This document shows, piece after piece, positions 1 to 64,000 of a stretch of 64,000 nucleotides of DNA. A program made the translations under genes and the position numbers. Numbering within the stretch: position 1 is the stretch's first letter; each line of letters starts with the position of its first letter. Origin of the DNA: Deltaproteobacteria bacterium (GTDB lineage: Bacteria > SAR324 > NAC60-12); contig JAYOTF010000002.1 of the NCBI GenBank assembly GCA_038150265.1, forward strand, positions 17,303-81,302. Reading direction: 5' to 3'. Below the pieces are notes generated by a model that was not told the DNA's origin, did no database searches, and saw only the letters and a list, made by a program, of their open reading frames with translations.

Positions 1-97
1 GGCGCGTCAAGTGGGGATTCCGGCGGTCCGGAAAATCAATTTAGCACTCACTTTATCAGAGTGCTAACAAGAACGCAACGGGGGGAGGGGAGGAGGC

Positions 98-1507
98 TCA
101 GGGTGCCTGGAGGAGTTGGGAGACCTGTTCCATATGCGTGGAGCGGGAGCCCTTGATGAGCACGACGTCTCCGGGCTGGATGGACTGACGGAGCTGGGTG
201 GCGAGTTGCTGATGATCAGCGGCAATGCTGAAGGCTTCTGGTGCTCCGGAGCCTTCGCGCCAGCCCTCTTCATAGAATTCGGCACGCTCGTCAGCGAGGG
301 TCCAGAAGGCCGACACCCCCCACGAGGCGGCAGCCTGAGCGACCTGACGGTGGAGCATGGGGGCCCACTCGCCGAGTTCGGCCATGGGGCCTGCGGCGAG
401 GAGGAGCCGCTGGTGGGGGAACATCTGCCGGAGGCTGGAGATCATGCTCCGGAAGGAGTCGGGGTTGGCATTGTAGGAGTCGTCAATGAGCATCCATCCG
501 TCTTGCTGGAGCTGCTGGAACCGGCCCGTGATGTTGAGCTGCAGGGCCTCGACGGCGTGTTGCAGGTCCGGAAGCGCCACTCCTTTGGCAGCCAGAAGGG
601 TCAGGCTGGCCACGAGGTTCCGGAGGTGCAAGGGGTTGTGGAGGGGGGCCTGAAACGCGACCCCCTGCCACTGAAACTGCACGCCGTCCGGAGTCCATTC
701 GATGGCGGTCAAGGTCGAGTCCGGACCTTGCGGCTCGAGTGAATAGGGCAGCAGGGTGACTCCCGCGGTTTGCGCGGCCTGCTGGATCAGGCCCCGGTGC
801 AGGAGGTCGTGAGGAATGACCACCGGCGACTCGGGCTTCATGCCACTGAAGAGTCCGGACTTCTCACGGGCCACGCCTTCCGTGCTGCCGAGAAACTCCA
901 GGTGCGACTCTCCGATGTTGGTGAGGATGCCGCCGTCGGGTTGGGCCATCTGCGAGAGGGCTTCGATTTCTCCATGCTGATTGGTTCCCATTTCCAGCAC
1001 CCACCAATCGGCCTCCAGGGGGCCCGAGAGGATGGTCTTGGGAACACCAATGAGGTTGTTGTAGTTGACCTCGGTGGCATGCGACCGTGCGTCGAGGGAG
1101 CGGCAGAGGCTGGCAAGGATTTCCTTGGTAGAGGTCTTCCCGCTGCTGCCGGTGATGCCGAGGACGGTGCCCGTGAAGCGCTGGCGGAAGTCAGCTGCCC
1201 ACTCGCGCAGAGCCCGGTTCGGGTCGGGAACCAGCAGGCGCGGAAACGGACGCTCGGCCAGCTCGGCGGGCAGGCGCAGCGGGTCGGCGATCACTCCGGC
1301 GGCTCCGGCCTCCAGGGCCGCCGCCATGTGGTCGTGTCCGTCCATGTGTTCCCCCTTGAGGCAGAGGAACCAGTCGCCGGGTTGGAGGGTCCGGGTATCG
1401 GTGCTGTAGCGGGTGATGCGCAGGTCGTCAGAAGCGTGCTCGGAGGTGGCACCATGAATGATTTGCTTCATCTCAGCGAGGCTATATACTTTCTGTATTG
1501 GATTCAC
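98..1507 (-). CDS. murF: UDP-N-acetylmuramoyl-tripeptide--D-Ala-D-Ala ligase
   Basis: Motifs STDTR, GITGSSGKTSTKE, NYNNLIGVP, LEMG, DDSYNANPDS, LIKGSR. Start uncertain (GTG 1507, ATG 1537 or ATG 1471). Confidence 0.95.
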   Translation of the reverse strand: MNPIQKVYSLAEMKQIIHGATSEHASDDLRITRYSTDTRTLQPGDWFLCLKGEHMDGHDHMAAALEAGAAGVIADPLRLPAELAERPFPRLLVPDPNRALREWAADFRQRFTGTVLGITGSSGKTSTKEILASLCRSLDARSHATEVNYNNLIGVPKTILSGPLEADWWVLEMGTNQHGEIEALSQMAQPDGGILTNIGESHLEFLGSTEGVAREKSGLFSGMKPESPVVIPHDLLHRGLIQQAAQTAGVTLLPYSLEPQGPDSTLTAIEWTPDGVQFQWQGVAFQAPLHNPLHLRNLVASLTLLAAKGVALPDLQHAVEALQLNITGRFQQLQQDGWMLIDDSYNANPDSFRSMISSLRQMFPHQRLLLAAGPMAELGEWAPMLHRQVAQAAASWGVSAFWTLADERAEFYEEGWREGSGAPEAFSIAADHQQLATQLRQSIQPGDVVLIKGSRSTHMEQVSQLLQAP

Positions 1508-1535
1508 TTTCACTACTAACGCATCAGGGTTTATC

Positions 1536-2612
1536 ATGTCTTCGCTTCAGCAACAGTTTGAAGAAGCCTTCGGTCGCATTCAACTCGACGATGGAACGTC
1601 CTTGGGGAGTGCAAACATCGTGTACGGCTGTGTGGTCAACAACGACTTTGCCAAGGTCACACTGGTTCTCCCAGAGGGTTCGCCCTTGCGTCAATCGCTT
1701 CCGGCACGCGTCGAGGCGGAAATCACGCAGATTCCAGCCATCCAGCGGGTTGCCGTAGAGGTGCTGGCGGAACCGCCACAGGAAGAAGGAGCGGCGCCTC
1801 AAGCGGCTCCGCAGCGTCCGACTCAGCAGCCTCGGCGAACGGCCTACCTGCAAAACTACGACTGTGTGCTCGCAGTTGCCAGCGGAAAGGGGGGCGTGGG
1901 CAAATCCACCGTTTCCGTGAACCTCGCCCTGGCCCTTCAGCAAAAGGGCTTCCGGGTCAGTTTGTTTGATGCCGACATCTACGGTCCCAGCATGCCCATC
2001 ATGACCGGCATGCGGGGCATCAAGCCTCCGGTTCATGGCAACAAGCTGTACCCGATTGAAGCCCATGGCCTGACGATGATGTCCATTGGCAACCTGGTGG
2101 AGGAGGACTCTTCGGTGGTGTGGCGTGGACCCATGGTGCACTCCGCCATCGACCAACTGCTGCGGGACACCGAATGGCCCGGAGGAGAGTTCATGGTGAT
2201 TGACATGCCGCCCGGAACCGGCGATGCTCACCTCTCGTTGTCGCAGCTTTGCGAGCTGACCGGAGCCGTGGTCGTCTCGACTCCGCAGGATGTGGCGCTG
2301 CTGGATGCGGCCAAGGCGGTCAACATGTTCACGAAGGTGGACATCCCGATCCTGGGCATTGTGGAGAACATGAGCTTCTTTGCCTGCCCGAAGTGCGGTG
2401 AGGAGACCCCGATCTTCAACCGGCACGGGGCCGAACAGGCCAGCAAGGAATACGAGGTCCCGTTCCTGGGCGCCATCCCGATTGAGCTGGACGTTCGGGC
2501 CGGAGGAGATGCCGGGACGCCGCTGATGATGCAGAAGCGCGACACCCCGGCAACCCGCGCCTTCTCGCAGATTGCCGATAACCTGATCGCGTCTCTCGAA
2601 GACCTGGCCTGA
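1536..2612 (+). CDS. mrp: Mrp/ApbC/NBP35 Fe-S cluster carrier ATPase
   Basis: ASGKGGVGKSTV, DADIYGPS, WRGPM, DMPPGTGD, VENMS..CPKC. ATG at 1536 preferred over 1458. Confidence 0.93.
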   Translation: MSSLQQQFEEAFGRIQLDDGTSLGSANIVYGCVVNNDFAKVTLVLPEGSPLRQSLPARVEAEITQIPAIQRVAVEVLAEPPQEEGAAPQAAPQRPTQQPRRTAYLQNYDCVLAVASGKGGVGKSTVSVNLALALQQKGFRVSLFDADIYGPSMPIMTGMRGIKPPVHGNKLYPIEAHGLTMMSIGNLVEEDSSVVWRGPMVHSAIDQLLRDTEWPGGEFMVIDMPPGTGDAHLSLSQLCELTGAVVVSTPQDVALLDAAKAVNMFTKVDIPILGIVENMSFFACPKCGEETPIFNRHGAEQASKEYEVPFLGAIPIELDVRAGGDAGTPLMMQKRDTPATRAFSQIADNLIASLEDLA

Positions 2613-2633
2613 TCCTCAGAACACACGGAGCCC

Positions 2634-2990
2634 ATGAGTAGCATTCTGGAAGCAAGCGAACGCCCCTGGGGGCGTTATGTGGTCCTGGCTGATGAAGCCG
2701 ATCACAAGGTGAAGCGCATCACTGTCAAACCCGGCCAGCGCCTCAGCCTGCAGAGCCACCAACACCGCTCAGAGCACTGGTTTGTCGTGAAGGGCAGCGG
2801 ACGCGTGACGCTGAATGACGGCCTGGTGGAGCTGGGCCCCGGAGAAGCCGTGGACATTCCCCAAACCACCCGGCACCGCATGGAAAACGTGGGGTCCGAC
2901 GACCTCGTCTTTGTGGAAATTCAGACCGGAAGCTACTTTGGGGAAGACGACATTGAGCGTTTTGAAGACGACTACGGTCGCAGCCAGTAA
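2634..2990 (+). CDS. stand-alone cupin, mannose-6-phosphate isomerase type II C-terminal-like
   Basis: ERPWG, VKRITVKPGQRLSLQSHQHRSEHW, GEDDIERFEDDYGR. Confidence 0.88.
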   Translation: MSSILEASERPWGRYVVLADEADHKVKRITVKPGQRLSLQSHQHRSEHWFVVKGSGRVTLNDGLVELGPGEAVDIPQTTRHRMENVGSDDLVFVEIQTGSYFGEDDIERFEDDYGRSQ

Positions 2991-3020
2991 CGGCTGATTC
3001 CTCCTCATTCAAGGTCCCCT

Positions 3021-5165
3021 GTGTCCGCCACTCCCTGCTTTTTGCCATGCCCCAAGAGCCTGGAACCGCTGCTGGTTGCCGAGCTGGAGGGGTGGGGGAT
3101 CGACGCCGCTGCGGTTACCGCTGGGGTGCTGACCCAACTCACTCAGGAGCAGGCGTACCAGGCCTGCCTCTGGTCGCGCCTCGCCAGCCGAGTCCTCTGG
3201 CGGGTGGCGGAAGCGCCCGTCACGGACGAAGCGCAGCTCTACGCCTTTGCCCGCGCTGTGCCGTGGGAAGACCACCTGGACCCCACTCGGACCTTCGCCG
3301 TGCAGGCCACGGCCCACCACTCTCCCCTGCAAAATACCCACTACGCCGCGCTGCGGGTGAAGGATGCGATCGTCGACCGCTTCCGAGACCGCACCGGGGG
3401 ACGTCCCTCGGTGGACCTTGAGGCTCCGGACCTGCGGCTGATGCTGCACCTTTCGGAAGACTGGGGGCAGCTCTACCTCGACTTTTCCGGAGACAGCCTC
3501 CACCGCCGGGGCTACCGGGAAGGAGCAGGAGAGGCACCGCTCAAGGAAAATCTGGCGGCAGCCGTGCTGGTGCTTGCAGGGTGGCCCGAAATTGCGGCGT
3601 CCGGAGGCTCGTTGCTGGACCCACTCTGTGGCGTGGGGACGTTGCCTTTGGAAGCGGCGCTCATGGCTGCAGACGTGGCCCCCGGGCTCCACCGCCGGCG
3701 GTTTGGCTTTGAAGGCTGGCTGCAGCACGACCCAGGGGTGTGGCAGCGACTGAAGGCAACCGCCCGGGCCCGCCGAGAAGCCGGACTGTCGCGCTTGCCC
3801 AAACTGATCGGTTACGATGCCGACGGACGTCTGATCCGCAAGGCCCTGGAGGCCCGAGACCGTCTGGGCCTGCAGCAGCATGTCCACTTTGAGAAGCGGG
3901 AGCTGGGGCAGCTGGAAGCCGGGACTGCGCCTCCGGGACTCGTGGTTGCGAACCCTCCTTACGGCGAGCGGCTGGGGTCGTTGCCGCAGCTGTTGCCCCT
4001 CTATGCGCATTTCGGTAGCCGGCTCAAGCAGGCATTTGGTGGCTGGCGTGGCGCGGTCCTGACGTCTGAGCCCGAGCTGGCCAAGGCCCTGGGGGTCCGG
4101 GCAGACAAGCGTCCGGTGCTTTACAATGGTCGGCTGGCCTGCCGGCTTTACGCGTTTGACCTGCACACCCGGACCGAGCCCGGGGCACCCCGGCTGGCTT
4201 CGTCGCTGGAGCTGCTGGCTCCAGAGGATCCGGTTCGGATGCTCGTCAACCGGATCCGCAAGAACCAGAAGCGCCTGAAGTCGTGGCTGCAGCGTGACCG
4301 GGTGACATGCTTTCGGGTCTATGATGCGGACCTTCCCGAGTACAACCTGGCGGTGGATGTGTATGAAGGCTGGGGCGTGGTGCAGGAGTACCAGGCGCCT
4401 TCCAGCGTTGACCCGCAAAAGGCGCAGCAACGTCTGCGTGCCGCCTTGACGGTCTTGCCCGAAGTGCTGGGGGTGCCTCCGGAGCGCCTCGCCTTCAAGG
4501 TCCGGGGCCGTCAGCGCAAGGGCTTCCGCTATGAGGGGGGCAAGCCCCAGCGGGACTTCCACGAGGTGGGCGAGTCTGGAATGCGGTTCTGGGTCAACTT
4601 CACAGACACCCTGGACACCGGGCTGTTTCTGGATCATCGGGGAACACGCAAGTGGATCCGGGAGCAGGCCCGCAACGCGCGCTTCCTCAACCTCTTTGGC
4701 TACACCGGAACCGCCACCATTGCTGCTGCCAAGGGCGGGGCCTGCGAGACCACCACCGTGGACCTCTCTCCGCGCTTTCTGGAGTGGGCTCAGCAGAACC
4801 TCGCGCTCAATGGCCTCTCTGAGCGCAAGCATCGGCTCATTCGGGCGGATGTGCCGGCCTGGCTGGCTCAGGCTTCCGGACGCTTCGACCTGATCTTTGT
4901 GGACCCGCCGACGTTTTCAAACTCCGCCCGGGCCGAGGACTTCGACCTCCAGCGCGACCACGTCTCCCTGCTGCGTCAGGCCATGCGCCTGCTGGCTCCA
5001 GAGGGCACCCTGCTCTTTACCAATCACTTCCGGCGGTTTAAACTGGCTCCGGAACTGGAAGCGGAGTTTCTCTGCGAAAGCCTCCACTCCCGGACCCTCC
5101 CGCCTGACTTTGCCCGCAATCCCAAAATTCACGGGGCCTGGACCCTCAGACACCGAAGCTCATGA
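3021..5165 (+). CDS. rlmKL: bifunctional 23S rRNA m2G2445/m7G2069 methyltransferase
   Basis: THUMP region, SLHRRGYR, APLKENLAAA, NPPYGERL, DTGLFLDHR, FLNLFGYTG, DPPTFSNS; 714 aa. Confidence 0.95.
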   Translation: MSATPCFLPCPKSLEPLLVAELEGWGIDAAAVTAGVLTQLTQEQAYQACLWSRLASRVLWRVAEAPVTDEAQLYAFARAVPWEDHLDPTRTFAVQATAHHSPLQNTHYAALRVKDAIVDRFRDRTGGRPSVDLEAPDLRLMLHLSEDWGQLYLDFSGDSLHRRGYREGAGEAPLKENLAAAVLVLAGWPEIAASGGSLLDPLCGVGTLPLEAALMAADVAPGLHRRRFGFEGWLQHDPGVWQRLKATARARREAGLSRLPKLIGYDADGRLIRKALEARDRLGLQQHVHFEKRELGQLEAGTAPPGLVVANPPYGERLGSLPQLLPLYAHFGSRLKQAFGGWRGAVLTSEPELAKALGVRADKRPVLYNGRLACRLYAFDLHTRTEPGAPRLASSLELLAPEDPVRMLVNRIRKNQKRLKSWLQRDRVTCFRVYDADLPEYNLAVDVYEGWGVVQEYQAPSSVDPQKAQQRLRAALTVLPEVLGVPPERLAFKVRGRQRKGFRYEGGKPQRDFHEVGESGMRFWVNFTDTLDTGLFLDHRGTRKWIREQARNARFLNLFGYTGTATIAAAKGGACETTTVDLSPRFLEWAQQNLALNGLSERKHRLIRADVPAWLAQASGRFDLIFVDPPTFSNSARAEDFDLQRDHVSLLRQAMRLLAPEGTLLFTNHFRRFKLAPELEAEFLCESLHSRTLPPDFARNPKIHGAWTLRHRSS

Positions 5166-5668
5166 AACGCTGGTTGCTGTTCCTTCTCATTGCCCTCACC
5201 GCCTGGACGGTCGGCGCCCAAGACCCTGTCACCCGAACCGACGTGTTGCCGTTGCTCGAAGGGCGGCACTGGGAGTTGCCCACGGAGCGGCTCCAGGAGT
5301 TGGGTCCGGACGCGGTGCCGGTGCTGCAGTCCATTGCCGACGACACGGCGCTCATCAACTACCTCCGTTTTCGGGCGCTGGAAGCCCTCGGCGTTTTTCC
5401 AACAGACGCGACCGCCACCTACTTGGAAGGCGTGGCGCGGAGCGGCCAGCGGTACTTCGCCCGCCGGGGGCTGAGCGCGTTTGAGCGAGGCTTTCAGGAA
5501 ACCCGACCCGAGCAGGTCCGGAGCCTCGCCCGTGAGCTTTCAGACGCCCCGCTTCCGGAGGTCCGCATCACCGCTGGGCGGGTGCTGAAGTCGGTGGACC
5601 CTCCCGCGTTTCAACAGATGCTGAACCGAGAGTCCCAGCCCTGGGTCCGTCGAGAGCTGAGCCAATGA
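5162..5668 (+). CDS. exported HEAT-repeat-like hypothetical protein
   Basis: Signal peptide, helical repeats (RFRALEALG, EVRITAGRVL); ATGA overlap with rlmKL. Confidence 0.6.
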   Translation: MKRWLLFLLIALTAWTVGAQDPVTRTDVLPLLEGRHWELPTERLQELGPDAVPVLQSIADDTALINYLRFRALEALGVFPTDATATYLEGVARSGQRYFARRGLSAFERGFQETRPEQVRSLARELSDAPLPEVRITAGRVLKSVDPPAFQQMLNRESQPWVRRELSQ

Positions 5669-6270
5669 GGCAGCGACACTGGGTGTTTGACATGGACGGG
5701 ACGCTGACGATTGCCGCCCATGACTTTCCGGCCATCAAGCGCGAGTTGGGCATTCCGGAAGATCAGCCCATTGTCCGGACGCTCAATGCGATGCCAGAGG
5801 ACCAGGCGGCGCCCCTGCGGGCTCGGCTTCAGGAGATTGAGGAAGAAATTGCCCGGAAGGCGCAACCGGCGCCGGGTGTGCAGGAGCTGCTGGAAACCCT
5901 CACCCGGCAGGGCCGTCGACTGGGCATCCTGACCCTCAACTCCCGGGAAAATGCGTGGCTGACCCTGGAAGCCCTGAACCTGGCGCATTTTTTTGACCCG
6001 GCAACGGTGCTGGGCCGCTGGTGCCTGCCGAACCCGAAACCGGCCCCGGACGGGCTGCGTCATTTGCTGCACCACTGGCAGAGCCCTCCGGACGATGCGG
6101 TGATGGTGGGAGACTTCCGCTGGGACCTGGAAACGGGCCGCGCCGCCGGTGTGGAGACCGTTCACATCGACCCTTCCTCCACCTACGAATGGCCCGAACT
6201 GACGGACCATCGCTTCTCTTCCCTCACCGCTCTTCAGCAGCACCTTCAGGCGAAGGATGCCTCCCGCTGA
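5665..6270 (+). CDS. HAD-family hydrolase
   Basis: FDMDGTL, KPAPDG, MVGD...D motifs. Confidence 0.92.
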   Translation: MRQRHWVFDMDGTLTIAAHDFPAIKRELGIPEDQPIVRTLNAMPEDQAAPLRARLQEIEEEIARKAQPAPGVQELLETLTRQGRRLGILTLNSRENAWLTLEALNLAHFFDPATVLGRWCLPNPKPAPDGLRHLLHHWQSPPDDAVMVGDFRWDLETGRAAGVETVHIDPSSTYEWPELTDHRFSSLTALQQHLQAKDASR

Positions 6271-6449
6271 TGTCCAAAATCAACTCTTTTCCTACTGAGT
6301 GATTTACGTAGATTTCCTGCCGATTGCTCTGTAAAGATTCATTGATTTTTTGAGGAAATTGTCCTAGAACTGAGATCACTGACTCACTCCGGCAACCCCG
6401 CCCCTGTTGCTGTTCTGACCCGCGGAGACTGGCTCCCCGCCCCTCAAGC

Positions 6450-9400
6450 ATGTCGCTCTCAATCAAGCAAAAGCTGATGGCCGCATTTGCGGCGGTGCTG
6501 GTCCTGTCGACTGTTTCGATACTCATCGGAGTGTTCCAGCTGGACCGGCTGGATCGAACCCTTCAGCACATCACTCAAGACTCCTTTCCTGCTCTGACCC
6601 GCGCTCAGGAAATGCTCTCGCACACCTACGTCATGGAGGTGGAGACCCGGAACCTCGTGTCTGCGCAAGACGTTGCGCAGGCGCGCCAGGCCGTGACCGA
6701 ATTCAAGCGAGCGCATCAGGAGTTGGTGAAGGACCTGCACGGGTTGTACAACGGTCCTGCGGCCAATGAACAGAGCCTGAACCTGATTGCGCTGGACACG
6801 GGGCTGACGAACTACCTGGTGCAATTTGAGGATTTCAAGCGCCAGGCCCTGGCGTACCAGGAACTCAAGGGCGCGGAAGGCTCCCCGTTTGAGCAGGTGC
6901 AACGGCACGACCAGTTGGTGCGCGAGTTGATGCAGGAGCACAGCCCGGCCATTGATGAGCTTCAGCAGCACCTCACTCGCTTCATGGAGGGAACACGCCA
7001 GGCCTTGGAGGAGGATCAGCACCAGAGCGCCGACTGGTTCCTCAGTGTCCAAAACTCCATGTACGCCCTGCTGGGAGGAGCCATGATCATCGGCTTTGGC
7101 ATTGCCTTGCTGGTGTCTCGTGCAGTGACGCGTTCGTTGCAACTGGCGCAGTACCAGGCTTCTCAGGTGGTTGCCGGGAACCTCCAGGCGGTGGTGGAGT
7201 ATGCTGCCGACGATGAAGTGGGGGTCCTCATTCGGGACCTCAATCACATGACGGAAGTCCTCCAGCGCCTGCATGCGGAAAATGAGCAGCGGGCGTGGAT
7301 TGACCAGAACCTGGCGCGCCTGCATGAAACCGCTCGTGGCGAGAAGGGGCTGGCGGAGCTGAGTTCGCTGCTCCTGACCACTCTGGGGGAATCGCTCGAC
7401 GCGCCTCTGGGGACGCTGTACCTGCGGCGAGATGTGGACGAATCGGGCTACCCGTGGATTCAACCGGAACTGCAGCTGCTGGCAACCCGCGCCTTGAGTA
7501 AGGAGCAGGTGCCTGCGAGCTTTCGCTGGGGAGAGGGGCTCGTGGGACAGTCCGCAAAGGAAGGAAACTGGTTGCAGCTCCAGGAGGCGTCGCCGGGTTA
7601 CTTCACGGTGGCCTCCGGACTGGGGGCCATGCCGGCACCGTACCTGCTGGTGCTGCCCTTCTGGTTTGGGCAAGAGGTGCGTGGGGTGATTGAGCTGGCC
7701 TCGGTTCAGCCCTGGAGTGAGCTCAAGCTGGAGCTGCTGGAGCGGGCCCTGAAGGTGGTGGGCATTGCGGTTCAGGCAGCCCTCAACCGCGAGGAGCTGA
7801 TTGAGAGCCTCAAGGAGGCGCAGGCCTTCACGGAGGAACTGCAGACGCAGCAGGAAGAACTGCAGTCGACAAACGAAGAGCTGGCTGCTCAAAGTCGCGC
7901 GCTGGAGGTGTCTCAGGAAGAACTCTCGGAGCGGAACTTCCAGCTGGAGCAGACGCAGAGCGCCCTCAACACCCGCGCCCAGCAACTGCAGCAGGCCTCT
8001 CAGTACAAGTCGGAGTTTCTGGCAAACATGAGCCATGAGCTCCGGACCCCGCTCAACTCCATCCTTCTGCTCTCCCGCTCCCTGGTGCAAGGGGGAGGCG
8101 AGGGGGACGCCCGGGAGCATGCGCAGGTGATTCAAGACGCGGGGCAGGACCTGTTGCTGATGATCAACGACCTCCTCGACCTCTCCCGAATTGAGGCGGG
8201 GAAGATGCCGATTTCCCTCAGTCGCATCGACCTCAAGGAGTTTGTGCAGAGCTTCCAGCCGCTCTTTCAGCCACAGGCTGAGGCCCGTGGCGTTCGGTTC
8301 CAGATTGTTGCCGATGGGCCGTTGCCCGAGTTGGTGGAGAGCGACCGCACCCGCCTTCAGCAGGTGCTCCGGAACTTCCTCTCCAATGCCTTCAAGTTTA
8401 CGAAATCGGGCGAGGTGACGCTGCGTGTGGAGCCGGTTTCGGAGTCCATCATCAGCCACCTCGCGACCTATGATTCGCTGCAGACGCACCTCCGGGAGCG
8501 TCCGGGTGAGTATGTGGCCTTCAGTGTTTCAGATACGGGGCTGGGGATTCCCTACAACAAGTTTCAGCTCGTGTTTGAAGCCTTCCGGCAGGCCGATGGC
8601 TCCATCAGCCGAGAGTACGGAGGCACCGGACTTGGCTTGGCGATTTCTGCCCAGATTGCGCACCTGCTGGAAGGCGCCCTGGCTCTGCAGTCGTCGACGG
8701 ATCCGGAAACCCATGGATCGACCTTTAGCCTGGTGGTGCCGCTGCAACCGAGTGAGGCCCTGCTGGCCGTGGCCGATGAGACCGACCCGCATCCAGCGGT
8801 TCCGGAGGAGCGACCTGCCGAGGAGAAACCGGCCCTGCCACTGATGGATGACCGGCAGGAAGAGCAGGCCGGCGTCCGGACGCTGCTGGTGGTGGAAGAT
8901 GACCCGAATGAGGCGCAGCAGGCCCTGAACCTGGGGCGCGAGCTGGGGTTCCGGGTGCTGCATGCGTCCACAGGCATTGAGGGCTTGCGCCTGGCCGAGC
9001 AGCACCTGCCAACGATGGTGGTGCTCTCTACCGAGGCGTCGGTGCTCAACGGGTGGAGCATGTTGCGGCAACTCCGGAAGCACGATGCGACCAGCCACAT
9101 TCCGGTGGTGCTCCTTTCTCGCGAAGACGAGGAGGCGCTGGGACGGCGCCTGGGGGCCGTGGACTTTCTGCGCAAACCGGTTCCCTACGAGACGCTCCGG
9201 AAGGTGCTGGTTCAGGTGGAGGAGCGGCAGCAGCAGCCCGTCAAGCGCCTGCTGGTGGTTGGAGCCGATGAGGAGGAGCACCGCGAGCTTCATGATCTGC
9301 TGGAGTGCGGAAAGTCGCTGGAGTGCGAGGCGGTGATGCGTGGAGCGGCTGCGATTGAAGCCCTCCGGAAGCAGCACTTTGACGCGTGCATCCTCGACCT

Positions 9401-10070
9401 CTCGCTTCCGGACCTGAGTGGCTTTGAGGTGCTGAAACAGGTCCGCGAGGATCCGTCCATTGAGCGGGTGCCGATCATTGTCTACACGAACAAGTGCCTC
9501 ACGTTGGAAGAGGACCGCCGCCTCCGGGAAGAGGCGCAGTCGATCATTCTGAAGACTGCCGACTCTCCAGCCCGGTTACTGGAGGAAACCACCCTCTTCC
9601 TGCACCGCAGCCGGTCGGAGCTGAGCCCGCGGCGCCAGGGGATGCTGCAGCAACTTCAGCAGGCGGATGCCTTCTTTGATGGCAAGAAGGTGCTGCTTGC
9701 CGATGATGACATCCGGAACACCTACGCCCTCGCCAGCTTGCTCAAGAAGAAGGGCTTTCAGGTGATCACTGCGGCTGATGGTGCCGAGGCCCTGAAGCGG
9801 GCGGAGGAACAGGCGTCGGAGCTGTCACTGATCCTGATGGATGTGATGATGCCGGGAATGGATGGGCTGGAGGTGATCCGGCGCCTGAGGAAGCAGTCCC
9901 CGTTTGGGGAGCTGCCAATCCTGGCCCTGACGGCCAAGTCGATGAAGGAAGACCGAGAGGAGTGCCTGGCGGCAGGAGCCTCGGATTACCTGACGAAGCC
10001 GATTGATCAGGACCAACTGCTGTCGCTGATGCGCCTCTGGTTGAGCTTCCGGAGCCCACATGGATGTTGA
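6450..10070 (+). CDS. membrane hybrid sensor histidine kinase (periplasmic helical bundle, HAMP, GAF, HisKA, HATPase, 3 REC)
   Basis: Two TM helices, DEVG HAMP, GEGLVGQ GAF, FLANMSHELRTPLN, NAFKFT, DTGLG, GGTGLGL, three receiver domains. Confidence 0.93.
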   Translation: MSLSIKQKLMAAFAAVLVLSTVSILIGVFQLDRLDRTLQHITQDSFPALTRAQEMLSHTYVMEVETRNLVSAQDVAQARQAVTEFKRAHQELVKDLHGLYNGPAANEQSLNLIALDTGLTNYLVQFEDFKRQALAYQELKGAEGSPFEQVQRHDQLVRELMQEHSPAIDELQQHLTRFMEGTRQALEEDQHQSADWFLSVQNSMYALLGGAMIIGFGIALLVSRAVTRSLQLAQYQASQVVAGNLQAVVEYAADDEVGVLIRDLNHMTEVLQRLHAENEQRAWIDQNLARLHETARGEKGLAELSSLLLTTLGESLDAPLGTLYLRRDVDESGYPWIQPELQLLATRALSKEQVPASFRWGEGLVGQSAKEGNWLQLQEASPGYFTVASGLGAMPAPYLLVLPFWFGQEVRGVIELASVQPWSELKLELLERALKVVGIAVQAALNREELIESLKEAQAFTEELQTQQEELQSTNEELAAQSRALEVSQEELSERNFQLEQTQSALNTRAQQLQQASQYKSEFLANMSHELRTPLNSILLLSRSLVQGGGEGDAREHAQVIQDAGQDLLLMINDLLDLSRIEAGKMPISLSRIDLKEFVQSFQPLFQPQAEARGVRFQIVADGPLPELVESDRTRLQQVLRNFLSNAFKFTKSGEVTLRVEPVSESIISHLATYDSLQTHLRERPGEYVAFSVSDTGLGIPYNKFQLVFEAFRQADGSISREYGGTGLGLAISAQIAHLLEGALALQSSTDPETHGSTFSLVVPLQPSEALLAVADETDPHPAVPEERPAEEKPALPLMDDRQEEQAGVRTLLVVEDDPNEAQQALNLGRELGFRVLHASTGIEGLRLAEQHLPTMVVLSTEASVLNGWSMLRQLRKHDATSHIPVVLLSREDEEALGRRLGAVDFLRKPVPYETLRKVLVQVEERQQQPVKRLLVVGADEEEHRELHDLLECGKSLECEAVMRGAAAIEALRKQHFDACILDLSLPDLSGFEVLKQVREDPSIERVPIIVYTNKCLTLEEDRRLREEAQSIILKTADSPARLLEETTLFLHRSRSELSPRRQGMLQQLQQADAFFDGKKVLLADDDIRNTYALASLLKKKGFQVITAADGAEALKRAEEQASELSLILMDVMMPGMDGLEVIRRLRKQSPFGELPILALTAKSMKEDREECLAAGASDYLTKPIDQDQLLSLMRLWLSFRSPHGC

Positions 10071-10881
10071 GTTTCCCACTGCCGAGGCCCTGGGGCGTTT
10101 GACCGCTCACCTCTTTGAGGTGTGGGGCGATGACTTCCGGCATTACAACTCGGCGAGCCTGGCCCGCCGTGTTGCCCTGACGCTGGTGCAGCATCAGCTC
10201 ACCAGCCTGGACGAGTTGCTGGCTCGTCTTGAGCACAGCCGTGTCCTCCGGGAGGCCCTGCGGAACAACCTCTCCATCAATGTCACGGCGCTGTTTCGCG
10301 ATCCGGTGGTGTTTCGCTACCTGCGTGAACACGTCCTGCCGTGGCTGGCAACCCATTCGTCCATCCGCATCTGGTCTGCCGGAGTGGCAACCGGAGCCGA
10401 GGCGTGGTCGCTTTCCATCCTCCTGCATGAGGCCGGTTTGGCGCAGCGGAGCACGATCTATGCGACCGACTTCAATCCGCATCTGGTGGAGCAGGCCGAG
10501 CGGGGAGAGTTCCCCCTCAAGCGCTTGGCGGAGTATGGACGCAACTACGAAGAAGCCGGAGGCTCCGGACGCTTCTCGCAGTACCTCTCTCTGCACCACG
10601 CCAACGCTCGGTTTTGTGACCAGCTGAGGCAACCGATTGTTTTTGCCGCCCATAACCTTGCAACGGATGGAGCCTTCAACGACTTCCACCTGATCTTGTG
10701 CCGAAACGTTTTGATTTACTTCGACCCTTTTCTCACCGAGCGTGTCCTGCATTTGTTTTCGGACAGCCTGATGGAGCGAGGCTTTCTCACCCTGGGGCTC
10801 AAGGAATCTCTGGGGAGTGGTCTGGGACATCAGAGTTTTGAGGAGCATGCGGCCGCGCTGAAAGTCTATCGAAAGCGATGA
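10060..10881 (+). CDS. cheR: CheR-type protein-glutamate methyltransferase
   Basis: INVTALFRDP, IRIWSAG.ATG.E, ILCRNVLIYF. Confidence 0.9.
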   Translation: MDVEFPTAEALGRLTAHLFEVWGDDFRHYNSASLARRVALTLVQHQLTSLDELLARLEHSRVLREALRNNLSINVTALFRDPVVFRYLREHVLPWLATHSSIRIWSAGVATGAEAWSLSILLHEAGLAQRSTIYATDFNPHLVEQAERGEFPLKRLAEYGRNYEEAGGSGRFSQYLSLHHANARFCDQLRQPIVFAAHNLATDGAFNDFHLILCRNVLIYFDPFLTERVLHLFSDSLMERGFLTLGLKESLGSGLGHQSFEEHAAALKVYRKR

Positions 10882-12050
10882 ATACCACTTATCACTCCCA
10901 GGAGCCGGTCTTGGTCGTGGATGACCAGGAAAAGAACCGGTTCGCCTTTCGTCAAATCCTCAAACTGGAGGGCATCCCCAGCGTGGAGCTGGAATCGGGA
11001 ACCGAAGCGCTGCGGTTTTTGCTGCACCAATCGGTGTCTCTGATTTTGCTGGATGTGCAGATGCCCGGCATGAATGGCTTTGAGACGGCCCAGCTCATTC
11101 GAGAGAATCCGGATTACCAGGAGGTGCCGATTCTGTTCATCACGGCGACGTACCGCTCCGACAAGTTTGCTGACTACGGGTTTGCGGTGGGGGCCTACGA
11201 CTACCTGACCAAACCCGTGGACAACCGCCTGCTCGTGAGCAAGGTGCGGCTGTTCCGGGCCCTGTACTTTGAAAAACAGGAGCTGCGCCGGGCGCACCAG
11301 CAGCTGAAGTTGCAGCACGAGCAGCTGAAATCGGTGAAGACCCAGGCCTTCCAGACGGCCAAACTGGTTGCCCTGGGCAAGCTGGCCACGGGCGTGGCAC
11401 ATGAGATCAACAACCCCCTGACGTTTGTGAACAGCTTGCTGGATGAGTGGGCGGAGGACCTCCAGAATCCGGAAGCGGTCGACCTGCACCAGCTGCAGCA
11501 GGACCTGGAACAGGGGCGTCAGCAGACCCAGCGGATCGCCAAGATCGTTCGGCACCTGATGGTCTTTGGACGTGGCGAAGAAGGCACTCAGGGGCCCTCC
11601 AGCCTAAGAGCGGTGCTGGAAAACAGCCGGCTTCTGATTGGTCAGCAGCTGCAGCAACAGCACGTCGACTTTGAAGTGGATCTGCCGGACACGCTTCCGC
11701 TCCTGCAAGGGAGTCAGCAGGACCTGGAACAGCTGCTGCTGAACCTGCTTCACAATGCTCTGGAGGCCTTTGAGCCGGAAGCTCCTTCCAAGCAACTGCA
11801 CCTGAAGGCTCGTGTGAAGGGAGAAAAGGTGGTGCTACAGATCCAGGACAATGGACCCGGAATTGAGGAAGAAGCGCTTGGAAAGATCTTTGACCCCTTC
11901 TTTACCACGAAAGAAATTGGACGCGGGGCCGGACTGGGGCTAGCGGTGAGTCATGGGCTGGCACGTGCCATGGGGGGAAGCATTACCTGCGAATCTTCTG
12001 CAGTGGCCGGGACTCAGTTTGATGTGACACTGCCGCTGGCACTGGGGTGA
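10878..12050 (+). CDS. cytoplasmic receiver-histidine kinase (REC-HisKA-HATPase)
   Basis: VLVVDD, LLDVQMP, GVAHEINNPL, DNGPG, FDPFFTTK, GAGLGL. Confidence 0.92.
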   Translation: MNTTYHSQEPVLVVDDQEKNRFAFRQILKLEGIPSVELESGTEALRFLLHQSVSLILLDVQMPGMNGFETAQLIRENPDYQEVPILFITATYRSDKFADYGFAVGAYDYLTKPVDNRLLVSKVRLFRALYFEKQELRRAHQQLKLQHEQLKSVKTQAFQTAKLVALGKLATGVAHEINNPLTFVNSLLDEWAEDLQNPEAVDLHQLQQDLEQGRQQTQRIAKIVRHLMVFGRGEEGTQGPSSLRAVLENSRLLIGQQLQQQHVDFEVDLPDTLPLLQGSQQDLEQLLLNLLHNALEAFEPEAPSKQLHLKARVKGEKVVLQIQDNGPGIEEEALGKIFDPFFTTKEIGRGAGLGLAVSHGLARAMGGSITCESSAVAGTQFDVTLPLALG

Positions 12051-12077
12051 CGGTTGCCGGGCTGAGGAGGTTTCCCG

Positions 12078-12833
12078 TTAGCGGTAATCGTCAAGCAGGA
12101 ACGGGTTCTTCTTCTTTTTCCGGCGTCGGCGAATGGGGAACTCTTGAGCCTTGAGTTTCAGCAGTTCCACCTGCAAGCGAATTTCACTGGCGTACTCCGA
12201 ATCTGGAAACTGTTCCAGAAGGTACTCCGCTGTTTGAATCACGGGGCCCAGCTTGGGCCGGTGGGGTAGGTTGTCAATCTTCAGGTAGCGTTCCAGGGTA
12301 CGAGCCCGGGCCGTGTCTTTGTTGATGGTGACGGTCCAGGCCCCGCTCCGCTCTCCCAGCGCTGCAATCCCGGTCCCGGTTTCCTGACTCCAGCAACGAA
12401 CCGCTGCCTGCATCAGGGCCACCACGTAGGTGTGCCAGTAATTTTCCTCAACCAGCGGCAGGATGGGCTCGCGCTGGATCTGAGTCTGGACCTTGCAGAT
12501 GTTTTCGAAGAGGGTGTCGTAAATGAAGGGCTTGACGATGATTCCGGTCACCCCCAGCTCAACCGCTTCTGCCGACTGACTGAGGTCGCCGGTTCCGGTC
12601 ACCAGGATGAACGGAATCTCTTTTTCGTTGGCTCGAAGTTCCTCCACCACTTCCAACCCTGAGCCGTCTGGTAACTGAAGATCCAGAACGAGGCAGTCAA
12701 TCCGGCGTTTTTGGAGGATGCCCCGGGCATCGTCCAGATTTTCTGCTCCCATGGTGGTGTGTCCCCACTCGACCAGAAGCCGCTGCATGGTGATGTTCAG
12801 CTGCAAATCGTCTTCAATAACCAGAATCTTCAT
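12078..12833 (-). CDS. response regulator: REC plus putative ChiS-family DNA-binding domain
   Basis: MKILVIEDD, LDLQLPD, IVKP. C-terminal domain is homologous to 55367..55960. Basic tail RRRRKKKK. Confidence 0.8.
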   Translation of the reverse strand: MKILVIEDDLQLNITMQRLLVEWGHTTMGAENLDDARGILQKRRIDCLVLDLQLPDGSGLEVVEELRANEKEIPFILVTGTGDLSQSAEAVELGVTGIIVKPFIYDTLFENICKVQTQIQREPILPLVEENYWHTYVVALMQAAVRCWSQETGTGIAALGERSGAWTVTINKDTARARTLERYLKIDNLPHRPKLGPVIQTAEYLLEQFPDSEYASEIRLQVELLKLKAQEFPIRRRRKKKKNPFLLDDYR

Positions 12834-13187
12834 AATCAGACTCGACTCAACAGTAGGTTGGCAGTCCATTCAGGATAGGAAAAAATGACGGGCTGAACAA
12901 GGTCGAATGCCGGACATTTTTTCTATATTTTACAAATATTTAGGGGCTTGAATTTCTTTGGGAAATTGTCATTTTAATCGGATTTTTGTTTTGAATGTCC
13001 GGGTGCAGGGACAAAACTGGACCACGGAGTCCGGTAATTTGGCAGATCGTGCTTTCTAGAAAAAGCAACTTTGGTATCGATGTGCTGAAGAAGTGACTGC
13101 CTAGAAGAAAGGTGACAGGTCACAGGAAGCCCCTGTGGCGACTTCGCCGGGGAAACGGAGCTGGAGTTGCTGGGGTGAGGAGGCCTC

Positions 13188-13263
13188 TGGAGCGGCAGAC
13201 GGGTCTCGAACCCGCGACCTGCAGCTTGGGAAGCTGCCGCTCTACCAACTGAGCTACTGCCGC
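13188..13263 (-). tRNA. tRNA-Gly(CCC)
   Basis: GCGGCAGTAGCTCAGTTGGTAGAGC-GGCAGCTT CCC AAGCTGC-...GGTTCGAGACC...CTCCA; 76 nt, CCA encoded. Confidence 0.97.
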
Positions 13264-13356
13264 GTGAGGAAGGGACGGAGGTGGGTACCGTGGTTCTGAT
13301 GATACGAGAACCCCGGAGCAAAAATCAACTGAGAATCGTGTCTTCAGCAGGGAGGC

Positions 13357-14637
13357 TCACGGGAGCAAGTCCCGGAGGCGGAAGTAGGCCATGGCCAGCA
13401 CCAGCGAAGGCATCCGGAGCAGCGGCCCGCCTGGAAAGTGTGCGTGCGGGAGGCGGCTGCAGACGTCAAAGCGCTCGGCAAGTCCGCGCACGGCTTCGGC
13501 CATGAGCTTTCCGGCCATGGGGCCCATGGACACACCGTGCCCGGAAAAACCCTGGGCGAAGAGGATGTTGGGGGCCAGCCAGCCCAGGTGGGGGGCACGG
13601 TTCATGGTGATGCCAACAAACCCGCCCCACGCGTACTCCATCTGGACGTCCGCCAACTGCGGGTACACGAGCAGCATGCGCTCCTTCATGGCGGCAAACA
13701 GGTCCCGGGGCTCCAGAGTGGAGTAACTGACCCGTCCCCCAAACAGCATGCGGTGGTCTGCAGAGCAGCGGTAGTAGTCGAGGACAAAGTTGATGTCTGC
13801 CACCGCCTGGTTGTCTGGAAGCAGTTCGCGGGCCCGCTCTTCCCCCAGGGGCTCGGTGGCACCAATGTAAGTTCCAACCGGCATCAGCTTGCCCCGCAGT
13901 GGCTGAGACAGCTTTCCCAGGTACGCATTTCCCGCGAGGATCACGGACTGGCAACGAACCTCTCCGGTTTCGGTGATCAAGCGAGGGCGGTCCCCGGGTT
14001 CCAGAGAAAGGACCGGGCTGCTCTCATGAATCGTTGCGCCTTCCTGCTCGGCGGCACGGGCCAGCCCAAGGGTGAAGTTGAGGGGGTGCAGGTGTCCGCT
14101 GTTGGGGTCAAAGAGCCCCGTCCGGTAGCGCTCCGAGCCGATGTGCTGGCGCAACTCGTCTCCCTCCCAGAGCTGGAGCCCCTCGTAGCCGTATTCCCCT
14201 TCCAGCTCGTTCCAGAGGTCCCACAGTTCCCGACTCTGCCGAGGCTTGATGGCGGCGTGCATCTGCCCCTGCACCAGGTCGCAGTCGATCTGATACCGCT
14301 TGACCAGGTTCCGGACGAGATCCAGAGATTCAAGGGAAACCGCCCAAAGCTTGTGGGCGTCCTCGATCCCAACGAGGCTCCGGATGGTGGACATCTCACA
14401 GCCAAATCCGAAGATGAACTGTCCACCGTTGCGTCCGGAGGCGCCCCACCCCACGCGGTTGGCTTCCAGCACCACCACTCGGTAGCCCTGCTGGGCCAGG
14501 TGCAACGCAGCGCTGAGTCCACAACCTCCGGCTCCCACCACACAGACGTCTGCCTCCACCGTCCCCTTCAGGCTCGGACGTTGGGGGGCCGCATGGGCAG
14601 AGGCGGCATAATAGGAAGGAGCGTGAGCAAGAGACAT
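13357..14637 (-). CDS. puuB: FAD-dependent oxidoreductase, gamma-glutamylputrescine oxidase-like
   Basis: SYYAASA, VVGAGGCGL, GASGRNGG, AQGFSGHGV; downstream of a PuuA-like gene. Confidence 0.8.
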   Translation of the reverse strand: MSLAHAPSYYAASAHAAPQRPSLKGTVEADVCVVGAGGCGLSAALHLAQQGYRVVVLEANRVGWGASGRNGGQFIFGFGCEMSTIRSLVGIEDAHKLWAVSLESLDLVRNLVKRYQIDCDLVQGQMHAAIKPRQSRELWDLWNELEGEYGYEGLQLWEGDELRQHIGSERYRTGLFDPNSGHLHPLNFTLGLARAAEQEGATIHESSPVLSLEPGDRPRLITETGEVRCQSVILAGNAYLGKLSQPLRGKLMPVGTYIGATEPLGEERARELLPDNQAVADINFVLDYYRCSADHRMLFGGRVSYSTLEPRDLFAAMKERMLLVYPQLADVQMEYAWGGFVGITMNRAPHLGWLAPNILFAQGFSGHGVSMGPMAGKLMAEAVRGLAERFDVCSRLPHAHFPGGPLLRMPSLVLAMAYFRLRDLLP

Positions 14638-14743
14638 GGGAATCACCAGGTTGAGGAAACGGGATCAGGCGGAGTGGTCGGACGGGCTCAATAAACGTGC
14701 TTTTCTTATTGAACCGCGTCTGGAGGCAAGTCTCAAACGTTGC

Positions 14744-16099
14744 TTACAGCGTTTTGAGGTACCAGTCGTATTCCAGGGGGTGGAAGAATTCCTGAAAGCG
14801 CTCCTGCTCCCCCCGTTTGAGGTTGCAGTAGAGGGACCAGAACTCCCGGCCGAGTGCCTTCGGGAGGACCTTCCCTTCCTCAAAGGCAAGGGTGGCTTGC
14901 TCCCAACTCCGGGGCAGGTCGGAGCCAAGCCGGTAGGCGTCTCCGGAAATCGGCTCCGGCGGGGTGAGCTGATGCGTCAGGCCGTGGTCGATGGCGGCGA
15001 GGAGCGCGGCCACCAGCAGAAAGGGGTTGGCGCCTGCTCCGGCCAGGCGGTGCTCAATCCGGGTCGCCTCCGGAAGTCCGGCAGGAATGCGGACGGCCGT
15101 TGTGCGGTTGTTGTACCCCCAGGTGCGGTTGCATGGCGCAAACGATCCCGGTTTGAAGCGCTGGTAGGAGTTGGCATGCGGAGCACAGAGGAGCATGGAC
15201 TCTTCCATCAGCTCCATCAACCCGCCAATGGCGTGGTGCAGGGCCGGGCTGCCCGTGGGGGACGCTCCCTGAAAAATGTTTTCGCCAGCCGCATCCAGCA
15301 GGCTCAGGTGGGTGTGCATGCCGTTCCCTGCGCGGTCCTGGTAGGGCTTCGGCATAAACGTCGCCTCCATGTCGTGGCGAATGGCCACGTTGCGGATGAT
15401 GTGCTTGAGCATCAGGGCGTCTTCACACGCCTGCACCGGATCTGGAACGTGGCGGAGGTTGATTTCGAACTGTCCGGCGTCCAGCTCTGCAACGGCTGTT
15501 TCAGCCGGAATGTTGAGGGCCACCGCAGCTTGCTGAACCTCCTTGAGGAACTCGCCATAGGTGTCGAGGGCCCGGAAGGCGTAGAGTTGGCTTTCGGTCT
15601 CCCGGATGCCGGTCCGTGGGGAGCGAGGGGGCTGGGGGAGCCCCTGACGGTTGGGCTGCTTGTCAATGAGGTAGAACTCCATCTCAATGGCCACCACCGG
15701 TGTCCACTGGCGCTGCTGAAAGCGCGCGAGCACTTCTTCCAGAACCGTCCGGGGGTCTCCAAAGTAGGGGGCGCCCTGTTCGTCTTCCATGCGGAGCTGA
15801 ATCTGAGCCAGCCCGGGCCGCCACGGGACGGTGCTGAGGGTTTCCGTGAGGATGCGGCAGTGGCTGTCGCCATCGCCACTGGCAAAGCCGAGTCCGGTCC
15901 GCTCGATGGTCTCACCGGTGACCCCGAGGGCAAAGATGGAGGTGGGCAGGAAGACGCCTTCCTGAACCGCTTTGGGAAGCTTGGAGGCGAGGATGCGTTT
16001 GCCCCGGAGGATGCCATGCATGTCGGCAATCTGCAGGTCCACAAACTCCACTTCGGGGTGGTCCTGCAGAAAGGTGTGTACAGAGTCGAGATCGGTCAT
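14744..16099 (-). CDS. puuA: glutamine synthetase family, gamma-glutamylputrescine synthetase-like
   Basis: DMHGILRGK, EMEFY, GQFEIN, TFMPKP, GNGMHTH, NSYQRF, NRT, RIEHR; paired with a PuuB-like gene. Confidence 0.78.
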   Translation of the reverse strand: MTDLDSVHTFLQDHPEVEFVDLQIADMHGILRGKRILASKLPKAVQEGVFLPTSIFALGVTGETIERTGLGFASGDGDSHCRILTETLSTVPWRPGLAQIQLRMEDEQGAPYFGDPRTVLEEVLARFQQRQWTPVVAIEMEFYLIDKQPNRQGLPQPPRSPRTGIRETESQLYAFRALDTYGEFLKEVQQAAVALNIPAETAVAELDAGQFEINLRHVPDPVQACEDALMLKHIIRNVAIRHDMEATFMPKPYQDRAGNGMHTHLSLLDAAGENIFQGASPTGSPALHHAIGGLMELMEESMLLCAPHANSYQRFKPGSFAPCNRTWGYNNRTTAVRIPAGLPEATRIEHRLAGAGANPFLLVAALLAAIDHGLTHQLTPPEPISGDAYRLGSDLPRSWEQATLAFEEGKVLPKALGREFWSLYCNLKRGEQERFQEFFHPLEYDWYLKTL

Positions 16100-16149
16100 G
16101 AATGTTCCGACGCCGGAGCGTCAAAGAGGAATGGCGGGAGCGGGGTGCG

Positions 16150-16518
16150 TCAGCACTGGCGTTCGAGGGCCCGGTTGCGGTAGGCCTTGTCGCGGTTGAT
16201 CTCCTGACGCGTGGGCAGGCGTGGCGGGGGGTTGCCCTGCAGCATCTGCTGCAGACGTCCCTGCTGTCCGGAAGTCGTGGGGATGCCCTTGCGTTTGCGG
16301 TTCCAGGCGTCCAGTTCGAGCTGCCGCTGCTGCTCTCCCGTGAACACCGGGCGGTCTTGCTCGGCCTCCACCTCGCGTTGCACCCGGCCTTCGCAGAGGG
16401 TCCGCTTGTGCTGCTTCATGAAGAGGCGATCGGTGGCAAATTCCTGGGCTGCCGCTGAGAGCGGATGAGCGAGCAGCGTGGTGCCAAGCAGGGCAAAAGA
16501 CAGCAAAAGACGAAACAT
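16150..16518 (-). CDS. exported hypothetical protein
   Basis: Signal peptide MFRLLLSFALLGTTLLAHPLSAAA followed by a basic/Gln-rich mature part. Confidence 0.6.
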   Translation of the reverse strand: MFRLLLSFALLGTTLLAHPLSAAAQEFATDRLFMKQHKRTLCEGRVQREVEAEQDRPVFTGEQQRQLELDAWNRKRKGIPTTSGQQGRLQQMLQGNPPPRLPTRQEINRDKAYRNRALERQC

Positions 16519-17024
16519 TTTTTCAAAGGGACTCAAGTTTTTGGGCAGAAATGCCGATAACCCTGATCAAGAAAGCCTTTTCTTCAGGAGTTGAAGAAGG
16601 AGACAAGCAAGTTTAACGCCTACTGAGCGCAGCAATGGATGGCCCCTCTCCAACACCCCGTGGGAGGATGAGCCGCTTGGTGAGGCGAGGACAGACGAGT
16701 TCTTTGACAAGTCGATTCTGACTGAGTCCCCCGGAAGCAGGGCCGACTCCGGAATGTGCCAGCCAGCACGGTGGCCAAGCGGGCGTCTTCGAGTGACTGA
16801 AGGCCTCTTGCATGAGACCAACCGGCCGGTCAGGGCGCTTTCGGCAGAACGGAACCCTGGGAGCCTCCTCGCTCTCTTGGCACCGACGCGAGCCTGATGC
16901 TCAAAAAGTGCTGTGATTTTGAGGCGTTGCCTCCTTCCAGGGACCTCAAGGAATTTTTTTAGGTTCAACCTGTAGCTTATCCCCCTTTTGGGGTTTATCC
17001 TAATAACCAACGTTAAGGAGCGTT

Positions 17025-17249
17025 ATGACGCCATCCGAACAGAAGATTGAACAGTACCACTCCATAGTTGGAGCCGACACCAGCTTCCGCTTTGAAGAAA
17101 AAGTGGCTCAAGCGGTGTTGGAGCTTGCGGAGTCATTGGAAGGCAACTTCATGGACGATGAATCGAAGGTCGATTATGCGACCCACGTTTTTGCCAAAAT
17201 GCTGGATGACCTCGCAGACTTTCTGGAACATCCACGCCTCATGAACTGA
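17025..17249 (+). CDS. small acidic hypothetical protein
   Basis: Strong RBS TAAGGAG, protein-like composition, abuts the next ORF. Confidence 0.7.
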   Translation: MTPSEQKIEQYHSIVGADTSFRFEEKVAQAVLELAESLEGNFMDDESKVDYATHVFAKMLDDLADFLEHPRLMN

Positions 17250-18650
17250 ATGGCCCCTGCCGCGTCGCCCGGATCCGTCCGGGCGCGACTGGAGAAGCAG
17301 CGATTCGGCACCTGGCTCCGCTTGGCGGGGCTGAGTTTTGTTGGCACCGCCCTGGTGCTGATGGCCCTGCTGATTTTCCAGGAAACTCCTCCCGCGTTTG
17401 AAGTCTGGGTTGCCGTCAACCTGGCCCTGCTCACCGTCTGCCTCCTCGGCAGCTGGCTGGTCAGTGCCCAGGTCGGCCGTCAGCTTCTCCTTCGTCAGCA
17501 TCCGGAACTTGCAGAAGCGCTGCGGACGGCAGAAGCCCTGCACCGCAATCCGGCTCCGACTCCGGAAGATGAATTCTTTCGCAAGCAGCACCTCCATCAC
17601 CTTGAAGCCGAGCTTGAGGCCCAGCCGCGTGCGCTGGAGCCCCGTTGGCGGGTTCCGGTACTGCTGGCCGTCGCGGTGCAAACGGTGTGGCTGGCCGCCT
17701 TGTGGTGGGTTCCCGGCAACCCGGCCTTCCTGGAGTGGCGCGATGGACCGCTTCCAGAGGTCGCGGGCTCCTACCGGCTGCTGTTTCCTGCCTACCTGGA
17801 ACGCGAATCACTGGTGCTGGAGACCCTTCCGGATCAGCTGAAGGTGCCCCGAGGCACCCGCCTGGAGGTGATGCTGGAAGACCGTCCGGACTCGGGTGAC
17901 CGCAGCCGGCTGGAGGTTCCGGAGCAGCCGCCGGAGGCGTTGCAGTGGCTCGAACAGCAGGGGCGCTGGCTGGCCGCCCTGACGCCGGCAGCATCCGGAA
18001 CGCTCATCCTCGACTGGGAGCGCCGGAAGATTCCGGTGGAAGTGGTGCCTGATGCGGCGCCGGAGCTGCTGGTGCTGTGGCCCAAGCTGGAACACATCTT
18101 CGACAGCTCCCCCTTGCCGGTGGACCTGACCGCCACTGACGACCACGCCCTCTCGCGCATCACGCTTTATTACCGAGTCGAGCAAACCGGCGAAGTCTAC
18201 CGCGAGATCATCCAGGCCTTTGAGTCCACGGTTTCCGAGCATCAGGAGCTGTACTCGTGGGAACTCTCTGGAACGCCCCTCCGGGCTGGTGACAACGTCA
18301 CCGCCTGGATGGAAGCAACCGACCGAGACACGTTGATGGGACCGAACGTGGCTCGCTCCGAGGAGTTTCAGTTTACGGTGGAGAGCCTGAAGGAATTTCA
18401 CGAACGCCTGCTGGCGCGCCTCTGGGAAGTCGACGAGGGCCTGCGGGAACTGTTGGGCTTTCTGGACCGCAAGCTGATTCCGGAAACAACGGAGCAGGAG
18501 CGCTACCTGGAGGAATTGCTGGAGCGCATCAAGCGCGACATGACCTGGGACCCGCTTCTTTCCGACCCGCTCAAGAGCCTGGTTCGGGAGCTGCAGAACC
18601 GCCTGGAAGACTACCGTGACCGGCGTCGTCAGGCCGGACCCGCCAGCTGA
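17250..18650 (+). CDS. membrane-anchored hypothetical protein with Ig-like beta domains and a helical C-terminus (DUF4175-like)
   Basis: Three N-terminal TM segments; VVPDAAP and ATDDHAL motifs. Confidence 0.6.
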   Translation: MAPAASPGSVRARLEKQRFGTWLRLAGLSFVGTALVLMALLIFQETPPAFEVWVAVNLALLTVCLLGSWLVSAQVGRQLLLRQHPELAEALRTAEALHRNPAPTPEDEFFRKQHLHHLEAELEAQPRALEPRWRVPVLLAVAVQTVWLAALWWVPGNPAFLEWRDGPLPEVAGSYRLLFPAYLERESLVLETLPDQLKVPRGTRLEVMLEDRPDSGDRSRLEVPEQPPEALQWLEQQGRWLAALTPAASGTLILDWERRKIPVEVVPDAAPELLVLWPKLEHIFDSSPLPVDLTATDDHALSRITLYYRVEQTGEVYREIIQAFESTVSEHQELYSWELSGTPLRAGDNVTAWMEATDRDTLMGPNVARSEEFQFTVESLKEFHERLLARLWEVDEGLRELLGFLDRKLIPETTEQERYLEELLERIKRDMTWDPLLSDPLKSLVRELQNRLEDYRDRRRQAGPAS

Positions 18651-19303
18651 CGCTTTTCCACATCCCGCTTCAGGTAGAGAGGATGGACGCGGTCAAAGGC
18701 GTCTGGGCCGTGCTGTTCCAAACGGACCCGTCCCACGTGAGTGAGCAAGACGGCATCCGGAGCCAGGAACCGTCGGGGCTGCTGGGGCAGCTCGTGGAAG
18801 ATCGGGTCCGGTTTGGGCGCAATGGAGTGAAAGATTCCGGGCCGCCGGGTCTCTGCAGGCGTGAGGTCTTCCCAGCGGCTCAAATGAGGCTCGCGCTGAA
18901 GCTGAACGGTGCCTGCGACGTGTTGCGCTTCTGCCACAAAGACCTCCCGACGGGTGCAGTTGAGGAGCACCGGGAAGGACGCTTCTGTGGGTTCCGCCTG
19001 AGCCGCCAGCAGCTCCAGTGAATTGACCGCCACGAGGGGCTTGTTCTGGACCTGAGCCAGGGTCTTGATCACTGACATCCCAATGCGGACCCCTGTGTAC
19101 GAGCCCGGGCCCTGGTTGACGATGAACACGTCCACGTCCCGGAGCTGGAGCCGCAGGTCCTGAAAGGCGGGGTCCAGCAGCTCAAAGAGAGCGCTGGCGT
19201 TTCGCCGGCGGGTGAGGGCATAATGCTGGGCCAAAACTTCGGAGCCGCGCTGCAGCGCAAACGCGAGGTGGCCAAATGCGGTGTCCAGGGCAAGAGAGAG
19301 CAT
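18629..19303 (-). CDS. tsaB: tRNA t6A biosynthesis protein TsaB
   Basis: MLSLALDT, GPGSYTGVRIG, PLYL; TGATG coupling to tsaE. Confidence 0.92.
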   Translation of the reverse strand: MLSLALDTAFGHLAFALQRGSEVLAQHYALTRRRNASALFELLDPAFQDLRLQLRDVDVFIVNQGPGSYTGVRIGMSVIKTLAQVQNKPLVAVNSLELLAAQAEPTEASFPVLLNCTRREVFVAEAQHVAGTVQLQREPHLSRWEDLTPAETRRPGIFHSIAPKPDPIFHELPQQPRRFLAPDAVLLTHVGRVRLEQHGPDAFDRVHPLYLKRDVEKRQLAGPA

Positions 19304-19776
19304 CAGGGCTCCAGTTCCTTCAAGAGGGGAAAGAGTTCGGGAGACGCGGTTTCCAGCTCCAGGTACCGTCCTTCCGGAGTGGGCTGGAGGCGGATTTCCA
19401 GCACAGGCGCATCGGGAAGCTGCTCCCGGATCAGGTCGGGCCACTCAATGAGGCTGATGCCCTCTGGAGGAATCAGCTCCTCCGGATCGAAGGCGTCGAG
19501 CTGCGAGGCGTCTTCCAGGCGGTAGAGGTCGACGTGGTGAACCGGCAGGCGTCCGGAGTAAATGTGAACAATGGTGTAGGTGGGAGAGGTGACCGAGGTG
19601 GCAGCCAGGCCGAGTCCGGACCCAATGCCCTTGGCCAGCGTGGTCTTGCCCCCGCCCATGGGACCGTTCAGGAGCACCACGGTGCCAGCCTCCAGTTGGG
19701 CGCCCAGGCGTTCACCCCAGGCCTGAGTGGCTTCTGGAGTGGGCAGTTGCAGAGACGTTACGCGGGAATCACCCAT
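19303..19776 (-). CDS. tsaE: tRNA t6A biosynthesis ATPase TsaE
   Basis: GPMGGGKTT, VTSPTYTIV, HVDLYRL, LIEWP. Confidence 0.95.
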   Translation of the reverse strand: MGDSRVTSLQLPTPEATQAWGERLGAQLEAGTVVLLNGPMGGGKTTLAKGIGSGLGLAATSVTSPTYTIVHIYSGRLPVHHVDLYRLEDASQLDAFDPEELIPPEGISLIEWPDLIREQLPDAPVLEIRLQPTPEGRYLELETASPELFPLLKELEP

Positions 19777-20419
19777 GCGGAAGCACTGTTTGTTGAGCTG
19801 TGAACGGGTTGGTTATGCCCCTGACCCTGAGGGCACGTTGGGGTGGGATGTCTTTGAGATGAGCTGGGAGCTGTTTCCGGAGTCCCCGCTTTCGTTGCTG
19901 ACCACCCGGCTGGAGCAGGAGGAGTTAGTATGGCGACTCCTTTTGGGGAAGCTCAAGCCCAAATCCGGAGGCTTTGCCGGAGAGGGACGCCGGTCCTTGC
20001 AGGGCGATCGTGACATCTGGAGCCGGGCGGCTCGAGAAAACAGCCTGGAGGACAACCTGCGCTCTCGGCTCTTTACGGACCGTCCGTGGCTTGAGGCGCG
20101 CCGGGTGGATCACTTGCAGCTCTTCCACCTGCTGGAGCTGTCGGTCCGAGACCGCAAGGCGCCGCTGGGCTTCCTGAAGGAGCCCGCCCGGAGCCGAGCG
20201 CTGCTCTGCCTGGTGCTCTGTGCACGCTTCCGGACGCTGGTGGTCCGGAGCCTTCCGCACTGCGAAGACGACCTGACCCAAACCCTGTTTTGCCGCTGGC
20301 TGGAAACCTTTTCCGGCGGAGTGGTCTTCCTCAATGCCCCGGAGTCCTGGCAACGGAGGTGTGCGCAGCACCTGGTGATTGATTCCAGCGGCACCACCTT
20401 TTCGGTAACCCCACGTTGA
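19775..20419 (+). CDS. degenerate ABC-ATPase-like protein lacking catalytic motifs
   Basis: RLLLGKLKPKSG, SLEDNL and WLETFSGGVVFL resemble an ABC NBD scaffold. Walker A, signature, Walker B and H-loop are absent. 12 bp upstream of dnaG. Confidence 0.55.
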   Translation: MRKHCLLSCERVGYAPDPEGTLGWDVFEMSWELFPESPLSLLTTRLEQEELVWRLLLGKLKPKSGGFAGEGRRSLQGDRDIWSRAARENSLEDNLRSRLFTDRPWLEARRVDHLQLFHLLELSVRDRKAPLGFLKEPARSRALLCLVLCARFRTLVVRSLPHCEDDLTQTLFCRWLETFSGGVVFLNAPESWQRRCAQHLVIDSSGTTFSVTPR

Positions 20420-20431
20420 TGGCTCAAACTC

Positions 20432-22189
20432 ATGCGCTTTGAACGGGAATTCGTCCAGCAGGTCGAAGCAGCCACGGACCTGGTTTCCCTGATTCAGGAT
20501 CATGGTGTCGTTCTGAAAAAGGCCGGGGCCAATTACAAGGGCTGCTGTCCCTTTCACTCGGAAAAGACGCCCTCGTTTAACGTCAACCCCCAGCGGAACT
20601 TTTACCACTGCTTTGGCTGTGGCGTCGGCGGAGGACCGCTCAAGTTCCTCATGGATCACGACCGACTCGGTTTTGTGGAGGCTGTGGAAGACCTGGCCCA
20701 GCGCAGTGGCCTTGCGCTTCCGGAGCGGACCGATGGGCCAAGGCGTCGGCCTGCCGATGATCCGGGCTTGCGAGCCCTGACGCTGGCCGCGTCCTTTTAT
20801 GAAGAGCAGCTGGCCGGTTCTGCCGGGGCAGCCGTGCGGCGCTACCTGGGCGAGCGCATGGTTCCGGAAGCGATGTGGAGTGCCTTTCGGCTGGGATACG
20901 CGCCAGACGACTGGCGGACCCTGCTCCGGCACCTGGAGGGCGCCCAGTGTTCGGAAGACGTGATGCTCCAGGCCGGGCTCATCAAGCAGTCGGAGCGCTC
21001 GGGACGTCCCTACGACCGCTTCCGGAATCGCCTCATGTTTCCAATTCGGGACCTCCGGGGACGGGTCATTGGCTTTGGAGGGCGGGTCTTTGGAGAGGCG
21101 GAGGGGCCCAAGTACCTGAACAGTCCGGAGAGCGATTACTACCACAAGAGTCAGGTGCTGTACGGGCTTTATGAGGGCCTGGAGGTCATCCGGACCAAAC
21201 GCGAGATGATCTTTGTGGAAGGGTACCTCGACGTCATCCGGTTGCATGAGCATGGCATCCAGCAGGCGGTTGCTCCATGTGGAACGGCACTGACCGAGGA
21301 ACACGTGGGGCTGGTGAGCCGCTATGCGGATCGGGTCATCCTGGTGTTTGATGGCGATGACGCCGGACGCAAGGCGGCGCTGAAGAGCTGCGCCCTGTTT
21401 TTGGGAAAGCGCTTGCAGGTGGAGGTGGTCACGCTGCCGCCTCAGGAAGATCCGGACACCCTGCTGCTGCAGGGCGGCGCTCCCGCGTTTGAAGCCGTGG
21501 TGCAGCAGGGGCAGAACCTGGTGGACTTCTGGGTGGAACGGACGCTGGCGAAGCATCCGGAGACGCCGCAGGGAAAGATGCTGGCACTGGAGGAGCTGCT
21601 TGCCGACCTGCAACCGCTTGAGGAGTCGCCCCTGAAGCACCTGCTGCTGCAAAGTGTGGGCGATCGGTTGCGGCTGGACCCGAAATTGTTGGGTGACTCA
21701 GCAAAACGCTTGCAGCGTCCGGTGGAAAATGATATAAAACCCAGTTTATCTGCCACCCCTGCCGTCATCCGGGACGAGTACTGGATTCTCCAGGCAATGC
21801 TAACCGCCAGGCACCTCGCAACCCAAGCACGGGAGCAACTTCAGGCCGATGACTTCCAGGACCCACGATGGAAAAGGCTTTTTTTGCACCTCGTGCAGCT
21901 CTCCGACGACGAGCTTTCCTCTTTTGACCCCATTGATCTTGAACCACTCCACCCCGACCTTAGCCGTGATGCCATGGAACTGCTGGCGGGGGAATTCCTG
22001 GACACTCATGTTGAGGAGCAGTTTCGCCTCTCCTTAGTGCGTTTGAAAGAGCGTGCCCTGCAGCGTCAAAAGGGAAGCCTGACGGCTCCGGATGACTGGG
22101 AACAGCGGCTGCAGAGCGGCATGGCATGGCGTCAGGAATGGCAGCGCGTTCGGCGCTACCGGGAAGAATCCAGAACCTCAAATCCGTAG
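20432..22189 (+). CDS. dnaG: DNA primase
   Basis: [11 protein letters not shown] zinc finger, [32 protein letters not shown]. Confidence 0.97.
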
Positions 22190-22194
22190 GGCAC

Positions 22195-23985
22195 ATGTCC
22201 GAGACCTCCGTCCTTCAAGACCTCCCGAAAAACGAATCGAAGCTCATCAAGGAACTGGTGGCCGAAGGCCGCGACAAGGGCTTCCTGACTCACGACGACA
22301 TCAACGGACAACTCCGTGACAACACCTCTCCGGAGCAAATGGAGCGCCTGCTGGCCATTTTGGAAGAGGTGGGCATTGACGTGGTGGACTCGGAGCGGCA
22401 GATTCGTTTGAATTCGGCAGAGCGGGATGTTCCGGACCTGGACCTGGAGGACTACCAGGAGCAGGAGCTGGACCTGGACCCCGGGGTGGACAACTCGACC
22501 GATGACCCGGTGCGGATGTACCTGCGGGAGATGGGGACGATCCAGTTGCTCACACGGGATGGCGAGATCAGTGTGGCCCAGCAGATTGAGCAGGGGCAGC
22601 AGGAACTCATTGAGATCTTTGTCCACTCCAACCTGATCATCCTCTACCTGATGGAGATCAACAAGCGGCTCAAGAGTCAAAAACTCCGGGCCCGGCACGT
22701 GGTGAGTGGGTTGGATGAGGACGACAACGTCATTGAAGATGAAGACGCCGCCACGACCAAGCTCATTGAACAGCTGGACGAGCTGCAAGAAAATTACGAG
22801 AAGGCTCAGAACCTGCAAGAGAAGGCACAGAAGCGCAAGCTGACGGGTCCGCAGGGCAAGCAGCTTCAAGAGGCCGAAGACCGCATTCAGGAGATCATCC
22901 GGACCATCAACTTCAACTCCCGGCAACTGGAGCTGATGTGCCTGGAGATGTTCAAGCACAAGAACCGGATTGACCTCACCCGTCGGCACATCCAGGGCTA
23001 CATCAAGGCGCTCAAGACGCCGGTGGAGGAGTTGGACGCGCTCTTTGAGAACTGGTACCAGGCCAAGGGAACCGAGACCCGAAAAGCGGCCCAGGCGATT
23101 CATCAGCGCACGGGGGCTCCGGTCAACATTGCGAACCGGATTTATGAGAAGCTCAAGGCTGGGGAACGCCGTGTGCAAGCCATGACAGACCGGACGGCGC
23201 TCACCTGGGAGGCCTTCCAGCAGGAAGTGGCCCTGCTCCGGGAAGCAGAGAGCAAGGTCAAACGGGCCAAGGCAGCCCTGGTGGAAGCCAACCTGCGGCT
23301 GGTGATCAGCATCGCCAAGAAGTACACGAACCGCGGCCTGCAGTTCCTGGACCTCATTCAGGAAGGGAACATTGGGCTGATGAAGGCGGTGGACAAGTTC
23401 GAGTACCGGCGCGGCTACAAGTTTTCCACCTACGCCACCTGGTGGATCCGTCAGTCGATCACCCGGGCCATTGCGGACCAGGCTCGGACGATCCGGATTC
23501 CGGTGCACATGATTGAGACGATCAACAAGCTCTCCCGCATGTCCCGGACCCTGATTCAGGAGTACGGACGGGAGCCGACGGCAGATGAAATTTCTGACCA
23601 CATTGGCATGCCCCTGCACAAGGTCCGCAAGGTGCTGAAGATTGCCAAGGAGCCCATCTCGCTGGACACGCCGATTGGAGACGATGACGATTCGCAACTG
23701 AAGGACTTCATTGCGGATGACAAGGCTGGAGACCCGAATGACGCGACCATTTACGCGAACATGGGCGAGAAGACCCGAGAAGCACTGGGCACCCTGACGG
23801 AACGAGAAGAGAAGGTGCTGCGCATGCGATTTGGCATTGACGAGATCAAGGACCACACCCTGGAAGAAGTGGGGCAGGATTTTGATGTCACGCGTGAGCG
23901 GATCCGTCAGATTGAAGCGAAGGCCCTCCGCAAGCTGCGGCACCCTTCGCGCTCGAAGTTGTTACGATCCTTTTATGAAGGTTAA
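22195..23985 (+). CDS. rpoD: RNA polymerase primary sigma factor
   Basis: [58 protein letters not shown]; has region 1.1 and NCR. Confidence 0.98.
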
Positions 23986-23996
23986 CCCCTGAGGAG

Positions 23997-26885
23997 TTGT
24001 TTGTGAGTTCCATGCTGTCGACTGGAAGCCGCCTCTTCCTGCTTGCGTTCTTGCTCTGGTTCCTGGTTCCTGCAGGCTTGCAGGCCCAGACAAACGAGGT
24101 GCGCAAGGTTGAGCTGATCCGTCGCGGCAAGCAGATGAGCGTGCAGATCCTGACCGCTCAGCCTGCAGACTTTACCATCACCGAGAACCTCAAGTCCCTG
24201 ACGTTGGTGGTGAAGTTCCGGAACACGCGTCCGAACTTCCCCGATGGCAGCAACATCCGCCTCTTCAACGATGAGCAGGTCGAGGGGGTGCAGTTTCTGG
24301 AGATTGGCTCGGAAACCTGGGCCCAGTTCAAGCTCCGGACCGATGAACTGACCTACGAGCAGCGCTCAACCGACAACCCCAATCTGCTGGAGATCGCCTT
24401 TCGGCCTCCGGTGGAGATGGAGCCCCTCCCGGAAATTTCCGAAGACGCCCAGTACACCCTCCAGCGCATCCGTCATGACAACACAACCACCGACCGGACG
24501 CGCCTGATCTTCCAGTTTGACGAACTGCCTCGGCTGATGGCCCAGCCGGAACGCAACGGCACAGTGGTCAACCTACGCTTTCCGGACACGTTGCCAGTGG
24601 CAGGGCTGGACGCCTTTGCCTTTGGTGATGACCGTGTGAGCTTTGAGGGGCTGCAGGTGGACATCAACCAGATCTTTGTCCGCATGGAACTGCTGGGGGC
24701 CAATGGTCGTGTGGAAACGCAGCGCCTGCAGAGCCCACCTCGGTGGCAGGTCGACGTCTTTGGTGAGGTGCAGGGGCAATCCCAAGACGCGGTTGCCGAC
24801 CTGCTGGAAGGGAATGACAACCTGACCGATGAGGAGCGGTTTCAGCAGCGGGTGGACCGCATTGAGCGCAAGAACCGAGAAACGCGCCTCCGGAATTCCT
24901 ACCAGGTTGCGGAGCGGGGCTTCCGTCGCAACAACTACCAGGAAGCCATCCAGGGCTTCGAGGACGTCTACAAGCAGGCTCGGGTCAATGCCGCCGATTT
25001 TGAAGACGACATTCCCTCCATTGCGGTGCAGGCGCTCTTCCGGAAAGCCGACACGCTCTACACGATGCTGGAGCGCCGGCGAGGACGGAACTACCACACG
25101 GCCATTGACTCCTACAAGCTGGCGATGCGCATCGCCGAGGAGACCAACACGCGTGATGACCTGATGGCGCATGCCCTCTTCCGGGTCGCCCGCAGTTACC
25201 AGAAGATGGGCTTCAACGAAGAAGCGACGCTCTACTTCGACATGCTCCGCGACCGCTACCCTACGGCGATGGAGACCATTGAGTCGAACTTCTGGAAAGC
25301 CGTCAGCCAGGCGGACCGTCAGAACTGGGAAGAGGCCATCACGAACTTCAACAACTACCTGCAGGCGTCTCCGAATCCGAAGTACCTGGCTGCCGCCACC
25401 TACAAGCTGGCGCAGGCGAACTATCAGCTGGAGCGCTTCATCACGGCCCGTGAGTACTTTGACCAGGCCCGCGAGCTGGATCCGGACTACCCGCTGGGGC
25501 ACCCCATGCTGCTCTTCCACATGGGCGAGACCTACTACGAAAATGCGGACTACGTCACGGCCCGCGAGACCTTCAAGACGCTGCTGCGGCGTTATCCCAA
25601 GGCGGACTTTACCAAGTTTGTGGCCCTGCGGCTCGGAGACTTCCTCCGGGATGAAGGCAAGGAAGATGATGCCATTGCGGCTTACCGGAATGCCATTGGA
25701 AGTTACACCCGAGAGATTGCAATCCTCGGCAAGCTCCGCATTGCCAACCTGCAGTCCATGCGTCCTTACGGAGGTGAGCACCTGGAGGCGATCAAGGTCT
25801 ATGACGAAATCATGGAGCTGTATCCGGATGCGCCACAGGTGGAAGAGGCGATGCTCCGGAAGGGGCTGACCCTGACGCTTTATGGGGACTACGAGGCCGC
25901 AATTGCTGCGCTGGAAGCCTTCATGCAGAAGTACCCGCAGAGCCTCTATGTGCAGCGTGGGGTCATTCAGGAGAACATTGACGAGAACCTCAAGGGCCTG
26001 ATTGACCGCTACTATCAGCAGCAGGATGACCTGGCGCTGGTGGCGTCTTACCGCGACTACCAAGCCAAGTACCTCCTCAACTTCCGTTTCGTCTCCACCC
26101 TCTTTCAGGTGGCCAATGCGCACAAGAACCTGGGGCTGCACGATGACGCCCTGGACCTCCTGAAGTTTCTGGAAAGCCGAGCCCGTGGCACCATGCTGGA
26201 GCTGATTCGCCTGCAGATGGCCCAGACGCTTCTGGACAAGGGCAGTTTGCCGCAAGCTCGAGATCAGTACGCCCGCTTCCTCCAGCAGTATCCGGACAGC
26301 TCGTATGATGCTGCTGCACGGATGGATCTGGCCGAGGTGTACCGGCAGGAGCGGGAGTTTGACAAGGCGGAGTTGGTGCTGAACCAGGCCATTGAGAAGT
26401 ATGATCAGGATGAGGACCAGCTCAAGGCCGAGGTCACCCCTGAGCTGTACTACCGCCTGGGGCAGCTTTATGAGGAGATGGGACGTTACGCAGAAGCCGG
26501 CAACGCCTACCGCAACGCCATCCGCTCTTACAGCCATCCGGTCAATGCGCCCGATACTCCGGATTACGTGGTGAAGAGCCACTTCCTGGCAGCGGACATG
26601 CTCGCCAAGGTGGGAGAAGACGAGGCGGCTCTGGCGCAGTATGAGCTGGCCATGGCCACCTATGCCGACCAAACGGATCCGGATACCAAGGACCGGCTCA
26701 AGTGGGCGCTTTATCAATCCGGGACCCTGATGGCCCGGCTTGGGCAAGAACAGCAGGCGCTTGATGTCTTCAAGCAGCTGATTGATGATCCGGAAGGACA
26801 GGGGCAGCTCTGGCAGCGGTTGGCGAATGAGCAGTACCAGGCGCTCTCGCGGCAGCTTTCCTTCCAGAACTACCTGCAGCAGTAA
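23997..26885 (+). CDS. exported protein with N-terminal AMIN-like beta domains and long TPR solenoid
   Basis: Signal peptide ending AGLQAQ; TRLIFQF and PPRWQVDV AMIN-like segments; many TPR units (..YP.S.., A.YKLA). Confidence 0.8.
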   Translation: MFVSSMLSTGSRLFLLAFLLWFLVPAGLQAQTNEVRKVELIRRGKQMSVQILTAQPADFTITENLKSLTLVVKFRNTRPNFPDGSNIRLFNDEQVEGVQFLEIGSETWAQFKLRTDELTYEQRSTDNPNLLEIAFRPPVEMEPLPEISEDAQYTLQRIRHDNTTTDRTRLIFQFDELPRLMAQPERNGTVVNLRFPDTLPVAGLDAFAFGDDRVSFEGLQVDINQIFVRMELLGANGRVETQRLQSPPRWQVDVFGEVQGQSQDAVADLLEGNDNLTDEERFQQRVDRIERKNRETRLRNSYQVAERGFRRNNYQEAIQGFEDVYKQARVNAADFEDDIPSIAVQALFRKADTLYTMLERRRGRNYHTAIDSYKLAMRIAEETNTRDDLMAHALFRVARSYQKMGFNEEATLYFDMLRDRYPTAMETIESNFWKAVSQADRQNWEEAITNFNNYLQASPNPKYLAAATYKLAQANYQLERFITAREYFDQARELDPDYPLGHPMLLFHMGETYYENADYVTARETFKTLLRRYPKADFTKFVALRLGDFLRDEGKEDDAIAAYRNAIGSYTREIAILGKLRIANLQSMRPYGGEHLEAIKVYDEIMELYPDAPQVEEAMLRKGLTLTLYGDYEAAIAALEAFMQKYPQSLYVQRGVIQENIDENLKGLIDRYYQQQDDLALVASYRDYQAKYLLNFRFVSTLFQVANAHKNLGLHDDALDLLKFLESRARGTMLELIRLQMAQTLLDKGSLPQARDQYARFLQQYPDSSYDAAARMDLAEVYRQEREFDKAELVLNQAIEKYDQDEDQLKAEVTPELYYRLGQLYEEMGRYAEAGNAYRNAIRSYSHPVNAPDTPDYVVKSHFLAADMLAKVGEDEAALAQYELAMATYADQTDPDTKDRLKWALYQSGTLMARLGQEQQALDVFKQLIDDPEGQGQLWQRLANEQYQALSRQLSFQNYLQQ

Positions 26886-26894
26886 AAAAACTGC

Positions 26895-26922
26895 TTGAAA
26901 CTCACTGAGAAGCCGACATAAT
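26895..26922 (+). promoter_or_regulatory. sigma70-type promoter for tRNA-Gln
   Basis: TTGAAA-N16-CATAAT, 14 nt before the mature tRNA. Confidence 0.6.
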
Positions 26923-26936
26923 AGTGAGTTCCTTGC

Positions 26937-27011
26937 TGGGGTGTAGCCAAGTGGTAAGGCAGCGGGTTTTGATCCCGTCATTCGTAGGTTCGATCCCTAC
27001 CACCCCAGCCA
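26937..27011 (+). tRNA. tRNA-Gln(TTG)
   Basis: TGGGGTGTAGCCAAGTGGTAAGGC-AGCGGGTT TTG ATCCCGT-...GGTTCGATCCCTAC-CACCCCAGCCA; 75 nt. Confidence 0.97.
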
Positions 27012-27451
27012 CTCCTCTCCTAGAAAATCCCCTTTTACATCAGTAATTCCCTGCGTTTTTGAGGACTCCTCAAAGGCCGAGACTTCTGCTGTCTGTAGGA
27101 TCCCCAACCGCCTGCAAAAGCCTCCCCCGCTTCAGCTCCGAGCTCCTGCTTCTCCTGCTTCCATGAGGCCTCCTGTGGCCAAACCGCGAGCAGGCGCTCC
27201 CGAGCTGGTCTTGGGTTGGGAGGTCCTTCCGGGGGCTTCTGCCCAATCGGTCACCGGTCACGGGTGCAGTCAGCCGTTGATTCGGGAGAACGCGCTCTCA
27301 GGTCCGTTCTGCTGAAGGCGTGGTGGAGCACCATTGGTGCCGATTGAGGTGCAGCTCATGGTGCTGCAGAGGGGGGGGCCGGCGCGGCAATGCGGTCATC
27401 GGGAAGGAAGGCATCAGGAGCCCTCCGCAAGGGGGAACGCTCCTGTGCCAG

Positions 27452-27480
27452 AAAAGCGGACCCGTCCGGGCAGGACGGGT
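27452..27480 (-). terminator. possible intrinsic terminator of the PhoX-like gene
   Basis: 8-bp stem ACCCGTCC/GGACGGGT just after the stop codon, with a short, displaced U-run on the minus strand. Confidence 0.4.
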
Positions 27481-27488
27481 GAGGGAAC

Positions 27489-29597
27489 TTAGCGGGTGGT
27501 CACCTGTTCTCGACGCTCCGACGGGAGGGCACCGAGCAGGGCTTTCCCGGGAATCCGGAGGTTGAACATGAACAGCTGGCCCCCTTGATCCGATTGGGTT
27601 TCCTGGATGGCCCCGCCGGATTCACCCTTGTGCTGAACGACCCCAATCATGGTGACCTGATTCAGCGGCAGGGAACTGTTGACCTTCTGCTCGCCGGTGC
27701 CGGCCAGCTCAGCCTGGGTGTAGAATTCGCCATTGGCCTTGCGAGCCACAAGGGCCGTGACGTTCCAGGAGCCGGAAAACTCGGTGGCTGTGGCCTTGGA
27801 GAAGGCTCCGGGGTAGGCGGCGACGCCCTGGAGCGCCCGTGGGTTTTCCTTACCTCCAGCCATGGCAAGGAAGTAGCCCTTGCCCGCTTCCGTGAGCTCC
27901 ATCGTGTTCGGATCAAGCATCAGGGCGTACTTGCGCTCACCCAGAGCATTGCCGGAGTCTTCATCCACGATGAGGACGTCAGCGTCAGAGCTCTTCACCC
28001 ACATCAAGCCGTCCGGCGCGACCATTTTGGCCTGACCATCTTGCCAGGTCGCCGCCGTGCCGTTGCCGCCGTGCTTGATGCCCTTGTTGGCGGTGTCCAG
28101 GGTGAGGGCTCCATCCACGGCAGCGACCACACGCGTCACGTCTGCAGAGACCAGCGCAGGGAGGTCGCCATTGGCACGAGTGACCTGATTGACAAAATCG
28201 GTCAGCTCCACAGCCAGCACGCCACCTTTGTTGGTCATGTTCTGCACGTAACGCTGCTTGGTGATGTCCGGATCCACCGCCGGGTGCTCCGTCTTGGAAT
28301 CTCCCACAAAGTAGGTATGCCCTGCAGGCTGCTCATTGGCCATCTGCCAGCGGAGGATTTCGGTATTTCCAACGGAAACCGGATTCTCCCAGCCCTTCCA
28401 CTGGTAGCTGGTTGGGACAAACTTCACCTGGAAGCGATCAGGGGCAATGGCGTTCATCAGGTAGTCATCGAGCATCTTTTCGGAGGTGTCGATGGAGTCA
28501 ATGCCCAGCTTGGCAAAATCCGAGTTGGCGAGGGCCATGCCGTAGATCTTGCCGTAGAGCAGACCATTACGGGCCAGGAACTTGTCGCGCTCGGATGCGG
28601 AGCCATTCGGGTCAACGACCTGGTTGTTCTGATCCACCCCCTTCTTCCCGACGTAGATGCGAAGCGGAGCCGGCTCGATGTCGTGGTTGTAGCCGGCGAG
28701 GACCATCACGACGTAGTCCGGATGCATCGGGTTGATCGGCATGATCTTTTCGTAGCCCGACTGTCCCAGAGCCGGGACGGCATAGGCGGTTTCGTTGGCA
28801 ATGTCGACCACGACGGAAGCCAGGCCCATGGTGTCGTTGGTGTCAATGCCAGTGCCCTCAAACATGTCCTGAATGTTCCACTCTTCTGCGGCAATCCAGA
28901 CATCATCAGCGAGGCCAATGCCCTGGCCGTACTTGTTGGCCTTCTCATAGTAGGCGCCGCAGAAGGACTGGAAGAAGAAGTCAGCCTGAGAGAGCTGCAT
29001 CTGCGGAGCAAACTCAACGACCTGACCGGTGGGGAGGGTCTGGTTGCCCCACTTGCCGCCCTGACTTTTGGGGCGGACGACCTCTCCAAACTGGTTGTAG
29101 ATGGTCGAGAAGAGGTGTCCGGAGCCTTCCACCATGGAGCTGGCAGGGTTCTGGTTGTCCAGGAAGCTGGCGAACTGGGCCCGGTTGTAGTCGATGGTGT
29201 GAATGTGAGAGCCCGTGAAGGTGACGCCGCTCTTCATCTTCCAGGGGTAGGTTTCGTTGCTCATGGTGGCATACGATTCCGACTGGTACACGACGCGGAC
29301 GGTATCTTCATCAAGGAGCCACGCCGCGTTGCCGTCCGGATAGCCGGTGAGGGCCTGACCGGTCGTTTTGTCGACTTCTCCCATGGTGGCCAGCGGTTTC
29401 ATGTTCCCAATGTACGGGAACGCCGTGTCGCCACTCATGCCGTCGAGCAGTTCACTGGCCTCATCGGAAGTGCTGGCTTCTGCAATGAGCGCAGTGACTT
29501 CGCCAATTGTTTTCAGGTCAGCGGCCCAGGCCACACTGGTGGCGCTCAAAAAGAGCGCCGTGCTGTAAGCCAGCTTCAATGGGGTCTTCACTTTCAT
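27489..29597 (-). CDS. exported PhoX-like / atypical alkaline phosphatase candidate
   Basis: Sec signal MKVK...SVAWA. Motifs GYPDG, GYEK, APDGL.W....LIVDEDSG and TEFSG resemble PhoX metal-binding segments. Confidence 0.55.
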   Translation of the reverse strand: MKVKTPLKLAYSTALFLSATSVAWAADLKTIGEVTALIAEASTSDEASELLDGMSGDTAFPYIGNMKPLATMGEVDKTTGQALTGYPDGNAAWLLDEDTVRVVYQSESYATMSNETYPWKMKSGVTFTGSHIHTIDYNRAQFASFLDNQNPASSMVEGSGHLFSTIYNQFGEVVRPKSQGGKWGNQTLPTGQVVEFAPQMQLSQADFFFQSFCGAYYEKANKYGQGIGLADDVWIAAEEWNIQDMFEGTGIDTNDTMGLASVVVDIANETAYAVPALGQSGYEKIMPINPMHPDYVVMVLAGYNHDIEPAPLRIYVGKKGVDQNNQVVDPNGSASERDKFLARNGLLYGKIYGMALANSDFAKLGIDSIDTSEKMLDDYLMNAIAPDRFQVKFVPTSYQWKGWENPVSVGNTEILRWQMANEQPAGHTYFVGDSKTEHPAVDPDITKQRYVQNMTNKGGVLAVELTDFVNQVTRANGDLPALVSADVTRVVAAVDGALTLDTANKGIKHGGNGTAATWQDGQAKMVAPDGLMWVKSSDADVLIVDEDSGNALGERKYALMLDPNTMELTEAGKGYFLAMAGGKENPRALQGVAAYPGAFSKATATEFSGSWNVTALVARKANGEFYTQAELAGTGEQKVNSSLPLNQVTMIGVVQHKGESGGAIQETQSDQGGQLFMFNLRIPGKALLGALPSERREQVTTR

Positions 29598-29841
29598 AGA
29601 AATCTCATCAGACAAATTACAGATCGGCCCTTGTTTGGCACAGCGACCAAGGCAGGGCTTTGATGCTTCACCGCGAAGCACTCAAAACCATAAGCGGCAG
29701 ATGTCAGAAATTGATGAGCCTTGTTTTCAGATTGGGTCTGAAGGGGATGCGGAAGAAGGGAGCCCACCTGGCGAGGAACAGGAGGGCGAGTCGCCTGGAG
29801 CCGGCAGGTGGCCCACCTGGTTCAGACGGGCCGGAGGGGGC

Positions 29842-30492
29842 TTATTCGGTCAGCTCGAAGAATGCAGGAAGCTGGCTGTACACGCTGGCGTCTCCCCCCT
29901 TGAAGTTCAGCGAGACGGAGTCCCGGCGTTTCAGGGTTTCCTCAAAGCGCAGGTAGGGCTTGCTGTCCACAAAGATCGCTGTGGCTGCAACCTGAAGAGA
30001 CTTCCGGGAGTCACTGATGACACGGAAGATGAGGTCTTCAGCCGGCAGGTCCATGCTCAGCATGAAGTTGATGGACCGGAGTTCCTTGTTGAGCTGGTCC
30101 AGAGCCGAGTCGTTGGGCACCAGTTGGACGCGGGTGCCGTCGGCCTGCAGGGCAGCGAGGAAGGTGTGGTTCTGCTGATACGCAGCCAGGGTTTCAGCCG
30201 TCCCGAATGGAATGGTGGTCCGGACGACCATCAGCTTGCCGATCAGGTCGTCCAGGATCTCGATTTCCGACTCTTCCGGAAGGTACTTCTGGGCAATGGT
30301 CCGGGCCTCAGCCAACTGGCCGTCCTTGTCGTCACCCAACAGCTTGAAGCTCGCTTTAACGGGCACCATCAGCTGTTCCTGCTGACGGACCGCTTCCAGG
30401 TCACTGGTGTAGACTTCGATTTCCAACTCGTCGGGTTTGCATCCGGACAGCAGGAGCAGGCCGGGGATCAGGAGTAGAAACAGGTACTTCAT
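29842..30492 (-). CDS. hypothetical lipoprotein
   Basis: Lipobox LLSGC; RBS upstream. Confidence 0.75.
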   Translation of the reverse strand: MKYLFLLLIPGLLLLSGCKPDELEIEVYTSDLEAVRQQEQLMVPVKASFKLLGDDKDGQLAEARTIAQKYLPEESEIEILDDLIGKLMVVRTTIPFGTAETLAAYQQNHTFLAALQADGTRVQLVPNDSALDQLNKELRSINFMLSMDLPAEDLIFRVISDSRKSLQVAATAIFVDSKPYLRFEETLKRRDSVSLNFKGGDASVYSQLPAFFELTE

Positions 30493-30570
30493 GGAGACTC
30501 ACTCGGAAATGCGGCGGGGGAATGAAGGGGAGGGACTCGGAGGCAGAGGGGCCTCCGAGCCGAGAGGTGC

Positions 30571-32433
30571 TTAAACGAGTTTGAAGATTTCTCCAAGCTC
30601 GTCACGGATCTGACGGGTGTCCTTCCAGTGGGAGGCTCCCCGAACCTGGAACGATTCAGCCGTCGGCTTGCTGATCTCTTCCTCAAAGATCTGGCGGAAG
30701 GCCTTGGAGGCCGAGTGCTCAGGATTGATGACAAAGCGGGCGCCGGCTTCATAAAGCGCCTTCGCATCATCACTGGATCCGGCTGCCACGAGGAACGGCA
30801 CCCCGGAGTTCTTCAGCAGGGTGGCCAGCTCCAGGTTGGCATCCTGATCCTCTGCGTTACAGGCGACCACCAGCTTGGCCTGGTCGAAGCGGTACGCGCC
30901 CCAGACGCCGTTTTCGGTGCCATCTGCATAGAGCGGAACGATGTTCCCGTCAATCTTGGCACTGAAGTGGGCGTAAATCTCCGGGTCCATGTCCACAAGC
31001 AGCACCCGCTCGCCTTTTTCCTCATAGAACGCCGCAATCTCTTGGGAGAGTTCATTGAAGGAAAGCAGCACCACGTGGTCCTTCAACTCGAAGTTGTAGG
31101 TCTCAGCCAGTTCCTGCGGAGGCGTGTTGCGGTCCAGGAAGCTGACCAGGCCCTTGAAGGAGTTGTAGAGGGCGTTGATGCTGCCGTGTCCAAACGAGGA
31201 GAACACGAAGGAGAGCAGGGTCACACAGACGGCGGTCACAAAGACGTGGTCGGAAAAGAGGCCATCGGTCCAGGCCAGCAGAGCGAGGATGATGGTGATC
31301 TCGGAGCCGTGGTTCAGGGTCATGCCCACCATGAAGGTGGGGCGAGCCTTGAGGCCGGTGGCGTATCCCATGATGATGGAGATGATCGGCTTCACAATGA
31401 GGACCATGATCGTCAGCATGACAATGCCGCCGAAGCTGGAGGCATAGACGGAGCCGTCGATCCGAGCCATCATCACTCCCAGGGTGATGAAGAAGAGGAT
31501 CTGTCCAAAGGATTGCAGCGGGCCGACCTTGTCTTCCACGTCAATGCGGTAGGGCAGGATGCCGATGGAGACGCCGGCAAAGAAGGCCCCGGCTTCCGGA
31601 GCAATGCCCATGTAGTCGCAGATGCTGGCAATACCCATGCAGTAGCCCAGCGCACTGATGAAGAGCATCTCGGCAGACCGGAGCAGGTAGCGCAGGATCG
31701 GCTCAAGCAGCACCTTCGCGAGCACCAGCAGCACCAGCAGCAGGAGGAGCACTCCTTCGGTCATCCAGAGGTTGAACAGTCCAGAGCTGGCTCCAGTGCT
31801 GGTCTCAACCGAAGCGTCGAGCTTGGCCAGGAGGATCACTGCGACAAGGCTGGAAATGACCATGCCGCCTTTGGCGATCTGTCCATAGAGGGTTTCCTCG
31901 CTGCCATTGTGTTCCAGGGCCAGCCCCACCAGGGCGGCAGATGGAATGACCAGGCAGAGGGCAAAGTAGATGGAGTCGGCAAACCCGTTGGTGCCAACAA
32001 TCTTGGAGCCCACAAAGTAGAAGAACAGCAACCCGAGCGCCAGGTACCCGATTCCGTTGATCGTGATCAGGCGTCCTCGCTTGGTGATGTCGCTGATGTC
32101 AAACTGCAGGCCGGCCATGAAGAAGATCAGGATCACCCCAATCTGCTGAAATCCGAGCAGAATGGATTCAATTCCGGGGAACAGGGCCTCCAGTTCTTCC
32201 GGAGTCGAGGCCATGCCTCCAGCCACGCCTCCCATGATGAACCCCATCACAATGAAGGAGAGGGTTGCCGTTTGTTTGAGCATGGTCAGAACGATGGTGA
32301 TCAGCATCGCGCCTCCCAGCATGAGGCCTAGCGGCTTGATCAGCCACCCGCCACCTCCGGCATACGCCGGCAGAGCAATCAGCAGCAGCACTCCCAATGC
32401 TGCCGCAAATCGAATAAGTCGAGAATTCAGCAT
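30571..32433 (-). CDS. CPA2/Kef-type cation:proton antiporter paralogue 2 with C-terminal RCK(TrkA-N)-like domain
   Basis: About 12-13 TM helices, FMAGL, GAFFAG, FFITLG, soluble C-terminal alpha/beta domain. Confidence 0.85.
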   Translation of the reverse strand: MLNSRLIRFAAALGVLLLIALPAYAGGGGWLIKPLGLMLGGAMLITIVLTMLKQTATLSFIVMGFIMGGVAGGMASTPEELEALFPGIESILLGFQQIGVILIFFMAGLQFDISDITKRGRLITINGIGYLALGLLFFYFVGSKIVGTNGFADSIYFALCLVIPSAALVGLALEHNGSEETLYGQIAKGGMVISSLVAVILLAKLDASVETSTGASSGLFNLWMTEGVLLLLLVLLVLAKVLLEPILRYLLRSAEMLFISALGYCMGIASICDYMGIAPEAGAFFAGVSIGILPYRIDVEDKVGPLQSFGQILFFITLGVMMARIDGSVYASSFGGIVMLTIMVLIVKPIISIIMGYATGLKARPTFMVGMTLNHGSEITIILALLAWTDGLFSDHVFVTAVCVTLLSFVFSSFGHGSINALYNSFKGLVSFLDRNTPPQELAETYNFELKDHVVLLSFNELSQEIAAFYEEKGERVLLVDMDPEIYAHFSAKIDGNIVPLYADGTENGVWGAYRFDQAKLVVACNAEDQDANLELATLLKNSGVPFLVAAGSSDDAKALYEAGARFVINPEHSASKAFRQIFEEEISKPTAESFQVRGASHWKDTRQIRDELGEIFKLV

Positions 32434-32459
32434 GTTCAGTTCCTTATAGGTCAGACGAT

Positions 32460-34349
32460 TCAGGCGTGAGCCAGCTGGGCCTCTTCCGAGAGGCTTTTGA
32501 GTTCTTCAAGGTCCGCTTTTCCTGGCCCGGTGAAGGCTTCCTGGGCAGGCTTGTGCGCTTCCTGCTCAAACACTTCCCGGAAGGACTTGGCTGCCAGGTA
32601 CTCGGTCTGAATCACAAAACGTGCTCCTGAGCCATAGAGTTCAAGGGTCTCCTGGTGAGAGGAGGTGGCGGCAATGAAGGGCACTTCCGGAGAGCGTTCC
32701 TTCAGCCAGCGGGCAATGCCCATCTCAGCTTCCTGGCCACCGTCCATGCACGAGATCACCACCTTGGCCTGATCAAAGGCCATGCTTTCCCAAACATCCG
32801 GGTCCTGCATGTCGGAGTAGTGTGCGTGGATGTTGCTGTGTCCATGCTGGTTTTCGAAGTATTCGGTGATATCCGGATCCAGGTCGAGGAGCAGAACCTG
32901 TTGTCCCCGCTGGGCGTAGAAGTCGGCAATCTCGACGGCCAGGTCGTTGTACTCCATGATGACCACATGGTTTTCGAGGACCAGGTCGTGTTCCCCTTCG
33001 TGCTCGGTCTCTTCACGCGTCCGGCGTCCGTCCATGAACTTCAGTGGGCCAGAGAGGGCGTTGTAGATCTGATCCATGAACTGGTGTCCCAGAGACGACA
33101 GGAAGAAGGTGGTCAGGACGACAATCGTGATCACAATGAAGAGGTGCGGATCAAAGATCTTGTACTGGAGGCACAGGACCGAAAGCATGAGGGAGAACTC
33201 AGAGGACTGGTTGATGATCACCCCCATCAATAAGGAGGGGCGAGATTCCAGCTTGCTGAGGTAGCCCAGGGTCAGCATCAGCGGAATGGTGCCGATCACG
33301 ACCGGGACAATGGCGAGGATGATTCCGTCCATCAGTCCACCGAGCACCTGATCCACCTCCAGTCCGGAGATGTCAAAGCCCAGACCAAAGAAGAACAGCA
33401 TCACGCCGAAGGCCTTCAGCGGCTCCACCTTGTCTTCAATCTCATGCCGGTACGGCAGAGCGGCCAGAGTGGCGCCCGCGAAGAAGGCTCCGATTCCGGA
33501 GGAGAAGTGCACGACCTCACAGAGTCCGGCCACGCCCATTCCATACCCGAGGGTTCCGATGAAGAGGAGCTGCGGGGAGCGAGCAAAGAACTTGAAGAGC
33601 GGACTGAGGATGTGCTTGGTCACAAAGTAGAGGATGACGGCCAGGATGATCATCTTGCCGAAGATCAGGCCGACCTCCACTCCCAGGACCGGAGCTTCTT
33701 CGCCTGGAGCCACGGGCTTCAGCACTCCGAGGATGGCAAGGGCGACCACCGCGGTGATGTCCTGCAGCACCATCAGGCCCAGTGCAATCTGTCCATGCTC
33801 CTGTGCAATCTGTCCGGTTTGCTTGAGGTTCCCCACCACCAGGATGGTCGAGGAAAGGGTCAGGCAGATCCCGAAGTACAGCAGCGCCGCTGTGGCGTTT
33901 CCTTCCGGAAGCCCGGCGTTCCGCATGTATTCGGCATCAATGCCCATGTAAACGATACCAAATCCGACACAGACGATCAGCAAACCGATGATCTGCCCCA
34001 TGCCGTTGATCAGGAGCAGCTTCCAGCGCTTGATCAACCCCGGAATGTCCACTTCCATTCCGGCCATGAAGAGCAGGAGGGTGATGCCGACGTCCACGAA
34101 CGCGGTCATCACGTTCGTGTTGATGATCTCCTTGAAGCCAATGGCGCCTCCAATGATGCCAACAATGATGAAGGCAAAGAGGCTGGCTTGTTTGGCGTAG
34201 CTCAGGATGATTGCAATGATTGCAGCCGCCAGGAGCATGGCTCCCAGAGGCTCAATCAAATCCGTTCCGCCCCCGCCACCAGCCGCATAGGCTGGCAGGG
34301 CCAGTACGAGTGATCCCAGCAAGATGATGAGGCGTGCCATATGGTTCAT
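32460..34349 (-). CDS. CPA2/Kef-type cation:proton antiporter paralogue 1 with C-terminal RCK(TrkA-N)-like domain
   Basis: LLLFMAGME, LSSTILV, LVLQD-like (MVLQDI), GAFFAG, QSSEF; start 34349 or 34340. Confidence 0.9.
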   Translation of the reverse strand: MNHMARLIILLGSLVLALPAYAAGGGGGTDLIEPLGAMLLAAAIIAIILSYAKQASLFAFIIVGIIGGAIGFKEIINTNVMTAFVDVGITLLLFMAGMEVDIPGLIKRWKLLLINGMGQIIGLLIVCVGFGIVYMGIDAEYMRNAGLPEGNATAALLYFGICLTLSSTILVVGNLKQTGQIAQEHGQIALGLMVLQDITAVVALAILGVLKPVAPGEEAPVLGVEVGLIFGKMIILAVILYFVTKHILSPLFKFFARSPQLLFIGTLGYGMGVAGLCEVVHFSSGIGAFFAGATLAALPYRHEIEDKVEPLKAFGVMLFFFGLGFDISGLEVDQVLGGLMDGIILAIVPVVIGTIPLMLTLGYLSKLESRPSLLMGVIINQSSEFSLMLSVLCLQYKIFDPHLFIVITIVVLTTFFLSSLGHQFMDQIYNALSGPLKFMDGRRTREETEHEGEHDLVLENHVVIMEYNDLAVEIADFYAQRGQQVLLLDLDPDITEYFENQHGHSNIHAHYSDMQDPDVWESMAFDQAKVVISCMDGGQEAEMGIARWLKERSPEVPFIAATSSHQETLELYGSGARFVIQTEYLAAKSFREVFEQEAHKPAQEAFTGPGKADLEELKSLSEEAQLAHA

Positions 34350-34805
34350 GCTCCCTGATGATGAGGTTCCTCAAGATAGACTTTCAAAAAAGCCCTTAAT
34401 ATCTATCGACTTCGCCTACCGAACGCAATAGTTTCCTAGGTTTTTTTTCGGATTGCCGAAAAGCGCCAAAGATGCAAAAGAAGCACCTAACTGAACCAGA
34501 GTTGCACTCTCTGTAAAAAAAATATCCGGAAAATAACCAAATTACTCAAAAGGAAAAAAGCGGAAGCAACGAGGCCCCGAACCTTGATTCCGGGGAGCAC
34601 AGGCCGATTCCAGGCTTCCGAACCGAGGCAGAGGTTCCGAAAACTTGGTGAACGCTGGGCTTAAAAAAACAAGAAGGCGTCAAGAAAGGAAAAGAAGCGG
34701 AAAAGGATTCCGAAGCAACTTAGGGGAGGAAGAGCGAAGCGCTTTTGTTGAGAAAAGCAGGGAAAGAAAAGAAAGGAAGGAGTTGATCGGGAGATCAGAA
34801 AAGGA

Positions 34806-34891
34806 TGGTGCCGAAGAGGAGACTCGAACTCCTACGGGCGTTGCCCACTACCCCCTCAAGATAGCGTGTCTACCAGTTCCACCACTTCGGC
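34806..34891 (-). tRNA. tRNA-Leu(GAG)
   Basis: GCCGAAGTGGTGGAACTGGTAGACACG-CTATCTT GAG GGGGTAG, long variable arm GGGCAACGCCC, GTTCGAGT, CACCA; 86 nt. Confidence 0.97.
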
Positions 34892-34904
34892 ACTGCAATC
34901 CACT

Positions 34905-34933
34905 AAAATAAGCCCTCCCAACACGGAATGCAA
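34905..34933 (-). promoter_or_regulatory. sigma70-type promoter for tRNA-Leu
   Basis: TTGCAT-N17-TATTTT on the minus strand, 13 nt upstream of the tRNA. Confidence 0.55.
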
Positions 34934-34961
34934 GCAGATAATGAAAAAAGAGCGGACGGGC

Positions 34962-36578
34962 TCATGTCAGCTCGCGTGCCTGGTCACGGAGGACGTGCTT
35001 CTGCACCTTGCCAGTTGAGGTTTTGGGCAACTCTGCAAAGACGAAGGTTTTCGGGCACTTGAAGTGCGCCATCTCCTCTCGGCAGAAGGCCACGAGCTCC
35101 TCTTCAGTCGCCTGCTGCCCGGGCTTGAAGGTCACAAAGGCACAGGGCGTCTCGCCCCATTGGGAATCCGGACGTGCCACCACGGCGGCCTCCAGGATGG
35201 CCGGGTGCCGGTAGAGGGTCTCTTCAATCTCGAGGCTGGAAATGTTCTCCCCTCCGGAAATGATGACGTCCTTGGAGCGGTCCTTGATTTCCAGGTACCC
35301 GTCGGGGTGCATGACGGCGAGGTCTCCGGTCTGGAACCATCCCTGGCCCAGCACGGCCTCGGAAGCCTCCGGGTTCTTCAGGTAGCCCTTCATGACGGTG
35401 TTGCCGCGCAAGGCGATTTCTCCCAGCGTTTGCCCATCATGCGGCACGGGCTGTCCGGAGGCATCCAGCACTGCTGCCTCACTGAGGCTCGGGTAAAGGA
35501 CCCCTTGCCGAGCATTCTTGCGGGCCTGTTCCACCAGTGGCAGGTCGTTCCACTCCGCTTGCCACTGACAGATTGTGGCAGGACCATACGATTCCGTCAG
35601 GCCATACAGGTGGGTGACCCGGAAGTTCATGGGCTCCATGGCGGCAATCACCTGACTCGGTGGCGCTGCGCCGCCGGTGGCAATCACGACCGGATGCTCA
35701 AAGCGCAGAGAGGCTGCTTCCGGAGCATTGGCCAGCGCGTTGAGGATGATGGGAGCCCCGCAGAGGTGTGTGACGTGGTGCTTGCGGATGAGCTGAAACA
35801 CGGCCTCTGGTGTGAACTTGCGGAGGCAGACGTGCGAGGCTCCCATGGCAGTGACCCCCCAGTTGAACCCCCACCCGTTGCAGTGAAACATGGGGAGCGT
35901 CCAGAGGTAGGTGGACTCGGGCTGCATGCCCAGCATCATGGGGTTGCACAGCCCCGCGAGGTAGGCGCCCCGGTGGTGGTACACGACCCCCTTGGGATTT
36001 CCGGTGGTGCCAGACGTGTAGTTCAGGGAGATGGCCTCCCACTCGTCAGCGGGCCGGTGTGGCTCAAACTCCGGATTTCCTTCCTGCAAAAAGGCTTCAT
36101 ACGTCCGGGAGCCCAGCAACTCGCCCACCGGCTCGTCATCAATGTCAATCACAAGCAGGTCCCGGGGGCACTGCTCCAGCGCCTCTCGGATGACCGGAGA
36201 GAATTCTCGGTCGGTGATCAGGACCTTGGCCTCGCCATGCTCGAGGATGTGAGCAAGGGTTCGGGCGTCCAGTCGAATGTTGAGGGCATTGAGGATGGCC
36301 CCCGCCATGGGCACCCCGAAGTGGGCTTCCAGCATTGGCGGAATGTTCGGGGCCATCAAGGCGACGGTGTCCCCGGGCCCGACCCCATGACGCTGTAAAG
36401 CCGAGGCCAGGCGTCGGCAGCGGGCGGCCAGCTCCGGATACGTCCACTGCTGGTCCTGGTAGAAAACCGCAGGCTTGTTCCGGTGGATCCAGGCGGCGCG
36501 GTCGAGGAAGTCGATGGGGGTGAGGGGCTGGTAGTTGGCAGGACGTTTGGGCAGGTGTTCTTCAGAAAAATGGTTCAT
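34962..36578 (-). CDS. acyl-CoA synthetase (AMP-forming ligase)
   Basis: YTSGTTGNPKG, LPMFHCNGW, YGLTE, TGDLA, DRSKDVIISGGENISS, LPKTSTGK. True start MNHFSEE with RBS; the ORF-track extension overlaps another gene. Confidence 0.93.
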   Translation of the reverse strand: MNHFSEEHLPKRPANYQPLTPIDFLDRAAWIHRNKPAVFYQDQQWTYPELAARCRRLASALQRHGVGPGDTVALMAPNIPPMLEAHFGVPMAGAILNALNIRLDARTLAHILEHGEAKVLITDREFSPVIREALEQCPRDLLVIDIDDEPVGELLGSRTYEAFLQEGNPEFEPHRPADEWEAISLNYTSGTTGNPKGVVYHHRGAYLAGLCNPMMLGMQPESTYLWTLPMFHCNGWGFNWGVTAMGASHVCLRKFTPEAVFQLIRKHHVTHLCGAPIILNALANAPEAASLRFEHPVVIATGGAAPPSQVIAAMEPMNFRVTHLYGLTESYGPATICQWQAEWNDLPLVEQARKNARQGVLYPSLSEAAVLDASGQPVPHDGQTLGEIALRGNTVMKGYLKNPEASEAVLGQGWFQTGDLAVMHPDGYLEIKDRSKDVIISGGENISSLEIEETLYRHPAILEAAVVARPDSQWGETPCAFVTFKPGQQATEEELVAFCREEMAHFKCPKTFVFAELPKTSTGKVQKHVLRDQARELT

Positions 36579-36603
36579 GTGTTCCCCCTGTGAAACAAAG
36601 CGG

Positions 36604-36999
36604 TTAGTCCAGAAAGCGGTCACGCCACTCCGGTTGTGGCATCCAGCAGGTGTCGGGTCGGCCAAACCAGCGGATCCGGTGGCGAGCCACCCAATCATAC
36701 ACGGCATCGCGCCAGCGGGTGGGCAGAATCCGGAAGCACCCCAGCCAGGCCCAGGGCTTCCGGAGCCGCATCGCGACCCGCAAGGCCGCTTCGCTGCGGA
36801 CGAAGCACCCTCCGGGCTCCTCAATGAGGACGAGGCTGTCGGTGGTCTGGCGGTCGAGGTGGTGGCGCTCAAGCAGCTGTCGCCCCAACGGGCTCTGCAA
36901 AGAGGCAAAGCGAAACTGGGCATCCGGATCATGCTGGAGGACGAACTGCACGGAGAAGTTGCAGAGGGCGCACTCTCCGTCATAGAGCAGCAGGCTCAT
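36604..36999 (-). CDS. DCC-family thiol-disulfide oxidoreductase (DUF393/YuxK-like)
   Basis: YDGECALC, FASLQS, RDAVYDWVARHRIRWFG. Confidence 0.9.
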   Translation of the reverse strand: MSLLLYDGECALCNFSVQFVLQHDPDAQFRFASLQSPLGRQLLERHHLDRQTTDSLVLIEEPGGCFVRSEAALRVAMRLRKPWAWLGCFRILPTRWRDAVYDWVARHRIRWFGRPDTCWMPQPEWRDRFLD

Positions 37000-37316
37000 T
37001 CCGGCTTTTTGCGGGTTCGGGGGCGAACGATCGCCTTTTCCTTCTTGGGCTTTTCCTTGGGAGGCGGCTCGGTCTTTTCCGGTTTCTTGGCGCGTTTCCG
37101 GACCTGTCGGGTCGCTTGGCCAATCCAGGAGCTGACCAACTCGCTCCGTTCCTTTCCCACAATCTGACACAGAGCATCAAGTTGCTTGAGGGCTTCTTCA
37201 GAGAGCTGAAGCTCCACCCGCACCCTCCCTTTTTGCTGCAAGCGTTCGCGGTAGCGCTGTTGACGCTGCGCCCCGGTCAGAGGAGTCCGTTTGAATGAAG
37301 AGGAGGAAGTGGGCAT
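36996..37316 (-). CDS. small ribbon-helix-helix-like DNA-binding protein
   Basis: AQRQQRYRERL...RVELQLSEEALKQLDALC...RSELV pattern; Lys-rich tail; ATGA coupling to the next gene. Confidence 0.6.
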   Translation of the reverse strand: MPTSSSSFKRTPLTGAQRQQRYRERLQQKGRVRVELQLSEEALKQLDALCQIVGKERSELVSSWIGQATRQVRKRAKKPEKTEPPPKEKPKKEKAIVRPRTRKKPE

Positions 37317-37414
37317 GATCAAGAGCAGGTAATGGTTGGCAGAAGCGCTCACCCGACCCAGACACGGTGCCACATTTGTCCCTAAACCTCAATGAAAGGC
37401 CGCGGGCGGAGGCC

Positions 37415-38113
37415 TCAAATGAGGAGGGCTTCGATGAGAACGCAGCGACAGGCCTGCTCCGCTAGGTAGACCGACGCTCCTGCCAGGCAGAGAAAGGGGG
37501 CAAACGGAAAGGGCCGGCTGAGGGCTTCTTGCCCCGTCCGGAGTCCCTGCCACCCACCCCAGAGCGCCCCGAGAAGCGCGGCAAGGAAGAGGATCACCGG
37601 CAAGCCGAGGCTTCCGCTCCACAAGCCGAGCAGCCCCAGCACCGCGCCATCGCCTGAGCCCAGGCCTTCGCGCCCCCGGAGGGTCTCATAGACGACCCCG
37701 ACCCAATACAGTCCCCCAGCCCCGACCAGCAGGGCCAGGATTCGATCGGGAAGGAGGTGGGGCGCAAAGGCGATCAGCCAGCTGACCTGTAGCAGCGCGC
37801 CCAGCAGGAGCAGCCGCATCTCAATGAGCAGCACCTTGGAGTCAAGCCAGGCGAGGCCCGTCAGCGTGACCAGCAGAATGCCGTCTTGCAGCAACAAGGG
37901 AGACGGTCCCCGAAGCCAAACCAGCAGTGCCGCGATGCTGGTAAAGCTGAGGCTGAGGACGAGGGGCGAGAGGGGGAGCGGTGCAGGAACGGAGTCTGGA
38001 AGGGGGGCTTCCTCCAGCTCGTGGGCGAGGGTCTGGTTGAGGTGCCGGGTGAGCATCACGGCTGCCAGCAGCGCAACGGACGTGGCCAGGGCCCAGGTGC
38101 CCACCAGCAGCAT
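37415..38113 (-). CDS. A24 prepilin peptidase-like protein
   Basis: Multi-TM; catalytic aspartates in WLDSK and GLGSGD; PFAPFL. Confidence 0.8.
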   Translation of the reverse strand: MLLVGTWALATSVALLAAVMLTRHLNQTLAHELEEAPLPDSVPAPLPLSPLVLSLSFTSIAALLVWLRGPSPLLLQDGILLVTLTGLAWLDSKVLLIEMRLLLLGALLQVSWLIAFAPHLLPDRILALLVGAGGLYWVGVVYETLRGREGLGSGDGAVLGLLGLWSGSLGLPVILFLAALLGALWGGWQGLRTGQEALSRPFPFAPFLCLAGASVYLAEQACRCVLIEALLI

Positions 38114-38122
38114 GCGAACCGC

Positions 38123-38893
38123 CTAGCGCTGGCGACGGAGGTAGTCCAGCAGCGCCGGAACCACCAGCTCGGCACTCCAGAGGCCCCGGTCAAACTTCAT
38201 CTCGGGAAGGATGGTGTAGCGCCCGAAACGCATCTGACGTCCGGACTCCCGGACCGAGAGAAACCGGGGCTCGGAGGTGGCGGTGATCAACTGCATGGGC
38301 GTGCTCAATTCGCCCAGGTGGTCCCCGATGCCTTCCCAATGGACAGAAGCATTGAGGCTGTGGGCGTACGCCGAAGGGGTTCCCTCTGCCAGCTGTTCAA
38401 GTTGTTCGGGGGCAAAGGCTTCATCCACCCGGCACCGATCCAGGTAGCCCTGCAGGTTCCCTTGCTGCAGCAACGCCACGCCCTCTTCCTGGAGGGGCAA
38501 CTCATCAATGAGGGGGTAGGCATGGGCCGACATGGTGTTGAGGGTCCGGATCACCTGCCGGTGTGAGACCGCCATCTGAAAGCCCACCTGGGCGCCGAGC
38601 CCGACTCCGATGAAGTGGGTGTAGTCCACCCGCATCTCCTGCAGCACCCCAAGGACGTGGGCAATCCGGGCATCCATGGAGTAGGCCTCCGGATCTTCCG
38701 GAGCATCGCTGCGTCCCTGGCCCAGCGGTTCAAGCGCAACGATCCGGAAGATCGACTCCAATTGTTCAATGTAGCCGGTTTCCTGCCAGTAGTTTTCGGT
38801 GACCAGGATGGGGCCGTGCAGCAGCAGGTAGGGCCCCCGGTCTCCGTAAAGCTCGTAGTGGATCTTCTGGTGGTTGATGACGACAAAAGGCAT
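38123..38893 (-). CDS. alpha/beta hydrolase-fold protein (nucleophile Ser absent)
   Basis: IHYE..G, LLLHG, PLGQGRSD; nucleophile elbow reads GVGLG. Confidence 0.8.
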   Translation of the reverse strand: MPFVVINHQKIHYELYGDRGPYLLLHGPILVTENYWQETGYIEQLESIFRIVALEPLGQGRSDAPEDPEAYSMDARIAHVLGVLQEMRVDYTHFIGVGLGAQVGFQMAVSHRQVIRTLNTMSAHAYPLIDELPLQEEGVALLQQGNLQGYLDRCRVDEAFAPEQLEQLAEGTPSAYAHSLNASVHWEGIGDHLGELSTPMQLITATSEPRFLSVRESGRQMRFGRYTILPEMKFDRGLWSAELVVPALLDYLRRQR

Positions 38894-38907
38894 GTTGGTT
38901 TTGCAGG

Positions 38908-39960
38908 TCAGAGGCTGGTTGCAAGACGCAGTCGGGTTTTCATCTCGTCCAACTCTTCCGGAGTGGGCTGATGCCGCCACCTGCGGTGAAACCACGCCCA
39001 TTGGTCCGGGTACGTCCGGAGGAGGGCCTCCATTTGGCGGTTCAGGTGCAGGCTGACGAGGAACTGGTTCTGGGCATCGTCCACCTCCGGAAGGCGCGTG
39101 AAGCTCCCCCAGTTTTCAAAGCGGAGCCGGAAGCGTCCGTTGGGCTCACGGAGGATCAGGTAATTGACCACCGGGGCACCAGTCCGCAGGGCCAGGGCGG
39201 CTGCGCTTTGCGGCGTCTTGGCGGGGAGGTTGAAGAACGGCACCCAGTGGCTGGGGACGTTGGTGTCCTGGTCGATGGCCAGCACAAACACCTCCTTGTC
39301 CTGAAAGCAGCGGAGCAGCTTTCGGGTGGCATGCGGGTCACCGCGGCTGATGAGCTTGAGCGCCCCGCGCTCCCGGATGCTCCGGATGGCCTCGTTGAGG
39401 CGAGGGTCTGGCACATTGGTGGTAGACGCAGACATGGGAACCCCGGAGATCCGCGAGTAGATGTTGATCAGCTCCCAGTTTCCCAAGTGCAGGCCGAGGA
39501 GGATCACCCCCTTCTGCTGAGCGAGGGCCTGCTGCAGGGCGTCTTCATTTTCGAAGATCAGGCGCTCTTCTGCAGCCTGATCAATCTGATCCATGCCCAG
39601 GAACTCGAACAGCAACTGCCCAAAGTTTTCGAAGCAGGCCTGGAGCCAGGCTTCCCTTTGGGCATCAGACGCCTCGGGAAAGACGTGGGCCAGCTGGGTT
39701 TGGGCGATGCCCCGCTCCTTGGGAAAGAGCTTGAGGGCGATGCGTCCCAGCTGCTTCCCCAGCGTTTGCAGCTGTTCCAGCGGCAGGCGTTTTCCCAGCC
39801 AGGTCCCTCCTTGAAAGAGCCGCCACTCAGCCGTCCGGCGCCAGTGCGCCATCCGCGACGAGCGGTGGTGCCGAAACGCCTGGTAGTCAATGGCACTCCC
39901 GTCCGACTGCCAATGCGCCTCAAAGGCAGACTCGCTTTCCGTGGGCTCAGAGTTGGGCAT
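38908..39960 (-). CDS. lpxL: lipid A biosynthesis acyltransferase (LpxL/HtrB family)
   Basis: HLGNWE, IDQD, VPFF, PDQWAWFHRRW. Confidence 0.82.
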   Translation of the reverse strand: MPNSEPTESESAFEAHWQSDGSAIDYQAFRHHRSSRMAHWRRTAEWRLFQGGTWLGKRLPLEQLQTLGKQLGRIALKLFPKERGIAQTQLAHVFPEASDAQREAWLQACFENFGQLLFEFLGMDQIDQAAEERLIFENEDALQQALAQQKGVILLGLHLGNWELINIYSRISGVPMSASTTNVPDPRLNEAIRSIRERGALKLISRGDPHATRKLLRCFQDKEVFVLAIDQDTNVPSHWVPFFNLPAKTPQSAAALALRTGAPVVNYLILREPNGRFRLRFENWGSFTRLPEVDDAQNQFLVSLHLNRQMEALLRTYPDQWAWFHRRWRHQPTPEELDEMKTRLRLATSL

Positions 39961-41329
39961 GCGCTTCAATGTACTCCCGAACCGCCTCGGCAGTGGCGGG
40001 CAGGACGGTTTTTCGCGTTTCCTGGCTCGTCAGGGCCTGAAGCTCAGCGGGCAATTCCAGCGGGGTGTGGGTCGCTCGCTCAACGGCTTCGGCAAACTTC
40101 GCAGGGTGCGCACAGGCCAGCGAGATCACGGGTCCTTCCAGCTGAAGCGTCTGCGCCGCGTGGATTCCGGTGGCCGTGTGGGGGTCCAGCAGGTAGCCGT
40201 GGTCGCGGAAGGTCTGCTGAATGGTCTCCAGAATGTCCTCATCGGAGGCTCCGGCGGAGTCGAACTCCCTGCGGGCTTCAGCAAGCAGGGGCGCCTCAAT
40301 CGTCAGCTTTCCGGTCTCCCGGAAGGTCCTCATCCAGTTCCGGATGGTGGCGGCATCTCGTCCAGCCAGCTCAAAGAGGTAGCGCTCGAAGTTGCTCGAG
40401 ATCTGGATGTCCATGGACGGACTCAGCGTTGGTGTGACCGTGGACTGGTGGTAGGCGCCTGTGCTGAAGAAGCGGTGGAGGATGTCGTTCTGGTTGGTGG
40501 CCACGACCAGGCGGTTCACCGGGAGGCCCATCTGCTTGGCGTACCAGCCGGCCAGGATGTTGCCGAAGTTCCCGGAAGGCACCACAAAGGAAACCGGCGC
40601 TCCCTTGTCACTGACCCGGAACCAGGCATAGAAGTAGTAGACGATTTGGGCAAGAACCCGCGCCCAGTTGATGGAATTCACAGCGCCGAGGTGGTACTGG
40701 CGCTTGAAGTCCAGGTCTCCAAACAGGTCCTTGACGATGTTCTGGGCGTCATCGAAGAAGCCCCGGACCGCGAGGTTGTGGATGTTCGGATCCAGCACCG
40801 TTGTCATTTGCCGTTCCTGAATCGGGCTGACGCGGCCTTCCGGATGCAGCATGAAGACTTCCACGCCGGAACGTCCACGCATGCCATGAATGGCTGCGCT
40901 TCCGGTATCTCCGGAGGTGGCCCCGAGGATCCGGAGCGGGTGCTGGCGCTTCTCCAGGAAGTGTTCAAAGAGGTTGCCAAGAAACTGCAGGGCCACATCC
41001 TTGAAGGCGAACGTGGGGCCGTGAAACAGCTCGAGGACGAAGCGGTCTCCAACCGGCTTGACGGGGGTGACTTCCGGGGTCCGGAAGCTCTGGTAGCTCC
41101 GCTCCAGCAAATCGCGCAGGGTCGCTTCCGGAAGCTCGTCTTGCACAAAGTGCTTCAGGAGGGCGGTGCCCAGCTCCGGAAAGCTCAGGGGCCTCCACGC
41201 TTCCAGCTCCTGACTCAGGTCCGGAAGGGTGTCAGGAACCAGCAGGCCTCCGTCTTCAGCGAGGCCCATCATGACGGCCTCTTCAAAGGAAAGCCCTTCA
41301 ACTTGTCCGCGCGTGCTGCGATAATGCAT
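39947..41329 (-). CDS. thrC: threonine synthase
   Basis: YRSTRG, GLAEDGGL, ELFHGPTFAFKD, ATSGDTGSAA, NSINWAR, DPHTA, AHPAKF. Confidence 0.96.
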   Translation of the reverse strand: MHYRSTRGQVEGLSFEEAVMMGLAEDGGLLVPDTLPDLSQELEAWRPLSFPELGTALLKHFVQDELPEATLRDLLERSYQSFRTPEVTPVKPVGDRFVLELFHGPTFAFKDVALQFLGNLFEHFLEKRQHPLRILGATSGDTGSAAIHGMRGRSGVEVFMLHPEGRVSPIQERQMTTVLDPNIHNLAVRGFFDDAQNIVKDLFGDLDFKRQYHLGAVNSINWARVLAQIVYYFYAWFRVSDKGAPVSFVVPSGNFGNILAGWYAKQMGLPVNRLVVATNQNDILHRFFSTGAYHQSTVTPTLSPSMDIQISSNFERYLFELAGRDAATIRNWMRTFRETGKLTIEAPLLAEARREFDSAGASDEDILETIQQTFRDHGYLLDPHTATGIHAAQTLQLEGPVISLACAHPAKFAEAVERATHTPLELPAELQALTSQETRKTVLPATAEAVREYIEAHAQL

Positions 41330-41355
41330 GGATTGATTCGTAATGAGGTTCAATT

Positions 41356-41940
41356 TTGAGAAGACTGGTGCGCTGCACGCCCCCGTTTTCTAGAAAGGAA
41401 GGTCCGTTGTCAAGTTGGAGAGCATGGTTGCTGGGATTGGGACTCGTGTTGTGGGGACCTCTGCTTTGGGCTCAGTCGGCTCCGGTGTTGCCCGAGTTTC
41501 AGCTCTATCACTCTGTGGGAAGCCGAGGTAGTTCTTATACCACACTTGCTGGAGGCTTGGCCATTCATTTGTTTGAGGAATCCGGAGGCCCGTCACGGTA
41601 CCTGCACGTGCTGGCGCTGCAGGTGCCCGGCGCGCGGCTGAGCTCCTTTCACCCGGAAACCGATGGGCAGGGGGTGGAGTTGGGGGTGCATGACCAGTGG
41701 ACGGTGCCTGCAGGAAAGGCGGCGACTCTTTCAGTCCGGCACCTTGAGTGGAAGGAAGCCGCGCCGGAGTCCGGAGTGGGGAAGGCGTCTCTGGATGCCC
41801 TCCACATGGGCTGGAGCTGGGAGACCGGAGTGGCCCCGTGGGTGGTCTGGCTGTTCGGGCTGGATCTGGTCACGCTGCACCTCCCGCATGATCGTCCCAC
41901 CGAGCTTCAGCTGGCACTGGGGTTCCGGTCTTCCTTCTGA
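41356..41940 (+). CDS. exported hypothetical protein, possibly a small outer-membrane beta-barrel
   Basis: Signal-like hydrophobic stretch, alternating beta pattern, C-terminal Phe; start uncertain. Confidence 0.5.
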   Translation: MRRLVRCTPPFSRKEGPLSSWRAWLLGLGLVLWGPLLWAQSAPVLPEFQLYHSVGSRGSSYTTLAGGLAIHLFEESGGPSRYLHVLALQVPGARLSSFHPETDGQGVELGVHDQWTVPAGKAATLSVRHLEWKEAAPESGVGKASLDALHMGWSWETGVAPWVVWLFGLDLVTLHLPHDRPTELQLALGFRSSF

Positions 41941-41945
41941 GGATC

Positions 41946-44357
41946 CTACAGCATCGCCAGGGCGTCCTGAATCTGCTGAGACTCTTCATCGGACAGGATG
42001 AAGTCTGACTTGAGGATGGCAAAGGCCTGCTCGGGCATGATCTTCTCCACCAGCTTGGCGTCATCCATCCGCAGCATGATCCGAACCAGGCGGTCAAACA
42101 TCCCCTTCGGCGTTTCAAAGGCTCCCTTGTTGAGCATGAGGAACTTGTCTACCTGAGCGGGGACGTCAAAGCGCTTCTTGGCCTCATCGAAGACAAATGC
42201 CTTGGAGTGGGCGTTGTAGTAGCCGTGAGCCAGAAGCTTGAGCCGGGCAAAGTTGACAATGAAGTCGCTGGCCGTCTTGCTGGCATGGAGGGCCTTCTCC
42301 AGGTTGGTGACGGTGGACTGCGGAGCGTTGTAGCTGGCCTCGGCCTTGTCGAGGCTGTCAAACATCACGTGGGTGTGCGTGAGGATGTAGTACAGCATGT
42401 CTCCCTTGGGCGTGCGCATCCGCCGGGTCACCCGCCGGAGGGTGTCCATCACGTTGGCGGGGAAGGGGTCGTAGCGTCCGGAGGTCTTGGACTGCTGCAT
42501 GCTCTTGAGGGCCTTGAGCGGATCGGAGTCGGTGGTGGAGCGCCCAATCATGCTCTGCTCAATGTGGTGGGCCGACCGGTGACCTTCCGGAGAGTCGTCG
42601 GCATCGTGGCTGGCGGACATCCGGGGGGCTTCTGTTGCCTGCAGGGACTTCACGCGGAGCTTGACCGGCAGCAGCTGCTCCTCTGCTGTTTCCACAAAGA
42701 GGCGCTCTTCTTCAAAGGAGCTGTCCAGCACCTCAAGGACCACCCACTCCAGGGCTTCCGCGTTGAAATCAACGGCTCGGAGGAGCTCCTCCTGGTAACC
42801 CGGAGGCGTGGCCAGGAAGTCCTGCAGGGCCTGAGCCTGATCCGCAGGATCGGTTTGTTCGGTCCGGATGCTGTCAAAGTGCGCGTAGAAGTCCTGAAAG
42901 CGGTCAATGGACCGAGAGAGCAACTCGCCCATCATTTCCACGTTACCGAGCACCATGCAGGCGGAGGCAACCGAGGTCCGGGCTTCATAAGCCTGCTGAA
43001 GCCACTGGTAGAGCTGCAAGGAGGGAGCGGTCTGGTTGGAATCGACGTCTTCAATCAAGGCTCCGAGTTGCATCTCATACTGAGAGATCTCGTTGCGGGC
43101 CTGCTCAATCTCACCGATGGTTTCCGTCAGGCCCTTGACAAAAGCCGCGACGATGTCCAGCTTCTCCAGCAGCTCCTTCGACTCCAGGAGCATGCGGTGG
43201 TGTGAGTCAAAAATCTGCAAGGCCTTGCGCAGCAGTCCCTGAATGGTGGTCAGGACCTTTTTCAGAAAGTCGGGTTTGAGGCGCTTGGGGGAGGCGTTGT
43301 AGTACAGCTTCCCAAAGGAAACCGCGAGGTTTCCGAGGATGGAATTGACCTGCCGGAGGGAGTCCAGAACCTGCTCGAGCTTCCCATTAAACATTTGCAG
43401 GTCTTGTTGCTCCTGTGTAGCCTTTTGAAGATGCTTCTCCGCGAACTCGCTGGGCTTCCGGCTTCCCGTGAGCTGCAAGTTCAGGTCGTTCAGGTACTGC
43501 AAGGGCGCCAGAGGAACCTGCAACAGCCCGAGTTGCAGCCGCAGGTCATTCACGGTCAGAGGAAAGCGTCCCTTGGGGTCGTGCAGGGCCTTCGGGGCCC
43601 GCTGAAGGGCGAGGTTTTGCTGAATGCCCTTGAGCCGTGTCAGGATGGAATCGATGGTGGGCTGAGGCTGCTGGGGAGCCGGTTGCTGCTTCTTGATAAC
43701 GGAGTCCAGAAGCTGCTCCTCCATTTCCTGCAGGGGGCGGAGGCCCTGGAACAGCTTGTAGGCGGCTTCCAGCTCTTCCACCGTGAGGGGCTGCTCGGCG
43801 CCCCCGAATTCCGGGCGGTTCAGGAGCTCCTGAGCCTGAGGCTTTTGCTGGGTGTAGACCTGCTCGAACTTGGCGACGAAGTCGTCATCGACCTGATGCG
43901 GAACCGGCAAGTCGCGCCAGCTTTTCTGAGTCTGGAGGCTGTCATGAAGCCGATCCAGCTGGGCGAGAACACGGGTCACGGATTCCCGGGGGGTCAGGCC
44001 CTTGGGTTCCATCCCGAAGAAGCCCTGATCGAGGCTCAGGTGAACGCAGTAGCTCAGGTGGCTGATGCGAGACCCCAGGTCCAGAAAGCGCTGGGGGGCC
44101 CGCTGGAAGTGCTCCGGAGTCCGGCATTCCTCATAATACGTTTTGAAGAGCTGGCGAATCTCATTCAGCGTCTTCACGATGGTGCTTTGCTCACTTGAAG
44201 GAATGAACCAGCGGTGGTCGGGATGAAGCGCTGTTTTGACAAACTTCTGGATGGCTTCTGTTTCAACCTGAGCCGCCTGTAACTGGGAGACCGGTCGTCT
44301 CTGTTGCTGGAGCGCCGAGCGCTTCTGCTGGACACTTTGGAGAAGAGAATCGTTCAC
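41946..44357 (-). CDS. 803-aa coiled-coil-rich hypothetical protein
   Basis: Long ORF with host-like codon usage; Leu/Gln/Glu heptads; no motif I recognise. Confidence 0.75.
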   Translation of the reverse strand: MNDSLLQSVQQKRSALQQQRRPVSQLQAAQVETEAIQKFVKTALHPDHRWFIPSSEQSTIVKTLNEIRQLFKTYYEECRTPEHFQRAPQRFLDLGSRISHLSYCVHLSLDQGFFGMEPKGLTPRESVTRVLAQLDRLHDSLQTQKSWRDLPVPHQVDDDFVAKFEQVYTQQKPQAQELLNRPEFGGAEQPLTVEELEAAYKLFQGLRPLQEMEEQLLDSVIKKQQPAPQQPQPTIDSILTRLKGIQQNLALQRAPKALHDPKGRFPLTVNDLRLQLGLLQVPLAPLQYLNDLNLQLTGSRKPSEFAEKHLQKATQEQQDLQMFNGKLEQVLDSLRQVNSILGNLAVSFGKLYYNASPKRLKPDFLKKVLTTIQGLLRKALQIFDSHHRMLLESKELLEKLDIVAAFVKGLTETIGEIEQARNEISQYEMQLGALIEDVDSNQTAPSLQLYQWLQQAYEARTSVASACMVLGNVEMMGELLSRSIDRFQDFYAHFDSIRTEQTDPADQAQALQDFLATPPGYQEELLRAVDFNAEALEWVVLEVLDSSFEEERLFVETAEEQLLPVKLRVKSLQATEAPRMSASHDADDSPEGHRSAHHIEQSMIGRSTTDSDPLKALKSMQQSKTSGRYDPFPANVMDTLRRVTRRMRTPKGDMLYYILTHTHVMFDSLDKAEASYNAPQSTVTNLEKALHASKTASDFIVNFARLKLLAHGYYNAHSKAFVFDEAKKRFDVPAQVDKFLMLNKGAFETPKGMFDRLVRIMLRMDDAKLVEKIMPEQAFAILKSDFILSDEESQQIQDALAML

Positions 44358-44440
44358 GGGAACTCCTGAGGACCGCGATTCAAAAAAACATCAGATTATG
44401 AACTGGGGATTCCCAGCTAACTCATTTGATCAACAAAGAA

Positions 44441-46375
44441 ATGGGCTCGTTGCTAAAAAATATCTCACAACCCCGCGAGATTCAACAGCTGAGTTTGGAG
44501 CAGCTCGAGCAGCTCGCAGAAGAGTGTCGGCAACGCATCATTGAAGTCACCAGCAAGCGCGGAGGCCACCTGGCGTCTTCTCTGGGAGCCGTGGAACTCT
44601 CGGTTGCCCTCTTCAAGCTGTTTGACTTCGAGCAAGACCGCATCATCTGGGATGTTGGGCACCAGGCGTATGCCCACAAGATCCTCAGTGGACGCAGCGA
44701 CGCCTTTGAAACCCTGGCCCAAAAGGGAGGCATCAAGAAATTCCTCTCCCGTGATGAAAGCCCCTATGATCACTTTGGAGCCGGGCATGCCTCCACCTCC
44801 ATTTCTGCCGGAGTGGGCATGGCGATCAGCCGGGACCTGAGGCAGCAGGACCATCAGGTCATTGCGGTCATCGGGGACGGCTCCATGACCGGAGGCATGG
44901 CCTTTGAGGCCCTGAACCACAATGGGTTTGCCGAAAAGAAGATGCTGCTGATCTACAGCGACAACGGCATGAGCATTGACCCCAACGTCGGCGCGCTCTC
45001 CAAATTTGTCACCCGCATTGCCGCGTCTCGCTCGTACAACCGCCTTCGTGAAGAAACCTGGGACCTCATTGGCAAGTCCCCCTTCTCGAAGACGCTGCAC
45101 ATTGGCATGGAGAAGGTGCTCGACTCCATGAAGACCTTCTTCACGCCCGGAATGCTCTTCGAGCAGCTAGGCTGGCGGTACTTTGGCCCGGTAGACGGAC
45201 ACAACCTCAAGGAACTCCTCGACATGCTTCAGCATGTGAAGGACTTTGAGGGCCCGGTTGTGGTGCATGCCATCACCAAGAAGGGCAAGGGGTACAAGTA
45301 TGCGGAAGAAGACGCTTACAAGTACCACGGGGTGAAGCCCTTTGTTCCGGAAAGTGGCGAGTTCATCAAGAAGAGCACTGCTGCCCCGACCAAGGCGGTC
45401 AGTTACTCCGACATCTTTGGGACCACCCTGAGTGAGTTGATGAGCAACGATCCGGACGTGGTGGCAATCAGTGCCGCCATGCTCAGCGGAACTGGTTTGT
45501 TAGCCCTGCAAGAACGCTACCCGGATCGCATCATTGATGTTGGGATTGCGGAAGGACACGCGGTGACCTGTGCCGCCGGAATGGCCACCAACGGCACCAA
45601 ACCCTTTGTGGCGATCTATTCCTCGTTCCTCCAGCGCTCTGTTGATCAGCTCATTCACGATGTGGCCATTCAGAACCTTCCGGTCCGCTTCATGCTGGAT
45701 CGCGCGGGTTTTGTGGGCGCTGATGGCCCCACCCATCATGGGGCCTATGACCTGACCTACCTGCGGATGATTCCGGGAATGACGGTCATGGTTCCACGCA
45801 ACGGTGCCGAAATGAAGCGCATGCTCCGCTTTGCCCACGAGTTTGAGTCCGGACCCATCGCCATGCGTTACCCGAGGGGCGAATCGGCCGAGCTGGACGA
45901 GTCCACTGTCCCGCCCATTGAGCTGGGTCAGGCCGAGGTGCTGCAGGAAGGCACAGAGGTGGTGCTCTTTGCCGTGGGGGTGATGGTGGAGCAGGCGCAG
46001 GCCGTGGCCGAGCGTCTGGGTGAGCAGGGGTGGTCGTGTGCGGTGGTCAATGGCCGGTTTGTGAAGCCTCTGGATGCGGAAACCCTCCTGCGCCTGGCAC
46101 ACTCAGCAGAGCTGGTGGTGACACTTGAGGAAAACACCGCCCAGGGGGGATTGGGCAGCGCGGTGCTGGAAACCCTTTCTGCAGCTCAGGTTTTGGTGGA
46201 AACCCTGGTGGTTGGAATTCCCGACCGCTTCATTGCCCAAGGCTCCCCTGACGAACAGCGTGAAGAGGCTCAGCTGTCGGTGGAGGCCATTGAGGCCCAA
46301 ATTCAAACGCGTTTGCAGGGGCGTCAACCTCAACGCCTGCGAGCCCTTCCCCAAGAGGCGCGAAAGGTGTCCTGA
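44441..46375 (+). CDS. dxs: 1-deoxy-D-xylulose-5-phosphate synthase
   Basis: GGHLASSLG, WDVGHQAYAHK, GHASTSISA, IGDGS.TGG, GIAEGH, DGPTHHG. Confidence 0.97.
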   Translation: MGSLLKNISQPREIQQLSLEQLEQLAEECRQRIIEVTSKRGGHLASSLGAVELSVALFKLFDFEQDRIIWDVGHQAYAHKILSGRSDAFETLAQKGGIKKFLSRDESPYDHFGAGHASTSISAGVGMAISRDLRQQDHQVIAVIGDGSMTGGMAFEALNHNGFAEKKMLLIYSDNGMSIDPNVGALSKFVTRIAASRSYNRLREETWDLIGKSPFSKTLHIGMEKVLDSMKTFFTPGMLFEQLGWRYFGPVDGHNLKELLDMLQHVKDFEGPVVVHAITKKGKGYKYAEEDAYKYHGVKPFVPESGEFIKKSTAAPTKAVSYSDIFGTTLSELMSNDPDVVAISAAMLSGTGLLALQERYPDRIIDVGIAEGHAVTCAAGMATNGTKPFVAIYSSFLQRSVDQLIHDVAIQNLPVRFMLDRAGFVGADGPTHHGAYDLTYLRMIPGMTVMVPRNGAEMKRMLRFAHEFESGPIAMRYPRGESAELDESTVPPIELGQAEVLQEGTEVVLFAVGVMVEQAQAVAERLGEQGWSCAVVNGRFVKPLDAETLLRLAHSAELVVTLEENTAQGGLGSAVLETLSAAQVLVETLVVGIPDRFIAQGSPDEQREEAQLSVEAIEAQIQTRLQGRQPQRLRALPQEARKVS

Positions 46376-46542
46376 GGCAAGCCAAAGGGCACTTTTTACT
46401 TGCAAAACCCTGCCAAACCCCTTCTACTTGGACCGTCCGCTTACCCCAGTTTCGGTACTCCTTGACCCGGCATTGAGTTGAGTGCCGAAGCCTCCCTCTG
46501 GCGGTCCAGTTTGTTAACCCCCAATTACTTCAAGGATGAAGA

Positions 46543-46818
46543 ATGTCTGACACGATGTCCCGGCTCGAAGCCAAGATTCAGGATGCGATTGAAACCATTG
46601 AAATGCAACGCATGGAAATTGCCGAACTCAAGCAGCGCAACAATGAGCTTGAGCAGCAGCAGCAGGAGTGGGAAGACAAACTGAACGCCTTGATCGAAAA
46701 GTTCGAGCAATTTGATACCGAAGACGAGGGCAGCAGCTCGGAAGACGAAGGCGCCACAGAAGAGTCCACCACGTCTTATGAGTCTCCCTCCTACGACAAC
46801 TCCGGACATCACTACTGA
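46543..46818 (+). CDS. zapB: cell division protein ZapB-like, with acidic tail
   Basis: RLEAKIQDAIETIEMQRMEIAELK..N...WEDKLNALI matches the ZapB pattern LEAKVQQAIDTI..LQMEIEELK...WQERLQALL. Confidence 0.8.
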   Translation: MSDTMSRLEAKIQDAIETIEMQRMEIAELKQRNNELEQQQQEWEDKLNALIEKFEQFDTEDEGSSSEDEGATEESTTSYESPSYDNSGHHY

Positions 46819-46847
46819 GTCCTTCCCCTCTACGGTCCACCCCTTCC

Positions 46848-48464
46848 ATGCGCTTCCGCCCTGTGATTCGTCGACAGGCTTGGTGGTCCTTTCTCTTTGG
46901 CCTGGTGCTGCTCCTCCTGCCTTCGTGGTGCTGGGGCAAGCTTCAGGTGACGGTCCTGCGTCCCACCCTGACCTACCCCACCCAGAGCGCCCCCTGGCTT
47001 GAGCCGTTTTTGCAGGTGGAGCTGACCCGCCAGCTTCAGCTTTCCGGGCAGTTTGCGGTCATGCCGACCGAGATCGTCGAGCTGTGGCAGCCGCGTTTGC
47101 AGGAGAGCCTGCAGGCCACCCTCAAGGAAATGCAGGTGGAGGTGGGGGTGTCCCTGACCCTGCAGAAGGTGCTGGGGCAGGCCGTCGCGACCTGGCAGGT
47201 GCTGCAGGACAACGGCCAGGAGTGGACGGTGCAGGAGTGGACCCAGACGCTGGCGTGGAATGATCCCGCCGAGGTGGTCCGCGAGCTGCTGCAAGGCCTT
47301 GGACGCTCCACCATCTTTGCCGAGCTGGACCCCTGGCCAGCATCCTATTCCTGGGAGAGCGTGGAGGCGTTCTTCCGGTGGCGTTCGCAGCTCACACAGA
47401 TCCCTCCGGACACCCTGGACGCTCGGCTCAGTGAGCTGGACAGCCTGGAAGCCACCCATCCGGAACTGCAGCAGTGGACCGCGTACTACCGGGCACAGCT
47501 GCTTGTCCTCAAGGCGACCATCCGGCGCCCGGCCCATGTCCCCACGCTGCGAGAGGCCGAAGACGCCCTGAAGCCCGCCCTGGAGCTGCAACCGGGGGCC
47601 AGCGAGCAGCATGCGCTGATGGCGCTGATCCTTCACCTCAAGGGGGAGAAGCCCCTCGCCAAGTCAGAGGCCGTTCAGGCCAATGCGACCAATCCTCGGC
47701 TGGGACCCGCTCTCATTCTCTACGGCCTGACGGTGGGGCAGCGTCCGCAAGACGGGCAGAGCTACATTGTCTCCGGGCTGACGCACTACCCCTTTCTGAA
47801 AGAAGCCTCTCCCCGCGATCTTCCCCCTTACCATGTGTTGGTTCCGGAACTGGCCCGCTGGCTGGCACCTCCGGAGGCCTCAGGCGAGCAGGAAGACTTT
47901 GCGACCCTCATGCGTGAAGGCGAGGCTCAGTACCAGGCCGGGGAGTGGACCCGCTCTGAGCGTTACTTCAAACGAGCCCAACAGCTGGAGCCTGAACGTC
48001 CGGAAGCGCCCGTCTTTTTGGCCCGTCTCCGGATTGCCCAAGAGGACCCCACGGGCAGCCTGAAGATCCTCAACCCCCTCCGGAAGCAATTCCCCAACGA
48101 TCCGCAGGTGATGCTCTACTACGGCTACACCCTCGAAAAGCTTGGAGAGATGGAGGCGGCTGAAAACGCCTACCGGGATTCTCTGCGGAACTCTCCGGAC
48201 AACTCGCGTGCCCTGCTGCGCTTGGGAACAGTGCTCATCAAGCGTGGACGTCTGGAAGAAGCCCGCAGCTTTCTGGAAAGCCTGACCCGCAAGTACCCCA
48301 CTTATACGGTCGCGTGGTGGAACCTGGGCATCACCTACCATCAGCTCAGTGAACTGCGGCTGGCAGAAGAGGCCTGGAGTCAGGCCCTGGCCCTGGAGCC
48401 CAACAACCTCAAAATCCAACGGACCCTGGAGCGGGTTCGACAGGAAATCGCCCGCAGTCGCTGA
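46848..48464 (+). CDS. exported TPR-repeat protein
   Basis: N-terminal signal/TM; C-terminal TPRs (AWWNLGITY, ALALEPNN). Confidence 0.8.
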   Translation: MRFRPVIRRQAWWSFLFGLVLLLLPSWCWGKLQVTVLRPTLTYPTQSAPWLEPFLQVELTRQLQLSGQFAVMPTEIVELWQPRLQESLQATLKEMQVEVGVSLTLQKVLGQAVATWQVLQDNGQEWTVQEWTQTLAWNDPAEVVRELLQGLGRSTIFAELDPWPASYSWESVEAFFRWRSQLTQIPPDTLDARLSELDSLEATHPELQQWTAYYRAQLLVLKATIRRPAHVPTLREAEDALKPALELQPGASEQHALMALILHLKGEKPLAKSEAVQANATNPRLGPALILYGLTVGQRPQDGQSYIVSGLTHYPFLKEASPRDLPPYHVLVPELARWLAPPEASGEQEDFATLMREGEAQYQAGEWTRSERYFKRAQQLEPERPEAPVFLARLRIAQEDPTGSLKILNPLRKQFPNDPQVMLYYGYTLEKLGEMEAAENAYRDSLRNSPDNSRALLRLGTVLIKRGRLEEARSFLESLTRKYPTYTVAWWNLGITYHQLSELRLAEEAWSQALALEPNNLKIQRTLERVRQEIARSR

Positions 48465-48599
48465 ACCCCAATCAGCCCCCACGGAGGGGAAACGGTCGGG
48501 GGCTGTCGTTACATTTTTCCAGATAGAAAACTTGCAGCACCGTGCGCTGAGGCTACCCTGTTGAGCGACTTACCTAACCTCCACCCGTAATGGTGATTC

Positions 48600-50615
48600 A
48601 TGGCAGATCTCGGTACGATTGCATTGATGGTGGCTCTCGCTGCCTGTCTCTATGGCACGGTTGTGCCCCACCTCGGCGTCAAGACCAACAACTGGAACCT
48701 GGTCCGCTCCGCTCAGAACGCCAGCATCCTGACGTTCTTCCTCATCGCAATAGCCTCCCTCGTGCTGGAGTATGCGCTCATCACGAGTGACTTCAGCATC
48801 CGTTACGTCTGGGAAACCTCCAGCACCGACATGCCGCTTTTCTACAAGGTGGCTGCGTTCTGGGGCGGCCTGGACGGATCCCTGCTGTTTTGGCTGCTGG
48901 TCCAGAGCCTCTTCACGATGGTGGTGGCCTTCCGCTACCAGTACTCCAACCGGGAAATCATCCCCTACGTCCTCACCACCCTGAATGCCCTGATGGCCTT
49001 CCTGCTGATCCTCCTGCTCGGGTGGTCCAACCCGCTGGAGCTGCAGGCGGTGATTCCGGAAGAAGGACGGGGCCTCAACCCGTTGCTGCAGCATCCGGCA
49101 ATGGCGGTTCACCCGCCTTCGCTGTACCTCGGCTTCATCGGCTTCAGTGTCCCCTTTGCCTTTGCGATGGGAGGCCTCATGAAGGGGCGGCTGGACAACG
49201 AATGGGTGCTGACGACTCGGCGCTGGACGCTGTTTGCCTTCTACTTCCTCTCCACCGGGCTCATCCTGGGAGGCCAGTGGGCTTATGAAGAACTCGGCTG
49301 GGGCGGCTTCTGGGCCTGGGACCCGGTTGAAAATGCGGCGTTCATGCCGTGGCTGACGGGAACCGCCTTCCTGCACTCGGTGATGATTCAGGAAAAACGG
49401 AACATGCTCCGGATCTGGAACGTGGTCCTCATCATTGTGACCTTTGCCCTGACGATCATTGGCACCTTCCTGACGCGGTCCGGAGTGGTCAATTCGGTGC
49501 ACTCCTTCACGCAGTCCGAGATCGGCCCGGCGTTTCTGGTATTCCTGGCGGTGGTGCTGGTGATTGCCTTTGCCCTGCTCTTCAAGCGGATCAACCTGCT
49601 GGAGTCGGAGCACAAGATGGAATCCGTCCTGTGCCGGGAAAATGCCTTCCTCGCCCAGAACGTCCTCTTTGTCAGCATGGCCTTTACCGTGTTGCTGGGC
49701 ACCACGTTCCCGCTGCTGGCCGAGGCCGTGCGGGGCGCCAAGCTTTCCATTCAGGCGCCGTTCTTCAACACGATCATCGCGCCGATGGGCTACCTGTTGA
49801 TGTTCCTCATGGGCATTGGCACCCTGATCGCGTGGCGCAAGGCCAGCTGGGAAAGCCTGCGCCGGAGCTTCCAGAATCCGATGCTGCTGGCCACGGTGGT
49901 GACGGTGGCGGCCTTCTTCCTGCTGCCGTCTGGGACGGCTTCCGGAGTCTATGCGATCCTCTGGACGACGTCCTTTGTGATGGCGACCATTGTCATTGAG
50001 GTGATCAAGGCGGGAAATGCCAAGGCCAAGCAGCTGCAGACCAACTGGTTCACCGGCTTCTTCTATGCCGTCAACCGCAACCGCCGCCGCTACGGAGGCC
50101 TCCTGATTCACGTTGGGGTGATCCTGATGTATGTGGGCATTGCCGGCAAGTTCCTCAGCACCGAACACTCCTTCACCCTGGAGCAGGATGTCCCGAAGAC
50201 GGTGGAAGGCTTCACGCTCGTGTCCAAGGGCGTGGATGAGTTTCCAGTCGCCAACGCGACCCACCGGGCTGCGATCATTGAAGTCTATGACGAGGAGGGC
50301 ACGCTGCTGGAGGTGATGAAGCCGGCCAAGAGCTTCTACCCGACGCAGCCGCAGCCCCTCACCGAGGTGGCCATCCGCCGGACCTTCAGTGAAGACCTCT
50401 ACCTCATCTTCTCCAGCGAAGACGGGGCCGATCAGGGGACGGTCACCATCCGGATGTTCGTCAACCCGATGATGGCCTGGGCGTGGTCAGCCCTCCCGAT
50501 CTTCACCCTGGGCATTGGCCTGTGCCTCTCTTATCGTCCGAAGCACCTCCTGACCCGTGAGTCAGTTGTTCGCAAGCGTTACCAACGGGGCTACGCAACC
50601 GGAGGCGCGCAATGA
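48600..50615 (+). CDS. ccmF: cytochrome c-type biogenesis heme lyase CcmF
   Basis: WGGLDGSLLFW, GLNPLLQHP, HPP, WGGFWAWDPVEN, SVHSF. Confidence 0.95.
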   Translation: MADLGTIALMVALAACLYGTVVPHLGVKTNNWNLVRSAQNASILTFFLIAIASLVLEYALITSDFSIRYVWETSSTDMPLFYKVAAFWGGLDGSLLFWLLVQSLFTMVVAFRYQYSNREIIPYVLTTLNALMAFLLILLLGWSNPLELQAVIPEEGRGLNPLLQHPAMAVHPPSLYLGFIGFSVPFAFAMGGLMKGRLDNEWVLTTRRWTLFAFYFLSTGLILGGQWAYEELGWGGFWAWDPVENAAFMPWLTGTAFLHSVMIQEKRNMLRIWNVVLIIVTFALTIIGTFLTRSGVVNSVHSFTQSEIGPAFLVFLAVVLVIAFALLFKRINLLESEHKMESVLCRENAFLAQNVLFVSMAFTVLLGTTFPLLAEAVRGAKLSIQAPFFNTIIAPMGYLLMFLMGIGTLIAWRKASWESLRRSFQNPMLLATVVTVAAFFLLPSGTASGVYAILWTTSFVMATIVIEVIKAGNAKAKQLQTNWFTGFFYAVNRNRRRYGGLLIHVGVILMYVGIAGKFLSTEHSFTLEQDVPKTVEGFTLVSKGVDEFPVANATHRAAIIEVYDEEGTLLEVMKPAKSFYPTQPQPLTEVAIRRTFSEDLYLIFSSEDGADQGTVTIRMFVNPMMAWAWSALPIFTLGIGLCLSYRPKHLLTRESVVRKRYQRGYATGGAQ

Positions 50616-51154
50616 GCCTGTGGACGTCCTGGAAGTTCTGGGCCGCCTGGGCAATGATTGGTGGACTGATTGGGCTCTTTGCCTTCGGGTTCACCACCGA
50701 CCCGAAGCTGGTGCCGTCCCCGCTGATCGGCAAGCCGGCCCGTTCCTTTGACCTGCAGCTGCTCAACGGCACCCAGACGGTGTCGCTGGAAGACTTCCGA
50801 GGGAAACCACTGGTGCTCAACTTCTGGGCCTCCTGGTGCGTGGAGTGCCGGTCGGAAGCGTCAGAGCTGGAGGCCTTCCACCAGGAGCACTCGGCAAAGG
50901 GAGATGCTGTTGTGGTGGGAGTGGCCATCCAGGATACGGTGGATCAGGCCCAGGCCTTTGCCCAGCGATTTGGGAAGACCTATCTGCTGGGACTGGACAA
51001 TGAGGCCGGGAAGATCGCCCTCGATTATGGCATCTATGGCGTTCCGGAGACGTTCATCATCGACGCCAACGGCGTCATCCGTACCAAGCAGGTTGGGGGA
51101 GTCACCCGAGCCTGGCTCGATCAGCAACTCGAAAAGCTTGCCCAAGAGGGCTGA
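50612..51154 (+). CDS. ccmG: thiol:disulfide interchange protein CcmG/DsbE (TlpA-like)
   Basis: PSPLIGKPA, NFWASWCVEC, YGIYGVPET; ATGA-coupled to ccmF. Confidence 0.8.
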   Translation: MSLWTSWKFWAAWAMIGGLIGLFAFGFTTDPKLVPSPLIGKPARSFDLQLLNGTQTVSLEDFRGKPLVLNFWASWCVECRSEASELEAFHQEHSAKGDAVVVGVAIQDTVDQAQAFAQRFGKTYLLGLDNEAGKIALDYGIYGVPETFIIDANGVIRTKQVGGVTRAWLDQQLEKLAQEG

Positions 51155-51199
51155 CCCTTCCCCTTTCGTCTTTCCAACAAGACGTCACTCAGAGGCTTC

Positions 51200-51715
51200 A
51201 TGATCCCGAAGTGGAAATCCATTCTGAGTGACCGTCGCCTCCTCCGTAACGGAATCCTCATTGGGGCCATCTGGTTTGGGGTAACGTGGTGGCAGACTCG
51301 TGACCTGGTTCCCACAGAAACTCCTGCCGCGCCTCTTCCGACCGCCTCCTTGAGCGGGCCGGTCCCTACGCTGGAAGAGCATGAGGGCAAGCGAGTCCTG
51401 CTTTACTTCTTTGCCCCGTGGTGCTCGGTGTGTGCAGTCAACATCAGCAACCTCGATTGGCTCCGGAAGCTCCGGTCGGAGGAACATCTCGCCATTTATG
51501 CGGTCGCGTTGGACTATCAGAGTCCGGACGAGCTGGAGGCTTATGTTCAGCAGCATGAGCTGACCGTTCCGGTGCTACTGGGCACACGGCAGACGTGGGC
51601 CAGCTACCGGGTGCAGGCCTTCCCGACCGTCTATGCGCTGGACGAGTCCGGACACATTGAATCCCGGGCTGTGGGCTACGTCCCGCTGGTGGGCCTGTGG
51701 TGGCGCAGCCTCTAA
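51200..51715 (+). CDS. membrane-anchored redoxin/TlpA-like thioredoxin
   Basis: YFFAPWCSVC, AFPT. Confidence 0.85.
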   Translation: MIPKWKSILSDRRLLRNGILIGAIWFGVTWWQTRDLVPTETPAAPLPTASLSGPVPTLEEHEGKRVLLYFFAPWCSVCAVNISNLDWLRKLRSEEHLAIYAVALDYQSPDELEAYVQQHELTVPVLLGTRQTWASYRVQAFPTVYALDESGHIESRAVGYVPLVGLWWRSL

Positions 51716-51751
51716 CAACGCCTTCTTTTTCAGCATCAACAAGGAATCAGC

Positions 51752-52786
51752 ATGAGTTACACTCCCGCAGAGAACCGTTACGAGCAGATGATCTACCGCC
51801 GCTGTGGCCGGTCTGGCATTCAGTTGCCGCTGGTCTCCCTGGGCCTGTGGCACAACTTTGGAGAAGACACCCCCCACGAGGTGAAACGGGCGATGTGTCA
51901 GGTGGCGTTTGACCACGGCATCAACCACTTTGACCTGGCGAACAACTATGGCCCGCCTCCGGGAAGTGCAGAGGAGGCGTTTGGCGAGATTCTGCGGACG
52001 GACCTCAAGGGGTACCGGGACGAGTTGATCATTTCCTCAAAGGCGGGCTACCTGATGTGGCCCGGACCCTACGGCGAGTGGGGCAGCCGCAAGTACCTGG
52101 TGGCCTCGTGCGATCAGTCCCTCAAGCGGATGGGCCTCGACTACGTTGACATCTTCTACTCCCACCGTTTCGATCCGGAGACGCCGCTCGAGGAAACCAT
52201 GGGCGCTCTCGATTACATCGTCCGCTCCGGACGGGCACAGTATGTGGGGATTTCGTCTTACAACTCCCAGCGGACTCGGGAGGCGGTCGCGATCCTGAAG
52301 GACTTGGGAACGCCCTGCCTGATCCATCAGCCGTCTTACAGCATGATCAACCGCTGGCTGGAGCGAGATGGCCTGAAGGAAACCCTGCAGGAGCTGGGGG
52401 TGGGCTCCATTGCCTTCTCTCCGCTGGCGCAGGGAATGCTGACCAACAAGTACCTCGGAGGGGTGCCGCAGGATAGCCGGGCGGCGCAGGACAAGTCGCT
52501 GGATCCGGAGTTTCTCTCTGAGCGAGCGCTGGGGAACATTGCCAGGCTCCACGAAGTGGCCCAGCGCCGCGGGCAGACGTTGGCGCAGATGGCAATCGCC
52601 TGGGTGCTGCGGGAGGGCGGAATCACGAGCGCGCTGATTGGAGCGTCTCGTCCGCAGCAGGTGATCGACTGCGCCGGGGCCATCCGGAACCTGGAGTTCA
52701 CCCCGGAAGAACTGGCCGAGATCGACCAGTATGCAGATGAAGAGGCGATCAACCTCTGGGCTCAGTCCGCTGAGCTGGATTCCTGA
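51752..52786 (+). CDS. gpr: aldo/keto reductase, L-glyceraldehyde-3-phosphate reductase (Gpr/YghZ/MgrA)
   Basis: YRRCGRSG, SLGLWHNFG, FDLANNYGPP, KAGY.MWPGPYG, IFYSHR. Confidence 0.9.
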   Translation: MSYTPAENRYEQMIYRRCGRSGIQLPLVSLGLWHNFGEDTPHEVKRAMCQVAFDHGINHFDLANNYGPPPGSAEEAFGEILRTDLKGYRDELIISSKAGYLMWPGPYGEWGSRKYLVASCDQSLKRMGLDYVDIFYSHRFDPETPLEETMGALDYIVRSGRAQYVGISSYNSQRTREAVAILKDLGTPCLIHQPSYSMINRWLERDGLKETLQELGVGSIAFSPLAQGMLTNKYLGGVPQDSRAAQDKSLDPEFLSERALGNIARLHEVAQRRGQTLAQMAIAWVLREGGITSALIGASRPQQVIDCAGAIRNLEFTPEELAEIDQYADEEAINLWAQSAELDS

Positions 52787-52787
52787 A

Positions 52788-53771
52788 TCACTCCTCTGCT
52801 CCGGAATGGTCCAGCGGCAACGCCATCGCCATTCCGGACACTCCTTCTTGCTGCCGAAGCAGCATCAATTCTCCCTTCAACTGATGAGCGACCCTCCGGA
52901 AGTGCTGGAGCAACGCATCCTCGGGTGCCGACTGCAGGAACTGATCAAGGGCGGGTGACGGACGGGGCACCTGAATCCGGAATCGCGAATGCACACCGGG
53001 GCGCAGGTTCAGGAAGGGCGCGTTGGTGTCAGTGGCGCGCAAGGCCCCCACTTCCAGGAGCAGCTCCTCTCCGGCCTGAGTGGTGGAAGCGCAGGTTTGC
53101 AGACCCCACAGCAGCAACTCAAGCAGCATGAGGGCATCGCAGCCAACCGACCGGGCCTCCACCTCTCGCTGAATCCGTAGCGGCGTCTCGGGGTAGCTGC
53201 CTTCCCAAAGCGTCTGGATCAAGGGCAGCACCTGGTCGAGCACGGACTCGTCGTTGGGAACTCCGGGGGTGAGGAGGGCCAGCTGCTCCTGAAAACGGAT
53301 CCGAAGGTCTGCCGAGACGGAGCTTTGCTCCCAGCGCAGCCAGGTCCGGGCCAGGACGTGTCCGTGGTGCCAGGAGAGCCCCCCTGCGCTTCCAGAGAAG
53401 AGGCTGCTCTGGTGCAGGGCCATTTCAATGGTGGCCAGCAGTTCGCGGCGCTTGAACGGCTTGACGATGTATCCGGAGGGATGCGTCAGCTTGGCGCGTT
53501 CCAGCATGGACTGGTTGGTGAACGAAGTCACATAGATCATCGGCAGACCATGCTGCTGCCGGAGCTGTTGGGCGGTTTCAATGCCGTCCATCTCGCCAGA
53601 GAGCATCACATCCACCAGCGCCAGATCCACGGACTGCTCCTGCAGCAACGCCAGGGCTTCCTCGCCAGACGAGGCGATGAAGGCGGAGTACCCGGCTTCT
53701 TCCAGGCAGTACACCATGTCGTCTGCGACAATGGCCTCATCTTCAATCACCAGCAGCCGTCCGTGGTTCAT
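52788..53771 (-). CDS. receiver-domain protein with degenerate kinase-like C-terminus
   Basis: LLVIEDE, LVDVML, GYIVKPF; the C-terminus follows an HATPase-like layout without N/G boxes. Confidence 0.75.
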   Translation of the reverse strand: MNHGRLLVIEDEAIVADDMVYCLEEAGYSAFIASSGEEALALLQEQSVDLALVDVMLSGEMDGIETAQQLRQQHGLPMIYVTSFTNQSMLERAKLTHPSGYIVKPFKRRELLATIEMALHQSSLFSGSAGGLSWHHGHVLARTWLRWEQSSVSADLRIRFQEQLALLTPGVPNDESVLDQVLPLIQTLWEGSYPETPLRIQREVEARSVGCDALMLLELLLWGLQTCASTTQAGEELLLEVGALRATDTNAPFLNLRPGVHSRFRIQVPRPSPALDQFLQSAPEDALLQHFRRVAHQLKGELMLLRQQEGVSGMAMALPLDHSGAEE

Positions 53772-55249
53772 GCATCCTCCGGAAACTCGAGCTCAAAGCA
53801 GGCCCCGTTGGCGTTGAAGGCATGGTAGGCCTGGCCAATCTGGCGGGAGAGGAGGTGAATGAGCCGGAGCCCCGTGGTTTCTGACTGGCCCCAGTTCGCC
53901 AGCTCCGGGAAGCCCGGCCCATTGTCGCAGACGGCCAGGCGGATCTGCTGGTTGGCAACCGGGCGGAGTTCCACCTGGATGTGAGTCGGGTCGCTGGTGC
54001 GGGCGTGCTTGATGGCGTTGGTCAGCAACTCGTTGAGGATGAGGCCACAGGGGATGACGTGATCAAGGCGAATCCGGACGGGCGCCAGCTGGAGGTTCAG
54101 CTTGGTCACCTCGTGGGTGCTGTAAGAGGCGAGCAGTTCCTGGGCCAGCTCCCTGACAAATTCGGGGAAGTCGATCTGCGTCAGTTCGGGAGCGCGGTAG
54201 AGTTTTTCATGAATCAGAGACATGGTATGGATGCGCTGCTGAAGCTCCCGGGTCAGTTCCTCCAGGCGCTCCTCCCGGATGCTCCGGAACTGCAGGCGCA
54301 GCATGCTGGAGATGATCTGCATGTTGTTCTTCACCCGGTGGTGCACCTCCTGGAGCAGGATCTCCTTTTCCTTGAGGGAGTGCTGCAACCGGTTGCCGGC
54401 GTCAATGCGCTCCTCGACTTCCTGCAGCAGTTGCTCGTTGGCCTGCCGCAGCTCTTCCGTTCGGCTCAGCACCTGTTCCTCCAACTGCTGCTTGTAGCGC
54501 ATCAGCTCGGCCTCGGCCTCGGCCCGACGTTTCAGCTCGTCCCGGAGCTGCTCCGTGTACTGCCGCAGGGTTTGGCGCATCCGGTTGAAGGCAAAGACGA
54601 CCTCTTCGAGCTCGTCGTGTCGCTTGACGCGTTGAAGCTGCAGGGGCGCGGCAAGGGTTTCCGGGGTGGTGGCGTGAGCGAAGTCGGCCATGGTTCCGAG
54701 GTGCCGGGTCAGGAGGCGCTGCACCAGGATGAAGATGAATCCGGAGATGAGAAAGGTCTTGAGGGCCTGTGTGGCAAGAATCAGCAGCACGCGGTCCCAG
54801 AGCCGCTGCTCGGCTTCAGCCAGTGAGGCCACCAGGCGGAGCTCGCCCAGGTCGTAGGATTCGCCGTTGTGGGTGTAGCGCAGGGGGTAGCGGTGCTCGA
54901 CCTCCGATGCGGCCGGCCGGATTCCTTCTTCCATCTGCACGCCTTCGGGGGAGCGGATTTCGGCAAAGCGCATGTCCGGAAGCCGCACCACCCCTTCCAG
55001 CAGCACCTGGGTCTGGCGCAGGTCGGTCATCCAGAGACTGTTGATGATGCCCTGCAGGTAGCTGGTCCGGATCTGCTCCATGCGGTCTTCAATCAGGTGG
55101 ACGTCTCGGCGGTAGTCGGTCTGGAGCTGGTACCCGGTGCCCAGCAGGGTAAACAGCGAACTCGCCAGGAGGATGCTGAAGATCAACCGACTGCCGATCG
55201 AATCGCGTCTCAGGACTTTCGGAGGCGCCAGAGGAAGGGGGAAATTCAT
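53768..55249 (-). CDS. membrane sensor histidine kinase (HAMP, HisKA_2)
   Basis: Two TM helices, DEL HAMP, EVHHRVKNNMQ, NELLTNAIKHA, DNGPG. Confidence 0.92.
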   Translation of the reverse strand: MNFPLPLAPPKVLRRDSIGSRLIFSILLASSLFTLLGTGYQLQTDYRRDVHLIEDRMEQIRTSYLQGIINSLWMTDLRQTQVLLEGVVRLPDMRFAEIRSPEGVQMEEGIRPAASEVEHRYPLRYTHNGESYDLGELRLVASLAEAEQRLWDRVLLILATQALKTFLISGFIFILVQRLLTRHLGTMADFAHATTPETLAAPLQLQRVKRHDELEEVVFAFNRMRQTLRQYTEQLRDELKRRAEAEAELMRYKQQLEEQVLSRTEELRQANEQLLQEVEERIDAGNRLQHSLKEKEILLQEVHHRVKNNMQIISSMLRLQFRSIREERLEELTRELQQRIHTMSLIHEKLYRAPELTQIDFPEFVRELAQELLASYSTHEVTKLNLQLAPVRIRLDHVIPCGLILNELLTNAIKHARTSDPTHIQVELRPVANQQIRLAVCDNGPGFPELANWGQSETTGLRLIHLLSRQIGQAYHAFNANGACFELEFPEDA

Positions 55250-55366
55250 AGAAGCTCAAACATTTTGACGTCGCATCTCGGTTCGGGATGCCTTATCCTT
55301 TTGGACAATTTACGGTAATCCGTCCAGGGGGATGGTTTCCCGCCGGAACGAACTTGGAGGAAAAAT

Positions 55367-55960
55367 ATGACTGCTGCGAAGTTTTACTTCCCTCATGAAG
55401 AACTCTGCCGTGAGCTTGACCTCAGCCAGCGGAAGGTCCTGGTCATGGAGTCGGCCCTGGCCGATGTGCTGGAGGAGCTTCGTTTTCTGCACCGGCAGGC
55501 GGAGCAGATCACCATTCCCGCAGGCCTGCCGGTCTCCCGGGGGCTGCAGGATCTGGTGGAGGAGCTTCAGTTTACCAAGCGCCAGCTGGATGTCCTGCAC
55601 GGGTCCCTGGAGGAAGCCTCACAGCAAGCGAATCAGCGAGATGCCGGACAGCAGCTCCGTGAACGCCTGGTCAAGCTGATGAACCTGGCCCTGCGCCACT
55701 GGGAAGAGGCGACCGGGACCACCAAGCTGGAGTTGGCTGAGGAGAGCGGCATCTGGAAGCTCCACCAGGACAAGGGGTACCTGCGCGTCCGGACCCTCGA
55801 CCGTTACCTCAGTGTGCCGACCCTTCCCAAGCAGCCTCGCTGGCGAGACGTGACCCGAACCGTTCGGTTTGTCCTTAGCAAGGGCTCGTCTTCTGTGGTC
55901 GAGGAACTCCTCCGGAACCTCCAGGAGTTTCAGCGCCTGCTCCTGCGTTCTCCGACCTGA
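55367..55960 (+). CDS. coiled coil plus stand-alone putative ChiS-family DNA-binding domain
   Basis: RBS GGAGG; LMNLALRHWEEATGTTKLELAEESGIW...RTLDRYL...LPKQPRWRDV.RT..FVL. Confidence 0.7.
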   Translation: MTAAKFYFPHEELCRELDLSQRKVLVMESALADVLEELRFLHRQAEQITIPAGLPVSRGLQDLVEELQFTKRQLDVLHGSLEEASQQANQRDAGQQLRERLVKLMNLALRHWEEATGTTKLELAEESGIWKLHQDKGYLRVRTLDRYLSVPTLPKQPRWRDVTRTVRFVLSKGSSSVVEELLRNLQEFQRLLLRSPT

Positions 55961-56084
55961 GCGCCTCCAAGTGTTCCCAATATTTTGCAGAATTGCAACG
56001 ATTCTTCCTCGTGGTGAATTTTACTAAAATTTTGATTTTTAAACGGATTTCTGGAGAATTTTCCGAATTTTCCAGAAATAGTTC

Positions 56085-57215
56085 TTGCCGGCTTCCCGAA
56101 AACACGGTTTGCTTTTGAGGCGGAAAACGCTGGTGGTCCTGCTGCTGCTGTGTGGAACGGTGGTGAGCGCTGCTCCCTGGCGAGTGGCCCTGTTCACGCC
56201 TCGGCAGCAAGATGACCCCTTCTGGGGACAATTCGTCGGCTTCGCGCTGCAGGCTGGAAGCGACCTCGCTGTGGAAGTGGTTCCGCATTATGCCGGAGGG
56301 AGCCTTCCGAAGATGCGGAATCAGATTGAAGCGGCCGCAGCGTCTGAAGCGTATGATGCCCTGATCTTCCCCAACTTCAAGATGGGCGGACGGGCCTTTC
56401 TGGAAGCTGCCGAGGCGCATCAGGTACCGGCGTTCATCGTCAATTCCGGGTTTACGGCGGCAGAGCAGGTGGGGCAGCCCCGAGAGGCGTTTCAGTACTG
56501 GATCGGCGAGCTGCTTCCGGATGAGACGGAGGCCGGAGCTGCCGTTGCCGAAAGCCTCATTCAGCAAGGAATCCGTCAGTTTGGTGACTCCGGTCTGGAG
56601 CTGGTGGGCATTGCGGGAATCATTTCCGACTACGCCTCCACGGAACGGACCGAGGGGCTGATCCGGACGCTGCAACGCTATCCGGAGGCTTCGCTGCGGC
56701 AGATGGTTCCTGCCAATTGGAGCGCGGAGCAGGCGGCACAAAGCTTTGCCATCCTGCAGCGCCGCTTTCCGGGGGTCAAGCTGGTGTGGTGTGCCAGCGA
56801 CGTCATGGCGCAGGGGGTGCTGACCGCTGCTCGGCAAAACGGGCTCGTCCCCGGGCAGGACCTGCTGGTGGGAGGGTTCGACTGGGCGGAGACGGGCTTG
56901 CGCTCGGTGGCCAGTGGAGACCAATGGAGCAGCGCTGGCGGGCACTTCCTCGAAGGAGGTTGGGCGATTGTGCTGGTGTATGACTACCTCGAAGGCGTTG
57001 ACTTTGCCCCGCTGGGCGTCCACTGGCGCTCGCGCATGGAGACCGTCACGCATGAAACGTGGTCCACGTACTCGGCATCGCTGGAGCAGCTCAACCGCGC
57101 CCAGCTGGACTTCCGGAAGGTGTCGCGGTTCCAGAACCCGAAGCCGACTTATGACCTGAAGGTTCGGAATGTCCTGGAAGAGGTTCAGGTTCAGCACAAC
57201 GCGCGGCAGCCGTAA
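56085..57215 (+). CDS. periplasmic binding protein type 1 (sugar-binding-like, probably sensory)
   Basis: Signal peptide, DPFW, R..GL, ANW, WCASDVMA.G, GGFDW, GGHFLEG; start uncertain. Confidence 0.8.
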   Translation: MPASRKHGLLLRRKTLVVLLLLCGTVVSAAPWRVALFTPRQQDDPFWGQFVGFALQAGSDLAVEVVPHYAGGSLPKMRNQIEAAAASEAYDALIFPNFKMGGRAFLEAAEAHQVPAFIVNSGFTAAEQVGQPREAFQYWIGELLPDETEAGAAVAESLIQQGIRQFGDSGLELVGIAGIISDYASTERTEGLIRTLQRYPEASLRQMVPANWSAEQAAQSFAILQRRFPGVKLVWCASDVMAQGVLTAARQNGLVPGQDLLVGGFDWAETGLRSVASGDQWSSAGGHFLEGGWAIVLVYDYLEGVDFAPLGVHWRSRMETVTHETWSTYSASLEQLNRAQLDFRKVSRFQNPKPTYDLKVRNVLEEVQVQHNARQP

Positions 57216-57401
57216 CGGAGGCTCAGCCGCCACCTGCCTTCAGACGATTCAACAGTTTGAGCCAATGGGCTCAAGAGGACCTTTGAGCAATCAAGGGAAG
57301 CCTTCCAGGAGGCGGAGGTTCCGCGACCCTGGACATTCAAGCGCCGCCGTGAGCCTGAGGTTCCGGAGGCGACTCATCACACAACTCTTTGGAGAGTAAC
57401 C

Positions 57402-58652
57402 ATGCACCAAAAACTCATCAAAAACTTTGCTGTCGCAGGGTCCCTGATGCTGTCATCCACCTTTGCGATGGCCAGCGATGTCGAGGTTCTTCACTGGTGG
57501 ACATCCGGTGGAGAGGCTGCGGCACTGAACGTGTTGAAGGACGACCTGGTGAGCAAAGGGGTCGGCTGGAAAGACATGCCGGTCGCCGGTGGGGGTGGAG
57601 AGAGCGCCATGACGGTTCTGGCCGCTCGCGTGTCCGCAGGGAACCCGCCCACCGCGGTCCAGATGCTGGGCTTTGACATCCTGGATTGGGCGAAGCAGGG
57701 CAAGCTGGCCAACCTGAACACGGTGGCTCAGCGTGAGAACTGGGACGCCGTGGTTCCGGCCGCACTGCAGAAGTTTGCCAAGTACAACGGCCAGTGGGTT
57801 TCGGCTCCCGTGAACGTGCACTCCACCAACTGGGTATGGGCCAACAAGAAGATCCTGGACGACCTGGGCATTCAGCAGCCCGGCACCTGGGATGAGTTTG
57901 TGGCAGCGCTGGAAAAGGTGAAGGCTTCCGGAAAAGTCGCCCTCGCGCACGGTGGACAGGCGTGGCAGGACGCGACCATCTTTGATGGGGTTGCCATGGC
58001 AACCGGCGGACCGAACTTCTACCGGGCGGCGTTCATTGACCTCGATCCGAAGGCGCTGAACTCTGAGACGATGCGCCAGACCTTCGAGCGCATGGCTGTG
58101 CTGCGTGGATTTGTTGATGAGAACTTCTCCGGACGGGACTGGAACCTGGCCTCGGCGATGGTCATCAACAACGAAGCCGCCTTCCAGATCATGGGAGACT
58201 GGGCGAAGGGTGAGTTCCTCAAGGCCAACAAGGTGCCGGATCAGGACTTCCTCTGCTTCCGGGTGCCAGGCACACAAGGCACAGTGACCTTCAACTCCGA
58301 CCAGTTTGCGATGTTTGGTGTGGAAGGGGGTGCCGCAAAGGATCAGGCGACCCTGGCGAGCGCCATCATGGCTCCGTCCTTCCAGTCTGCGTTCAACGTG
58401 GTGAAGGGCTCGGTTCCGGCTCGGACGGACGTCCCGAACACCGACTTTGACGCGTGCGGCAAGAAGGGCATGGCCGAGTTGGCAGCCGCCAACGCCACCG
58501 GCATGCTGTTTGGCTCCATGGCACACGGACACGCCAACCCGGCTGCTGTGAAGAACGCCATGTACGACGTCATCACCGCCCACTTCAACGGTGAGTACGA
58601 CGCTGCTACGGCTGCTGAAGAAATGGCCAGCGCAGTTTCGATGGCGAAGTAA
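57402..58652 (+). CDS. gtsA: glucose/mannose-type sugar ABC transporter substrate-binding protein (GtsA-like)
   Basis: [48 protein letters not shown]. Confidence 0.8.
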
Positions 58653-58675
58653 GCCGCTGTTGTTTCTCTGAGTAG

Positions 58676-58703
58676 GGGCAGAGTGGCTTCGGTGGCTCTG
58701 CCC
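58676..58703 (+). other. intercistronic hairpin with cUUCGg loop after the binding-protein gene
   Basis: GGGCAGAG/CTCTGCCC stem, C(TTCG)G loop, no U-tract. This is a typical position for an mRNA-stabilising stem in ABC operons. Confidence 0.6.
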
Positions 58704-58735
58704 AGTATCCCCCCTCAACCTCAAGGAGGCCTCAC

Positions 58736-59632
58736 ATGGCACAACCCGCCATGCAGGAAGACCTGAAAACCCGCCTTCAGCACTGGATTCCCAAGCTGGT
58801 TCTTTCCCCCTCCCTGGCGCTGACTCTGGTGTTTGTTTACGGATTCATCCTCTTTTCGCTCTACCTTTCCTTTACCGACAGTCGCCTGCTCCCGTCCTAC
58901 AACCTGGTCGGGTTTTCCAACTACGAAAAACTGTTTCAACTGCGGCACTGGAACATTGCCATTACCAACCTTGGCATCTTTGCCGGCCTCTACATCTCGA
59001 TCTGTACCATCATTGGGCTGACGCTGGCCATCTTTCTGGATCAGAAGATCCGGGGGGAAGGCGTGCTGCGTCCGATCTTCCTGTACCCGATGGCCCTGAG
59101 CTTCATTGTGACGGGAACCGCGTGGAAGTGGTTTCTGGATCCGGGGATTGGACTGGAGAACACCATGCACCTCTGGGGCTGGGAAACCTTTGAGTTCAAC
59201 TGGATCAAGGACCGGGATTATGCGCTTTACACCGTGGTGCTGGCCGCCGTTTGGCAAACCAGCGGTTTTGTGATGGCGATGTTCCTGGCGGGGCTCCGGG
59301 GCATTGACAATGAGATCCTCAAGGCTGCTCAGATTGATGGCGCCTCCAACTGGAACCTCTACAAACGCATCATCATTCCCCAGCTGCGTCCAGCGTTCCT
59401 TTCAGCGTTTGTCATCCTCAGCCACCTGGCCATCAAGTCCTACGACCTGGTGATTGCCCTGACCGGAGGCGGGCCCGGGCGGGCGACCGAGCTGCCGGCG
59501 ACCTTCATGTATTCCTACACCTTTACCCGCAAGCAAATGGGGATTGGCGCCTCGTCCGCCGTCATCATGCTGTTGACGATTGTGGCCATCATGGTGCCCT
59601 ACCTCTATTCCGAACTGAGGGAGAAAAAGTAA
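58736..59632 (+). CDS. gtsB: sugar ABC transporter permease (GtsB-like)
   Basis: Six TM helices, EAA-like KAAQIDGA, LYPMALSFIVTG. Confidence 0.8.
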   Translation: MAQPAMQEDLKTRLQHWIPKLVLSPSLALTLVFVYGFILFSLYLSFTDSRLLPSYNLVGFSNYEKLFQLRHWNIAITNLGIFAGLYISICTIIGLTLAIFLDQKIRGEGVLRPIFLYPMALSFIVTGTAWKWFLDPGIGLENTMHLWGWETFEFNWIKDRDYALYTVVLAAVWQTSGFVMAMFLAGLRGIDNEILKAAQIDGASNWNLYKRIIIPQLRPAFLSAFVILSHLAIKSYDLVIALTGGGPGRATELPATFMYSYTFTRKQMGIGASSAVIMLLTIVAIMVPYLYSELREKK

Positions 59633-60513
59633 TGGCGATTGCTTCGAATGAAACAGCAGTCAGCAATTCCCGCTTCATTCAGGTTCTGATCTACCTGACC
59701 CTGCTTCTCTTTGCGCTGTTTTACTTGCTGCCCTTTGGCATCATGGTCCTGAACTCGGTCAAGCCGCTTGCGGAAATCACAGGTGGCAACATGATGAGCC
59801 TGCCGGTGGTGTTCACCCTGGAGCCCTGGGCCAAGGCGTGGTCCACCGCCCAGATTGGCGTGGAGGCGAATGGACTGAGCCCGTACTTCTGGAACTCCAT
59901 CAAGATGGTGGTGCCTGCGGTGACGATTTCAACGATCCTGGGCGCCGTTAACGGCTACGTCCTCACGAAGTGGCGCTTCCGGGGAGACACCCTGATTTTT
60001 GGGCTCATGCTCTTTGCCTGCTTCATCCCCTTCCAGATTGTCCTCATTCCGATGGCCCGGATCCTGGGCCTCAGTGGCCTGGCAGGTTCCACTCCGGGGC
60101 TGGTGCTGGTGCATGTCGTTTACGGGCTGGGCTTCACGACCCTGTACTTCAAGAACTACTACCAGGTGTTCCCCACCGAGCTGATCCGGGCGGCCCAGAT
60201 CGATGGCGCCGGCTTCTTCCGGATCTTCTGGCGCATCCTCCTGCCCAGCTCCGGACCCATCATCGTGGTCTCCATCATCTGGCAGTTCACCAACATCTGG
60301 AACGACTTCCTCTTTGGCGCCTCCTTTGCCGATTTCGACAGCCAACCGATGACCGTCGCCCTCAACAACCTGGTGCAGAGTTCCACTGGGGTGAAGGAGT
60401 ACAACGTTCACTTTGCCGGAGCCATCATTGCGGCCCTCCCGACGCTGCTGGTCTACATTGTGGCCGGGCGCTACTTCGTCCGCGGACTGATGGCTGGCTC
60501 GGTCAAGGGCTAG
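59632..60513 (+). CDS. gtsC: sugar ABC transporter permease (GtsC-like)
   Basis: RAAQIDGA, WQFTNIWNDFLF, GL.AGSVKG. Confidence 0.8.
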   Translation: MAIASNETAVSNSRFIQVLIYLTLLLFALFYLLPFGIMVLNSVKPLAEITGGNMMSLPVVFTLEPWAKAWSTAQIGVEANGLSPYFWNSIKMVVPAVTISTILGAVNGYVLTKWRFRGDTLIFGLMLFACFIPFQIVLIPMARILGLSGLAGSTPGLVLVHVVYGLGFTTLYFKNYYQVFPTELIRAAQIDGAGFFRIFWRILLPSSGPIIVVSIIWQFTNIWNDFLFGASFADFDSQPMTVALNNLVQSSTGVKEYNVHFAGAIIAALPTLLVYIVAGRYFVRGLMAGSVKG

Positions 60514-60540
60514 GACTAACCCCACACGCTACGTTTTCAC

Positions 60541-61656
60541 ATGAGCTTTCTGAAAATTGAAAATGCTACCAAGTCGTACGGCTCGGTGGAGGTCCTCCAC
60601 AAGATTGACATTGAGGTGCAGGAGGGAGAATTCCTGGTGCTGGTTGGCCCTTCCGGATGTGGCAAATCGACGCTGCTGAACATGATTGCCGGCCTGGAAG
60701 GCATCACCTCCGGAAACATCCACATCAACGGGCGCCTGATGAACGGCGTCCATCCGTCCAAACGGAACATCGCCATGGTCTTTCAGTCCTATGCGCTGTA
60801 TCCGAACATGACGGTTGGGGAGAACATCACCTTTGGGTTGGAAATGCACGGTGTCCCCAAGCCTGAGCGTGACGCGGCCATGGCGCGGGTGGCCAACATG
60901 CTCCAGATTGACCAGCTACTCGACCGCAAGCCCGGACAGCTTTCGGGCGGGCAGCGGCAACGTGTGGCCATGGGACGGGCCCTGGTGCGCGATCCGGACG
61001 TGTTCCTGTTCGATGAGCCCCTCTCGAACCTCGATGCCAAGCTCCGGGTGGACATGCGGACCGAGATCAAGAAGCTGCACCAGAAGCTGAAGACGACCAC
61101 GGTTTACGTGACCCACGACCAGATTGAGGCCCTCACCCTTTCCACCCGCATCGCCGTGATGCACCGTGGATACGTGCAGCAACTGGGGACCCCGCAGGAA
61201 ATCTACGACTCGCCGGCGAATGTCTTTGTGGCCACCTTCATGGGCAGCCCCGCGATGAACATCATCCCCGCCCAGGTCGTGATGGCCGGAGACCACCCTT
61301 CCATTGAGGTGAAGGATTCCAGCGGCAAGCCGGTGTCCCTCCGGTTCAGTCACCCGGGTCTGGCGAAGTGGAAGGACCGTGAGGTCCTGCTCGGCATCCG
61401 TCCGGAAGCGATCACTGACGTCGAAGGCGCCGACCGAAAGGCCCAGAACGTCCAGACCTTCACCAATCTGGTGGACATCACCGAGCCTGCAGGTTCGGAT
61501 ACCTTTGTCACCATGACCCTGTGCAACCAGGCGGTGATTGCCCGGATGCGTTCCGACATTGTGGTGGCCCCCGAGCAGCACTTCGAGTTTGCGGTGAACA
61601 TGGACAAGGCGGTGGTCTTTGATCCTCAGAGCGAGGACCGCATTCAGCTCGACTGA
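60541..61656 (+). CDS. sugar ABC transporter ATP-binding protein (MalK/GtsD-like)
   Basis: GPSGCGKS, VFQSYALYP, LSGGQRQR, FLFDEPLSNLD, VTHDQ. Confidence 0.95.
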   Translation: MSFLKIENATKSYGSVEVLHKIDIEVQEGEFLVLVGPSGCGKSTLLNMIAGLEGITSGNIHINGRLMNGVHPSKRNIAMVFQSYALYPNMTVGENITFGLEMHGVPKPERDAAMARVANMLQIDQLLDRKPGQLSGGQRQRVAMGRALVRDPDVFLFDEPLSNLDAKLRVDMRTEIKKLHQKLKTTTVYVTHDQIEALTLSTRIAVMHRGYVQQLGTPQEIYDSPANVFVATFMGSPAMNIIPAQVVMAGDHPSIEVKDSSGKPVSLRFSHPGLAKWKDREVLLGIRPEAITDVEGADRKAQNVQTFTNLVDITEPAGSDTFVTMTLCNQAVIARMRSDIVVAPEQHFEFAVNMDKAVVFDPQSEDRIQLD

Positions 61657-61707
61657 TCGGGTCCGGTGAGGGGCTTCGGGTGAAGCGACGGGTCGGTTCC
61701 GGAAGAG

Positions 61708-62538
61708 TCAGGGGCCGGGCGGTTCATCAAGGATGAGCGTGTCAGCGCCGTGGTAGACAAGGAAGTGCTTGCCTCCGGCCCGAGAAATGAGCGTGACCCC
61801 GAGCCGCTGGGCGAGGTCCAGACCCATGCGGGTGACGCCTGCCCGCGAGATCAGCACCGGAATGCCCATCTGCGCCGTCTTGATCACCATCTCCGAGGTC
61901 AGGCGCCCGGTTGTGTAAAAGACCTTGTCTCCCCCCTGCACTCCTTCCAGCAGCATGTGCCCGGCAATGGCGTCCGCGGCATTGTGCCGTCCCACGTCCT
62001 CCACAAAAAACCGAACCTGATCCTGCTCACAGAGGGCGCACCCATGGACCGCTCCGGAGACGCGGTAGACGTCATTGCAGTGCTTGAGGTTCCGGAGGAG
62101 GGCGTAAAGCGTGGACTGGCGGACCGATGGACGCGGAAGCTGGTAGCGCTCCAGGTCTCCCACCAACTCCCCAAAAACCGTTCCCTGGCCACATCCGGTG
62201 GTGACGGTACGCTTGGCGAGCTTTTTCTCCCAGCCGGTGAGGTCGTTCTGAATGAAGAGGATCACCGTCTGAGCATCCCACACCACCTCCACGGAAAGCA
62301 GCTCAGAGGCCTGCTCCAGAAATCCCTGATTCCGCAGCCAGCCGATGGCCAGCAACTCCGGGTGCCTGCCCAGTGTCATCAGCGTGACCAATTCTCGGTT
62401 GTTGACGAGCAGGGTCAGCGGCTGCTCGCCCGTGACCGCAACCTCTCGCCAGGCTCCCGTTTCATCCATAACCGAGACGGTCTCTCCCGGGGGGCCAGCG
62501 GTGAGTTCCGGTTTCGGAGGAGAGGGTGTCGTTTTCAT
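61708..62538 (-). CDS. fdhD: formate dehydrogenase accessory sulfurtransferase
   Basis: E.PLTL.VN, TTGCGQG, GAVHGCAL, EDVGRHNA, TGRLTSEMV; start uncertain (62538-62586). Confidence 0.92.
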   Translation of the reverse strand: MKTTPSPPKPELTAGPPGETVSVMDETGAWREVAVTGEQPLTLLVNNRELVTLMTLGRHPELLAIGWLRNQGFLEQASELLSVEVVWDAQTVILFIQNDLTGWEKKLAKRTVTTGCGQGTVFGELVGDLERYQLPRPSVRQSTLYALLRNLKHCNDVYRVSGAVHGCALCEQDQVRFFVEDVGRHNAADAIAGHMLLEGVQGGDKVFYTTGRLTSEMVIKTAQMGIPVLISRAGVTRMGLDLAQRLGVTLISRAGGKHFLVYHGADTLILDEPPGP

Positions 62539-62952
62539 GACCAGCCTTCGCATGAGGTTCATAGGGCGCGCGAGTTCCGGAAGCATTATGCCCGCGCGGG
62601 CTCCAAAGCGGAACCCACTCTGTGTGAGGCTCCGGACTCGGCTGTTGTGTTGAGGAGCCTGCGGAAGCGCTTCACCGAGGCGGAGTGCCGGCGATGCCCT
62701 TTGGAAAACAGCCCCCCAGCTTTTTGCTCAATCCCCCAGTGTTTCCCCGGGTCCCTCCCCGGATTCAAGAGTCGGTTCCGACCAAGTTGCTTATTTCATT
62801 AGTGAAAATATCGGTCCAGGTCTTGCCTTGTGAGGAGATCGGTTCCTTGAGGGGAGCGAGTGAGATGCATTCCGAGTTCCCCCAGGAATTTTTTTTTGAA
62901 GCCGCCAAAGGAGTCCGTCCCTAGGGAGTGTTTGATTGAAGGAGAAGATCAC

Positions 62953-63477
62953 ATGAGGCCGTTCACGCCAATCGTTTCATTGACAAGGACCCAACGCCTT
63001 CTGGGGCTTGGAGTACTGGTCGGGGGCTTGCTGCTGACCGGGTGTTCCGGTCTTGAGGGGGATGAATCCCATAGTCTCACCAGCAGTGCCGGAGGCAGCA
63101 GCCACAACTTTGGAGGGGACTGCTTCGAATGCCATGCTTCCGGGAGCGGAAGCGAGGCCTCGGAGTATGCCTTTACTGTTGCCGGAAGCGTGTATGCGAG
63201 CAGTGGAAGCTCAACGGCCCTGACTGGAGACAGTGGCGCCGTGGTGAAATTCTACACCCAACCCAGCCAGTCAGGCGATTTGGTACTCGAGCTTCCGGTG
63301 GATGGCTCTGGGAACTTCTACACGACTCAGTCGGTGTCCGGACTCAGCTCGGGTCTGTACCCGACCCTGGCTTATGCGGGACGGGTTCAATCCATGGTCT
63401 CCAAAGCGGCGCAAACTGGAAACTGTGCCAGCTGCCATGCGACCGGAAGCACCCAGCCTCCTCTTTATGCGCCGTAA
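62953..63477 (+). CDS. diheme c-type cytochrome lipoprotein
   Basis: RBS GAAGGAG, lipobox LTGC, CFECH and CASCH heme-binding motifs. Confidence 0.8.
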   Translation: MRPFTPIVSLTRTQRLLGLGVLVGGLLLTGCSGLEGDESHSLTSSAGGSSHNFGGDCFECHASGSGSEASEYAFTVAGSVYASSGSSTALTGDSGAVVKFYTQPSQSGDLVLELPVDGSGNFYTTQSVSGLSSGLYPTLAYAGRVQSMVSKAAQTGNCASCHATGSTQPPLYAP

Positions 63478-63839
63478 TTGGGCTTTCGCACCAACCTCTT
63501 TTTTGTGAGAATGCTGATGAATCTGCAACCGTCTCTTGCTCTGGTTTGGCTGTTCCTTGGGCTGTTGACGCTGCTTCTCGGAGCCTCCGGATGCAGCAGC
63601 GAGGATTTCCCACTCAACCCGTTGGACCCCAGCTCGGTAAGCTCCGATGGCGACAGCGGAGTCTCGTGTCGAGGAGATGACCGGGCCCGGACGGCGGCCA
63701 GCTCGGATTATGACGATTCTGGTTCCGAATCGGAATCGGCTGTGAGCTACACCTCTTCCTGCAGCCACAACGTTGGGCAGCAGTGCACGAGTTGTCATGT
63801 GGCCGGCAGCGGAAGCGAGGCCTCGGAGTATGCCTTTAC
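63145..63839 (+). repeat. 32-nt exact direct repeat shared by the two cytochrome paralogues
   Basis: AGCGGAAGCGAGGCCTCGGAGTATGCCTTTAC at 63145-63176 and 63808-63839. Confidence 0.9.
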
Positions 63840-64000
63840 CCTGGCCGGCAGCGTTTACACCAACAGCACTGGAGACGCGGCCTTGACCAACAGCACGGCG
63901 GTGATGAAGTTTTACACGGATAGCACCCACTCCGGCAGCCCGGTGCTGACGCTGCAGGTCGATCAATCCGGGAACTTCTACACCACTCAAGCCGTGCCCA
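63511..64000 (+). CDS. second c-type cytochrome lipoprotein paralogue (3' end outside the window; not in the ORF track)
   Basis: Hand translation MLMNLQ...LLGASGC...SHNVGQQCTSCHVAGSGSEASEYAFTLAGSVY...VDQSGNFYTTQ; open to the window end. Confidence 0.8.
   Translation, partial: MLMNLQPSLALVWLFLGLLTLLLGASGCSSEDFPLNPLDPSSVSSDGDSGVSCRGDDRARTAASSDYDDSGSESESAVSYTSSCSHNVGQQCTSCHVAGSGSEASEYAFTLAGSVYTNSTGDAALTNSTAVMKFYTDSTHSGSPVLTLQVDQSGNFYTTQAVP

Follow-up and report, generated by a model that had tools for sequence, protein, structure and literature searches.

Why does one six-letter palindrome, TCCGGA, recur so densely in this DNA, and what keeps it there? The stretch analyzed here, 64,000 nucleotides in length (positions 1..64000; hereafter, the window), contains 191 copies (2.98/kb), compared with 23.6 ± 4.6 expected and a maximum of 36 in 100 dinucleotide-preserving shuffles, and TCCGGA ranked first among the hexamers of the window by count (the runner-up had 104). 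The initial annotation had described the word as recurring to the window end, and indeed successive 8-kb segments carried 21, 20, 30, 21, 27, 23, 29, and 20 copies (20 to 30 throughout); its count of at least 66 in the first 22 kb agrees with exactly 66 up to base 22000. The eight positions that it listed (27, 245, 448, 567, 619, 687, 720, and 854; 27..859) were all correct and were assigned to a minus-strand Mur-ligase gene with Pfam matches to Mur_ligase domains (101-1537, minus strand). Likewise, the occurrence in three codon phases claimed for the kinase gene at 6450 was found as described. This hybrid histidine-kinase gene (6450..10067, plus strand; HisKA, HATPase_c, and Response_reg domains) carries 12 sites, split 1, 8, and 3 over the codon phases, with examples on the plus strand in phase 0 (GCC TCC GGA, Ala-Ser-Gly; 7614..7619), phase 1 (CTC CGG AAG, Leu-Arg-Lys; 9073..9078, also 9196 and 9364), and phase 2 (GAT CCG GAA, Asp-Pro-Glu; 8702..8707).

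The window is a sample of a motif dispersed genome-wide. We counted 9,711 copies in the 3.39-Mb genome (G000; 2.86/kb), in which TCCGGA was the top hexamer both by count and by zero-order observed/expected ratio (O/E, 8.67, matching the about 9-fold excess first estimated). The other NCCGGN palindromes were not enriched (O/E of 0.66, 0.68, and 0.67 for ACCGGT, GCCGGC, and CCCGGG, respectively), so that among them the excess is specific to TCCGGA. A change of an outer base lowered the O/E from 8.7 to between 1.4 and 2.3, and the flanks showed weak preferences only (GCT-TCCGGA-AGC). Gaps between sites were exponentially distributed (32 gaps of at least 2 kb versus 32.0 expected), the count per gene had a variance/mean ratio of 1.08, and only 3 of 505 long genes had no site. 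In the Markov check proposed by the initial annotation, the genome-wide O/E was 2.39 at the third order and much reduced, to 1.22, at the fourth; therefore, much of the excess already sits in the pentamers TCCGG and CCGGA.

Such an excess might follow as a by-product from codon usage, from the dipeptides encoded, or from base composition. The codons TCC, GGA, CCG, and CGG are each fairly frequent in the genome, SG, PE, and PD dipeptides exceed expectation somewhat (O/E of 1.41, 1.65, and 1.35), and the low fourth-order ratio points the same way. However, after synonymous-codon shuffling within genes (30 shuffles) the genome-wide O/E remained 4.18 (8,691 observed versus 2,077 ± 30), with an excess in all codon phases (3.9, 3.3, and 5.2). 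The 44 genes called in the window with a crude in-house caller, of which 36 matched Pfam in the frame called, gave an O/E of 4.4 (168 versus 38.0 ± 5.5, maximum of 57; 200 synonymous shuffles). Intergenic DNA (122 kb) was likewise enriched, TCCGGA again being the top hexamer (O/E of 7.75). Besides, the word is enriched at 43% GC with a different codon usage, whereas in a related nonenriched genome (G020) its O/E after codon shuffling was 0.23. The by-product explanation is thus contradicted by the synonymous shuffles, the intergenic excess, and the comparison of related genomes, and we give it almost no likelihood. The pull on synonymous positions was strong: at four-fold degenerate third positions T preceded CCG GAn in 74% of cases (n = 3574; baseline, 11.6%), GGA was used after TCC in 69% (baseline, 26%), and CGG was used between nTC and Ann in 69% (baseline, 38%), and approximately 45% of the protein-permitted places actually hold the word. 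The excess is independent of codon usage and GC content, and the pressure bears on the DNA rather than on the protein. Hence, neither sign that the initial annotation had named as counterevidence, a ratio near 1 after codon-preserving shuffling or a like enrichment of other NCCGGN words, was seen, and its reading of a HIP-like, phase-independent, DNA-level signal stands.

The closest counterparts are HIP1 (GCGATCGC) and the alternate highly iterated palindromes of cyanobacteria (Elhai 2015, PMC4390886; Xu, Lawrence & Durand 2018, PMC5861425). As these accounts describe it, HIP1, like TCCGGA, is a short GC-rich palindrome of undefined function that is the most overrepresented word of its genome, occurs in genes in all phases as well as in intergenic DNA, and is lineage specific and variable among relatives. 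TCCGGA differs in its length (6 bp versus 8 bp), in its host, which lies outside the cyanobacteria, and in the size of its excess, which is 8.7-fold at zero order, 2.4-fold at third order, and 4.2-fold over codon shuffles, below the 15- to 300-fold given for HIP1 by Xu et al. 2018 (PMC5861425).

TCCGGA enrichment is confined to certain lineages: it is uniform within genera and patchy across a small phylum, reaching 7- to 9-fold in genomes of 43%, 56%, and 61% GC (synonymous-shuffle O/E of 3.2, 3.4, and 4.2, respectively). Between this genome and G002 (82% nucleotide identity), 396 of 880 sites were retained. Sites were conserved at 41 to 52%, modestly above the 33% for all hexamers, as compared with the conservation beyond controls reported for HIP1 sites (Xu et al. 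2018, PMC5861425). The TCC-GGA codon pair ranked 14th of 111 for excess conservation, and third positions within the motif exceeded their baselines (T1, 64 to 71% versus 48%; A6, 66 to 69% versus 43%). Individual sites turn over fast, and selection per site is therefore weak at best.

The sites are, moreover, coupled to one another along the helix. The pair-distance spectrum of TCCGGA peaked at 10.5 bp with a normalized power of 30.7, whereas 16 control hexamers gave at most 3.1. In a damped-cosine fit, the period came to 10.505 ± 0.028 bp with a decay length of approximately 163 bp, the amplitude was still 0.11 for pairs 201 to 264 bp apart, and the Rayleigh power was 52; every peak-distance pair at least 20 bp apart was a distinct sequence. 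The encoded protein does not account for this phasing. The 10,457 amino acid contexts able to encode TCCGGA without doing so showed no periodicity (power of 2.0) and no mutual phasing with real sites (power of 3.0), pairs with differing codon phases were also phased (power of 10.0), and the realized share of permitted places was 0.52 to 0.60 in phase versus 0.29 to 0.36 out of phase. Nor is it a by-product of dinucleotide periodicity: the amplitude at 10.5 bp was 0.185 for TCCGGA versus at most 0.008 for dinucleotides of the same genome, and the periodic signal of CCGG and TCCGG disappeared once TCCGGA occurrences were excluded. Outer-position variants were weakly cophased with true sites (power of 9.4). 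The periodicity reported for HIP1, in contrast, lies at 10 to 90 kb. Phasing was also found in G002 (power of 7.6) and in two other genera, G018 (period of 10.5 bp, power of 32, amplitude of 0.68) and G013 (period of 10.55 bp, power of 19.6). Two genera had phase offsets of about -0.7 and -0.1 bp, whereas that of a third was about +5.3 bp, a half turn. The window by itself holds 134 pairs (power of 1.2), too few for more than illustration; sites near whole helical turns occur at 52800, 52833, and 52895 (33 and 62 bp; 52800..52900), at 25823/25855 (32 bp; 25823..25860), and likewise at 5754/5774 and 40910/40930 (20 bp each) and 60218/60250 (32 bp).

TCCGGA is a known restriction and modification target, and very-short-patch repair of the Dcm/Vsr type is a known route to the enrichment of a methylated word (CCWGG). 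The initial annotation accordingly proposed a methylation- or repair-driven system, in which a methylase would mark TCCGGA or CCGG and mismatch repair would convert near-sites into the word. A methylation-linked biased-repair model of this kind has been proposed for HIP1, the high frequency of which is accompanied, in the account of Elhai 2015 (PMC4390886), by a methyltransferase specific for either the full palindrome or its core. The pull of synonymous positions toward TCCGGA, the conservation of T1 and A6, and the weak cophasing of outer-position variants would all fit. However, no such methyltransferase was found for TCCGGA: this genome (a 97.8% complete MAG, from which an unbinned gene may be missing) encodes neither a PF00145 m5C methylase nor a Vsr, both searches giving matches in control genomes, and PF02384 is absent from it as well. 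Across 41 relatives m5C methylases did not track enrichment, with PF00145 matches in 0 of 3 genomes from the genus of highest enrichment and fragments only in other top enriched genera. The search for an orphan methyltransferase, also suggested at the outset, yielded two PF01555-like (N6/N4-type methylase-like) genes, neither of which tracks the enrichment. C-to-T changes at motif cytosines (5 to 13%) did not exceed the 13.5% baseline, and the deamination-type neighbors TCTGGA (O/E of 2.57) and TTCGGA (O/E of 1.34) were not depleted, unlike what a Dcm/Vsr system would leave. In addition, a single-site repair bias does not predict coupling at 20 to 250 bp. With no m5C methylase or Vsr, no tracking methylase, and no C-to-T footprint, a drive by methylation and repair is unsupported, and we consider it distinctly unlikely.

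A second use of methylation would be a mark like Dam/GATC assembled from nonhomologous parts, in which an orphan methylase leaves hemimethylated TCCGGA for replication-coupled roles, for example strand discrimination or sequestration, and selection lifts a rare 6-mer to GATC-like density. Both words are palindromes with a few evenly spread sites per kilobase: the 2.86/kb of TCCGGA is comparable in magnitude to the 4.3/kb of GATC in Escherichia coli (1,708 in 400 kb), and the exponential gaps, per-gene variance, and scarcity of empty long genes noted above speak for even coverage. A conserved methylase-like gene in an orphan context (motif I, DPFMGGGT; motif IV, TSPPYPG) could supply the enzyme. 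The same gene, however, occurs as well in 4 of 4 genomes of a nonenriched genus and in 15 of 16 of a nonenriched family, and Foldseek matched its protein only to generic Rossmann methylases, tRNA and rRNA enzymes among them. SeqA reads pairs of GATC sites on one helix face, yet homologues of SeqA and MutH were not found in this genome, nor was a clear Dam-family gene, the single PF02086 match (47 residues) lying inside the ambiguous methylase-like gene. Furthermore, GATC in 400 kb of E. coli K-12 showed no phasing at 10 to 11 bp (978 pairs, power of at most 1.8, amplitude of 0.06). We regard a mark of this kind as unlikely.

Phasing could also reflect intrinsic DNA mechanics, a bendable or kinkable TCCGGA being placed to tune curvature or supercoiling with no dedicated reader. 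A 10- to 11-bp periodicity of A-tracts and dinucleotides is described in prokaryotes, with selected helical periodicity of short motifs (Atzinger & Lawrence 2020, PMC7537859; Mrazek-group papers), and, judged from these sources, it shares with TCCGGA the helical-repeat period, here coherent past 250 bp, the genome-wide extent, and the evidence of selection. Here, in contrast, one hexamer bears the signal (relative amplitude of 0.19 to 0.68), dinucleotide periodicity is weak, and the A/T content around the sites showed no helical-repeat periodicity. The thirteen-fold gap between TCCGGA and ACCGGT (9,711 versus 745) is hard to derive mechanically, and same-face phasing in two genera but opposite-face phasing in a third needs opposite mechanical goals. 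This explanation appears quite improbable.

Known uptake sequences (DUS/USS) are nonpalindromic 9- to 12-mers recognized by the competence machinery. A comparable drive, in which uptake or recombination machinery prefers word-bearing fragments, would suit a word that is dispersed, present in all reading phases, lineage restricted, and comparable in order of density to uptake sequences. TCCGGA is instead a 6-bp palindrome with weak flank preferences, which offers little specificity, and helical coupling between sites is not predicted. A 2024 preprint ties HIP1 to transformation efficiency (10.1101/2024.09.10.611283), but for TCCGGA we hold such a drive to be very improbable.

We infer that a protein reader of TCCGGA exists and serves chromosome architecture. 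The best reading, to which we give about an even chance, is that of a selected word read by an abundant putative DNA-binding protein, most likely dimeric and sequence specific, which could recognize TCCGGA unmodified or methylated. Selection, or a process coupled to the sites, would keep the word dense (about 3/kb). Occupied sites would interact along the DNA, for instance by cooperative contacts, a filament, or wrapping, so that a new TCCGGA would be favored at a whole-turn (10.5 bp) distance from an existing copy and, in one genus, at a half-integral number of turns. The drop in O/E upon a single outer-base change argues for base readout. The initial annotation had offered binding by a nucleoid protein as an alternative; the 10.5-bp phasing lends this indirect support, although no candidate binding TCCGGA emerged from searches for histone-fold proteins (none in the enriched genomes), SeqA and MutH homologues, and the CCGG-family nucleases Bse634I and NgoMIV (no match, in searches run without a positive control). 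Fast site turnover and the fourth-order excess of just 1.22 count against a reader, and the variation of the preferred phase between genera would not be expected of one conserved reader unless further assumptions were made.

Taken together, the abundance and the phasing suggest a chromosome that is read through one six-letter word. A more tentative version of the reader hypothesis, possible but rather doubtful, is that a chromatin-like system, lineage specific and sequence encoded, uses TCCGGA as its recognition word, and in it a dimer would bind about 10,000 sites per chromosome and polymerize or bridge in helical register. Its geometry would have changed between genera, with the same helix face used in two and opposite faces in the third, and selection for register might reach synonymous codon choice, and perhaps dipeptide content, across the proteome. 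Sister lineages that purge the word may face nucleases aimed at TCCGGA. Other lineages of the phylum retain 15 to 267 sites, versus 1,435 to 1,882 for the composition-matched control AGGCCT, a restriction-site avoidance opposite in sign to the enrichment in this genome.

The hexamer TCCGGA, which the initial annotation had flagged as a highly iterated palindrome, occurred 191 times in the window, versus 23.6 ± 4.6 (maximum, 36) in 100 dinucleotide-preserving shuffles, and ranked first among all hexamers, the runner-up reaching 104. The site positions listed in that annotation were all correct, and its count of at least 66 sites in the first 22 kb agrees with the exactly 66 that we found up to base 22000. 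The window corresponds to positions 17303 to 81302 of contig C2 in genome G000, a MAG of 3.39 Mb in 87 contigs (97.8% complete). Across this genome, 9711 sites (2.86 per kb) put TCCGGA ahead of every other hexamer in count as well as in zero-order observed/expected ratio (O/E, 8.67). The O/E was 2.39 under a third-order and 1.22 under a fourth-order Markov model, since much of the signal already resides in the pentamers TCCGG and CCGGA (O/E, 3.11). One-mismatch neighbors had O/E values of 0.5 to 3.0, and the sister palindromes ACCGGT (745 sites; O/E, 0.66), GCCGGC (1898 sites; 0.68), and CCCGGG (1872 sites; 0.67) were not enriched.

The sites were flanked by a weak palindromic preference, GCT|TCCGGA|AGC, of at most 0.08 bit per position, and the commonest 12-mer around them, GCTTCCGGAAGC, had 57 copies, which rules out a longer repeat element or MITE; TCCGGA is a dispersed hexamer. 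Density was evenly spread inside genes at about 3 per kb and dipped to 1.5 to 1.7 per kb around start codons, where GC falls too. Per-gene counts were Poisson-like (variance/mean, 1.08), 3 of 505 genes of at least 1.5 kb lacked the word (2.0 expected), and intersite gaps were exponential, with 32 gaps of at least 2 kb against 32.0 expected. Thus, no site-free islands of foreign DNA were found above Poisson expectation. We regard an uptake-type drive as a very improbable origin of the sites.

The abundance of TCCGGA was independent of codon usage. Our own simple codon-model caller predicted 2692 genes, which together cover 87% of G000; for 36 of the 44 calls in the window, Pfam returned a match in the same frame as the call. 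Coding sites fell in all three phases (TCC GGA, 2048; nTC CGG Ann, 2375; nnT CCG GAn, 4268), with 528, 731, and 818 expected from 30 within-gene synonymous shuffles, giving O/E values of 3.9, 3.3, and 5.2, respectively, and 4.18 overall; the window genes alone held 168 sites versus 38.0 ± 5.5 (maximum, 57) in 200 such shuffles. Codon choice followed the word: T preceded CCG GAn at 74% of four-fold degenerate third positions (n = 3574) versus a baseline of 11.6%, GGA followed TCC in 69% versus 26% of cases, CGG was used between nTC and Ann in 69% versus 38%, and GTC preceded CGG A in 90% versus 36%. Furthermore, TCCGGA was again the top hexamer in short intergenic DNA (122 kb; O/E, 7.75 zero order and 2.31 third order). 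The initial annotation had named two outcomes that would speak against its proposal, an O/E near 1 after codon-preserving shuffling and a similar enrichment of other NCCGGN hexamers. Both are set aside, the O/E after shuffling being 4.18 and that of the sister palindromes 0.66 to 0.68. A codon or dipeptide artefact is ruled out by the synonymous shuffles and intergenic counts, and we give a coding explanation, which both contradict, hardly any credence.

To follow the word among relatives, we took whole-genome counts as a ratio to the composition-matched control AGGCCT; the whole phylum comprised 88 genomes in our collection, and the sequence of relatives was sampled at 50 to 750 kb each. Enrichment by this ratio was consistent within genera. 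It was 3.9 to 5.9 in the window's genus (3 genomes) and, elsewhere in its family, 14 to 30 in genus g12 (3 genomes), 1.6 to 32 in g11 (18), 3.0 to 8.4 in g4 (3), 4.5 to 4.7 in g6 (2), and 3.8 in g3, with no enrichment in g2 (9 genomes; 0.84 to 1.14), g5, g8, or g9. The sister family f2 was unenriched (0.13 to 2.0; 19 genomes), and in another family of the phylum some genera were enriched (2.4 to 8.2) while others purged the word (15 to 267 TCCGGA sites versus 1435 to 1882 of AGGCCT). In the sampled sequence, O/E was 6.97 in G002, of the window's genus, 7.65 in G013 (56% GC), and 8.6 in G018 (43% GC), the last two representing further enriched genera, versus 0.31, 0.77, and 0.11 in the non-enriched G020, G025, and G029; codon-shuffle O/E was 3.41 in G013, 3.22 in G018, and 0.23 in G020 (100 kb). 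The pull at synonymous and intergenic positions, together with enrichment of the same hexamer across 18 GC points, shows that the cause acts at the DNA level and recognizes the hexamer.

Strong depletion was seen in G081 and G083 to G087 (family f7) and in G067, G068, G029, G027, and G032, with, for example, 15, 25, and 31 sites versus 1435 to 1728 of AGGCCT, so that within the same phylum TCCGGA is hoarded by some lineages and purged by others. Family f7 also contains enriched genera (g33 and g35 to g37), and genera g38 to g43 are neutral or purging. G020, of genus g2, avoided the word and had 7 PF00145 matches, 1 of them below the family cutoff, the most among the relatives searched. No alternate hyper-abundant palindrome of similar strength was found in 52- to 100-kb samples of non-enriched relatives; TGGCCA was moderately overrepresented in the sister family (loci L174 to L182), with zero-order O/E values of 3.8 in G029 and 3.1 in G025 and third-order values of 1.94 and 1.82. 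The closest named RpoD relatives of G000 shared about 47% identity.

Turnover was assessed in a 333-kb alignment of G000 and G002 (82% identity; 62% at third positions), in which 396 of 880 G000 sites were kept in G002 and 396 of 684 G002 sites in G000. Conservation by phase was 41 to 52%, versus 33% for all hexamers. Where both genomes permitted the word, the probability of a site in G002 was 0.51 to 0.67 given one in G000, versus 0.17 to 0.29 given none; the TCC-GGA codon pair ranked 14th of 111 for excess conservation. Third positions falling on the outer four bases exceeded baseline (T1, 64 to 71% versus 48%; C2, 82 to 86% versus 65.5%; G5, 77 to 84% versus 67%; A6, 66 to 69% versus 43%), and conservation of the central CG was not consistently above it. 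C-to-T change at the sites was not raised in this alignment (5 to 13% versus 13.5%). The conservation figures therefore indicate that sites are maintained but replaceable.

The sites of G000 were phased with the DNA helix. Pair distances peaked at about 9.5, 20, 31, 41.5, 52, 62.5, 73, 84, and 94 bp, and a damped-cosine fit placed the period at 10.505 ± 0.028 bp and the maxima at 9.6 + 10.5n, with a decay length of roughly 163 bp; the amplitude at 201 to 264 bp was still 0.11 (noise, 0.03). With the mod 3 codon component removed, the normalized power at 10.5 bp was 30.7, versus at most 3.1 for 16 abundant control hexamers. Every pair at peak distances of at least 20 bp was a distinct sequence, which also excludes a repeat element or MITE. 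The window alone, with 134 pairs (power, 1.2), holds too few to reveal phasing. Of the 19148 places where the amino acids permit the word, 8691 (45%) carried it; the 10457 that did not showed no periodicity (power, 2.0) and were unphased with real sites (power, 3.0). The realized share near a neighboring site was 0.29 to 0.36 out of phase and 0.52 to 0.60 in phase, and pairs in different codon phases were also phased (power, 10.0). These unrealized-site and cross-phase controls rule out protein-helix or protein-repeat periodicity. The relative amplitude was at most 0.008 for dinucleotides versus 0.185 for TCCGGA, and masking the sites abolished the phasing signals of CCGG, TCCGG, and TCCG, which rules out general dinucleotide periodicity as the source. 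A/T content around the sites showed no helical-repeat periodicity. An intrinsic mechanical code, with which a helical period would in itself accord, is in our judgment decidedly unlikely.

At short range, spacings of 11 to 17 bp were strongly depleted in G000 (3 to 12 per bin versus about 28 expected), as were those of 11 to 24 bp in G013; in G000, avoidance of hairpins or steric exclusion could account for the short-spacing pattern. The 45 pairs that lie 9 bp apart in this genome comprised just 19 distinct sequences, one of them present 6 times.

The period was common to all four genomes in which pairs were submitted to a Rayleigh test. G000 gave 10.5 bp (power, 52; offset, 9.8 bp), G002 (347 kb) 10.55 bp (7.6; 9.1 bp, or 9.7 bp at a period of 10.5 bp), G018 (713 kb; 277 pairs) 10.5 bp (32.1; 10.4 bp; amplitude, 0.68), and G013 (746 kb) 10.55 bp (19.6; 5.3 bp; amplitude, 0.43). 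Thus, the favored register was approximately whole turns in two genera and approximately half-integral turns in the third (g12), the latter seen in one species, G013. By comparison, the 1708 GATC sites (978 pairs) of a 400-kb stretch of E. coli K-12 gave no helical signal (power, ≤1.8; amplitude, 0.06).

Because sites are coupled over 20 to more than 250 bp at exactly the helical repeat, whatever protein the DNA encodes, an interacting DNA-binding protein is favored. We see about an even chance that an abundant site-specific protein reads TCCGGA and that its bound copies interact in helical register; we infer both the existence of this reader and what it does. Selection, acting on thousands of replaceable sites, would be weak, and the reader would contact more than one of them, amounting to physical reading of the double helix. 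Processes that act on single sites, mutation bias and very-short-patch repair among them, do not predict coupling over such distances, and we consider methylation-linked biased repair rather unlikely. The 10.5-bp phasing speaks against a drive by repair alone and for the DNA being read physically.

Searches for machinery returned no PF00145, Vsr, or PF02384 match in the 97.8% complete G000 MAG. PF00145 was present in 14 of 41 relatives and bore no relation to enrichment, and an m5C methylase plus Vsr was accordingly rejected. MutH and SeqA were not found, nor, in searches run without a positive control, were the CCGG-family nucleases Bse634I and NgoMIV; a Dam-type methyl-mark system built from non-homologous parts is conceivable, though unlikely. 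A PF01555 DNA methylase on contig C45 (L001, 35 to 3159) lies head to tail with an RVT_1 reverse transcriptase and a 311-amino-acid family-less open reading frame, a trio that, on its small contig, resembles a mobile or defense module; it was dismissed as the cause since just one relative has a full-length orthologue (71% identity). An orphan methylase-like gene on contig C51 (L002/L148; motif I, DPFMGGGT; motif IV, TSPPYPG) is conserved across the order, with orthologues in L149 to L161, and was rejected in turn, since 35 of the 41 relatives have it, among them all 4 genomes of a non-enriched genus. A structure search with its protein model (pLDDT, 82) retrieved only generic Rossmann methylases, including tRNA and rRNA enzymes, and a profile search without a positive control gave no matches in 5 genomes of other families. 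The C51-type gene carries a long N-terminal extension with charged R-P-R-R-E-D-R-P-type repeats in the two most enriched genera and lacks it in the non-enriched g2; in g12 the residue preceding PPY varies (C, N, or R). No histone-fold protein was found in enriched genomes. Only the 12-Mb relative G006 passed the cutoff; its 13 PF00808 matches, on contigs C7 and C488 (L162 and L165), sit in tandem units spaced at about 6.6 kb, and the bin may be contaminated with eukaryotic sequence.

Cyanobacteria have been known for some 30 years to carry highly iterated palindromes, on whose function there is, to our knowledge, no agreement, and TCCGGA represents a second, independent case. The nearest described system is HIP1 with its alternates (Elhai 2015, PMC4390886; Xu et al. 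2018, PMC5861425). TCCGGA resembles HIP1 in being dispersed, codon-phase independent, and variable among lineages, but differs in word, in phylum, in its smaller excess, and in having no evident accompanying methylase; besides, its periodicity is helical, whereas that reported for HIP1 is on a 10- to 90-kb scale. That dinucleotides and A-tracts can show helical periodicity was already known (Atzinger and Lawrence 2020, PMC7537859). Our literature searches, supplements aside, turned up neither TCCGGA hyper-abundance nor helical phasing of a specific hexamer. The question of function becomes more tractable with a simpler word, enriched 7- to 9-fold in genomes of 43 to 61% GC in a small, uncultured, different phylum. 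The strong 10.5-bp intersite phasing is a new handle on iterated palindromes and predicts a specific binder, cooperative binding at whole-turn spacings, and a half-turn shift in one genus. At thousands of positions, the DNA-level constraint is strong enough to dictate which synonymous codon is used, and it bears on codon-usage models, gene design, and binning of such organisms.

Among other genes of the window, a signaling cluster at 6450 to 12869 encodes a 1206-amino-acid hybrid histidine kinase with three receiver matches, CheR, a receiver-kinase, and a further receiver protein. Two adjacent paralogues on the minus strand (30574 to 34349), of 620 and 629 amino acids, each combine Na_H_Exchanger and TrkA_N.
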